Below, one piece after another: positions 1 through 64,000 of a stretch of DNA of 64,000 nt. The notes below the pieces were generated by a model. The model had not been told where the DNA came from and did no database searches. It saw nothing but the letters and a program-made list of their open reading frames with translations. The stretch lies in IMG/VR virus record IMGVR_UViG_637000270_000013; one strand, given 5' to 3'. The position numbers and the translations under genes were made by a program. Every line of letters starts with the position of its first letter. The first letter of the stretch is position 1. The stretch comes from a virus.

Positions 1-1733
1 GCCAAACTGCTTTTGCACCATCCGTGGCCGTTATTGACAGTGTAAGACATTTAACGCTGTGGGTGTGCCTTCTTTGATGTGCTGTCATACACGATTAAGC
101 TTCCTTACCCCCCAGGGTAGGTGGTTGCAGGGCGTAAAGAGGCGTTAGCAACAGATGAGCATAAGAAAAATCGACCGTAATAAGGAAATAAAAAAGGGGT
201 ATATAGGGAACTCGCGTCCTTACCATTAGGATGAATTCGTTGACTTGTTAGTTCAATGAGACCAGACGGGACGCGCTTTGCTCGGTAAAATCACGCTATA
301 TGCAAATACATGTGATTTTCATTCTCATTTGGTATTGAATCGGAATCCTCTTAAATGATATAACTAGCTATCCCCATTGCAGAGCTAAAACCGCCGTCGG
401 GTGAGTTCCGGAGATAAGCGCCGGGTGGGGACAACTTCTTTAAGGCCGCACAGGTGCGGCCCTTTTCTTATTGAGGGTTATAAAGGGCGATGTTGGCACC
501 TGGACGAAGTTTTGCCTTTTCCAACTGCCATGTGTTTTCAGGTTTACAGCATAATAAAAATGAGCACGAGTGGAAAGCTTAGTGGCCAGGTTAAACCGAT
601 AAGCGCGGTGCACAGTAGACGTATGCCGAAAGGACGGGTCGCGGCTGATAAAAAATTTCAAAAGCGCTGTGACGACAGTGCCGGTGAGGTAGCTTGCAAC
701 AAGAAGCTGCCATGTCGTCAGGGTGTGCGTGTCCATATTCGCCGTTCCTTTCTGATTAAATCCTTTACATGCTCGAAATATCCCCCCGCTTGCACAGGCC
801 CTAGCCAGCGGTGGCACAGGACTTATATACCGCCTTGTGTTAGTTCAGCTTGTAAGTAAGGGCCGCCCGGCACAAGCGTGTACACCCTGTTCGCCCAAGA
901 TACGCTAAAAATAATCGGCCTCGCCATGAAAAAGGGGGGTAAAACCATTACCCCATCGCGAGTTCCGGTGAAAATCATGGTCAGGGCTCGCCTTGCCAAC
1001 GGTATTTATTACGCTAAATGAGTACTCTTTTCCATGTCTTCGCCTCTGCGCTCAAACATGCGCTGAGCAGTACGCATGTCGCGTCCCGTGCAAATAACAT
1101 TGAGGGCACTTGATGTGATACCGTGCTGCAGTCCTGGTCAATGAAACAGATTGCTTTGATAGCAAATTTATCGCTTTCATGTCGGTCAACTGCGGCGTTG
1201 ATCAAACTTCAGAATAAACCCGATGTTTTCTTTGAGGAGAGAAGTGAGTAATAAAATTGCTAATTTGTTATGTATTATAAGCCAATGTTATTTTGCATAA
1301 CGAAAATTCTGGCATAGTGGCTTCAGCGAATTCTAATCTCGCTCTGTTTCAATCCGGTACAACATCCTGCCACCAGTTACCGCGACTACGTAAGAGCACA
1401 AATGGTTAATGCTATCGGTATGCTCGCGAGACCGGCGACATGAAGCACCGGGTTTTCTTATTCATGGAAAGTAGGTAATTAATTCAATCTATTTTTTTAG
1501 AGTGATTATTTATTTTTTGTGTAAGACTAACGACGTAGATAAAAATTTGTTCTATGATTTATTAAATCTATGCCATCCTTTTAAAATTTATTGATATCAT
1601 CACACTGCCTCTCTGCAGGTCGGTGATAAATAAAAAAACACTGAACGCGTTTAAAAGAGAAACCTGTCCAATATCATTTTTTTTGGGGAGTGATTGCGTG
1701 CGCGGGTACGCCTGTCCCCTTTAAGGCAGCATC

Positions 1734-2096
1734 ATGAAAGATGAAAACGCTCGGATTATTTATGACAACATCTTTGAGGGGGAAATACCGTCCTCTAAGA
1801 TTGAACGCTGGCGTTTCGGTGTCAATGCTTCTTTGTTGCAAGCACATTTCACCCGGTCTCAGGTTGATATCCTCGATTGGCGTGTTGAAGCCCATCATTT
1901 TGATATTTTTATCTGTGGACATATCCGGGCGATGGGGCAGACGTTTGTTAATTTCCCATCACACGGGGTGATTTAAATGATCATTTTTTGTTGGTCATTA
2001 TGCTTGAAGGCAGTATTAGAAGATAGTCTGGGTCGACAGACTTTATCACTTGAACCTGAAGATGTCCTGTTGATAGACGTATTACAGCCTCTGAAT
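1734..2096 (+). pseudogene. AraC-family (FeaR-like N-terminal domain) regulator, frameshifted and truncated by the IS
   Basis: Fragments in alternating frames read ...KIERWRFGVN...WRVEAHHFDIFICGHIRAMGQTF / DHFLLVIMLEG / EDSLGRQTLSLEPEDVLLIDVLQPL, resembling the AraC ligand-binding domain; the reading ends at the IS left end. Confidence 0.5.
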
Positions 2097-3149
2097 GGCT
2101 TTGTTGAATAAATATAACTTTTAGGTGATCGTCTGCTCAGATCACTACCGTCATTTCAACATCTGCACTCCATGGCAAAGCAAAAGTTTAAAATAACCAA
2201 CTGGTCCACTTACAACAAAGCTCTCAAGCAGCGCGGGGCTCTGACGATATGGCTGGATGAGTCGGCAATTGTTGCATGGACGGAAAAAACAACGCCTGAA
2301 CAGCGTGGCCAGCCGCTTCACTACGCAGATATGGCTATCACCACTGTTCTGATGATGAAACGCGTGTTTGGCCTTTCGTTAAGGGCTTTACAGGGCTTCG
2401 TTGACGCCATTTTTAAACTGATGGTGCTGCCGCTAAGATACCCAGACTACTCGCTGATCAGCAAGCGAGCAAAGACAGTTAAGATCAGCATAAAAACGCC
2501 GACCCGTGGTGAAATCTCACCTCTAGTCATTGACGGAACCGGCCTGAAGGTCTTTGGCGAAGGCGAATGGAAAGTCCGACAGCATGGTGCCGACAGACGG
2601 AGGGTGTGGCGTAAGCTGCATATGGCCGCAGACAGTGTAATGCATGAGATTATCTGTGCTGACTTATCGCTCAGCGGTACGACGGATGCTCAGGCCCTAC
2701 CCGCTCTGATAAACCAGACCCAGCGGAAAATCAGGGAAGCGTCGGCTGATGGCGCTTACGATACCCGCTACTGTCATGATGCTCTGCTGAGGAAGAAAAT
2801 AAGGCCTCTTATTTCTCCACGAGGTGGGGCACAATATTGGCCAGACCGATACCATGAGCGTAACTACGCCGTTGCGAATCAGCGTCTAAGCGGCAGTAAC
2901 GATGTATGGAAAAAGCAAGTGGGCTATCATCGACGCTCAGTGGCTGAAACAGCGATATTCCGGTTCAAAACGCTTATGGGCGATCATCTAAGTCTGCGTG
3001 ACTATGATGCGCAGGTAGGTGAGGCAATGGAGATGGTCAAAGCGCTTAACAAAATGACGCTGTTAGGAATGCCGAACAGCATCCGGATCGCATAACAATC
3101 GATCTGCTAGGGGGGCGTAGTCACAAGTTCTGATTTATTCAACAAAGCC
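2097..3149 (+). mobile_element. IS5-family, IS903-group insertion sequence (1053 bp)
   Basis: 17-bp perfect terminal inverted repeats GGCTTTGTTGAATAAAT (2097-2113 and 3133-3149) enclosing a 307-aa transposase; no flanking target duplication. Confidence 0.95.
2172..3095 (+). CDS. IS903-group DDE transposase
   Basis: 307 aa; MAKQKFKITNWSTYNKALKQRG start, IDGTGLK, ADGAYD and YHRRSVAETAIFRFK motifs. Confidence 0.95.
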   Translation: MAKQKFKITNWSTYNKALKQRGALTIWLDESAIVAWTEKTTPEQRGQPLHYADMAITTVLMMKRVFGLSLRALQGFVDAIFKLMVLPLRYPDYSLISKRAKTVKISIKTPTRGEISPLVIDGTGLKVFGEGEWKVRQHGADRRRVWRKLHMAADSVMHEIICADLSLSGTTDAQALPALINQTQRKIREASADGAYDTRYCHDALLRKKIRPLISPRGGAQYWPDRYHERNYAVANQRLSGSNDVWKKQVGYHRRSVAETAIFRFKTLMGDHLSLRDYDAQVGEAMEMVKALNKMTLLGMPNSIRIA

Positions 3150-3332
3150 AAAAACAGCTTGCTGTTCGGGGTCATCAAGCTGACTAATGTATTTCTCCAT
3201 TTTGATGATGACCTTACCGGCATCGGCTTGTCCAATTGCTTTCAACAGCAGCGACATCATCGCTTTCATGCAGTTGACTTCCTGCGCGAGAACTGCGGTT
3301 TCGCTATCGGTAGTAAATTCAACGTTGCCCAT
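3135..3332 (-). pseudogene. yecF: YecF/DUF2594-family protein truncated at the C-terminus by the IS
   Basis: LAQEVNCMKAMMSLLLKAIGQADAGKVIIKMEK matches YecF, which lies upstream of uvrY in enterobacteria; the final GFVE-stop is encoded by the IS inverted repeat. Confidence 0.85.
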
Positions 3333-3997
3333 TATTTTCCCCGTTATCAGTGGTCATTACGACTGACATCGCGTCAGCCGGATCGTTATGAGTCGACGTT
3401 GGACGCCATGTACGGCGATTTAACAGGTTTTGTTTTATAAATTTAATTGACGTATATCATTTATCCCGACGAAATGCGTCAGGTTAAAAAACAGCACCTT
3501 TTCCGCGCGCTGCCCCCCAACCGTCAAAGGTGACGGATTAAGCGGAGCGGCAATATATTATAATAAATTTTAAAGTTTTGTACGCTAAAAGTAATATGAA
3601 ATAAATAATTATTCTTTAAAATATGTATATTAAATGATTTATGATAATATTGCCTGAAAGAGTATCAAAAATTAACAGCATGATTTTAAAGTAGATTGAA
3701 TGGTGATCTGTTCATTTTATAAACAATTTCGGCGCTGTATTGGCGGCGTTGATGGGGTGAGTTTACAGGGTAAATCGGCAATTACCGACCGCTACGCGAA
3801 TTTTGGTGAAATTTCCTTGCGGTGCAATAACCTATCTGTCTAAAATGAGCCTGCGCAGCAGGCGACACTGCTGAATTTGCTGAATTTTTCCAGTATAAGC
3901 GAGTAATCATTTTTCTTTATTTACTTAAAAGCTGTAATATTAAGTCTTAAATATTTGATTCGCTTTACATTACTCCCTCTTTTTGGAGAATTTTTCT

Positions 3998-4654
3998 TTG
4001 ATAAGCGTTTTTCTTGTTGATGACCACGAATTGGTGCGCGCAGGGATACGACGCATTCTTGAAGATATCAAAGGCTTCAAAGTCGTTGGCGAGGCACACT
4101 GTGGCGAGGATGCGGTGAAGTGGTGCCGCAACAATTGCGTCAACGTCGTGTTAATGGATATGAATATGCCGGGTATTGGCGGTTTGGAAGCTACGCGCAA
4201 AATCGTGCGCTTCTCGCCTGATATCAAAGTTATCATGCTGACCATTTACACAGAAAACCCATTACCTGCTAAAGTGATGCAGGCCGGGGCCGCTGGCTAC
4301 CTCAGTAAAGCCGCCGCGCCGCGCGAGGTGATCTGCGCCATTCGCGCGGTCAATGCCGGTAAACGCTACATCGCGTCGGATATCGCCCAGCAGATGGCCC
4401 TTAGCCAGCTGGAGCCGCAGGCGGAAACCCCCTTTGAATGTTTGTCTGAACGGGAATTACAAATTATGCTGATGATTACCCGCGGGCAGAAGGTCACCGA
4501 TATATCAGAGCAGCTCAATTTGAGCCCCAAAACCGTCAATAGCTATCGCTATCGGATATTTAGTAAACTAAACATCAGCGGTGATGTAGAATTAACCCAT
4601 CTGGCCATCCGTCACGGGTTGTTCAACACGGAGATTTTATTAAGTAGTGACTGA
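3998..4654 (+). CDS. uvrY: Response regulator UvrY/SirA/GacA
   Basis: TTG start after a GGAGA RBS gives 218 aa; [16 protein letters not shown] receiver domain plus LuxR HTH; directly upstream of uvrC. Confidence 0.97.
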
Positions 4655-6479
4655 CAGTTTCAACGCCAAACAATTCCTGAGCACCGTAACCAGCCAGCCT
4701 GGCGTCTATAGCATGTATGATTTGTCCGGTACGGTGATTTATGTCGGCAAGGCTAAAGATCTGAAAAAACGCCTGGCAAGCTACTTTCGCGCCCAGGTTG
4801 CCAGCCGCAAGACTGAAGCGCTGGTGAAAAGCATTCATCATATTGATGTCACCATCACCCATACGGAAACCGAGGCGCTGCTGCTTGAACACAACTATAT
4901 CAAGCTGTATCAGCCGCGCTATAACGTATTACTGCGTGACGACAAATCCTATCCCTTCATTTTTCTCAGCGGTGACGCACATCCGCGTATCACATCCCAT
5001 CGCGGTGCCAAGCATGCGAAAGGGGATTATTTTGGTCCGTTTCCCAACGGTTATGCGGTGAAGGAAACGTTGGCCCTGCTGCAAAAGCTGTTTCCGATTC
5101 GCCAATGTGAGGACAGCGTGTATCGCAACCGTTCACGACCGTGCCTGCAGTATCAGATTGGCCGCTGTCTGGGGCCTTGCGTAGCAGGACTGGTCAGCGA
5201 TGAGGAATACCAGCAGCAGGTGGAATATGTGCGCTTGTTTTTGTCGGGCAAAGATCAGCAGGTGCTTAATCAGCTCGTGGAGCGGATGGAGCTTGCCAGC
5301 CGTGCGCTGAATTTTGAGGACGCTGCGCACGCACGTGATCAGATACAGGCGGTGCGCCGAGTGACGGAAAAACAGTTCGTTTCCGGTGACCGGGAAGATC
5401 TGGACGTCATTGGCGTCTCTTTTGACGCCGGGATGGCCTGCGTGCATGTGCTGTTTATTCGCCAGGGTAAAGTGTTAGGCAGCCGCAGTTATTTCCCGAA
5501 AGTGCCGGTCGGTACCGAACTGGCGGAAGTGGTACAGACGTTTGTGGGTCAATTTTATCTCCAGGGCAGTCAGATGCGGTCGCTGCCGGGGGAGATTCTG
5601 CTGGATTTCACACTGCCGGAAAAAACGTTGCTGGCGGCGTCGCTAAGTGAGCAAGCGGGCAGGAAAATTCAGATCCAAACGCAGCCGCGCGGCGATCGTG
5701 CCCGTTACTTAAAACTGGCCCGCACGAATGCCGCGACGGCGCTGGTGACTAAACTGTCGCAGCAGTCGACGGTACATCAGCGTTTAGCCGCCCTGGCGGA
5801 ACTTTTGGGCATTCAGGCAATCAACCGGATGGAATGCTTTGACATCAGCCATACGATGGGGGAGCATACTATCGCTTCCTGCGTGATTTTTGACGGCAAT
5901 GGGTCGGTACGCGCCGAATATCGCCGCTATAACATTGAAGGCATTACACCCGGCGATGATTATGCCGCCATGGATCAGGTTCTGCGCCGTCGCTACGGTA
6001 AAGCGTTGGAAGAAAAGAAAATCCCCGACGTGGTGATTATTGATGGCGGTAAAGGGCAATTGGGAATGGCAAAAGCGGTGTTCGAGCAGTTGGAGGTCCC
6101 CTGGGACAAATCGCGCGTGGTGTTGCTCGGCGTGGCAAAAGGAGTGGATCGCAAGGCCGGCCTCGAAACGCTGTTTTTGCAGCCTCATGGCGAGGGGATG
6201 GCGCTGCCGCCGGATTCACCTGCATTGCATGTAATACAACATATCCGCGATGATTCACACAACCATGCGATTACCGGCCATCGCAATAAACGTGCTAAGG
6301 TAAAAAATACCAGCGCGCTGGAATTGATTGAGGGTGTGGGACCAAGACGCAGACAGTCTCTGTTGAAGTATATGGGCGGCCTGCAGCCGCTACGCAATGC
6401 CAGCGTTGAAGAAATTGCCCAAGTGCCGGGCATTTCGGGCGCTCTTGCAGAAAAAATATTTAATGCGTTGAAACACTAG
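4647..6479 (+). CDS. uvrC: Excinuclease ABC subunit C
   Basis: 610 aa; GIY-YIG N-terminus (PGVY...[12 protein letters not shown]), RNase H-like domain (ECFDISH), C-terminal HhH. Confidence 0.98.
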
Positions 6480-6544
6480 CGGCAATGTAGCAACATACTT
6501 AATAATTTCCACTCCGGCCAGAGCCAGATAGTTACCAAAGTACT

Positions 6545-7093
6545 ATGCAACTGAATATACCGACTTGGCTTACCCTGTTCCGTGTCGTCATGATACCGTT
6601 CTTTGTTCTGGCTTTCTATCTACCTTTCAAGTGGGCGCCGCTGTGCTGCGCGTTAATTTTTGTCCTGGCCGCGGTAACGGATTGGTTCGATGGCTTTCTA
6701 GCCCGTCGCTGGAAACAGACCACCCGCTTCGGTGCGTTTCTCGATCCTGTCGCGGATAAAGTGATGGTCGCCATGGCGCTGGTGCTGGTGGCGGAACATT
6801 TTCATTCATGGTGGATTACGCTACCAGCGGCGACGATGATCGCTCGCGAAATCATTATCTCCGCCTTGCGCGAGTGGATGGCGGAGATAGGTAAGCGCAG
6901 CAGCGTAGCGGTTTCCTGGATTGGCAAGGTCAAAACCACTGCGCAAATGCTCGCATTGGTGACGCTATTGTGGCGGCCGGACGACATCGTGTCGGGGATA
7001 GGCATTGCCGCGCTGTATGTCGCGGCGGTGCTGACGTTCTGGTCCATGTTCCAATATTTGTATGCCGCCCGGCACGATTTGTTTGAACATTGA
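6545..7093 (+). CDS. pgsA: CDP-diacylglycerol--glycerol-3-phosphate 3-phosphatidyltransferase
   Basis: 182 aa; DWFDGFLAR...[10 protein letters not shown] motif; uvrC-pgsA-tRNA synteny. Confidence 0.98.
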
Positions 7094-7143
7094 GAGAAGC
7101 GATTTAAAAACCAGCAAACGCATCGACGATAGTTATTTTTGTA

Positions 7144-7171
7144 TCGACTCATACTACGAGGTCAGTAGAAT
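7144..7171 (+). promoter_or_regulatory. Probable sigma70 promoter of tRNA-Gly
   Basis: TCGACT-16 nt-TAGAAT upstream of the tRNA. Confidence 0.55.
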
Positions 7172-7232
7172 GCATCGCATCGAAAGCAACCACGGTTTTG
7201 CTAGCGTTATTAAATCAGGTGTTGTAAGTAAT

Positions 7233-7307
7233 GCGGGAATAGCTCAGTGGTAGAGTACAACCTTGCCAAGGTTGGGGTCGCGAGTTCGAGCCTCGCTTCC
7301 CGCTCCA
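7233..7307 (+). tRNA. glyW: tRNA-Gly (GCC)
   Basis: Cloverleaf: GCGGGAA/TTCCCGC acceptor stem, CAACC-TTGCCAA-GGTTG anticodon arm, TTCGA T-loop, CCA end. Confidence 0.97.
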
Positions 7308-7351
7308 AATTTCGGTCGGCAGCGGAGATTTTCGCTCGCGGTAGGCCTCTG

Positions 7352-7376
7352 AAAGGACCCTTACGGGTCCTTTTTT
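7352..7376 (+). terminator. Intrinsic terminator after tRNA-Gly
   Basis: AAAGGACCC-TTAC-GGGTCCTTT followed by a T-run. Confidence 0.85.
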
Positions 7377-7659
7377 CGCTGTTGCCGGCTAACATCTTAC
7401 ACCGCATCCTTTCGTCCTAGCTTACCCGGGTACCAATGGCACGGGACTCGAGCAGCGGTTGGTGTGGCCTCTGCGACCGCTCTTTGCGCGTATCTGACCG
7501 GCGATAGATCGCCCGTCAAGCGTCGATTCCATGGTCGGATGCGTGGGGGCGATGATGAGTAGTGCAAGGTTTGCCGGCGCAGGCAAATGACGGTTTTTTT
7601 TAGCGCGGGCCTGTGTTGGCTGTGATGTAACCATCTAAACGTCTCGCGCCAAAAAAGGC

Positions 7660-7688
7660 TTGCCATCGTTGCTCAGGCAAGCCATAAT
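7660..7688 (+). promoter_or_regulatory. Probable promoter of tRNA-Cys/tRNA-Leu
   Basis: TTGCCA-17 nt-CATAAT with an A-tract upstream and a GC-containing discriminator. Confidence 0.6.
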
Positions 7689-7806
7689 TGCGTCCATTCT
7701 GAAACATGGAATAAACGAATTGTATTTATGATCAGTTAGTTGCAAGGTAGTGATTCGGCAATTTGTCGATAAAACGGCTGTAGTGCGAAGACAAGCGATG
7801 AAATAA

Positions 7807-7880
7807 GGCGCGTTGGCAGAGTGGCCATGCAGCGGATTGCAAATCCGTCTACCTCGGTTCGACTCCGGGACGCGCCTCCA
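7807..7880 (+). tRNA. cysT: tRNA-Cys (GCA)
   Basis: 74 nt; GGCGCGT acceptor, GCGGA-TTGCAAA-TCCGT anticodon arm, CCA end. Confidence 0.97.
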
Positions 7881-7896
7881 GTTTTGATTTCCCGAC

Positions 7897-7982
7897 GCCC
7901 GGGTGGTGGAATCGGTAGACACAAGGGATTTAAAATCCCTCGGCCTTTGGCTGTACGAGTTCAAGTCTCGTCCCGGGTACCA
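7897..7982 (+). tRNA. leuZ: tRNA-Leu (TAA), prophage integration target
   Basis: 86 nt with long variable arm; AGGGA-TTTAAAA-TCCCT anticodon arm; CCA end. Confidence 0.97.
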
Positions 7983-8049
7983 CACAGAAAAAATCATAAT
8001 AATCAGTAAGATGTCCTGTATTAGTCACCGTCGTCAAGGCGGTTTTTTT
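7928..8049 (+). repeat. attL: tRNA-Leu 3' half plus terminator
   Basis: Identical to 44428-44493 over 66 bp, then 9 mismatches in the next 56 bp. Confidence 0.95.
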
Positions 8050-8064
8050 GTGCCCAAATCAGCT

Positions 8065-8091
8065 ATTCCTAACATCATTCCTAACATCATT
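8065..8091 (+). repeat. Integrase arm-type sites, left arm
   Basis: Tandem ATTCCTAACATC twice (8065-8088); the same TTCCTAACA core recurs beside attR. Confidence 0.7.
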
Positions 8092-8111
8092 TTTTTGGCT
8101 TGAATAAAAAT

Positions 8112-9128
8112 TCATTTTTTCTGACCACCGACGACGGGGACTATCTCTGTTTTTCTGTTGTACCGTGCCGTCTGTCCGATGCTTTTATGCCCGGAGATCG
8201 CTTGCTTCTCTGACAGTGAACCTTCTAAATCAGAGATTCCCTTCGCTTTCAAATCGTGAAAAGTGAAATCAAATGTTAGCTCAGGATGTAACACCGAAGC
8301 TTTTGCTCGAGCTTTTGCCCAACTTGAATTAAAACCATCACGTGTGTAACGATTGCCGTTGGGTTGATGTAATACATAAATGCTGTTAACGCCTTGTGAT
8401 GCTGGTAAGCTATCGGCTAAGTCAATTACTTTTTTTAAGCGTTCAGTCCATGCTTTTATCTGTTTCTTGCCCGTTTTCCCTTGGCAAATGAAAATCCCAT
8501 CATCAAGCAACTGTGATTTAGTCAATGACAAAACATCGCTCTGCCGAGCGCAACATAAATAAGCGATCTCCATTGCTATACGAACAGTAGCGGGAGCAAC
8601 GGAATACAACGCTTCATATTCTGCATCTGTAATGTAGCGATCTCTAGCCTCTTCTTTAAATTGTCTTACACCTGAGCATGGATTCCCCTTGGTAATTCCT
8701 CTCTCATAACCCCAGCGATAAACACGTGATAGAAACCGTTTTTCATGGTTTGCCTGTGTTTTGCTTTTTGTTCCCCGTTTATCCATATATTTTCTTATAT
8801 GCTGAGGCTTAACATTATCAGGATGCATTTTCCCAAAAACGGGAAGTAGTCTAGTTGAATTTCTTTTATAGTCTTTTTGTGTTTCCGCTGCAAGAGCCAT
8901 AAAATCAGCAGAAAGAAAAAACTGATTTATCAAATGCTCTAGGTTTTTTCTTTCATTGCGATAATTGTTGGCTTGTTCATATTTCGCCCATACAACAGGT
9001 ATTAATGAATCCAGAGGGCATAATGATATTGACCCACCGCTAGCCGGATGAAATTCATATTGTGTTTTCCCTCGATAAACACGAGGTGGCAGAGCGTTAT
9101 CTGCTGGATTCTTGCGTTTGCCAACCAT
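8112..9128 (-). CDS. int: Tyrosine integrase
   Basis: 338 aa; CCARQSD, GKTGK, HDLKAKG, SGH and RY catalytic motifs; adjacent to attL. Confidence 0.95.
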   Translation of the reverse strand: MVGKRKNPADNALPPRVYRGKTQYEFHPASGGSISLCPLDSLIPVVWAKYEQANNYRNERKNLEHLINQFFLSADFMALAAETQKDYKRNSTRLLPVFGKMHPDNVKPQHIRKYMDKRGTKSKTQANHEKRFLSRVYRWGYERGITKGNPCSGVRQFKEEARDRYITDAEYEALYSVAPATVRIAMEIAYLCCARQSDVLSLTKSQLLDDGIFICQGKTGKKQIKAWTERLKKVIDLADSLPASQGVNSIYVLHQPNGNRYTRDGFNSSWAKARAKASVLHPELTFDFTFHDLKAKGISDLEGSLSEKQAISGHKSIGQTARYNRKTEIVPVVGGQKK

Positions 9129-9137
9129 TATTATAAC

Positions 9138-9362
9138 TCACATAGCACTGAAGTTAGGTTCATCCAGCTTTTGTTCCGTTGAAAATTGCCTATATGCCAA
9201 CGGATGAGCAATGTGATACCACGTTGTACTTGGTGAACCATCCCGTCGTTTCTTGTACCAGATCCCCGCCTCATTCAGCCATTGGCACTGCCTTGATTTA
9301 TATTGATGTCCGGTTAACTGGACTAATTCGTCTGGTGATAAAATATCATGTTCATTCTTCAT
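9138..9362 (-). CDS. Excisionase-like protein (DUF4224-like)
   Basis: 74 aa; LSPDELVQLTG...QCQWL...GI...RRDG pattern; immediately upstream of int. Confidence 0.75.
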   Translation of the reverse strand: MKNEHDILSPDELVQLTGHQYKSRQCQWLNEAGIWYKKRRDGSPSTTWYHIAHPLAYRQFSTEQKLDEPNFSAM

Positions 9363-9486
9363 TGGTCATACCTCAATACGACCGTTCAACATACTAATAT
9401 GCTGCCCGGATTGATTTTGATTTTTGAAAATCAGTTTTAAAAATGGCTAGTGTATTATGCTACATTACTATCAGTTCAGTGAGACG

Positions 9487-10155
9487 TTACTGCGCTCCGT
9501 AGTTATTCAGAACGTGGCTCGATGGCGACAGCAAAGACGGTGGGATATAGCGGTCCGTCCCGTTTTCGCGGCAGTACATCGCCAGCCCCCTGTTACAATG
9601 CGTTCCGGTCTTCTGATAAATATCCTGAAGCTTGTTCTCGACCGTGCGATGAGAGATACCCAGCCGCCGTCCTGTCTCCTTGCTGCTCAGGTTATGCAAG
9701 GCAAAGAACACGATTTCCCACTCTCTCGGCGTAAACCGCTCACCCGGCTCAAACGTCGCCGGGCGCGGCGCTTCCCCGTCCACGCATTCCAGCGTCGAGC
9801 CGAAAGCAAACGGGCGCGCATGGCAGATGGTGCCGATGCACTCGAATTCCTCATCCTCCGACTGGTCATCAACGCACTCGAATTGCGGATAGAAATCGAA
9901 AAGATAGAGCTGCAGCGTCTGCTCTGGGCTGTAGGGAAACTGATTCTGCACTGAGAAAAGCTGGCGACTTTCGCGGGCTTTTTCTTCCTGCACCAGAAAC
10001 AACTCAAGCGACATAGGCATTTCGATAATGTCGATACTTTCCGGTAAATTCAGTAATTCCTTCATTGCCCGATTGAAGAACGGCATGCCCTTTAAGCCAG
10101 TTACGGCGCAGGGTGTAGTCAGATGCAAGCAAGTGTACGTCAGGATGTCGTTCAT
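9487..10155 (-). CDS. PAS-like sensor plus LuxR-type HTH transcriptional regulator
   Basis: C-terminal FTPREWEIVFFALHNLSSKETGRRLGISHRTVENKLQDIYQK LuxR HTH; N-terminal FNRAMKELL PAS-like region. Confidence 0.8.
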   Translation of the reverse strand: MNDILTYTCLHLTTPCAVTGLKGMPFFNRAMKELLNLPESIDIIEMPMSLELFLVQEEKARESRQLFSVQNQFPYSPEQTLQLYLFDFYPQFECVDDQSEDEEFECIGTICHARPFAFGSTLECVDGEAPRPATFEPGERFTPREWEIVFFALHNLSSKETGRRLGISHRTVENKLQDIYQKTGTHCNRGLAMYCRENGTDRYIPPSLLSPSSHVLNNYGAQ

Positions 10156-10409
10156 GCCGCACCTCCTACCAATTCAGGCTTACCCGGAGAAACAATGTCC
10201 ACGGAGAATCGTAGAATTCGCCCGTCGCCAAAATCCACCTCGATACTCTCTTCGCGATGAAGCATCTTTCGAGCAACCGCCGTAACCGCCTCATCCGTGA
10301 CATCGTATTTCTTACCCGTAAAGCGCGTAGTGCCCGCCTCCTGTGTGGAATATCCGGCCAGAATACGCCCAGACAATGTTGAATAACCTACGGAAATTTT
10401 ATTTTTCAT
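10152..10409 (-). CDS. Phage hypothetical protein
   Basis: 85-aa ORF with ATGA-type overlaps to both neighbours. Confidence 0.7.
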   Translation of the reverse strand: MKNKISVGYSTLSGRILAGYSTQEAGTTRFTGKKYDVTDEAVTAVARKMLHREESIEVDFGDGRILRFSVDIVSPGKPELVGGAA

Positions 10410-10786
10410 CCCGCACCTCTGGTTTTCACTGAATTCGGAGGTAACTCATCTACATCGGGTAAATCTGAAAGGTGCATCCAGTGAGTCACGTACCCATTTA
10501 AAAATCCCTCACAATCTCCGTCATCAAAATATGCAATATCAATATGCCCATTGCCGGTTACAAGAAGCATTCGCCCATCTTTTGGCATTTGCTCGCTGCA
10601 AGCAATCCACCCATTTTTTTCTGCATCGCATTTTTCGTTCAGCCCATCAAGAGAGGCTAGCGCAAATCGGGCAAGTAATACCGCATCCTCCCGGGGAATG
10701 GGGTCTTCCTGACAGGCGTAATCCGCTAATACGCCAGCCTCATGCATTACTCTAACTTCTTCAAATACTTTTTCATTATCAATCAT
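10406..10786 (-). CDS. DUF551-domain phage protein
   Basis: C-terminal WIACSEQMP...VTHWMHLSDLP motif. Confidence 0.75.
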   Translation of the reverse strand: MIDNEKVFEEVRVMHEAGVLADYACQEDPIPREDAVLLARFALASLDGLNEKCDAEKNGWIACSEQMPKDGRMLLVTGNGHIDIAYFDDGDCEGFLNGYVTHWMHLSDLPDVDELPPNSVKTRGAG

Positions 10787-11043
10787 TGAGCCTGTGCCTC
10801 TTCATTCTGAATTTCATGAATGTAATATGATGGCATCATGCTGCCGTATATTTTGAAATGATGGATAGTGCCATCTTGTTCAGCAACGCATAGTTCAGGT
10901 GACCAACTACCACTTATAATTTTATATTCCTCGTCTAGCTCGGCCCATATCTCAGCGGCTTCATCTGGACTATCTGCTTCTATCTCATGCCCATCGTCGA
11001 AATCTTCTCCGTTCTCAGGACACCATGCATAAAAGACATTCAT
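10783..11043 (-). CDS. Phage hypothetical protein (acidic)
   Basis: 86-aa ORF coupled to the next gene in the early-left operon. Confidence 0.7.
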   Translation of the reverse strand: MNVFYAWCPENGEDFDDGHEIEADSPDEAAEIWAELDEEYKIISGSWSPELCVAEQDGTIHHFKIYGSMMPSYYIHEIQNEEAQAQ

Positions 11044-11058
11044 TCGGGATTCCTTTTA

Positions 11059-11349
11059 TTAATGGTTAGTGTGATAAGGTGTGTTAATTAATTTCATTCT
11101 ATGCAGTGCATTATTTACCAGGGACGCCAATATTTCTTCTTTCGACAATCTATTTCGGATTCCTTTTTCATATTCTTCTATTATCTTTCTGTCAGAATCA
11201 TATTGAGCGAATTGGTTGTCATCCATCATGTTCCATCGCTCAGCCTCTGCGATGTTTTCCATCTGGATAATGCGTCTTTCTAGTTTTTCGATTTCTTCGA
11301 TAAGACCGGTTTCCCGGCGTGCAAGTAACCCGGTGAGTAAACCATTCAT
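11059..11349 (-). CDS. Phage hypothetical protein
   Basis: 96-aa ORF with GAGGTG RBS. Confidence 0.65.
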   Translation of the reverse strand: MNGLLTGLLARRETGLIEEIEKLERRIIQMENIAEAERWNMMDDNQFAQYDSDRKIIEEYEKGIRNRLSKEEILASLVNNALHRMKLINTPYHTNH

Positions 11350-11441
11350 GTTTCACCTCATTAGATTAAATATTTAATAGTTAATATTTGTCTTTTCCAC
11401 TGCTTACTGAATATAATTTTACACTAATGTTCTCTCGGTAA

Positions 11442-12455
11442 CTATTGGTACTCAACACGCATATCATCGAGCGTTCTTATAAATCCCGTATAGAGGTCAT
11501 TACCTAATTTTTTTTCCAATCCTGCTATCTCTGCTTCAGCCTTAGCAAAATTTTCTTTAGCATTTTGTGTACGAGGGTCAAGATTATTTAAAATATCTTC
11601 TACCTGTTGGCGAGCCTCTTCCTGTTCCAACATAAGGTGATCTTTTTTATCGTCTTCAATAACGGAGTATTCACCAGTAATTATCGCTGCATTATCCTGA
11701 CTAATTCCGGCCTCTGCTTTTTCATCTAAGATGACGGCTTTCTGTAGCTCAGTAGAAACAGGAAGATATTTAAATAATCGGCGAATAACCGTCTTCTTTG
11801 CCATCTCGTCAAAGTAATCGACCCACGGGCCTTTATCCCCTGCTTTACTTATTGCTCGCACTTTCTCAATATCATTTCGACTCATTACCTCGAACTGAAC
11901 ACCTCCATCTTTAAGGCGGGCAATCGCATAGACGTGTGTCATTGCTCCACGGTCACCATTTTCACATGGTATGTGTTCAAGTTTTTCTTCTAAGCCATAA
12001 GCGTAGATGAATTTATCATTTTCATGTACGGTACGAGCCGATATGCTAAGTATCTGGCCGGAGCGGCGGGAAAGGTCTATCATGCCGCGATAGCCTATAA
12101 TCAATTGTGTTTCAGTTGATACAGTCGTCCATCTGCCATTAACTTTCTCGCGTTTGTCAAAGGGTATTAAGTATGCATGGCCGATTGCACTTCCTGGCTC
12201 TAACCCTAATTGAGCGCATTGCATGATTGCGCCAAGAAAACTTCTCTGATCGCTAGAAGCCAACTTGGGAATTTTGCGTATTTCTGTCGTTGCAATACGG
12301 GCTAATCGATCTGCCGTCATATGCTTTGGCAACGCCAATGCCATCTGTGCTTTTGTTTTTTTATCTGCCAGTAAAGCTGCGAGTGTTACAGGTTTTTCAT
12401 TGTTAGTTTCTGACGGCTTACCAGTAGCCACCATTTTGAGTGTATTGTTTGACAT
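11442..12455 (-). CDS. recT: RecT-family single-strand annealing protein
   Basis: QMALALPKHMTADRLARIA, AQLGLEP, AYLIPF, IIGYRGMIDL and MAKKTVIRRLFKYLPVS motifs. Confidence 0.95.
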   Translation of the reverse strand: MSNNTLKMVATGKPSETNNEKPVTLAALLADKKTKAQMALALPKHMTADRLARIATTEIRKIPKLASSDQRSFLGAIMQCAQLGLEPGSAIGHAYLIPFDKREKVNGRWTTVSTETQLIIGYRGMIDLSRRSGQILSISARTVHENDKFIYAYGLEEKLEHIPCENGDRGAMTHVYAIARLKDGGVQFEVMSRNDIEKVRAISKAGDKGPWVDYFDEMAKKTVIRRLFKYLPVSTELQKAVILDEKAEAGISQDNAAIITGEYSVIEDDKKDHLMLEQEEARQQVEDILNNLDPRTQNAKENFAKAEAEIAGLEKKLGNDLYTGFIRTLDDMRVEYQ

Positions 12456-12464
12456 TATTTTTCC

Positions 12465-13361
12465 TTATTTCAAGCGAAATACACGGGATTGAGTTGTTTT
12501 CTTAAATTTATCAAATATTCCCGGATGAGTATTTTTAAAGGCTGAAATGTCGAACCGGGTAGATGATTGTGTTTTCCATGTAATTATCGGTCTCTGATCA
12601 ATGGTTACAATTGAATGCTGTTGCATTATTAGTTTTATCTGTTCTTCTATCATTTGAATGTCTTTGTCAGCTTCATCCTTACGCACTTTCAGCATTCTTA
12701 GCTCATTTATAAGCGATATCATCTTACCGTTCGCTTCAATCGATGAGCCTGCATCACGGTCAAAATAGCGCTTCACATCATGTTCGTTGATTATTGGTGG
12801 CGGAGTAAGATTAACGACGCGCTCCCAAAATTCCATCTCTTTAGCACGAATAGCAGCTATTGTTTCATCATCTCTTTCAACACGATAGACCCGAAAATCA
12901 TCGCCGCCAATCAGAACACCAAACACGCACACTTTTTTACCCGTTACCATAAGCCCATGCATGGCTTGAGCCGTGTAATAAACGGGTATGGAATCAGTTT
13001 GTTGCTCTCCCCAATCTCTTGCCTTAAATGGACTCACCGTCTTGATCTCGATGTTTTCCCCACTCTCTGCCTCAGCGTCGATTTCAGCGGCTATATAGGG
13101 TAACTCAGGGTCAAGATATCGATGGCCTCTCTTGGCTATTTTAAGTCCCGTCTCTTCAGATAACAGGTCTATAATATATGGTTCCATGCGTTGGCCGCGT
13201 GTGAATATTTTTTGTTTTTGTAGGCTAATCTCCTCTTTTCTTGGTTGTACCTTATCAAGATAAACATCAAGTGCAGTACGCCATGGACTAATACCTAGTA
13301 TTCCTGCTACGTCACTACCACCTAAATACTTCTGTCTGTCAAGTAGGCCAACATTTTCCAT
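12465..13361 (-). CDS. YqaJ/lambda-exonuclease-family alkaline exonuclease
   Basis: RQKYLGGSDVAGILG, RG..MEP, EIKT and Y..Q..H motifs; paired with recT. Confidence 0.9.
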   Translation of the reverse strand: MENVGLLDRQKYLGGSDVAGILGISPWRTALDVYLDKVQPRKEEISLQKQKIFTRGQRMEPYIIDLLSEETGLKIAKRGHRYLDPELPYIAAEIDAEAESGENIEIKTVSPFKARDWGEQQTDSIPVYYTAQAMHGLMVTGKKVCVFGVLIGGDDFRVYRVERDDETIAAIRAKEMEFWERVVNLTPPPIINEHDVKRYFDRDAGSSIEANGKMISLINELRMLKVRKDEADKDIQMIEEQIKLIMQQHSIVTIDQRPIITWKTQSSTRFDISAFKNTHPGIFDKFKKTTQSRVFRLK

Positions 13362-13744
13362 TACGCCACCTCGTCAAAAGTTTCATGATAATAGAGCATA
13401 TCAATAGCTCGCTGGTTTTTTACCGCCTGAGCCACCATGTTGTAGACTGCAATCATAAATTCATCATTGTTTTGCATTGCTAATAACAGTGCCTTTTCCC
13501 CGCATCCTGAAATAACCTTTGCTAATTTCTGGGCCAGATATTCATAACTCCATTCGTTGTTAGACCATTCAACCTCTTTTGCAAGGCTTTCCTCTTGCTC
13601 CGGTGTGAATCTTTCAACCGTGCGGCGAATTTCGTTTTCGGTTTCAATATTCATTTCATCTCCTTTTATAGCCAGACTCATATCTAACCGTTGCCGGATG
13701 ACGTAAAGCGGTCTATAATCCCTGCGTCCAATGATGGAAGTCAT
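13361..13744 (-). CDS. Phage hypothetical protein
   Basis: 127-aa ORF; a second start (MNIETE) has a strong AGGAG RBS. Confidence 0.65.
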   Translation of the reverse strand: MTSIIGRRDYRPLYVIRQRLDMSLAIKGDEMNIETENEIRRTVERFTPEQEESLAKEVEWSNNEWSYEYLAQKLAKVISGCGEKALLLAMQNNDEFMIAVYNMVAQAVKNQRAIDMLYYHETFDEVA

Positions 13745-13918
13745 TGGTCATGCCTCGCAGAAGTTGGTTTGGTCGCCAACTCCGCCGTCACCGGGACGTA
13801 AAGCCGGTAGAAACGCCCGCCCTGACGCGGGTTTTTTTACGTGTTGCGTACCCCGTAACGTGAGGCCAACGGGTCGTTTCATGCCTCGCCGGGCTTCTGC
13901 CCGCCGTCACTACAAAAG

Positions 13919-14128
13919 TCACAGAAATTCGGTGTAATGCGTTCCGGCTGGCTCAAACTCTGCTGGTACCTTCAAGCTCTCAAATTCTCGCCTGATTGCC
14001 CGTACATTACCCACTGGCTGAAACGAATAGTGCTGATTGATGTAGTTGAAGGATGCCAGCCAAGGTGCGCCTGTGCGCTTATCCCTGAGCATTACCTGCT
14101 TGCCGCTGTTTGGAATAATATTTTTCAT
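13919..14128 (-). CDS. Phage hypothetical protein
   Basis: 69-aa ORF preceded by the GAGGCATGACCAATG junction motif. Confidence 0.65.
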   Translation of the reverse strand: MKNIIPNSGKQVMLRDKRTGAPWLASFNYINQHYSFQPVGNVRAIRREFESLKVPAEFEPAGTHYTEFL

Positions 14129-14215
14129 TGGTCATGCCTCTCATCTGCTTTCAGATTGTCAGAACGCTTACCTAACCCTTACTGCTGTGCCTTTCTTACT
14201 ACTGCTATCGGTAAT

Positions 14216-14668
14216 TCATTTACGCGGCTGGGGGCCGGACTCTAACGTTATATCGAAGTAGTATCCGATTGGGCGCGATTTAATTATTTCTCGCGCCTTA
14301 TTCAGAACCTCGAGCGGATAAACCTGTCCGGCTGGGCAAAGCGCTTCAGCAGCCTTTGCTAAAGCTTCTGCCACTGCATCGGCCCGACCGTCCTCTAAAA
14401 AATCAGGATCAGCATCTTTCATTGCTACTCCTTGCCCTTCTCGCCGGGCTGACGGCCCGCAGTTGTTATCCAGTAGCGCCAGATATGCGTCACGAACGCT
14501 GGTAGCGATCTGTTTGGCGCGATTTGCGAAATCCTGTTCGATGCTTTTGTCTTCCCGCGACCGCTTGTAAGCTTCTTCTTGATAGATATGGATCAATAAC
14601 GCTTTCAGCGTGTCACCCGCACCTGAGTAGTAAAGTCGCTCGTCGGTGTTAAGCATTGGTGCCCCCAC
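14216..14668 (-). CDS. Phage hypothetical protein, first long ORF of the early-left operon
   Basis: 150-aa ORF downstream of pL. Confidence 0.6.
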   Translation of the reverse strand: MGAPMLNTDERLYYSGAGDTLKALLIHIYQEEAYKRSREDKSIEQDFANRAKQIATSVRDAYLALLDNNCGPSARREGQGVAMKDADPDFLEDGRADAVAEALAKAAEALCPAGQVYPLEVLNKAREIIKSRPIGYYFDITLESGPQPRK

Positions 14669-14904
14669 ATGTCGTTAAAATTCATGGCGTTAATGGTGCC
14701 TGCTTGATTCCCCTGTCAGGCGGCCAGGTCCCCGCTGTACCCCTACCGCGAATTCTTTGCTAACACCACGTTCATATACTGACTCTCCCAACCGCCGTCA
14801 TGTTCCTACGCCTCGGGCTGGCTACTTAAGCTCTGGCAATCGGCGGGTAACTCGTGGTATTGCCTGCCGGGGTTTTGCCGTCGCTGGTTGCTGTTGATGG
14901 GGTA

Positions 14905-14933
14905 ACTCTACAAATAAAAACATAAGCAGTCAA
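14905..14933 (-). promoter_or_regulatory. Early-left promoter (pL)
   Basis: Minus strand TTGACT-17 nt-TAGAGT, with an operator-like TGCAATTTTAAATTTA just upstream. Confidence 0.7.
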
Positions 14934-15110
14934 GATTATTTAAATTTAAAATTGCAGATAAGGCGAGTCTGAAGATGTCCTTTGTGTACCAAGGAATCAG
15001 CAAATGCATTGCTTACAATGGGGAATTTAAGAAATAAACATCATTATTATTAATGAGTTGCGTACATTCGAGAAGGGCGGTTTTACAAGAGGATTAATCG
15101 TTGGTTGGGA

Positions 15111-15134
15111 AGTCGTTCCAAGATAAGAACGACT
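15111..15134 (-). terminator. Hairpin after the repressor gene
   Basis: AGTCGTTC-8 nt-GAACGACT 8-bp stem at the cI stop. Confidence 0.45.
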
Positions 15135-15526
15135 CATGCAGGTTTGTTTCGTTCCCGTAGTAATTCTTCAAGTTTGCGGCGATAGAAATCTCTTTTTTGC
15201 TCCATGTCTCTGATGATTTGCTCTGTATCACTTGTCGGAAGATCATCTAGCAGTTCTAAAATTTTCTGTTTATTACCTGTTAACTTAGGTTGATTGATTA
15301 CATTGATAACTTGCTTATGATTATCTTCTTCTCCATATGGCATAAAGAACCAATATACAGGGCGATCGGCTAATTTTGCTAGCTTCTCGAGCTTGTCCAT
15401 ACGAGGGATAACCCCCTTTAACCAACCCTGAACTGACTGCGGTTTTACATTAAGCCTGCGACCAAGCTCGGATTGGTTGATATTCAGTTCATCCAGCAAC
15501 TGCTGGAGACGTTTGGCAAAAATCAT
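15134..15526 (-). CDS. cI: Prophage repressor (Cro/CI HTH, no S24 peptidase domain)
   Basis: FAKRLQQLLDELNINQSELGRRLNVKPQSVQGW HTH; GAGGT RBS before the ATG at 15526 (alternative start 15547); divergent from cro. Confidence 0.85.
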   Translation of the reverse strand: MIFAKRLQQLLDELNINQSELGRRLNVKPQSVQGWLKGVIPRMDKLEKLAKLADRPVYWFFMPYGEEDNHKQVINVINQPKLTGNKQKILELLDDLPTSDTEQIIRDMEQKRDFYRRKLEELLRERNKPA

Positions 15527-15574
15527 ATCTACCTCAAATATACCCATTCTGATTCTACAGAATATTTTTGTAAC

Positions 15575-15625
15575 CAGCATTGCAATTAATATTTGCAATT
15601 TAAATTTATATCTGTAATCATCTCA
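15575..15625. promoter_or_regulatory. pR/pRM operator region
   Basis: Repeated TTGCAATT (15580, 15593); TGCAATTT(T)AAATTTA shared with the pL region; TTGCAA-17 nt-AATCAT with a TG extension. Confidence 0.5.
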
Positions 15626-15650
15626 CCGTAGGTTCACAAAGGAACGGAAA

Positions 15651-15923
15651 ATGAATAAGCAACTACAAATTAAGATACTAGCAATAATGTCTCAGTCTGA
15701 GCTGGGACGACGGCTGGGAAAGAGGCCTCAAACTATTAGCGGATGGTTTAAAAAGCGTGTGCCTGCGGAAGAGGTTTTGCCCGCATGTAACGCATTGAAC
15801 TGGAAAATTACACCTCATGAATTAAGGCCAGACAAATATCCCAATCCCACTGATGGCTTACCACCTAAACATAAAAATACCCAACACGGAGGCGAAAATC
15901 TGACTTATGCAGTTCAACCATGA
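15651..15923 (+). CDS. cro: Cro/YdaS-like HTH protein
   Basis: SQSELGRRLGKRPQTISGW...VTPHELRPDKYP-type YdaS motif. Confidence 0.85.
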   Translation: MNKQLQIKILAIMSQSELGRRLGKRPQTISGWFKKRVPAEEVLPACNALNWKITPHELRPDKYPNPTDGLPPKHKNTQHGGENLTYAVQP

Positions 15924-16338
15924 AGCACTTTGCATTGAGCTACGCCGCTGGGCCATTGCCACTAAACGCGAAACTGTCGCAGCGGAGATCAGCCGATTCT
16001 ACTTTGAGTTAGGTGGGGGAGATTTGCCTTTGTACCCACTGGAGGCCCCCGGCGCGACGCACAACAACATGCAGAACATCTTTCGCTGGCTGGACAGCGA
16101 TAGCCGCAAGGCGAGGGAGAAGATTGAAGCACTCAAGCCCGCGATCCTGAAGGCATTAGAGTATCGGCGCTCGGGTTCAGTGTCCTATCGCGTTGCGCGG
16201 GCGAATAAAGAGTTTGCCAAGGCCGTCAGCGCCGCATTGCTCGATTCTCCGTCTATTGAAAAGGAAATAAGTGAAGCTATAAGTGCACTGCATGCGCTCC
16301 AAAAAAGGCCGGTTTACGGCAATTACTGCCGGGCGTAG
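15907..16338 (+). CDS. YdaT-family (CII-like) protein
   Basis: NNMQNIFRWLDSDS...KIEALKPAILKAL YdaT-like motif; follows cro. Confidence 0.75.
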   Translation: MQFNHEALCIELRRWAIATKRETVAAEISRFYFELGGGDLPLYPLEAPGATHNNMQNIFRWLDSDSRKAREKIEALKPAILKALEYRRSGSVSYRVARANKEFAKAVSAALLDSPSIEKEISEAISALHALQKRPVYGNYCRA

Positions 16339-16398
16339 CGAGGTATGACCAATGATTTTATTAAGTACCAGCCTGTTTCAAGGACTTAAGGTGTTCTG

Positions 16399-17514
16399 AT
16401 GCGCGATTTCGGCAAGGTTTCCCCACAGTTTTGGATAGGTAAGACCGGCCGTGATTTAAAAAAAATGGGGCCGGAAGCACTCATCGTCGCGATGTACCTG
16501 CTTACCAGCCCTCACTCAAACATGCTTGGTCTGTACTACATCCCTGTGCAGCACATTGCGTATGAAACTGGCCTAGGGATGGAAGGGGCTTCCAAGGGGC
16601 TTCAAGGGGGTGTAGAGACCGGTTTTTGTCACTACGATTTTGAGTCAGAAATGGTTTGGGTCATTGAGATGGCTAAATACCAAATCGGAGCCTATCTAAA
16701 ACCCAAAGATAACCAGTGTCTCGGCATTCAAAGATTATACGATTCTCTACCAGAAAACTATTTACTTTCAATGTTTTTCGACAAGTACCACCAGAGTTTT
16801 CACTTAACAAATTGCCGTGAAAATTGCCGTGGATTTGGGCGAAAAAAAGCAAGGGCCTCCGAAGGGGCTTACAAGGCCCTCCGAAGCCAGGAGAAGGAGA
16901 TAGAGAAGGAGAAAGAGAAGGATAAACACCTTCTGCCCGGAGCTGAAAAAACTCAGCTCCAGGCCGGCGAAAAATCATGCGGCGAGTTACCCGATGGTTT
17001 TTCAGGGTCAGAACCCGACGCCGAACCATCCCATGCCCAACCGGAGACCGGAGTGCGGCCACTGAGCGATGGTGCGTCGAAGCCCGATGCCGAACCACCC
17101 CATGCCGAACCGGACACCGGAATGCGGCCTCTGAGCGGTGGTGCGTCGAAGCGAGGGGAAGCCACGCAGCGCAACGGCGCTGGTCTGCATGCCCCGTCTG
17201 AACCCGTGTTTATCTCGCTGCCGCTGAACGACGGGAGTGAATTTTCCGTCACCGAGGCGCTTGTGACCGAATTCGAGTCGCTCTACCCGGCGGTGGACGT
17301 CAGGCAGGAGCTTCGCAACCAGCGGGGATGGCTGCTTGCACAGCCCCGACGGCGGAAGACCCGCAGGGGTATCCGGCGGTTCGTGAGTGGCTGGATGTGC
17401 CGTGAGCAGGACAGGGCGGGACGGACGCGTTCCCCCACGGCTCAGGCAGCCACAGGACTTGACTGGGACGGCACGGAGTGGGCTAACGAGCTGATTGACA
17501 AGGGGATTTTGTGA
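16399..17514 (+). CDS. Replication initiator (O-like)
   Basis: N-terminal wHTH region, internal AAGGGGCTT iteron-like repeats, EKEIEKEKEKD tract, C-terminal YPAVDVRQELRNQRGWL domain; precedes a P-like gene. Confidence 0.85.
   Translation: MRDFGKVSPQFWIGKTGRDLKKMGPEALIVAMYLLTSPHSNMLGLYYIPVQHIAYETGLGMEGASKGLQGGVETGFCHYDFESEMVWVIEMAKYQIGAYLKPKDNQCLGIQRLYDSLPENYLLSMFFDKYHQSFHLTNCRENCRGFGRKKARASEGAYKALRSQEKEIEKEKEKDKHLLPGAEKTQLQAGEKSCGELPDGFSGSEPDAEPSHAQPETGVRPLSDGASKPDAEPPHAEPDTGMRPLSGGASKRGEATQRNGAGLHAPSEPVFISLPLNDGSEFSVTEALVTEFESLYPAVDVRQELRNQRGWLLAQPRRRKTRRGIRRFVSGWMCREQDRAGRTRSPTAQAATGLDWDGTEWANELIDKGIL
17014..17151 (+). repeat. Tandem 69-bp in-frame duplication in the replication gene
   Basis: 17014-17082 and 17083-17151, 7 mismatches; PDAEPSHAQPETGVRPLSDGASK / PDAEPPHAEPDTGMRPLSGGASK. 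Confidence 0.95.
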
Positions 17515-17762
17515 TGGGCAAGGCAAAAACATTCGGTGTGGCAATCCCCCAAGCGTTTTGCTCAGAGACGAATTTCGGTCTCCGCCGCAGTTCAGGAATC
17601 GATTTTAAGGTGCCTAGGAAGCTCTTGGCGGCGTTTTCTCCGTTAAAACGTAACATCGTGCCACTCAGATCAAAAAAACGCGTAGCGAGGCTTACGGGAG
17701 GTTTTTTGGTGTGTGCCGCTGAAACCCACTTTTCTGGTCGTTTTTTGAGCAAAAGCCTTTGA
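17511..17762 (+). CDS. Phage hypothetical protein
   Basis: 83-aa ORF whose start overlaps the O stop and has a GGGG RBS; fills the O-P gap. Confidence 0.45.
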   Translation: MMGKAKTFGVAIPQAFCSETNFGLRRSSGIDFKVPRKLLAAFSPLKRNIVPLRSKKRVARLTGGFLVCAAETHFSGRFLSKSL

Positions 17763-17813
17763 GCTCTTCGACGCAAACACTCAAGGTTACCAACGGGCTA
17801 ACAGGGAGATTCC

Positions 17814-18461
17814 GTGATGGCTGATGTAAAAACATTCGTGCCGCCGTCGTTGAACGACCGGCAGTTGCTGGCGGTACGCCTGTTCAACGAGGTTTTTAAA
17901 GCGCTGCGCCAGATTTTCCCAGCGCCAATGGCAAACATCAAGACCGCCGACGATTTGGACATGCTGCGCCGACAGTGGGTTATGGCCTTTGCCGAGAACG
18001 GGATAAACCACATGGGGCAGATTGAGGCCGGGCTTGCGATGGCACGAAAAACGGCCTCGCCGTTCCTGCCGTCGCCGGGCCAGTTCATCGAGTGGTGCCA
18101 GCAGGGTAACTCACAACACGCCGGGCTACCCACGGCAGAGCAGCTCTACAGCGAGTTTCTGACCTACTGCAAGCGCCGTGGTGACTACGAGTGTGCTGAG
18201 GATTATCCCTGGAAGTCCGCCGCTCTGTACTGGCTGGTAACGGACCTTTTCGACGCCATGCGGCGATACCGCCTGACGGACGAAGAAGTTAGGAAAAAAT
18301 CGGAACCATTGTTGTCAAAAATGGAAAATCGGTTAGGCCGTGGTGATGTCATTCCGGCACCTGTTAAACGCATTGCGCCGCCGAGGCATCCATCAGGCCC
18401 CACGCCAGCCGAATTGCTGTATGCCAAATGCCAGCAGCGCAAGGAGGCTGGGCTGATATGA
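17814..18461 (+). CDS. Lambda P-like helicase loader
   Basis: RRQWVMAFAENGI...FLPSPGQFIEWC motif. Confidence 0.88.
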   Translation: MMADVKTFVPPSLNDRQLLAVRLFNEVFKALRQIFPAPMANIKTADDLDMLRRQWVMAFAENGINHMGQIEAGLAMARKTASPFLPSPGQFIEWCQQGNSQHAGLPTAEQLYSEFLTYCKRRGDYECAEDYPWKSAALYWLVTDLFDAMRRYRLTDEEVRKKSEPLLSKMENRLGRGDVIPAPVKRIAPPRHPSGPTPAELLYAKCQQRKEAGLI

Positions 18462-18718
18462 AAGCAGTCGCTAACCATATCGTCAATACCCGACAGGTAT
18501 TGGGTGCTCCGGTATTGTCGCTGATGGCATGGGTTCATCAAGTGCGCCGGTGGTGCGTATTACGCCATCTCAGGCGGCTTTGGGAAGATAATCAACACCT
18601 GCGCCAGATTGCCCGCGAACGTCACTGGGATTTGGTCCTGAGCGCATTCAATACTGAATACAACTATCGTTTTATCAAGGCGGAGGCCCGTGCCCGCCAG
18701 CAGAAGGGAATTTTATAA
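18458..18718 (+). CDS. Phage hypothetical protein
   Basis: ATGA overlap with the P stop; 86 aa. Confidence 0.65.
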   Translation: MKAVANHIVNTRQVLGAPVLSLMAWVHQVRRWCVLRHLRRLWEDNQHLRQIARERHWDLVLSAFNTEYNYRFIKAEARARQQKGIL

Positions 18719-18720
18719 AC

Positions 18721-19077
18721 ATGACCCAGTGCCGAACCAGAGAAAAACTCAAGCGGCAGGTTCTCGATTATATCAAAGCGAATGACGGAACGAATCGCCT
18801 TGATCTGGCTGCCGCGTTGCATACCGATGGCTCCAATATCAGCAAGGTTATTCGCGAGCTGCTCGCTGAGAAAAAGGTGTTTCGTTCCCGTGGGTTGAAG
18901 GGCTTTGTTTGCTTCCACAGTAGCGCGGAACGATGTGAAATTTTCAATACGCTCAATGAAGAAAATCGTCCGGGGATCGTCGAGGAATATTGCCGAAACA
19001 GCCTTGTTTACCGGTTCGATAAATTACTACTGGCGGTGAGAAAAAATGATAGTCAGCCAAACGCCAAAAGCGTGTAA
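18721..19077 (+). CDS. Winged-helix DNA-binding protein
   Basis: QVLDYIKANDGTNRLDLAAALHTDGSNISKVIRELLAEKKV wHTH pattern. Confidence 0.65.
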   Translation: MTQCRTREKLKRQVLDYIKANDGTNRLDLAAALHTDGSNISKVIRELLAEKKVFRSRGLKGFVCFHSSAERCEIFNTLNEENRPGIVEEYCRNSLVYRFDKLLLAVRKNDSQPNAKSV

Positions 19078-19579
19078 GGACAGATGGCAAACGCCGGTCG
19101 AGATATTCCGTGCGCTGGATGCAGAGTTCAGGTTCTGCCTTGATGCTGCCGCCAACCACGACAACACCCTGTGTCGCTGCTATCTGACCGAAGAGGATGA
19201 TGCCCTGAGTTGCGACTGGTACACCCGGGGGGCGATTTTCTGCAACCCGCCCTACAGCAACATCACGCCGTGGGTCAGGAAGGCCGCCGAGCAGTGCGTG
19301 GTACAGCAGCAGACGATTGTGATGCTGCTTCCCTCCGATACCTCAACGGGGTGGTTCAGGCTGGGGTTGGAAAGTGTGGACGAGGTACGCGTTATCACTG
19401 GGGGCAGGTTGTCGTTCATCAGCGCTGCAACCGGGGTGTGCGGCAAGAACGGCAATAGCAAGGGGAGCCTGTTGTTTATCTGGAGGCCGTTCTTCAAAAA
19501 TCGTTGTCAGTTCACCACGGTAGACAAAAGCGATCTTATTCGCATCGGGACTGAAGTGGTACGCAAAGTTGCAGCGTGA
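19046..19579 (+). CDS. dam: Phage DNA N6-adenine methyltransferase (phage Dam family)
   Basis: WQTP, LDAAA, FCNPPYS and VMLLPSDTSTGWF motifs. Confidence 0.9.
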   Translation: MIVSQTPKACKDRWQTPVEIFRALDAEFRFCLDAAANHDNTLCRCYLTEEDDALSCDWYTRGAIFCNPPYSNITPWVRKAAEQCVVQQQTIVMLLPSDTSTGWFRLGLESVDEVRVITGGRLSFISAATGVCGKNGNSKGSLLFIWRPFFKNRCQFTTVDKSDLIRIGTEVVRKVAA

Positions 19580-19661
19580 AAAAAGCCGTACGGCGCGTTT
19601 TGCGGAAAGGAGTACCGTCAACAATTTGCTAACGGCCAAGTCAATTTTAACTTAAATATTC

Positions 19662-20402
19662 ATGCGAGGTATCAACGTGATTCATAATAATTTATCAGTT
19701 AATCATAGCATTGTCACTGATAGAAGCATCGATAGCCAATCATTGCTTGAGATGGTCAATTCGGCGCGCAAGGAGTATGGCGAGAAGCCTATTCGTAACA
19801 ACGACTTTATCAGTCGCGTCAAAGATGAACTTGAGGGCGAGACCTACGAAATTTTCGTAGGTCAAAAAAACGGCGCTGATATTGAAATTATCCATATGAC
19901 CCTCAAGCAAGCTCTACGCGTTGCAGCGCGTGAATCCAAAGCGGTTCGCCGCTCGCTGATTGATAAGCTGGAGCAACAGAGTTCGTCGCAAAGCCCCAAT
20001 GAAATCATTGCGGCTATGGCACTGGCTAACGTCGTCCAGGAGCGCCGCCTGAAATCGGTGGAAACGCAAGTCGAGCAGGTTGCCGAGGAAATCGACCATA
20101 TCAAGCAAGGCACTATCCCCGCCGGTTATCAGGGCTACAGCTATCTACAAGCCACTTACGGCCTCAGCAACGCCAAAAGCAAGCAGCTGGTCATGGCGTG
20201 GGGTGTCCCGCATAAAAAGGTTCCCCATGTTGCGCCGGGCGGTCAGGTTACACAAATGTCCGTTGTTCAGGAAGCTGTTTTCGTTTCCGCATTGAACCGT
20301 ATGATGTACGAGGCGGAGCAGCGTGGCACACAGCGGTATCACCCGAAAATGGGCCGCTTTTCTATTGCCGGATGGGACATCCCAAAAGGCGATAGTAAGT
20401 GA
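19662..20402 (+). CDS. Antirepressor-like DNA-binding protein
   Basis: IDSQSLLEMVN.ARK..GEKPIRNNDFISRVKDELEG...RESKAVRRSLIDKLE N-terminal domain typical of phage antirepressor-like proteins; the true start may be the GTG at 19677. Confidence 0.6.
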   Translation: MRGINVIHNNLSVNHSIVTDRSIDSQSLLEMVNSARKEYGEKPIRNNDFISRVKDELEGETYEIFVGQKNGADIEIIHMTLKQALRVAARESKAVRRSLIDKLEQQSSSQSPNEIIAAMALANVVQERRLKSVETQVEQVAEEIDHIKQGTIPAGYQGYSYLQATYGLSNAKSKQLVMAWGVPHKKVPHVAPGGQVTQMSVVQEAVFVSALNRMMYEAEQRGTQRYHPKMGRFSIAGWDIPKGDSK

Positions 20403-20767
20403 ATTTGACCCTTCCGTTTCCACCGAGCGTTAATGGCTACTGGCGAGCACCGAACCGGGGAAAACTTGCAGGTCGGCATCTTGTCAGTGAGCGGGGCAGA
20501 AAGTATCGGGCTGAGGCGGTTGCGGAAATTCTTGAGCAGCTTCGCGGTATGCCTCAGCCTGTAACGGGAGATTTAGCCGTATCGGTAACACTCTGCCCAC
20601 CGAGCAGAGCAAAGCGGGATCTTGATAATTATTTTAAGGCATTGTTTGATTCAGTGACCAATGCAGGGATCTGGATTGACGACAGTCAGATCAAAAAGCT
20701 TGAAGCCGAGTGGGGGCCAGTGACGAAGGGTGGTAGAGTGTACCTTTCTATTGTTGAAACGCCATGA
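20399..20767 (+). CDS. rusA: RusA Holliday junction resolvase
   Basis: LPFPPSVNGYWR...RDLDNYFKALFDSV...DDSQI motifs. Confidence 0.93.
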   Translation: MNLTLPFPPSVNGYWRAPNRGKLAGRHLVSERGRKYRAEAVAEILEQLRGMPQPVTGDLAVSVTLCPPSRAKRDLDNYFKALFDSVTNAGIWIDDSQIKKLEAEWGPVTKGGRVYLSIVETP

Positions 20768-20800
20768 AATTTAACAAATGTATGAGTAAGGTAATGATTT

Positions 20801-21004
20801 ATGGCCGATAGTATCGATATAGCCAGCCAGAACGAAGAAGCATTTCGTCAGCATGTGATAGCGAATCATCGTGGTGAGCCTTTGCCGCTTACCGGGCGGT
20901 GCTACAACTGCGGAGATCCGACAGAGGGTAATTTCTGCTGCAAAGAATGCGGGGAAGATTGGGAAAAGCGAAAATATTTTGAAAACCAGAAAATTAAAGA
21001 GTAA
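20801..21004 (+). CDS. Small C4 zinc-finger protein (TraR/DksA-like)
   Basis: MADSIDIA N-terminal helix and CYNC...FCCKEC. Confidence 0.65.
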   Translation: MADSIDIASQNEEAFRQHVIANHRGEPLPLTGRCYNCGDPTEGNFCCKECGEDWEKRKYFENQKIKE

Positions 21005-21097
21005 ATGTAAACTATTATCTCTGACGCTCAATCGCGGCACCGCAACTTGCAGCAACTATAAATTTACCAGCATTCGAAATCTCAAGGAAACTGTATC

Positions 21098-21694
21098 ATG
21101 AGCAAAACCTTGTTCACTTATGACGAATCAGCAGCCGTATCAGCCGGGCAGAGCAACTTTATCAAGGAGTCCGGCGCTTACGTTATCACCATCGAGGAAG
21201 CCAAAGTAGTGAAAAGTCAAAATGGTGCAACGTTCATTGAATTTTCAGGCGAATCAGCAGACGGCCACCTCATCCAATACCTTTCCGTTTGTATCAACAA
21301 GAAAGATGGCTCCGCCAATGCCTACGGCGTTAACATGATTCAAGCCATCATGGGCTGTACCGAAGTCAAAAGCATTAGCGAAAAGATGCTCAGTACCAGC
21401 CAAACTATCGTTCCTGAGTTCGCTGGAAAGCGTGTAGGGCTACTGTTGCAGAAGATTTTACGCACCAAGCAGGACGGCGGAGACACCTACAACTTTGAAA
21501 TTCGTATCCCGTTCTATCCTGATACGAAGCAGACTATCAAGGAACGTCTCGAAAGCCAGGATGCAAAGACTATCGATATGATGCTTTCCACGCTTAAGGA
21601 CAAGGATGAGCGCCGTCATAACCCGCAATACAGCGGTTATCCATCTCAAGGCATACCGCCCGTCGATGCGTACGAGGATTCAATCCCGTTCTGA
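21098..21694 (+). CDS. Probable phage single-stranded DNA-binding protein (DUF669-like)
   Basis: G.Y...IEEAK OB-fold-like start; acidic C-terminal tail YEDSIPF. Confidence 0.6.
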   Translation: MSKTLFTYDESAAVSAGQSNFIKESGAYVITIEEAKVVKSQNGATFIEFSGESADGHLIQYLSVCINKKDGSANAYGVNMIQAIMGCTEVKSISEKMLSTSQTIVPEFAGKRVGLLLQKILRTKQDGGDTYNFEIRIPFYPDTKQTIKERLESQDAKTIDMMLSTLKDKDERRHNPQYSGYPSQGIPPVDAYEDSIPF

Positions 21695-21730
21695 AGATAA
21701 TTTGGGGTTGGGCGTGGGTTGTTGAGAAGG

Positions 21731-22126
21731 TTAAATGAGAATTTTGACGAGTGTGACCGCAATTCCAAGAAGTGCCGTCATCATGGCAGCCATCTTAATG
21801 AGCAACCACGTTGATATGCTTTCAACGTCCTTACGCAAAAGGGCTATCTGTGTCGCCGTTTCTTTTCTGGCATCGGCGATTTGGGTGTCGGTCTTTTCAA
21901 AGCGAAACTCAATCTCTTTACGTACATCTTCAAGATCGCGCTTGACGGCTGTAACTTCGGATAAAACGTCTTTTTTAGCATCTTCAAGATCGCGCTTTGT
22001 AGCAACGTCGGCCGCTTCATGCGATTCGCGTACCGCAAGCGAAATTGCCTTAGCCTGATCTTTCGGTAAACCGGCTGTCTCAAGCGTTTCGACGAATTTC
22101 AATGTATCAAATGCGACTTGGCCCAT
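21731..22126 (-). CDS. DUF1640/CCDC90-family coiled-coil membrane protein (moron)
   Basis: FDTLKFVETLETAGLPKDQAKAI head, ATKRDL neck, C-terminal hydrophobic anchor; own promoter TTGCCT-18 nt-TATACT. Confidence 0.85.
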   Translation of the reverse strand: MGQVAFDTLKFVETLETAGLPKDQAKAISLAVRESHEAADVATKRDLEDAKKDVLSEVTAVKRDLEDVRKEIEFRFEKTDTQIADARKETATQIALLRKDVESISTWLLIKMAAMMTALLGIAVTLVKILI

Positions 22127-22210
22127 GTGCGTATCCTCTTGGTGATGCAGGCAGTATAGCTGTCAGGGGCGTGGCAAGGCAACTTTGCGCCAACGATGCC
22201 ACAGAGAATT

Positions 22211-22219
22211 TGCTATAAT
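22211..22219 (+). promoter_or_regulatory. Extended -10 promoter upstream of the structured leader and HTH gene
   Basis: TG-C-TATAAT, a perfect consensus. Confidence 0.6.
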
Positions 22220-22417
22220 CACCACGCCAGCCTGAACAACTGGCCTCCCTAATCCAACTGCTGTGCCGTCCAACCCAGGGGTTAAGATGGCGCAGACGGC
22301 ATATCAAAAAACGAGACCTACCACACTGACCACGGCGACAGCCGAGGCCGGCGGCTTGTTGCAATCGATAAAAACACGCTCTCAGGGTCGCGCGCACGCG
22401 CGTTTTGGGGGGACACC

Positions 22418-22684
22418 GTGCCGGTAGTTGCAACGGTCAAAACCGACTGGTTTCGGGTGATAAACGACATTACCCGCGCCGGCATTCCGTTACAGGAAAT
22501 CGCCAGAGAGCTGGACGTGTCCAAGTCTGCGATTATTGGCTGGAAGCAGGGCGCGGCACCTAATCATCACACCGGCGAGGCACTGATTGATTTCTGGTGT
22601 TATGTCACGCATCGCCAGCGCACAGAGCTGCCCGTGCAGGTATCATCGCGGCGCTTTGTGTACGCCTGGCGCAACAAACGCTAG
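22418..22684 (+). CDS. Small HTH protein, candidate late-gene activator
   Basis: GIPLQEIARELDVSKSAIIGWKQG HTH; last gene before the structural operon. Confidence 0.7.
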   Translation: MPVVATVKTDWFRVINDITRAGIPLQEIARELDVSKSAIIGWKQGAAPNHHTGEALIDFWCYVTHRQRTELPVQVSSRRFVYAWRNKR

Positions 22685-22710
22685 CCCCCCTCTTCCGCAA
22701 CAGCGCATTT

Positions 22711-22744
22711 GGTCGGGATCCTGACCGGGTATCCCTTTCACACT
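22711..22744 (+). promoter_or_regulatory. Late-promoter motif copy 1 (head module)
   Basis: GGTCGGGATCCTGACC-12 nt-CACACT. Confidence 0.75.
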
Positions 22745-22775
22745 GGTGGCTCTATTATCGACAGGAGCCACGACA

Positions 22776-23201
22776 ATGGCACGAAAAAGAAAAGCCGTCG
22801 AAATCCCGGGGCAGGAGTCCACAACCGCCGCAGAGGTTGCTACAGACGAACAGGCGGGCAATGAAGCATTGCCTGAGGGTGTCGGCACTGCCGATGAGCA
22901 GACCGTGCAGCAGAGGGGTTCTGCACTGCCAGACAGCACCGCACAGGCTGAGCGTAACGCTATCCTGTCCACGCTTGACGAGCCGGCCGCAGCCATCATC
23001 ACCCGCTTTGAAGCCCTGGGCTTTACCGATATGGTCGAGCAGAAGCTAACCGATAATCTCTCTTTCCTCGAACTCGTTAAAAAGGCCACCACGGCAGCCG
23101 CCGCCGCGCCGCTTGGGGTTGTGACGAATGAAGAGGGTAAACGTCAGCCCGTACTGGGTAAGCCGATTTTAACGGAACACGGCTGGCACGTGCCGGGCTA
23201 A
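22776..23201 (+). CDS. Phage hypothetical protein, first late gene
   Basis: AGGAG RBS; 141 aa. Confidence 0.7.
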   Translation: MARKRKAVEIPGQESTTAAEVATDEQAGNEALPEGVGTADEQTVQQRGSALPDSTAQAERNAILSTLDEPAAAIITRFEALGFTDMVEQKLTDNLSFLELVKKATTAAAAAPLGVVTNEEGKRQPVLGKPILTEHGWHVPG

Positions 23202-23211
23202 GGAGAGCGTG

Positions 23212-23460
23212 ATGTGTGGAGGGAGTGCACCCCAGGTCGTACGAACGGATCCGCAGGCTGAAGCCAATGCGGCGGCAGACGCAGCGGCAAAGGCGGCGAA
23301 CGCAGCGGCAAAGGCGGCGAACGCAGATACCGCCGCGCGCAAGAAACGCAAGAAAAGCTCGTCTTTGCTGGCCAGTGGTGCAGAAGGGGCCGCGGACTCA
23401 GGCAGCTCTTTGTTGTCTTCGGGCGCGCAGCCTGCGCAGAAAAAGGCATTAGGGGCGTAA
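23212..23460 (+). CDS. Small Ala-rich virion-associated protein preceding the portal
   Basis: AGGAG RBS; MCGGSAP start; position typical of T7 gp7.3-like genes; contains a 21-bp tandem repeat at 23281-23322. Confidence 0.65.
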   Translation: MCGGSAPQVVRTDPQAEANAAADAAAKAANAAAKAANADTAARKKRKKSSSLLASGAEGAADSGSSLLSSGAQPAQKKALGA

Positions 23461-23463
23461 CGA

Positions 23464-25089
23464 ATGGATGAACTTGCCGTCAAGCTGATTACGCGTGCTG
23501 ATACGCTAAAATCCCACCGCCAGCGGCATGAAAGCGTCTGGCGCGAGTGCTACGACTACACCTATCCGTTGCGTGGCGCCGGCTTTTCGGCTGACGTGCT
23601 GGACGCACAGAGCGCCAAGTCGAAGGTGGCGAAGCTGCTGGACGGCACCGCCACCGACAGCGCCCGCATGCTGGCCTCGGCGCTTATGTCTGGCATGACG
23701 CCGGCGAATGCGCAATGGCTAAACCTTGATAGCGAATCGTTGCCGGATGACGCTAAAGCGTGGCTATCAGGCTGCGCGACTCTGGTTTGGGAAAATATTC
23801 ACGCAGCCAATTTTGACGCGGAAGGCTATGAGGCGAATCTTGACGTCGTGTGCGCGGGCTGGTTCGTGCTGTACATCGACGAGAACCGGGAGGAGGGCGG
23901 CTATATGTTCCAGCAGTGGCCGCTATCGCAATGCTACGTTGCGTCAACCCGCAAAGACGGCATTGTCGATACGATTTATCGCTGCTATCAGATGACCGCC
24001 GAGCAGGCCATCGCTGAGTTCGGAGAGGCGGGCGTCAGCGAGAAAATACGCCGTGCTGCCAAGGATAAGCCGGATGACAAGTTTGATTTCCTGCACGCCA
24101 TTTTCCCGCGTAAGAATTATGTAGTAAACGCCCGTTTGGCTAAGCATTTGCGCTTTGCCTCTTTTCACGTGGAGAGGCAAGGAAAGCGCATAGTGCGAGA
24201 ATCGGGTTACCACGAATTCCCCGTTTGCGTACCGCGCTGGATGAAAATCTCTGGCGGCGCGTACGGCATTGGCCCGGTATATGACGCGTTGCCAGACTGC
24301 AAGGAGCTGAACGAAACCAAACGCATGGAGAAGGCCGCGCAGGATTTGGCCATTTCGGGCATGTGGATTGCCGAGGATGACGGTGTCATCAATCCGTACT
24401 CCGTCAAGGTCGGCCCGCGCCGCATCATTGTGGCGAGCAGCGTGAACAGTATGAAGCCCTTGCTCACGGGGGCTGATTTTCATGTCGCGTTTACCGCAGA
24501 AGACCGCCTGCAGGCCAGCATTCGCAAAATCATGATGGCCGACCAGTTGCAGCCACAGGATGGCCCGGCGATGACCGCGACCGAAGTCCATGTCCGCGTG
24601 GCCCTGATCCGCCAACTGCTGGGGCCGGTCTACGGACGGTTTCAGGCTGAATACCTGCAACCGCTGGTTGAGCGCTGTTTCGGTATTGCCTTCCGCGCTG
24701 GCGTCTTCCCTGCTCCCCCGGACAGCATGCAAACCGCGCATTTTAATGTGCGCTATATCTCGCCGCTGGCCCGCGCACAGAAGCTGGAGGACGTGACTGC
24801 GATTGAGCGTCTTGGCGCGAACGTGGCGCAGCTCTCCCAGGTTAGCCCGGAGGTCGTAGACTTGGTGGACACCGATGAGGCCATGCGCGTGGTGGCCGAT
24901 GCGCTGGGTGTACCGGCTAAGGTGATCCGCTCGGCGGCGGATGTCACCAGCCTACGCGACCAGCGCGCCAAGGCTCAGCAGCAGCAAGCGCAACAGCAGC
25001 TGATGATGCAGGCCGGGCAGGAGGCAGCCAGCGCCGCCGGTCAGGCCGCGGGGAGCGCAATGGGCCAAAGATTGGCGGGGGGACAATGA
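23464..25089 (+). CDS. Portal (head-to-tail connector), BPP-1/T7-like
   Basis: 541 aa; VPRW...YGIGP, MTATEV..R...LGPVYGR.Q.EYL.PL and YISPLARAQK motifs. Confidence 0.93.
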   Translation: MDELAVKLITRADTLKSHRQRHESVWRECYDYTYPLRGAGFSADVLDAQSAKSKVAKLLDGTATDSARMLASALMSGMTPANAQWLNLDSESLPDDAKAWLSGCATLVWENIHAANFDAEGYEANLDVVCAGWFVLYIDENREEGGYMFQQWPLSQCYVASTRKDGIVDTIYRCYQMTAEQAIAEFGEAGVSEKIRRAAKDKPDDKFDFLHAIFPRKNYVVNARLAKHLRFASFHVERQGKRIVRESGYHEFPVCVPRWMKISGGAYGIGPVYDALPDCKELNETKRMEKAAQDLAISGMWIAEDDGVINPYSVKVGPRRIIVASSVNSMKPLLTGADFHVAFTAEDRLQASIRKIMMADQLQPQDGPAMTATEVHVRVALIRQLLGPVYGRFQAEYLQPLVERCFGIAFRAGVFPAPPDSMQTAHFNVRYISPLARAQKLEDVTAIERLGANVAQLSQVSPEVVDLVDTDEAMRVVADALGVPAKVIRSAADVTSLRDQRAKAQQQQAQQQLMMQAGQEAASAAGQAAGSAMGQRLAGGQ

Positions 25090-25313
25090 GAAAACCCGTG
25101 CTACCGGGCGATTACAAACGCCTGTTTGAAGAGACGGCGGGCGGTCCTGAAGTGCTGGCGGAATTAGCCCGGCGATTCGGGCGCGCCGTCTACGTGGAGG
25201 GTGGCCCTGAGGGCGACCGCGCAACGTGCTACAGAGCCGGGCAGCGTGCCGTGCTCGATTTCATTCTCATGAGAATTAACCAGGCTGACGGAGTCTACGA
25301 CGATGGCGATTGA
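25086..25313 (+). CDS. Bbp19-like protein
   Basis: YKRLFE...GPEVLAEL...T.Y..GQRAVLDFI pattern downstream of the portal. Confidence 0.7.
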   Translation: MRKPVLPGDYKRLFEETAGGPEVLAELARRFGRAVYVEGGPEGDRATCYRAGQRAVLDFILMRINQADGVYDDGD

Positions 25314-25578
25314 CATTGAACATACCGACAAGGGCGATAAGGTTATCGAAAAACCTGTCACAGTAAAAACCAGCACAGACCAGATAACGGATGCGTCCAC
25401 GACAGGGAAAGCACTGCTGACCGCGGGCAGCGCTGCGAATGCCCGCACCACGCTGGAAATAGTCACCGGTGCAGCGATTGCTGATCTTGCTGCGGGTGCT
25501 GACGTTGCAAAAATCGTCACCACGGTTAACGCCATTCTGGCCAGTTTACGTACCGCAAAAATTATCGCTTCAAGCTGA
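25303..25578 (+). CDS. Probable head fibre/decoration protein
   Basis: ITDASTTGKALLTA and AAIADL...IVTTVNAILASLR helical motifs. Confidence 0.5.
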   Translation: MAIDIEHTDKGDKVIEKPVTVKTSTDQITDASTTGKALLTAGSAANARTTLEIVTGAAIADLAAGADVAKIVTTVNAILASLRTAKIIASS

Positions 25579-25590
25579 GGGTTTTAAACC

Positions 25591-26406
25591 ATGTGGAAAT
25601 CTAAACACTTATTCCTGCACGCCGATGCTGGCGAGGACGCGGGGGGCAACGGTGGCGACGGATCTGTTAATCCTGATGCGGGTCATTCTTTGCTTGGCAC
25701 CGGCGCACAGGCGCCAGCGGACGAGGTGGATTGGGTACCGGAAAAATTCCGCGTTATGGACGATGACGGCAAGCTTAACGTGGAAAGCTCTGCGCGCAAA
25801 CTGGCGGAGTCTTATACGCATCTTGAGAAGCGTTTAGGTCACGGTGATGCCCCGCCGAAGTCCGTTGATGACTACGCGCCGAAGGTAGACGCCGAGGGGT
25901 TTCAATGGGATGAATTCAAAGCCGATCCTGAAATGCAGGGCTTTCTCAAAGCCGCTCACGCCAGGGGCATCACGAATGACCAAATGGGCTTTATTCTAGG
26001 CGAGTACCTGCAACGTGCCCCGGCGTTAGTGAACGGTGCGGCCGAGCTGGATGCGGACGCCGCGGGGACACAGTTACGCGCGGTGTGGCAATCTGACGCT
26101 GAATTTAACAAAAACATCGGGCTGGCCTACCGTGCGTTTCATGCGCTGGCCGATGAAGGCGACAAAGATCGCCTGGATGATATCGGCAATAATCCGCTGG
26201 TTATCCGCCTGCTGGCGAAAGTGGGGGCGGAGATGCAGGAGGATACGCCGGCGGGGGCGGACGCTAACCCGACGGCGCAGCAAGTCATCCGTGACCTGAT
26301 GAAGTCGGAAGCCTATGCCGACCCGAAACATGCTGATCATGATCGTGTCGCCGCCCAGATACGAGCATTCTACCAGAAGACGTACGGCACACATTCTGTC
26401 GCCTGA
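25591..26406 (+). CDS. Capsid scaffolding/assembly protein
   Basis: VPEKF...KLAESYTHLEKRLG...Y.DPKH.DH motifs; lies between portal and capsid genes. Confidence 0.8.
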   Translation: MWKSKHLFLHADAGEDAGGNGGDGSVNPDAGHSLLGTGAQAPADEVDWVPEKFRVMDDDGKLNVESSARKLAESYTHLEKRLGHGDAPPKSVDDYAPKVDAEGFQWDEFKADPEMQGFLKAAHARGITNDQMGFILGEYLQRAPALVNGAAELDADAAGTQLRAVWQSDAEFNKNIGLAYRAFHALADEGDKDRLDDIGNNPLVIRLLAKVGAEMQEDTPAGADANPTAQQVIRDLMKSEAYADPKHADHDRVAAQIRAFYQKTYGTHSVA

Positions 26407-26446
26407 CCGTCAACAGGCCGGCCGCGTGGCTGGCCTCGTTTCATTT

Positions 26447-26480
26447 GGTCGGGATCCTGACCGCACATCACACTCACAAT
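26447..26480 (+). promoter_or_regulatory. Late-promoter motif copy 2 (capsid)
   Basis: GGTCGGGATCCTGACC-12 nt-CACAAT. Confidence 0.75.
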
Positions 26481-26612
26481 CCTCACAAAGCAGCCCGGCT
26501 GGGTAGCCGGATACCTGATCCCCTCTGTCCGTCAGCGCCAACCGGGCAGCGTTGAAACGAGCCGGGAGACCGACACCTCGCAGGCGATTAATCACTATTC
26601 GGAGTGTGCATT

Positions 26613-27524
26613 ATGGCTTTTGATGCCAACAAGAACATGATCACCGCTGCGTTTGTGCAGCAGTTCCATGATTCGTTTGAAATTGCCTCGCAGCAAAAAG
26701 ACTCTCGCCTGCAGGCCGCCGTCACCGACCGAGGCCATATTACCGGGGCATCGTTCACCATCAACGATATGGGGACTATCGAGATGACCCAAATCACCAC
26801 GCGGTTCGGTGATACGGTCTGGGATGTCCCTGAAGCGGGAACGCGTAACGCCTTGATGGCGGACTACGGGGTCTTCGTGCCGGTGGAGAAGCGTGACCTG
26901 CGCAAACTGATTGCTGATCCGCAGGGGCCCTATTTACAGCTGACCCTGGCTGCCGCTAACCGCAAAAAGGACGACATTATTTATCGGGCGTTGCTCGATA
27001 CCGTTTTGCGCAAAACATCGGATACCGGTGCTTATGCGCCCGTCGCCCTGCCGACAACGCAAAAGATTGTCGCAGGCAAAACCGGCATGACCAAGGCCAA
27101 GCTGATTGCCGCCAAGGCGATGTTTCGCCGTAACGAGTGCGATGAACAGAACGGTGAGGAGTTGTATATCACTTACAACGCCGACATGTTGACGCAGATC
27201 CTCAGCGATACCACGTTGACCAGCGCCGACTTTATGGCGGTGAAGATGCTCCAGGAGGGCGCGGTGTCCGGTAACTGGCTGGGCTTTAAGTGGCTGGCGT
27301 ACGAAAAGTTGGATGAAGCGAAAGCAGGCGAGCCTACCGTCACCACCAAAACCGCCGCCGCCTGGTGTAAATCCGCGGTGCATTTGGGGACGGGCGCACA
27401 GTACAACGTTGATATCGGCCCGCGTCGCGATAAAAATAATACCATTCAGATTTCTGTCGATGCGTCTTATGGTGCCGGTCGGGCGAACGAAAAAAAAGTC
27501 GTCGCCATCGAGTTTGTCGCGTAA
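26613..27524 (+). CDS. Major capsid protein
   Basis: ITAAFVQQF...QQKDSRL start, FMAVKMLQEG...WLGFKW motif; follows the scaffold gene. Confidence 0.9.
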   Translation: MAFDANKNMITAAFVQQFHDSFEIASQQKDSRLQAAVTDRGHITGASFTINDMGTIEMTQITTRFGDTVWDVPEAGTRNALMADYGVFVPVEKRDLRKLIADPQGPYLQLTLAAANRKKDDIIYRALLDTVLRKTSDTGAYAPVALPTTQKIVAGKTGMTKAKLIAAKAMFRRNECDEQNGEELYITYNADMLTQILSDTTLTSADFMAVKMLQEGAVSGNWLGFKWLAYEKLDEAKAGEPTVTTKTAAAWCKSAVHLGTGAQYNVDIGPRRDKNNTIQISVDASYGAGRANEKKVVAIEFVA

Positions 27525-27539
27525 GCCGCCGGGATCTTT

Positions 27540-27560
27540 GCCGGGGGCTCCCCGGCCTTT
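27540..27560 (+). terminator. Hairpin terminator after the capsid gene
   Basis: GCCGGGG-GCT-CCCCGGC followed by CTTT. Confidence 0.65.
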
Positions 27561-27578
27561 CTCATTTGAGGTGTCGCC

Positions 27579-28142
27579 ATGAGTTCGAGTGTATCTATCT
27601 GCTCTAACGCGTTGCTGGCGCTGGGGGCGCATCCGATCAACAGTTTCGATGAGGCGACCCCGCACGCCAGACTCTGCGCCAATATTTACCCTTCTGTACG
27701 CAATAACCTGCTGCGCGCCCATCCGTGGCACTGCGCCATTAAACGCGTCGTGCTCTCTCCCGTCAGTACCGCCCCCGCTTTCGGTTTTGGCTACCAGTTT
27801 CCCCTTCCGGCGGATCTTATCCGGGTGTTGTCGGTGGGTGAACGGTATGACGATATCCCGTATCGCATTGAGGGAAAACGCCTGTTGGCGAACGTACAGG
27901 AGGCCCGTCTGCGCTATATCTTTCGCAGTGAGGATGAATCAACCTGGGACGTGGCATTGGTCAACGTCGCCGAAGTGACGATGCAGGCAAAACTGGCCTA
28001 TGCCGTCACGGGATCTGCCAGCTTGCGCGACAGTCTGACACAGGAAGCCGCTTTTCTGCTCCAGCAGGCGAAATCCATCAATGGACAGGAAGATCCGCCG
28101 GAGAGGCTGGACGGTTTCCCCACCTTGGCGTCGAGGTTTTAA
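27579..28142 (+). CDS. Tail tubular protein A (gatekeeper)
   Basis: VSICSNALLALGA..I.SFDE...LLRAHPWHCAIKR motif. Confidence 0.88.
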   Translation: MSSSVSICSNALLALGAHPINSFDEATPHARLCANIYPSVRNNLLRAHPWHCAIKRVVLSPVSTAPAFGFGYQFPLPADLIRVLSVGERYDDIPYRIEGKRLLANVQEARLRYIFRSEDESTWDVALVNVAEVTMQAKLAYAVTGSASLRDSLTQEAAFLLQQAKSINGQEDPPERLDGFPTLASRF

Positions 28143-28143
28143 G

Positions 28144-30132
28144 ATGCGCGCCAATCTAATTAAAACCAATTTCACCGCCGGGGAAGTCTCTCCGCGCCTG
28201 ATGGGGCGCGTTGATATTATGCGTTATGCCAATGGCGCGAAAGCTATCCAAAATGGCGTTGTGGTGGTGCAGGGCGGCGTCATGCGCCGTCCAGGTACCC
28301 GCTTTGCGGCCGCCGCCAAATACAGCGATCGCCCGGCACGGCTTATCCCGTATGTTTTTAACCGTTCACAGGCGTATGTGTTGGAGTTTGGCGACGGTTA
28401 CCTGCGCGTTTACCAAAAAGGTAAACCGGTGGTGAACGCCAACAACACACCGTATGAAATTGCCAGCCCCTACAGCGCTGACCGGTTGCCCTCGGTGAAT
28501 TACGTTCAGGGCGCGGATACCATGTTCCTGGTGCATCCGGCGGTGAAGCCTTATCGGCTCCAGCGTCGTGGGCAAACGGACTGGGTGCTGGAGCCCGCAC
28601 CGTTTATCGTCGAGCCCTTTGATGAAATCCGCGAGACACCGAAAAAATGGTGTAGGCCCTCGGCAAAAGAATTCGTTGGCTCCGAGGTGACACTGACGCT
28701 CAGTGATGCGGACCCGGGTGAGAATAGAAATCCACCATTCACTGGTGCGGGATGGGTTGCCCAGGATGTGGGGGCCTATGTGCGCATCAATGGCGGCCTT
28801 GTCCTGATACAGCGCATCGACAGTGCGCAGGTGGCTGTGGGGACGCTTCGCTCGGATTTAAACGCCAAGCAGGCCGCGTCACCCGGCTCATGGACGCGAG
28901 AGGAGTCGGTCTGGACGGATAATTTGGGTTATCCGGGGGCGGTGACGTTATACCAGCAGCGTCTGGTGTTGGCCGGATCGCCCAAATATCCACAAACCAT
29001 CTGGTGGAGTGAAACCGGAGCCTATCTGTCGTTCGAGCTGGGGACCAAAGACGATGCGGCCATCAGCTTTACACTGTCTTCTGATCAGCTTAACCCGATC
29101 GTCCACCTGGCACAGATGAACACGCTGATTGCGCTGACCTACGGCGGTGAATTTACCATTACGTCGGGAAACGACGCGGCTATCACGCCGACCAATATTT
29201 CGGTCAAGAATCCCAGCCCGTATGGCTGTAACCGTATTCGTCCGCTGCGCGTCGGTACCGAAATTCTGTTTATCCAGCGGGCCGGGCGCAAGCTCTATGC
29301 CGTGGCGTACGATCCCGACAGCTTCGTGTCCTATGCTGCTAACGATTTGACGGTACTGGCGGAGCACATCACGGCGGGCGGCGTGCGCGATATGGCGTAC
29401 CAGCAGCAGCCGGACGGGCTTATCTGGCTGGTGCGTGAAGATGGTGTCGCCGTCACGGTGACGATGGATCGCGCTCAGGATGTGGTTGCCTGGTCACGCC
29501 AGATGACTGAGGGTGCTTTTGAGTCCGTGACGTCCATCCCCTCCGAGCGGGATGACGTGCTGTATGCACTGGTTCGCCGTCACATTAACGGGCACACCGT
29601 ACGCTACGTCGAAGTGTTCGATAACGTGCTGAATACCGATGCGGCCATCACCGGGCGTAGCGAGGCCGGTGCTACGACCTGGGCGGGGCTTCGGCACCTG
29701 GAGGGCAAAACGGTGGATGTGGTTGCCGATGGGTCGGTCATGCCGCGTGCCGTTGTCTCTGGCGGGCAGGTCACGCTGGCGCGTAAAGCGAAGACCGTAG
29801 AGATAGGTCTCCACTACGACACCACGATAGAGACATTAACGCCTGAAGTTGCCACGACGGAGGGGACAACGCAGAACGCGCGTAAGCGGACCAGCGAAGT
29901 CACGATGCGTTTTCTTGACACCATCGGCGCAGAATGCAACGGCCAGATCATCCCTTTTCGCACATTCGGCCCGAAGATTTTGGATAAACCGGCACCGCTG
30001 TTCACGGGGGATCACTATATGGGCAAACTGGGCTGGGAGCGTGGCGAGGATACCTTGATTGTGCAGCAGCGCCAGCCGTTGCCGTTTCACCTTCTGGCCA
30101 TTATCACCACGTTTACCAGCAACGGGGGCTAA
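28144..30132 (+). CDS. Tail tubular protein B (nozzle)
   Basis: NFTAGEVSPRLMGRVD, YPGAVTLYQQRLVLAG and AWSR motifs. Confidence 0.9.
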   Translation: MRANLIKTNFTAGEVSPRLMGRVDIMRYANGAKAIQNGVVVVQGGVMRRPGTRFAAAAKYSDRPARLIPYVFNRSQAYVLEFGDGYLRVYQKGKPVVNANNTPYEIASPYSADRLPSVNYVQGADTMFLVHPAVKPYRLQRRGQTDWVLEPAPFIVEPFDEIRETPKKWCRPSAKEFVGSEVTLTLSDADPGENRNPPFTGAGWVAQDVGAYVRINGGLVLIQRIDSAQVAVGTLRSDLNAKQAASPGSWTREESVWTDNLGYPGAVTLYQQRLVLAGSPKYPQTIWWSETGAYLSFELGTKDDAAISFTLSSDQLNPIVHLAQMNTLIALTYGGEFTITSGNDAAITPTNISVKNPSPYGCNRIRPLRVGTEILFIQRAGRKLYAVAYDPDSFVSYAANDLTVLAEHITAGGVRDMAYQQQPDGLIWLVREDGVAVTVTMDRAQDVVAWSRQMTEGAFESVTSIPSERDDVLYALVRRHINGHTVRYVEVFDNVLNTDAAITGRSEAGATTWAGLRHLEGKTVDVVADGSVMPRAVVSGGQVTLARKAKTVEIGLHYDTTIETLTPEVATTEGTTQNARKRTSEVTMRFLDTIGAECNGQIIPFRTFGPKILDKPAPLFTGDHYMGKLGWERGEDTLIVQQRQPLPFHLLAIITTFTSNGG

Positions 30133-30134
30133 CC

Positions 30135-30584
30135 ATGATCCGAACGGCAACACGAAACGATATCCCGGCGTTAATTGCGCTGGGGGCCAGCATGTACCAG
30201 GAATCACGCTACGCGGAAAACTCGCCGTTTGACGCGCTAAAATGCGCTGATTTGGCCGATCACCTTATCAGCGCCGATGCCGGTTGCGTTCTGGTGGCAG
30301 AGCACAACGGGCAGATCATCGGCTGGCTGGCCGGTGGCATTGGGGAGCAATGGTTTTCGCGCCAGTTGATGGCGTTTGAGTACGGCGTCTTCATTTCCCC
30401 TCACCATCGTGGCGGGTCGGCCGGTGCACGGTTGGTCAAATCCTTTATGGCCTGGGCGAAAGAGCACGGCGCCGCGGTGATCAATATGGGCATTACCACG
30501 GGGGTGCACGAGGAACGCACCGGCGAATTATATTCACGGCTTGGCTTGTCACGCACCGGGCTGCTTTATTCGATGGAGGTGTGA
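30135..30584 (+). CDS. GNAT-fold protein (T7 gp13/Bbp13-like)
   Basis: MIRTAT..DIPALI...FISPHHRGG..GARLV GNAT pattern; position after the nozzle gene. Confidence 0.75.
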   Translation: MIRTATRNDIPALIALGASMYQESRYAENSPFDALKCADLADHLISADAGCVLVAEHNGQIIGWLAGGIGEQWFSRQLMAFEYGVFISPHHRGGSAGARLVKSFMAWAKEHGAAVINMGITTGVHEERTGELYSRLGLSRTGLLYSMEV

Positions 30585-30585
30585 G

Positions 30586-31098
30586 ATGTGTACAGGCGTC
30601 GAGATTGCGCTGGTTGCATCGTCGGTATTGGCGGCAGGCGGTGCCGTCGTGCAGGGGCAGCAACAGCAGAAGATGGCGAATTATCAGGCCGCGCAGGCTG
30701 AGGCAGACGCTGATGCGGCTAAAGCGGCGGCAAAGGTGCAGGCGGAAAAAATCCGTAAGGCGGGTCAGCATCAGGCGGCGCAGGCGAATGCTGCACTGGC
30801 TGCCTCCGGGGTAGAAACCGGGGAGGGTACTGCTCTACGCATCACCTCGGGCATTACCGGCGATGCGGAAGAGGATGCCTACACCACGATAGTAAACGGC
30901 ATGAACACCAGCGCACGCTACAGGGCGCAGGCGCAAGCTGACCGCATTAGCGGCAGCAATGCGGCATCAGCGGGATATATCAATGCCGGCAGCGCGTTAT
31001 TACAGGGAGGGGCAAAGGCTTACTCAGGCTGGAAGAAAGCTAACCCGACGACAGACGCCGCTTCAAGTAACCTTTTCGCGAATATGGGGATCCGCTGA
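30586..31098 (+). CDS. Internal virion (ejection) protein, gp14-like
   Basis: Hydrophobic N-terminus followed by Ala/Gln-rich coiled coil. Confidence 0.75.
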   Translation: MCTGVEIALVASSVLAAGGAVVQGQQQQKMANYQAAQAEADADAAKAAAKVQAEKIRKAGQHQAAQANAALAASGVETGEGTALRITSGITGDAEEDAYTTIVNGMNTSARYRAQAQADRISGSNAASAGYINAGSALLQGGAKAYSGWKKANPTTDAASSNLFANMGIR

Positions 31099-33629
31099 TG
31101 CGTATTCCAGTGGGGAATTTTGGCAATGCGACGCCTGCTGCGCAACCGACCCGCGTTGACGTGGGCAACACCGGCGCCGTCGCGAATGCGCTGCAGCATT
31201 TGGCGTCGGTAGGCATCGGGGGCGCGGAGCAGCAACAGCGGCGCATCGAGCAGGAAAGACAGGGTCATTTACAGGCACTGACGCTGCAGCTTGATGATTT
31301 CACCAATGGCTTGGTCAATGACCCCGAACACGGGCTGCTTGCGTTGCAGGGGACAAACGCAGAAGGGGCTACGGGTCATTACACGCGGCAATACGAGGAT
31401 TTCGCCAATAAATTGGCGGCGGAGTTGCCCTCAGATATGCGCGAGCCGTTCCAGCAGCAGGCTATCGCGCGGCGTATTCAACTCGAGCGAACCGGCTTAA
31501 GCCATGAGTTGGGGCAGCGTCGGCGAGTTGAGCAGGGGAATTTTGAATCAACGATAGCCAACAGCCAGACGCGCGCCGCCGGATTTTGGCATGACAACGT
31601 CAGTTATCAACTGGAAGTCGGGAGCGCGCAACAGCAGATCGCCGAGTACGGCAAGGTGCACGGTTGGACCCCGGAACAGATAAGCGAGCAGCAGAACAAG
31701 TATGTGAAAACAACCGCGTTTACTACCGCGCAGAATATCGCGGTATCGAATCCCGCTGATTTTGTCCGGCTGGCGGGAGAGCCCTCAGACGCCGGAGGCG
31801 CGGTGCGCTATAGCGGCGGCAGCGCAACCGCGCCGGTCGGCGTGCGCAGTAACAATCCGGGGAATCTGGTACGCACGGAAAACACCTGGGAGGGGGAGAC
31901 CAAGGGCGACGGACGATTTGCGTCATTCGCGACGCCTGAGCACGGCCTTCGCGCGTTGTGCAAAAACCTGCTGGCCTACAATAAACGCGGTTACAACACG
32001 GTCGAACAAATCATCGGACGCTGGGCCCCCCCGAATGAAAACGACACGGCATCGTATATTGCCGCTGTCTCTAAGGCATTGAAAGTTCCCGCCGACAAGC
32101 GACTCGACCTGACGGACATCAATACGCTAACCGCGCTGTGTGCGGGAATAACCGAGCATGAGAATGGCGGTAACCCCTATTCCAAAGAACAAATCTCAAC
32201 GGGCGCAATGTCCGCGCTGGGTCTGGTGACGCTACCCGCGCCGGACGGTAACCACTTGCGCGCGGCAGGCGCCACAACCGCCGTGACCCAGTTAGATCCG
32301 GTACAGCTTGCGCGGCTGCGCAGCGTGGCGCAGGGGCAGCTCAACCAGCAGCAGCGGGAATATCGTGTTGAGTTAGAGGGTGAGCTGAAAGATTTCACTG
32401 CGGCGGCGTTACGTGGGAAGAATTACCCCCGTGAATTCACAGCGGACGAATTTACCCGTGCCTACGGCTACGATGCGGGACAAAAAGCGTACGCAAATTA
32501 TCTCGATACCCAACAGCTGGGTAGCGATATCTCAACGGTCCAGCAGTTATCACCGGTGGGCCAGCAGGCGTTACTGAATGCACGTGAACCCGTGCCAGGA
32601 GAAGGTTACGCTGAGGCGGCTAAACGCCATGAGACATTGCAAAAAGCCGTTGAATACGTCAACAGGGCGCGAATGCAAGATCCTGTTCAATACGCGGCGG
32701 AACAAAAACAGATTGCCCCTCTCGATATGCAAACGCCAGAGGCCTTCCGCGCCGGGCTATCGTCACGGGGAAGTTTAGCGCCTGAGCTTGCCCGGCATTA
32801 CGGCACCCCGTTAGCCATTTTTTCCCAGTCGGAAGCGTCTCAGATAGGCGAAATGCTGCGTTCTGCGCCGGCATCGCAGTCCATTGCTTATCTGGATGCA
32901 CTGCGACAGGGGCTGGGAGCGGGGGTGCAGTACTCAGCCGCGTTACAGCAGGTGAGCCGCTACGCGCCGTCGGCGGCGGTTGCCGGTGCCATCATGGGAA
33001 AGAGGGGTAACGTAATAGGGAATGAGGGAGGTTGGTTGAGCGCTGATTTAATGGTTACCCCGGATGATGCAGCGAAAACGATTATCGAGGGGGCCAATGC
33101 CCGCGCCGGCGTGACGACCAACGTCAATGGGGTCGAGAATAAAACCCGCGGGATTGAAATGCCTAAAGATACTGATTTACGTCCTGAATTTGTCGACAAG
33201 GTCGGCAAGGCTTTTGCGGGTGATGCCGAAGGTGCTGCGCAGGCGTACGACGTCGCGAAGGATTATTACGCTGGCGTCATGGCCCGCAAGGGGAACGTCT
33301 CAGGGGAATACGACAAAGACACTTGGACTCAGGCTATCAACGTGGCGACCGGGGGCGTATACGACTACGGAGGACAGGGGGACGTGCTGTTACCCTGGGG
33401 GATGTCAGAAAGCCAGTTCAATAAAGCGGTGGGCGTAGCCTGGAAGAAACAAGTGTTGGACGACGGAATCAAGCCGCCGCCCGGGCGATACGGCTTACAG
33501 AGCCACGGCGACAGTCAGTATCTGGTGAAGCTCGGTGGCGGTTATCTGTTAGGAAAAGACGGCAGACCGGTGGTGTTGCACATTGACGCAGAAAAGCTCC
33601 GCTTTGGCGAGGAGGGCATTCCTCAATGA
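31098..33629 (+). CDS. Internal virion protein with an embedded lysozyme-like domain
   Basis: 843 aa; central RSNNPGNL...FATPEHGLRAL...IIGRWAPPNENDT...ITEHENG domain. Confidence 0.8.
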   Translation: MRIPVGNFGNATPAAQPTRVDVGNTGAVANALQHLASVGIGGAEQQQRRIEQERQGHLQALTLQLDDFTNGLVNDPEHGLLALQGTNAEGATGHYTRQYEDFANKLAAELPSDMREPFQQQAIARRIQLERTGLSHELGQRRRVEQGNFESTIANSQTRAAGFWHDNVSYQLEVGSAQQQIAEYGKVHGWTPEQISEQQNKYVKTTAFTTAQNIAVSNPADFVRLAGEPSDAGGAVRYSGGSATAPVGVRSNNPGNLVRTENTWEGETKGDGRFASFATPEHGLRALCKNLLAYNKRGYNTVEQIIGRWAPPNENDTASYIAAVSKALKVPADKRLDLTDINTLTALCAGITEHENGGNPYSKEQISTGAMSALGLVTLPAPDGNHLRAAGATTAVTQLDPVQLARLRSVAQGQLNQQQREYRVELEGELKDFTAAALRGKNYPREFTADEFTRAYGYDAGQKAYANYLDTQQLGSDISTVQQLSPVGQQALLNAREPVPGEGYAEAAKRHETLQKAVEYVNRARMQDPVQYAAEQKQIAPLDMQTPEAFRAGLSSRGSLAPELARHYGTPLAIFSQSEASQIGEMLRSAPASQSIAYLDALRQGLGAGVQYSAALQQVSRYAPSAAVAGAIMGKRGNVIGNEGGWLSADLMVTPDDAAKTIIEGANARAGVTTNVNGVENKTRGIEMPKDTDLRPEFVDKVGKAFAGDAEGAAQAYDVAKDYYAGVMARKGNVSGEYDKDTWTQAINVATGGVYDYGGQGDVLLPWGMSESQFNKAVGVAWKKQVLDDGIKPPPGRYGLQSHGDSQYLVKLGGGYLLGKDGRPVVLHIDAEKLRFGEEGIPQ

Positions 33630-35098
33630 GCTATTTCGGTTTTAGCCCAACACAACAAAATAAAGCGCTGGCCTACGCCTCGGAACATCCCATTGGTACA
33701 GGTACGCTGCAAGATGCAGCTTTCTTTGATGGTGCGGGGACTGCCCTTTTTGAAGGACTGTGGTCTGGCGTAAGACAGGCGGATCAAGTGGGATGGGCGG
33801 CGCTGGATACCGTGATGTCGCCCGTTGCCGAAGCGGTGAGCGAAACCTTTGGCGTGCGTGACTCCTCAGCCGATTTTTTCAAGGAACAGCGAAAACTGGC
33901 GGAAAAAAGCGTCCGCGAACTCACACCCGATCCGGGCACGACCGGAACGGCGGGGCAAGTCCTGTACTCTCTGGGGCAACTAGGCGGACAGGCGATCGCA
34001 GGATCCCTCATGGGTGGTCCTTGGGGCGCTGCTGCAACCGTGGGTACACTGCAAGGGTTCTCCGATTACGAGAAATCTCGAGCCGACGGCGTTGATTACG
34101 GGACCGCCGTTGATAAGGCGCTGGTCACCGGCGGCACGGCGGCATTAGGTGTGGTTCTCCCTATGTCGCTGGGGTTGCGAGCAGGGGGCGCGGTGGCCGA
34201 GGGGGTAAGTGCCGCGCTGTCTGTTGGCAGAGGCGCCTCGGGGGCATTAGCCGGTGCCGTGGCCCGCGCTGCACCTGACCTGTTTTATTCGGCAGGTACT
34301 AATATCGCTATGGGTATGGCCCAGCGTGGGTTATCCGCCGAGACTTTACGACGCGGCGGTTACGAGGACATGGCGCGCCAGTATGACGTTATGGATGCTC
34401 AGGCATTGGCAACCGATGCCGTTTTAGGCGTGGCGTTCGGTGGGCTGGGGCGCTTTATCAATAGCCGAGGTGAGGATGTACCGGTAAGGCGCGTCTCTCC
34501 GGAAGAGATTGACGCCGCGCTAACGAGCAGCAGCCACGTTAATTTTGAGGTGACCGTGGCGCCGGGGGTGCCTGTCAGCGTACTTTCCCGCAATGCCCAT
34601 GCCCAGGCGATGAATAAGGCGATGACGGACGTACTGGCAGGTGAACCCGTCGATGTCGGCGCGCTGCTTGAGGGGGCGGAATTTCTGCAAAAGATGCCAA
34701 GAGTCAATCTGGCTTCACAGTCGGTGCGTGAGGCATTAGGGCTTAGGGGTGGCGCCACCACGGCAGCGGAGCAGTATCACGCGGATGTCGCGGGGATGAG
34801 GGGGTTATCCACGCCTAAACCCCGTACAGTGGCGCAGGTGAGACAGGACCCGTTAGCCGCGGGGGAACATCAGGCCCGTGGTAATGACACTGCGGGTGAT
34901 GAGTATGATTTCCGGCATGCAGAACGCGCCGTGATGGAAAATCCCGATCTTGAGGTGCATGTCGTGAGTCATGATGACAGTGTTACAGCGGTCAGGGCGG
35001 CGGACTTGTTGGCACAAGCCAATAAGGATGTCGAAAACGCGAAGCACGACGCCGGTTTATTTGATGTGGCGGTAAGCTGCTTCCTTGGGAGAGCGTAA
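33626..35098 (+). CDS. Internal virion/ejection protein
   Basis: 490 aa, Gly/Ala-rich hydrophobic segments; coupled to both neighbours. Confidence 0.7.
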   Translation: MSYFGFSPTQQNKALAYASEHPIGTGTLQDAAFFDGAGTALFEGLWSGVRQADQVGWAALDTVMSPVAEAVSETFGVRDSSADFFKEQRKLAEKSVRELTPDPGTTGTAGQVLYSLGQLGGQAIAGSLMGGPWGAAATVGTLQGFSDYEKSRADGVDYGTAVDKALVTGGTAALGVVLPMSLGLRAGGAVAEGVSAALSVGRGASGALAGAVARAAPDLFYSAGTNIAMGMAQRGLSAETLRRGGYEDMARQYDVMDAQALATDAVLGVAFGGLGRFINSRGEDVPVRRVSPEEIDAALTSSSHVNFEVTVAPGVPVSVLSRNAHAQAMNKAMTDVLAGEPVDVGALLEGAEFLQKMPRVNLASQSVREALGLRGGATTAAEQYHADVAGMRGLSTPKPRTVAQVRQDPLAAGEHQARGNDTAGDEYDFRHAERAVMENPDLEVHVVSHDDSVTAVRAADLLAQANKDVENAKHDAGLFDVAVSCFLGRA

Positions 35099-35099
35099 A

Positions 35100-37574
35100 A
35101 TGCGACAGGAATGTATACAGGCGATCACCGCGGCGTCGAAACGCACGTTGACCTCAGCAGAGATCCAGGGGATTGAAGATCGCATCGTGAAAAATATGCG
35201 CCATTTGGCGCGTAACGACCCGACATCATGGCGAAGTTTAAGCGAGTCAGAGCGGATGCAGCGCGCGGGACACATGGCGGCGGAAGCGTTAGAGCGCGAG
35301 GCCACGCTGAAAAAGCGGCGGGTGGCGCTGACGATAGCGGCGCGCCAGCGGTTGGATAACTTTATCGCGGGCTATAAGGGAAAAGGCGGCAAGCTGGAAG
35401 CCCTGAACCGAACGATTGCATTTCACGCTGACGGCAAAGCCCCTTTTTTATCGGTGGAATCTCGCACCAAGGCGACGCGGGATTATGCCCTAAGCCAACT
35501 GGACGAATTATTCAGCGCCATTGACCCGCGTTTCTTTCAGCTTTTTGAGGATAAGCAGGGGATCAGCGATCTGGTCTACGAAATGCGCGGGCAGGATACC
35601 GGTAACGTGAGGGCAAAAAAGGGGGCTGAAGCGTGGAAAAACGTCTCCGAGCTGTTGCGCCGCCGCTTTAACGATGCCGGAGGCGATATCGGTCACCTGG
35701 AAGACTGGGGCATGCCGCAACACCATTCAATGGAAAAGGTAGGCAAAGCCACGCAATCCGACTGGGTCGGGTTTGTGATGGGGAAGCTTGATCGCAATAA
35801 GTACGTCAAAGAGAACGGCGAGCTGATGAGCGATAAGGACGTCGCCGATTTTCTTGGTCATGCTTACAAGACCATTGCCACTGGCGGCATGAACAAACTG
35901 GGTGATTCGGGGCGACGTCTGTCTGGCGCACGCGCGAATCGTGGTAACGCGGAAAGGCAAATTCATTTTAAAGACGCGGAAGGGTATTTAGCCTATCAGC
36001 AACGCTTCGGTGAAAAGTCGATGTGGGATATTCTGGTCAACCACCTGGACGGTATGAGTAAAGATATCGCGTTGGTGGAAACCTACGGCCCTAACCCCGA
36101 TCAGGTGTTCCGCTCCCTGCTTGACGAGCTGGCGGCTAAAACCGCTGACGAAACGCCATCACGAACTGGCAAGATAAAAAAACTGAAGAACAAAACAGAA
36201 GACCTTTACAACTTTATCGCCGGGAAAACGCAGCCGATCGCCAATCCTCATATTGCCCGCTGGGCGGATCACGTGCGCAACTGGCTCGTGGCGTCGCGGT
36301 TAGGCTCGGCACTGATTTCCTCGCTGTCTGATAACGGCACGATGTACCTGACGGCCAAGGTCAATAACTTGCCGATGGCACAGCTATTGCGCAATCAGCT
36401 TGCCGCGATGAACCCGGCGAATAAGGACGAGATCCGGCTTGCCCGTGGCGCGGGTCTGGCGATGGAAACCTTGTTGGGAAGCGTCAACCGCTGGGCGACC
36501 GATAATATGGGCCCTTCGCCCTCTCGCTGGGTTGCTAACGCGGTAATGCGGGCCAGTGGGCTATCCGCGTGGTCGGATGCGCATAAGCGGGCCTACGGCG
36601 TTACCATGATGGGCGGAATCGGTAACCTGGTACGTAAGCACGCCGACATTGCAAAAATTGCCGATGAGGACGCGCGCATACTCAAAAGCAAAGGTATCAG
36701 CTCGCAAGATTGGAAGATATGGAAGCTGGCCGAGCAAGAGGACTGGGGAAATGGCAACACAACGATGTTAACCCCGGAAAGTATTATGCGCATCCCGAAT
36801 GAGAAACTTGCAGCGTTGGGTAATGCCGAGCGGGTGAAATTTGAGGCGATGCGTAAATTGCTGGGTGCCGTCAGCGAGGAAGTGGATATGGCGGTGGTTA
36901 CGCCCGGTGCGCGCGAGCGCATGGTGACCGGCGCGGCGATGCAGCGCGGGGACTGGCGTGGCGAGCTTGTGCGTAGTGTTTTTCTCTTCAAATCTTTCCC
37001 CATCGCGGTCATGATGCGTCATTGGTCCCGTGCGTTGAATATGCCCTCTGCAGGCGGTCGTGCAGCGTATCTGGCGGCCTTTTTGGCGAGTACGACCGTA
37101 TTGGGCGCGATGTCCCAACAAATCAGCGAAGTTATTGCGGGACGAAATCCACGGGATATAACGGGCGATAAAGCCCTGCAATTTTGGGTCAATGCCTTTT
37201 TAAAGGGCGGCGGTGCGGGCTTGTATGGTGATTTTCTGCTTTCCGACCACACCCGGTATGGCTCTGGCGCATTGGCCTCCATGCTCGGGCCGGTGGCGGG
37301 GGTTGTTGATGACGCCATTAAACTGTTGCAGGGTATCCCGCTCAACGCGGTCGAGGGTAAGCCGGAACAAACCGGGGGCGATCTCGTCAAGTTTGCCAAA
37401 GGCATGATCCCAGGTCAAAACTTATGGTATACCAAGGCGGTGTTTGACCATATGGTCTTTAACCAGCTACAGGAAATCTTTTCACCGGGGTATTTACGCC
37501 GAATGGAAAAGCGTTCCCGGAAAGAGTTTAATCAAACCTACTGGTGGCGTCCGCAGGACAGGCTGCCGCAATAA
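35100..37574 (+). CDS. Large internal virion protein (gp16-like)
   Basis: About 825 aa; Gly-rich hydrophobic C-terminal region (KGGGAGLYGDFL). Confidence 0.75.
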   Translation: MRQECIQAITAASKRTLTSAEIQGIEDRIVKNMRHLARNDPTSWRSLSESERMQRAGHMAAEALEREATLKKRRVALTIAARQRLDNFIAGYKGKGGKLEALNRTIAFHADGKAPFLSVESRTKATRDYALSQLDELFSAIDPRFFQLFEDKQGISDLVYEMRGQDTGNVRAKKGAEAWKNVSELLRRRFNDAGGDIGHLEDWGMPQHHSMEKVGKATQSDWVGFVMGKLDRNKYVKENGELMSDKDVADFLGHAYKTIATGGMNKLGDSGRRLSGARANRGNAERQIHFKDAEGYLAYQQRFGEKSMWDILVNHLDGMSKDIALVETYGPNPDQVFRSLLDELAAKTADETPSRTGKIKKLKNKTEDLYNFIAGKTQPIANPHIARWADHVRNWLVASRLGSALISSLSDNGTMYLTAKVNNLPMAQLLRNQLAAMNPANKDEIRLARGAGLAMETLLGSVNRWATDNMGPSPSRWVANAVMRASGLSAWSDAHKRAYGVTMMGGIGNLVRKHADIAKIADEDARILKSKGISSQDWKIWKLAEQEDWGNGNTTMLTPESIMRIPNEKLAALGNAERVKFEAMRKLLGAVSEEVDMAVVTPGARERMVTGAAMQRGDWRGELVRSVFLFKSFPIAVMMRHWSRALNMPSAGGRAAYLAAFLASTTVLGAMSQQISEVIAGRNPRDITGDKALQFWVNAFLKGGGAGLYGDFLLSDHTRYGSGALASMLGPVAGVVDDAIKLLQGIPLNAVEGKPEQTGGDLVKFAKGMIPGQNLWYTKAVFDHMVFNQLQEIFSPGYLRRMEKRSRKEFNQTYWWRPQDRLPQ

Positions 37575-37591
37575 ACCCGCTCGCGCCAATC

Positions 37592-37625
37592 GGTCGGGAT
37601 CCTGACCTTTCAGCAAGTCCATGAT
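37592..37625 (+). promoter_or_regulatory. Late-promoter motif copy 3 (terminase)
   Basis: GGTCGGGATCCTGACC-12 nt-CATGAT. Confidence 0.75.
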
Positions 37626-37652
37626 AGCCCTGTGATAATCACGGGGCTTTTT
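37626..37652 (+). terminator. Terminator-like hairpin immediately before the small terminase ATG
   Basis: AGCCCTGTGA-TAA-TCACGGGGCT followed by TTTT. Confidence 0.6.
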
Positions 37653-37994
37653 ATGCATAACGATGAAAAAACACGCCTCAGCACGCTGAGTGATAAATTA
37701 ACGGATGTGGTGCTGGAAGAAGCCGATCCGGATAACTGGCCTGGTGCAGGAAAGGCCATTGACGCGCACACGCAACAGGAGCGCGGCGATCGCTACTGGT
37801 TCAAGAAGAACGCGGCGGCCACGCTGACGCTGTTAACCAAGGTGCAGACGCTTATAGGCCTGCAAATGCGTGGAGGAACGCCGGGAGGCCGCCCTGGCGA
37901 TGATGATGAGGCGTTTGAGCTGGATCAACAGGTTGCCAGTGCCGAGCGGGAAGCAGAGAAAATCATTGCGCGCATACAGAAAGGGAAGGCATGA
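37653..37994 (+). CDS. Terminase small subunit
   Basis: 113 aa directly upstream of, and overlapping, the large terminase; QQERGDRYW.KKNAAATL motif. Confidence 0.7.
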   Translation: MHNDEKTRLSTLSDKLTDVVLEEADPDNWPGAGKAIDAHTQQERGDRYWFKKNAAATLTLLTKVQTLIGLQMRGGTPGGRPGDDDEAFELDQQVASAEREAEKIIARIQKGKA

Positions 37995-39601
37995 CGTCTT
38001 TCCTCGCTTTCTTCCTGATATGGGCGGAGCGCATGGGATGGGATGTGCCCGACTGTCATTATCGCGCGTGCTACTGGCTTGAGCATCGCGGCAATCTGGC
38101 GGTGCTCCGTTGCTTTCGTGGCTTCGGTAAATCGACGATTCTGGCTGTTTATAATGCCTGGCGGTATTACCGCGATCGGCAGTACCGTATTCTTCACCAG
38201 TCCGAATCGGATTCCACCGCCCGTAAAACCAGTCGCGACACGCAGAATGTGCTGCGTAACCATCCGCTGACGAAAGGTATGTTGGCTAAAAGCATCGGTG
38301 CCGTTGAGCAATGGTCGGTTGAGGGGGCGCATGATAAGCGCAATGCCAGCATGTTCGCAAAGGGGATCCTTTCAAACGTCACCGGCGCGCGGGCGAACGA
38401 ATGCCAAAACGATGACGTGGAAGTCCCCGGCAATATTCAGACGCCAGAAGCCCGTGAAAAGCTGCGTTACCGTCTGAGTGAGCAGACGCATATTCTTATT
38501 CCCGGAGGCCGAAAATTGTTTATCGGTACACCCCATACCCACGACAGCCTGTACGACGAGATGGAAGCTGCTGGCGCGGATTGTCTGACGATTAAACTTT
38601 TTTCCCATGAGTATCGTATCGAGGCGAATGAGGCGGTCAGTCTGCGCTATACGCTGCCGTTTCGACCTGACTATGTCTTTATGGGGATCCACAATGGGGC
38701 GCGACTGCTGGCCGAGCACGTGGATTATCGGCTGACAGAAGACGGTATCGCGTTTGCGGCGCCACCCGAGACGATGATTGATTGTTACGCGGGCTGCCAA
38801 TGGCCCGAACGTTTCAACGCGGAGGAGCTTGAAACCCGGCGTAAGGATTGTCGCACGGTTAACGAATGGGACAGTCAATATCAGCTGCACAGTAAGCCCA
38901 TCGGGGAGGTACGTCTCGATCCTGACCGCATCCGTGAGTACAACGTGCAGCCGGAGATACGCTACGCAAACCGGGCGTGCTCGTTGTGGCTGGGGGCGAC
39001 GCAGATTGTGGGTGCCGTCGCCTGGTGGGACGTGGCAACCGGGAAAGTAAAAGCAGATGCCAGCGCCTTTTCCTTGATGCTGACCGATGCGCGCGGGCAT
39101 CTGTATTGGCAGGTGTGCCAGGCGCTAACCGGAGAATTGGCCGAATTCAATGATAACGACAAAATCACTGGCGGTCAGGTGGTGCAGATACGCGATATGG
39201 TGATCAAATACCAGATCCCCCGCGTGGTAGTGGAAGTCAACGGCCCCGGTAGCTTTGCCGGAAAACTGCTGCGCCAGGCATTAAAAGGTACCGGGTGCGG
39301 CGTCCAGGAAGAATTTACCGTTACCAACAAACAAAAGCGCATTCTTGATGCGTTTGAAGCGCCACTATCATCGCGTTTCCTGTGGGCGCACAGCGATGTG
39401 CTTGACGGTCCGATGTACGACCAGATGCGGGAGTTTAACCCTGCGCTTACCGATCAACCGGATGACTATATTGATTCCGGCGCCGGTGCCATCAGTCAAA
39501 CGCCGGTACGCATCGGTAAAGTAGTCGGGATCCCGACCACTCGGGTGCGCGAAAATTGGCAGTTAAGTGACGGCGAGCACAGCGTCGACGTCGATTACTA
39601 G
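37991..39601 (+). CDS. Terminase large subunit
   Basis: Walker A CFRGFGKST, NDDVE, IGTPH, nuclease WWDVA and QPDDYID motifs. Confidence 0.93.
   Translation: MTSFLAFFLIWAERMGWDVPDCHYRACYWLEHRGNLAVLRCFRGFGKSTILAVYNAWRYYRDRQYRILHQSESDSTARKTSRDTQNVLRNHPLTKGMLAKSIGAVEQWSVEGAHDKRNASMFAKGILSNVTGARANECQNDDVEVPGNIQTPEAREKLRYRLSEQTHILIPGGRKLFIGTPHTHDSLYDEMEAAGADCLTIKLFSHEYRIEANEAVSLRYTLPFRPDYVFMGIHNGARLLAEHVDYRLTEDGIAFAAPPETMIDCYAGCQWPERFNAEELETRRKDCRTVNEWDSQYQLHSKPIGEVRLDPDRIREYNVQPEIRYANRACSLWLGATQIVGAVAWWDVATGKVKADASAFSLMLTDARGHLYWQVCQALTGELAEFNDNDKITGGQVVQIRDMVIKYQIPRVVVEVNGPGSFAGKLLRQALKGTGCGVQEEFTVTNKQKRILDAFEAPLSSRFLWAHSDVLDGPMYDQMREFNPALTDQPDDYIDSGAGAISQTPVRIGKVVGIPTTRVRENWQLSDGEHSVDVDY
39523..39556 (+). 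promoter_or_regulatory. Late-promoter motif copy 4 (tail fibre), embedded in the terL 3' end
   Basis: AGTCGGGATCCCGACC-12 nt-GAAAAT. Confidence 0.65.
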
Positions 39602-39616
39602 CCAGGAGAGTGCGCC

Positions 39617-41722
39617 ATGTCGGTACCCAATCAGACGCCCTACGTTATTTACACTGCGAACGGGCTGACAACGGTTTTTCCGTTTGAATTTTATATTATC
39701 AGTGCCGCAGATCTTCAGGTCACGGTTAACGGCGTCGAAGTGAATACGGGGTATACCGTAACAGGCACGGGTAATCTGGGCGGTGGCAATGTGACATTCC
39801 TTACTCCACCCGCAACTGGCGCGACAGTGATGCTGGAGCGAGTGGTGCCAACGACCCGGTTGACGGATTATCAGGATAACGGCGACATGTTGGCTGATAC
39901 GGTTAACAAGGATTTTGACCGCCTCTGGATGGCGATCCAGCGTTCTTTTGTGCAGCTTGGTTTGGCGCTATGTCGTCCTCTAACAGGTTTACCCTTTAAC
40001 GCTGAAGGTTATCGCATCTCTCGGCTGGGCTCCCCCCTGGATAGGCACGATGCGGCCACGAAAAGCTATAGCGATACGCTTCACGAAAAGGGCAACCGAT
40101 ATGCTGATGAGTTGAATAGCAAAACCAATCAGCATGTTGAAGCGCTAAACCGTGCTACCAATGAACGAGTCGGCCAGCTTCACGCCGATATTTCAAATCG
40201 CGCCTTGCGTGCGCCTGAATCTACGATTTCCCCGATACCGGACGCAGCAACGCGGGCCGGGAAAATACTCTCCTTTGATGAAGATGGTGCGCCGATTGCG
40301 GCGTTGCCGCCCACAGGCACTGCCGCCGATGTGTTAACCGAGCTGGCGAAATCCGATGGCGCGACCCGAATTGGTAGTCAACAGCCGGGTGGTAAAAGAG
40401 AAACTGTGCAGCAGGCGTTGATAAGTAAAGCTGCCCGTGGTGTAAACAGCGATATTACTCATCTCAAAGGTATTGCGGCAGGGTTATCCATAGAAAAGAC
40501 CACCGCAACTAACGGTGTTGCAATTAATATTACTGGTAACGATGAAACTGAAGTCAGTTTTGGTGTGGAAAATGTCAATGGTGGTAGCGCCGTCTTTCAC
40601 AATTATGTCAAAGCGAGGAATGGTGTAGCAGCCGGGGACGGCCAACTGATAGGTGGATATGGCTCTCGTCCGTGGACAGGGAACAACTATACCGAGCATT
40701 CAAATGTCGCACTGCATTTTATACAGTCAGGCTCATGTAGCAACAGCAATCACGGCGGATATTTAAGGATTGTTGCGACCCCTCAAGACAGCACCATCGA
40801 TAAACGTGTTGATGTGGCCTCTTTTAACGGCTTTGGTGACGTGTGGATTGCACCATCGGGTCGTTATCAGTTTACTTACGGTAACGCTAACTGGAGAGAC
40901 CAAGAAGGTCGAGGGCTGTTTATCGCCAGAGAAGGTAATGTCGCAGAAGTTCAGTTAATCAGCGCAAAGAAAAATAATGAAGTATCTCAAGGAATTTTTC
41001 GTGGAATATGCCACGGCGGTACAATGTCGGATCCGATGGCTACGCCTGATGGAGTAAGTACATTTCTTGTTCTTGCTGGGCATAATGGAGAAGGGTTTGA
41101 AATAGCAAAAGCCGGCATTGAATTAAGATCTATGGGAGAATGGAGTACTTCATCTACCCCAGCCTGCATTTATTTTAGCACCTGTAATACTACGGAGAGG
41201 ATTCGTAATAACCGCTGGTGTATAACTGGGCGAGGGGATTTTGTTCCGATTGGTGACAATGCTTACACCGTAGGTAATCAGAATAATCGTATCTCTGCAA
41301 TTTACGCGGCTAACGGTACCATTCAAACCTCTGATGAACGTGAGAAAACAAAGGTGCGCGGTTTTAATAAAAATGAACTTGCCGCTGCAAAATCCTTAGC
41401 TGAAGAAATCGGTTTTTACCGCTGGATAGGAAAATATAAAGAGGAGGGAGAGTCTGCCAGAGAACATTGCGGTATGACAGTACAGAGAGCTATTGAAATC
41501 ATGGTTCAGCATCAACTTAATCCGTTTCACTATGGTTTTATCTGCTATGATTGTTGGGATGAAAAAGAAGTTATCACGCATTATGATGAGTTTGATAAGC
41601 CAGTCAGTGAGAAGAGAGCATCGGGAGATCGCTATAGCTTTCGGCATGACCAGCTTGCACTATTCATTGTTCGTGGACTAGAGGCTCGTATCGATGCTCT
41701 GGAATCACAAATTAAAGTTTAG
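39617..41722 (+). CDS. Tail fibre/spike with C-terminal intramolecular chaperone (peptidase S74)
   Basis: T7-type attachment N-terminus (TTVFPFEF...DFDRLWMAIQ); TIQTSDEREK autocleavage motif near 41330. Confidence 0.9.
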   Translation: MSVPNQTPYVIYTANGLTTVFPFEFYIISAADLQVTVNGVEVNTGYTVTGTGNLGGGNVTFLTPPATGATVMLERVVPTTRLTDYQDNGDMLADTVNKDFDRLWMAIQRSFVQLGLALCRPLTGLPFNAEGYRISRLGSPLDRHDAATKSYSDTLHEKGNRYADELNSKTNQHVEALNRATNERVGQLHADISNRALRAPESTISPIPDAATRAGKILSFDEDGAPIAALPPTGTAADVLTELAKSDGATRIGSQQPGGKRETVQQALISKAARGVNSDITHLKGIAAGLSIEKTTATNGVAINITGNDETEVSFGVENVNGGSAVFHNYVKARNGVAAGDGQLIGGYGSRPWTGNNYTEHSNVALHFIQSGSCSNSNHGGYLRIVATPQDSTIDKRVDVASFNGFGDVWIAPSGRYQFTYGNANWRDQEGRGLFIAREGNVAEVQLISAKKNNEVSQGIFRGICHGGTMSDPMATPDGVSTFLVLAGHNGEGFEIAKAGIELRSMGEWSTSSTPACIYFSTCNTTERIRNNRWCITGRGDFVPIGDNAYTVGNQNNRISAIYAANGTIQTSDEREKTKVRGFNKNELAAAKSLAEEIGFYRWIGKYKEEGESAREHCGMTVQRAIEIMVQHQLNPFHYGFICYDCWDEKEVITHYDEFDKPVSEKRASGDRYSFRHDQLALFIVRGLEARIDALESQIKV

Positions 41723-41729
41723 CAAAACA

Positions 41730-42809
41730 TCACAAATTGGCTCGTGCTCTTATTAAATCTCTAATTTTAGATATTGGTCTATCTATAAGTAATATTGAGA
41801 GTAGTCCCCAAATTACAGATAGACCATATCCAATAAAAAATATTATCCATCCGCGATTTTCCGTTGGTTGTCCACTTATTTGCCATACTACAAGACCTAT
41901 AAAAAAATGACAAAGAAATATAGGGTATGAAAGATCTCCCAAGAACTTAGCTAGTTTTGAAATTTTGCCTGATAACTTTGTTCCATGCAATGCTACAACT
42001 GCTCCAAAAGCAATGATGTTGTTGAAATAGTAGTGAAATGATGCGAATGCCTCGTTACGCTGCCATCCAATATACCAATTGGTAATAAACAAAAATGAGA
42101 AAAGGAAAAGAGAAAATATTTGATATCGCGTAGGTTTGATTAAATCTTTATTTTTCTTTTCTATTGAATGGGATAAAAAGTAACCTAGAGCACCTATGCT
42201 AAAGGGAAGCATTGCGGCTAAAAAGGGAGAATAGGTTGTTATGATGTTGTCGCTAACACTTATTGCATACCAATGATAAATGCTGCTAGCAAGTATTGCT
42301 AATAATGTCCTTTTATATCCTCTAGCCACAAAGCACCAAAGTAAAAAATAGCATGTAATTTCGACAGCAACGGACCATGATGATGTTACTGCCCTGAACA
42401 TGTATCCTTTAAAATCTAAAAATTCAGGAGTTGCAAAAGCATAAAAAGGTGAAATAATAATTTTATCAGATAAAAAAGCCCAAGGTATTAACAATAAGTT
42501 AGCAAGGAACTCTTTAACTGATATATGAAGGCCATAGGACAGATGAAAATCTTTAGGATTATCAATAAAATAAATACATATAATGCCTGTGATGCAGGCA
42601 AGCCAGTAGGAAGGGAAAAGGCGTAAGAATCTATTTGTTGTAAATGGTATCAACTTGAAATTGTAAGTTGTATTAAGAATCATGGTAATCAGATAACCGC
42701 TTATGACATAAAAACAATTTACGGCATACAGTCCAAAATTAGGGAATTTTCCTGATAAATGAAATAAAATTACACACGTCGCAAGAAAAAATCTAATAAT
42801 ACCTAGCAT
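41730..42809 (-). CDS. Acyltransferase-3 (OafA/Oac-like) membrane O-acyltransferase moron
   Basis: RFFLA..VILFH, FYVISGYLI, NRFLRLFPSY, WSVAVEITCY and GDLSYPIFLCH motifs; multi-TM, AT-rich, antisense to the late genes. Confidence 0.9.
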   Translation of the reverse strand: MLGIIRFFLATCVILFHLSGKFPNFGLYAVNCFYVISGYLITMILNTTYNFKLIPFTTNRFLRLFPSYWLACITGIICIYFIDNPKDFHLSYGLHISVKEFLANLLLIPWAFLSDKIIISPFYAFATPEFLDFKGYMFRAVTSSWSVAVEITCYFLLWCFVARGYKRTLLAILASSIYHWYAISVSDNIITTYSPFLAAMLPFSIGALGYFLSHSIEKKNKDLIKPTRYQIFSLFLFSFLFITNWYIGWQRNEAFASFHYYFNNIIAFGAVVALHGTKLSGKISKLAKFLGDLSYPIFLCHFFIGLVVWQISGQPTENRGWIIFFIGYGLSVIWGLLSILLIDRPISKIRDLIRARANL

Positions 42810-42967
42810 ATTTTTTACCGTATAGAAATACTCTTACTTTACATTATGGCACGAATTAACACACAGCAGCAATACCACCACGCCACCATAGTTGATACTT
42901 TTCCTTTTTATGTTTATATAAAAATATGTTAGTAAACCTAGTCCCTAAAAATACCATCGAGTTTTAT

Positions 42968-43001
42968 AGTCAGGATCCCGACCGCTCGCACACCTTACTC
43001 T
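42968..43001 (+). promoter_or_regulatory. Late-promoter motif copy 5 (lysis)
   Basis: AGTCAGGATCCCGACC-12 nt-TACTCT. Confidence 0.75.
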
Positions 43002-43041
43002 CCGTGGCATAACACAGTGTGATTCCCTGCAGGGGTAAGGC

Positions 43042-43254
43042 ATGAGAATGAATAACATCTCGGACGTTGCGGCGGGGCTATCCTACGGCACGTCATTAGG
43101 AAGCGGCGGCTATTGGCTGCTGCAGCTTATGGATACCGTCAGTCCGGGTCAATGGTCAGCTATTGGCGTGCTGGCATCGGTATTTTTTGGTCTTTTGACC
43201 TATCTCACCAATTTGTATTTCAAAATCAAAGATTACCGGCGAAAAAGGCACTAA
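43042..43254 (+). CDS. Class II holin (phage 21 pinholin-like) with dual start
   Basis: Met-Arg-Met start; two TM segments; [11 protein letters not shown]...[12 protein letters not shown] motif. Confidence 0.9.
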
Positions 43255-43257
43255 GAG

Positions 43258-43785
43258 ATGGCGAGCAAAAGTAAACTCAGTGCGGCCATGTTGGCGTTAA
43301 TCGCTGCCGGAGCGACGAGTACCGCCATTATGTCGCAGTTTCAGGATGAAAAAGAAGGGCTACGGACTGTGGCGTATCAGGACGGGGGCGGTATCTGGAC
43401 TATCTGCGGCGGCACCACGTTCGTTAACGCCAAGCCTGTAGTCAAAGGGATGCGGTTATCTCTGGAACAATGCGAGAAAATTGATAAGGCCGAGCAGGCT
43501 AAAGCATTGGCTTGGGTTGAGCGGAATGTACGTGTGCCACTGACCGAGACGCAAAAAGTGGGTATAGCGTCATTCTGTCCGTGGAGCATAGGGCCGGCCA
43601 GGTGTTTTTCGTCCACGTTCTGGAAAAAGCTCAACGCCGGGGATCGCCGCGGTGCCTGTGCTGAAATCAGGCGCTGGATTTGGGATGGTGGCCGAGATTG
43701 CCGTATCCGTTCAAATGACTGCTACGGTCAGGTGCTGCGGCGTGAACAAGAAGCAGAGCTGACATGCTGGGGACTTGACGAATGA
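43258..43785 (+). CDS. SAR endolysin (GH24 lysozyme)
   Basis: N-terminal weakly hydrophobic SAR helix; E-G...D-GGGIW-T catalytic triad; RREQEAELTC end. Confidence 0.93.
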   Translation: MASKSKLSAAMLALIAAGATSTAIMSQFQDEKEGLRTVAYQDGGGIWTICGGTTFVNAKPVVKGMRLSLEQCEKIDKAEQAKALAWVERNVRVPLTETQKVGIASFCPWSIGPARCFSSTFWKKLNAGDRRGACAEIRRWIWDGGRDCRIRSNDCYGQVLRREQEAELTCWGLDE

Positions 43786-44135
43786 ACGCAAAACTTATCG
43801 CGCTGATTGCTGTTCTCGCTGTGGTCTCCGGGGCATTCTGGGCCGGTTATCTGAAAGGCTGGTACGCCCACAGCGAGCATGTAAACAGACAGGCCAGGGC
43901 AAAGCGCCTGGAAGCAGAAAAAGCAGTGAATACCGGTGAGAAGAAAGCCGTTGATGCCAACGTAGCGGCCAAAGTGATTTACCGAACCGTTTATCGGAAT
44001 GTGGTGAAGTATGTTGACAGTCCGAATCGTAGTGTATGCCAGTTTGATGATGACGCTGTGCAGTTGCGGCAGCGTTCAATCGACGCGGCCAACCATATCC
44101 CCGGATTTGATGATGCCGCCGTGCAAGATAAGTGA
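43782..44135 (+). CDS. Inner-membrane spanin (Rz-like)
   Basis: N-terminal TM segment then periplasmic helix; follows the endolysin. Confidence 0.8.
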   Translation: MNAKLIALIAVLAVVSGAFWAGYLKGWYAHSEHVNRQARAKRLEAEKAVNTGEKKAVDANVAAKVIYRTVYRNVVKYVDSPNRSVCQFDDDAVQLRQRSIDAANHIPGFDDAAVQDK

Positions 44136-44250
44136 CGCCGGGAAGAACAGCGACGAAGATCTGTTGGCGGACATTCAGACCGATGAATGTGCACGTGAAC
44201 TGCGGACCACAATCTACCGCTGGCAGTCGTGGTATGAAGCGACGAAGTGA
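44011..44250 (+). CDS. Outer-membrane spanin lipoprotein (Rz1-like)
   Basis: Lipobox LCSC, Pro-rich linker; overlaps the 3' end of Rz in another frame. Confidence 0.8.
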   Translation: MLTVRIVVYASLMMTLCSCGSVQSTRPTISPDLMMPPCKISDAGKNSDEDLLADIQTDECARELRTTIYRWQSWYEATK

Positions 44251-44313
44251 CTGTCTGTAGTTACGTTATGCAGATAGCAACAGAATTATTATGCAGAAGA
44301 GGGGAGAAATTCT

Positions 44314-44408
44314 TTCCTAACATGGCGTTTGATGTTAGCCGCAAACCCTGCTATATTGGCGCCCTAGTTAGCAATGTTGTTAGGAAGGATTAACATAAGT
44401 TATTGATT
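44314..44408. promoter_or_regulatory. attP right arm: integrase arm sites and IHF site
   Basis: TTCCTAACAT (44314-44323), inverted TGTTAGGAA (44378-44386), and minus-strand AATCAATAACTTA (44396-44408) matching the IHF consensus WATCAANNNNTTR. Confidence 0.7.
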
Positions 44409-44427
44409 AATATCGATAACACGCTCA

Positions 44428-44549
44428 ATTTAAAATCCCTCGGCCTTTGGCTGTACGAGTTCAAGTCTCGTCCCGGGTACCACACAGAAAAAACCATAAT
44501 AATCAACAAGATGCCTTATATTACTCACCGCTGTCAAGGCGGTTTTTTT
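44428..44549 (+). repeat. attR: duplicated tRNA-Leu 3' half plus terminator
   Basis: Direct repeat of 7928-8049, starting in the anticodon loop. Confidence 0.95.
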
Positions 44550-44565
44550 TCGCCTTGAAGTCGAT

Positions 44566-44597
44566 AAGTGGCGATATAATGGCGATGAAGTGGCGAC
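44566..44597 (+). repeat. Three TGGCGA arm-type repeats of a second (HP1/186-like) integrase
   Basis: AAGTGGCGAT, AATGGCGAT and AAGTGGCGAC with an exact 11-bp period. Confidence 0.65.
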
Positions 44598-44917
44598 GGC
44601 CCTCTAGAGTACGCTTTATCTATCTATCCCAGCTTTATCACATACGGCACTATGCCAGTAGATAGAATGCATAACCTAGTAAGTGCGCTTGGATAGACGA
44701 AAACCGTTCTATCTGCTGTGTTACAGCATTATTGAATCGACAGCCGCTGTATTTTACTTCAAATGAATACCGAATGTTGAGGATTTTGAAGCTTTTTGTG
44801 GATCGTTTTTCTTGCTACTATAAATAATGAGTTTTACTCGGATCCTTAAAGTAAACACAGTGAAAAAAATTAAAACGAGAAATTATAAGCTTATTAAGCC
44901 AAGGAGGAGGAGACGAT

Positions 44918-45160
44918 ATGTCTGGCATTGAAGCTCGAGTAATAACACTTGAAGATAGTGTGAAAGAGGTGCAAAAAGAGTTAACGATTCTGAACACTAA
45001 GGCCGATAACTTTGCAACAAAAGTTGGTCTTGAAAAAGTGCGCGTGGAAATTGAAAAAATGCATGTTGGTATATTGCATCAAATGAAAAACCACACGCTC
45101 TGGCTTATCGGTGTCCTAATCAGCATCGCAAGTGTAACCGTTGCTAAACTCATCTTCTAA
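44918..45160 (+). CDS. Small coiled-coil protein with C-terminal TM anchor (DUF1640/XhlA-like)
   Basis: AGGAGG RBS; heptad coiled coil, FATKVGLEK neck, C-terminal LWLIGVLISIASV TM segment. Confidence 0.7.
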   Translation: MSGIEARVITLEDSVKEVQKELTILNTKADNFATKVGLEKVRVEIEKMHVGILHQMKNHTLWLIGVLISIASVTVAKLIF

Positions 45161-45378
45161 TGAATTAAATAAAAAATAATACGCAAAATTATCTATGTGT
45201 AGGATGTTTATGATCGTAGAAATGCGATAAGCGCCCTGCATCATCATCGTGACTCAGGGCAAACGGCAAGCACCTCCCGCTCTTCGCCTGATGCTAAGCC
45301 AGACATGAAGCGTCAGTGATTAACGTGACCTGATCGGCAGCGGGCGCCAGCTCAAAAAGCCTCCGCCCTTGATTTTCC

Positions 45379-45597
45379 CTATCCAAACTGTAGCATTCCC
45401 TGGCCGCTCTGGCTTGGGTGTGGTGGGGCGGGTTCTATCTGCCGGGGAACACAGATAGAACGGGTAAAGGTTTCATGCGTGATGAAGGTGTGACCACAAT
45501 TAATGTTAGTGCATTGATTGTAGCGCTCTCTGGTGGTGGTAATGTAATGGCGGGTACGGGTATGGGCGGCCTGGCCGCAAAGGGGGCAATGCATCAT
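45379..45597 (-). CDS. ogr: Ogr/Delta late activator (zinc finger)
   Basis: MMHCPLCG.AAH.R...ERYNQC.NINCGHTF motif. Confidence 0.92.
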   Translation of the reverse strand: MMHCPLCGQAAHTRTRHYITTTRERYNQCTNINCGHTFITHETFTRSICVPRQIEPAPPHPSQSGQGMLQFG

Positions 45598-45666
45598 GGC
45601 GTGAGTGCTCTCCATACGCGCCCGACTAAGGTCGGTCGTAGCGCCAGTATAGCATTCTGGCTTTTC

Positions 45667-64000: not shown

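Follow-up and report, generated by a model that had tools for sequence, protein, structure and literature searches.

Five copies of a 16-bp palindrome as candidate activator-dependent late promoters of a temperate podophage

The window, by which we mean the whole 64,000-nt stretch of viral DNA analyzed here, holds a temperate podophage that combines a lambdoid early region with morphogenesis genes of the YeP4/BPP-1 type (T7-like). The late gene assignments made in a first-pass annotation of the sequence held for the portal, scaffold/protease, capsid, tail tube A and B and internal virion proteins, as well as for the terS-like gene, terL, the tail spike and the holin, endolysin and Rz genes. 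The phage also encodes a Dam-family methylase. A Q gene had been reported as missing, and there is no Q-family match inside the window: PF03589, PF06530 and PF06323 matched nothing there or in a second, near-identical prophage of the same genome (prophage B), and had many matches elsewhere in the genome. The helix-turn-helix (HTH) gene said to lie next to the first palindrome is an 88-codon ORF that ends 26 nt before it. The features on which the analysis rests are the following.

22211..22219, + strand: extended −10-like TGcTATAAT, about 200 nt 5′ of the HTH start; read from the sequence, function predicted
22418..22684, + strand: gene for the 88-aa XRE/Cro-type HTH protein, phrog_16553, candidate late activator
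22707..22744, + strand: candidate promoter P1; ATTT, dyad 22711–22726, 12 nt, CACACT 22739–22744
26415..26446, + strand: terminator-like hairpin and T-tract after the scaffold/protease gene
26443..26480, + strand: candidate promoter P2; ATTT, dyad 26447–26462, 12 nt, CACAAT 26475–26480
37592..37625, + strand: candidate promoter P3; dyad 37592–37607, 12 nt, CATGAT 37620–37625; before terS-like gene and terL
37626..37652, + strand: conserved 10-bp hairpin and T-run, directly 3′ of the P3 hexamer and up to the terS ATG
39523..39556, + strand: candidate promoter P4; dyad 39523–39538 in the 3′ end of terL, 12 nt, GAAAAT 39551–39556
42968..43001, + strand: candidate promoter P5; dyad 42968–42983, 12 nt, TACTCT 42996–43001

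The 16-base palindrome RGTCRGGATCCYGACC had been placed at 22711, 26447, 37592, 39523 and 42968, and all five positions were reproduced. These five copies in 64,000 nt compare with zero expected; the sequence is absent from 100 of 100 dinucleotide-preserving shuffles, and allowing up to three mismatches adds just two window matches, both poor. All five copies lie on the late-gene strand, each followed after exactly 12 nt by a NANNNT hexamer, as originally described (CACACT, CACAAT, CATGAT, GAAAAT and TACTCT).

A late module follows every copy, in agreement with the first-pass annotation. P1 precedes a gene for a 151-aa protein (ATG at 22776) and the portal block, and has orthologous sites in relatives. 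P2 precedes a conserved capsid leader of ∼145 nt, then the block running from the capsid gene to the internal virion proteins, and the hairpin and T-tract at 26415..26446 run into its ATTT flank. P3 precedes terS and terL. P4, which does lie within the terL frame (37991–39601) as claimed, precedes the tail spike gene (39617), and P5 precedes the holin, endolysin and Rz genes. The late units are flanked by predicted terminators. For the hairpin that follows P3, an alignment fold of nine relatives gave 9 pairs, 3 of them with compensatory changes. Assembled RNA contigs from four libraries in two studies bridge P1 and P2, these assemblies carrying no information on start, strand or level. Homology between the window prophage and prophage B begins at about 22211..22219, at the extended −10-like sequence 5′ of the HTH gene, and starts again ∼6 nt upstream of P5.

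The full signature can be written ATTT-RGTCRGGAWHCYGAMC-N12(11)-NANNNT, in which the dyad consists of two RGTCRG half-sites around a 4-bp centre, 16 bp in total, and the ATTT flank is conserved upstream of the dyad, on one side only. Compared over 190 distinct contexts, the spacer varies in sequence but keeps its 12-nt length, and the hexamer keeps its A2/T6; among 25 orientation-fixed sites, the spacer is 12 nt in 23 and 11 nt in 2. The dyad had been said to cover the place of a −35 box. It does occupy the −35 position, which reads GGATCC, GGATTC or GGAAAC at these sites, with no −35-like sequence there. A consensus promoter scan called no sigma-70 promoter at the dyad sites, and its single sigma-70-like site on the + strand of 20700–27000 lies upstream of the late genes. 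With 3–4 of 6 matches the −10 hexamers count as weak, which speaks against a promoter reading. At P1 and P3 the window also has alternative −10 hexamers ∼26 nt downstream; these were considered and discarded, as they are not kept in relatives.

Throughout the 4.29 Mb of the genome, the motif is confined to the window prophage, to prophage B, which has five orthologous copies at corresponding places, and to one mismatched copy elsewhere. Dozens of IMG/VR contigs, as well as the inducible Yersinia phage YeP4, carry the full signature at the five places where it stands in the window. Among related IMG/VR records, four that are near-complete have exactly five sites each, all on the late-gene strand, and a fifth, 71% complete, has four. 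The dyad hardly differs between the many host genera, and prophage-free host genomes have stray single copies at most. The centres of relatives' dyads come in GATTC or GAAAC versions, and GATC, GATT and GAAA variants are mixed within a single phage. The terL-embedded site of YeP4 bears that phage's own GAAACCGAA variant, which argues that it is the DNA, not the protein, that is under selection. The dyad is absent from three distant capsid relatives, Acinetobacter TPWB-05, Alcaligenes Piluca and E. coli vB_EcoM_APEC, in whose genomes a brute-force repeat search returned mostly noise. TPWB-05 and Piluca have just a distant 134-aa HTH relative and therefore provide no test of the link between the HTH protein and the site.

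The late module is common: many Enterobacterales genera have it in their prophages, and it is present in hundreds of viral contigs. Within the phage collection that was searched, YeP4-6 alone represent it in culture. The statement that such a system had not been described for this phage group stands within the searchable literature, where the five site variants do not occur, the transcription programme of YeP4-6 is not described and the YeP4 paper makes no mention of promoters or transcription.

The 88-aa protein belongs to phrog_16553 (E 8.5e-45). Pfam gave a sub-threshold HTH_23 match only, with no Mor/C, Ogr_Delta or Q family. Its AlphaFold2 model (pLDDT 88), which has extra N- and C-terminal strands, models as a helical XRE/Cro-C1 superfamily fold of the lambda-repressor type. 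Foldseek matched this model with a probability of about 1.0 to C.BclI, P22 c2, SinR and HipB, at an E-value of only about 0.03, and found no match in the PDB at E ≤ 0.001. By VIA structure comparison the best matches are restriction–modification (R-M) controller proteins, with Z 6–7.7 and 13–14% identity. The extended −10 at the HTH gene looks constitutive, leaving silence in the lysogen unaccounted for, and this counts against an activator role.

The co-occurrence of sites and HTH gene, a check that the first-pass annotation had itself proposed, was borne out in a family sample of 301 genomes: site clusters and an HTH homologue are both present in 9 of 9 genomes and neither is present in the other 292. 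Sampling by motif gave an HTH gene upstream in 30 of 31 contigs, the exception ending inside the portal gene. Because the HTH gene and the sites are linked in one module, this co-occurrence is confounded by physical linkage. What the window phage and YeP4 have in common is limited to structural and lysis genes plus the genes for the HTH and 151-aa proteins; phages with unrelated early regions share no other regulator-like gene.

The best interpretation of these results, and one we hold to be somewhat more probable than not, is that the five sites are activator-dependent late promoters for the host sigma-70 polymerase, with a dimer of the 88-aa HTH protein as the putative activator. The first-pass annotation had put forward the HTH protein as a dedicated activator of five late promoters, and all parts of that interpretation held where they could be checked computationally; the transcription starts and the action of the HTH protein as activator are what we infer. 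Each promoter would consist of the ATTT flank, the 16-bp dyad, a 12-nt spacer (11 nt in rare cases) and a −10 element of a weak NANNNT type. If transcription starts ∼7 nt past the hexamer, the dyad would span about −40 to −25, with its centre near −32.5, and would thus take the place of the −35 element. Such a centre is unusual for a dimeric HTH activator, that of Mu C being at −43.5 (PMC2582627), and counts against the present reading. The XRE-type HTH dimer, encoded immediately upstream and travelling with the late module, would bind the dyad and recruit or stabilize polymerase, turning on five units. The P1 unit would comprise the 151-aa, portal and scaffold genes, to the terminator at 26415; the P2 unit would take in the genes from the capsid to the internal virion proteins and end at the hairpin at 37626; and P3, P4 and P5 would serve terS and terL, the tail spike and the lysis genes, respectively. 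The predicted P3 start falls within the 5′ arm of the terminator hairpin, so that RNA reading through from upstream would stop there, whereas RNA initiated at P3 would not.

A more specific scheme is a speculative one, to which we give a low probability. The bound dimer would replace sigma-70 region 4 at −35, in a MotA-like ‘appropriation’ with no known co-factor; the five-promoter layout would be a host-polymerase substitute for the dispersed phage-polymerase promoters of T7-like ancestors; and P3 would be built into a terminator, one sequence ending the upstream unit and starting the next.

It is unlikely, though less so than the other alternatives, that the sites are late promoters whose dyad is read by a host protein or by another phage product, the HTH protein having another role. 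HTH homologues occur elsewhere without site sets, beside Q in a lambdoid phage and on a P4-like island, and a comparison of recognition helix and dyad gave no clean signal of covariation, with HTH proteins just 40–47% identical going with the same dyad, two points that also count against the HTH protein as activator; and the near-identity of the dyad over many host genera would fit a different reader. Against this, the stray single copies in prophage-free hosts argue against a host regulon, the phages with unrelated early regions offer no further candidate regulator, and the HTH gene tracks the site clusters (9/9 versus 0/292).

We regard it as improbable that the HTH protein is instead an antiterminator loaded at the promoter, the dyad being an element like a Q-binding site, so that polymerase would read through terminators such as the hairpin after P3. 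In favour of this, the site is part of the promoter, the P3 hexamer abuts a conserved terminator hairpin, and the HTH family occupies the Q position of lambdoid phages. However, the protein has no similarity to any Q family, a promoter-proximal terminator is present at P3 only, and promoters without a −35 element would need activation anyway; a P3 start inside the hairpin arm, as predicted, would make antitermination unnecessary.

That the dyads are operators for repression of late transcription, by the HTH protein or some other dimer, has similarly poor prospects. The PHROG label of the HTH family is ‘transcriptional repressor’, which counts against the activator reading; XRE-fold relatives are mostly repressors, and the dyad overlaps the core promoter. 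There is nothing strong to repress, however, in sites with no −35 element and −10 hexamers of 3–4/6, and the dyad is kept though the immunity repressors differ among relatives.

The pairing statistics led us to reject, as very improbable, the idea that the repeat works at the RNA level, late transcripts forming a hairpin there with a 6-bp stem and a 4-nt loop that would serve processing or stability or be nut-like. The repeat is invariably on the coding strand, YeP4-type sites would form a GAAA loop and the late leaders are rich in conserved hairpins, but positions 5 and 12 vary independently, with A5 accompanied by C12 in 27 of 30 cases, a stem position is non-pairing in 40 of 190 sites, and the fixed distance to the A2/T6 hexamer and the one-sided ATTT are left unexplained. 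Least credible of all is that the repeats mark module boundaries or recombination sites, or are related to methylation or restriction (GGATCC, GATC), with no role in transcription: they do sit at module borders, prophage B homology begins right at P5 and the phage has its Dam-family methylase, but the GATTC and GAAAC centres of relatives, a strict strand bias with a linked hexamer and a site inside terL are not what this idea would lead one to expect.

If the activator-dependent promoter reading is true, a compact XRE-type family joins the known phage late activators, and its promoter and activator form a portable, apparently orthogonal pair. Late-gene units could then be annotated directly from sequence, and the system would show how temperate phages express T7-like morphogenesis modules without a phage RNA polymerase.

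T7 class III promoters are themselves dispersed, before the portal block, capsid, packaging and fibre genes, with a terminator near the capsid gene, and the dispersed sites here front similar gene blocks. Unlike in T7, no single-subunit RNA polymerase gene was found: PF00940 had no match in the genome, YeP4 or two IMG/VR records, a search in which control genomes likewise gave none, and every window ORF longer than 600 aa is structural, no unassigned ORF being big enough for such an enzyme. As with lambda Q and PR′-tR′, the candidate regulator gene closes the early region, with the late genes coming next, but the window has no Q-family domain and five candidate promoters instead of one.

P2 Ogr and P4 Delta are zinc-finger proteins acting from about −55. 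They resemble the proposed system in that one small phage protein switches on several late promoters, and they are exploited by satellites; an HTH homologue of the present family also lies in a P4-like island. The Ogr/Delta finger is of the Cys4 type, whereas the 88-aa protein has a single Cys. Lambda CII (pRE, pI and paQ), PhoB (pho boxes) and T4 MotA (middle promoters) bind in place of the −35 element, about 10–12 bp upstream of the −10, at promoters that are inactive alone. Their sites are direct repeats or a single box, and MotA requires the co-factor AsiA. The putative recognition site here has the same −35 position, but it is an inverted repeat and the protein families differ.

R-M C proteins, small dimers of the XRE type, recognize palindromic boxes located in the −35 region of the target promoter and can activate it. 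The controllers C.EcoT38IS, C.Kpn2I, C.AhdI and C.Esp1396I are the best structural matches of the 88-aa protein (Z 6.5–7.7), although the 13–14% identity and Z below 8 suggest that no more than the general fold is shared. C proteins also autoregulate one operon; their box sequences differ, and there is no R-M context here.

A close parallel is with phage Mu. Mu C is a small dimeric HTH activator that binds a 16-bp imperfect dyad at −43.5, and Mu's promoters for late transcription (Plys, PI, PP and Pmom) are dispersed, have a −10 but no −35 and use the host polymerase (PMC2582627). The proposed system shares with Mu C/Mor the small HTH protein, the 16-bp dyad, several dispersed −10-only promoters and the host polymerase. 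It differs in that the 88-aa protein is unrelated, with an XRE-type fold and no Mor/C domain, in a dyad centre near −32.5 for the assumed start instead of −43.5, and in its setting, a podophage whose morphogenesis genes are T7-like and whose promoters would number five. Most likely, the type of control is one already well known in phages, exercised here by a protein family not yet described.

All five copies of the palindrome RGTCRGGATCCYGACC listed in the first-pass annotation are present in the window, whereas none was found in 100 shuffled sequences, and a relaxed scan allowing three mismatches added only two poor matches. All five lie on the late-gene strand, and each is followed, as had been described, after exactly 12 nt by an NANNNT hexamer. 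The proposed placement ahead of late modules also holds, including the copy embedded in terL.

22711, + strand: P1 dyad, before the portal block; hexamer CACACT
26447, + strand: P2 dyad, before the capsid-to-internal-protein block; hexamer CACAAT
37592, + strand: P3 dyad, before terS/terL; hexamer CATGAT
39523, + strand: P4 dyad, within the 3' end of terL, before the tail spike; hexamer GAAAAT
42968, + strand: P5 dyad, before the lysis genes; hexamer TACTCT
26415–26436: terminator-like hairpin directly upstream of P2
37626–37652: terminator-like 10-bp hairpin and T-run, beginning right past the P3 hexamer and ending at the terS ATG

The hairpin at 37626–37652 is kept in nine relatives, with compensatory changes. 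The capsid leader (26481–26625) is unusually conserved across relatives; it contains the hairpin CAGCCCGG..GCCGGATACCTGA as well as a box resembling the dyad, GCCGGGA(A/G)ACCGA, immediately 5' of the ribosome-binding site.

PHROG and Pfam scans identify the element as a temperate phage integrated beside tRNA-Leu, with its genes in the following order.

8112–9128: integrase, followed by RecET
15134–15598: CI-like gene, followed by cro/YdaS-like and YdaT-like genes
19046–19579: Dam-family N6-adenine methylase (PF05869), after O/P-like replication genes
Between the methylase and the HTH gene: antirepressor, then RusA
22418–22684, + strand: 88-aa HTH gene, between RusA and the morphogenesis block
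T7-like morphogenesis genes, head part: 151-aa protein, portal, Bbp19-like protein, scaffold/protease, capsid
T7-like morphogenesis genes, remainder: tail tube A/B, acetyltransferase, internal virion proteins, terS-like, terL, tail spike
Opposite strand, between the tail spike and lysis genes: acyltransferase (Acyl_transf_3)
Last: holin, endolysin, Rz

Among cultured phages, the inducible Yersinia podophages YeP4-6 come closest, with capsids 84% identical (PMC6548840); YeP4 has been grouped with BPP-1, BcepC6B and Xfas53 (PMC8579659). The region from 39617 to 42809, comprising the distal part of the tail spike and Acyl_transf_3, is AT-rich (GC 0.43–0.45, core late genes 0.55–0.59) and is bracketed by P4 and P5. 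Across the 4.29-Mb source genome (replicons of 4,171,146, 83,306, 27,240 and 10,810 bp), the motif occurs in three places: this prophage, a near-identical second prophage (C1:2877039-2894344), where all five copies have their orthologues, and a single stray copy with one mismatch. The late module of the second prophage (G000:C1:2877039-2894700, outside the window) is in reverse orientation, has its own HTH gene, differs by 6 nt at the HTH ribosome-binding region and lacks the acyltransferase moron. A paper on the genome of Sodalis glossinidius 'morsitans' mentions two epsilon15-like prophage domains (PMC3091646). Q-family domains are absent from both prophages and numerous elsewhere in the genome, in agreement with the reported lack of a lambda Q-like gene. 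A PF00940 search of the genome, YeP4 and two IMG/VR records found no single-subunit RNA polymerase, although the control genomes gave no match either; all ORFs longer than 600 aa are structural.

The sites are conserved well beyond this genome. At 54 IMG/VR loci retrieved with the HTH protein as query, the motif lies between the HTH and capsid genes wherever enough downstream sequence is available, and loci without it are truncated or IS-disrupted. In each of four near-complete related records the number of sites is exactly five, with every one on the late-gene strand, and a fifth record (71% complete) shows four. The consensus of 190 distinct contexts is ATTT-RGTCRGGAWHCYGAMC-N12-NANNNT, in which the ATTT flank is conserved only upstream of the dyad and the spacer varies in sequence while its length is constant; among 25 sites oriented by their own motif, the spacer is 12 nt in 23 and 11 nt in two. 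YeP4 has a variant dyad, RGTCRGGAAACCGAAC, at four orthologous places, one inside terL, and the window-type dyad ahead of its lysis genes, with hexamers CACACT, TAGCCT, GACCAT, GACCAT and TAAAAT, all at 12 nt. Because the terL-embedded site matches each phage's own variant, the target of selection is a signal in the DNA and not the terL protein. The center of the dyad is GATC at all five sites of the window phage and its twin and GATTC or GAAAC in most relatives; Dam-family methylation could modulate dyad binding here.

A palindrome might instead be selected as an RNA hairpin. This explanation fits poorly with the independent variation of dyad positions 5 and 12 over 190 sites (G/C 144, A/C 27, G/T 16, A/T 3) and with the 40 of 190 sites in which the transcribed strand has a position that does not pair. 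The pairing statistics fit a symmetric, degenerate half-site, RGTCRG, that would be read by a dimer.

The structural model of the HTH protein (pLDDT 88) shows an XRE/Cro-type HTH of four helices with one additional strand at each terminus. Its best structural matches, with middling scores, include controller proteins of restriction-modification systems along with other XRE proteins. The family has 833 representatives (E ≤ 0.001). A constitutive-looking extended -10, TGcTATAAT (22211–22219), precedes the gene, and its leader of ∼200 nt has an overlapping upstream ORF (both within 22211–22417). Homology between the two prophages starts at about TTTGCTATAAT, at this extended -10, so the control region upstream of it is swapped between phages.

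In a family sample of 301 genomes, nine have at least three clustered sites, and exactly these nine encode an HTH homologue (E ≤ 1e-8), a co-occurrence confounded by linkage. In a motif-first sampling of viral contigs, the HTH gene lies upstream of all 11 P1-type sites and of 19 of the 20 P2-type sites whose contigs extend far enough in that direction; the sole motif found without it is on a contig truncated inside the portal gene. Early regions differ, being lambdoid in the window phage, T7-like (DNA polymerase and primase) in YeP4 and a third set in the comparison phage L092. Apart from structural and lysis genes, these phages have nothing in common but the genes for the HTH and 151-aa proteins; the HTH gene therefore travels with the late module. 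In L092, the end of the HTH coding sequence itself contains P1 (10261-10276), and the following gene abuts without a gap. HTH proteins just 40–47% identical (G235, L092) pair with the same dyad, so protein and dyad show no clean covariation; the YeP4 protein is 45% identical. HTH homologues also occur in other settings without site sets. Two of these (50–55% identical) are at L090:9951-11047, in a lambdoid prophage, where the gene adjoins a Q-type antiterminator and has a two-mismatch dyad 35 nt 5' of it, and at L088:10001-10339, in a P4-like island, where it adjoins an integrase.

The five-site feature is real, conserved and sensibly interpreted. From sequence, we consider it quite probable that the five sites are activator-dependent late promoters; that they are so with the HTH protein as the activator is somewhat favored. 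In the mechanism we propose, host sigma-70 polymerase would act with a dyad-bound HTH dimer that substitutes for -35 recognition; a point against it is the weakness of the candidate -10 hexamers. Transcription units would be bounded by the terminators at 26415 and 37626. Transcripts from P3 would begin within the 5' arm of the second of these hairpins and, predicted to be missing this arm, would escape the terminator that halts read-through.

The site sequence was found in no paper of the literature searched. The distant relatives Acinetobacter phage TPWB-05 and Alcaligenes phage Piluca lack the dyad; instead, four or five of their late gene blocks are preceded by CACCCAACAAACC with a hairpin and T-run after it, which is apparently another kind of late-control signal. 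The suggested resemblance to Mu C and P2 Ogr is apt in its logic, one small protein serving several late promoters. In geometry, lambda CII, PhoB and T4 MotA, which sit in place of the -35 element, are nearer than Mu C or P2 Ogr. The Mu C dyad is centered at -43.5 (PMC2582627), compared with an inferred ∼ -32.5 here. Restriction-modification controller proteins are closest in fold, and the HTH protein probably belongs to none of these groups.
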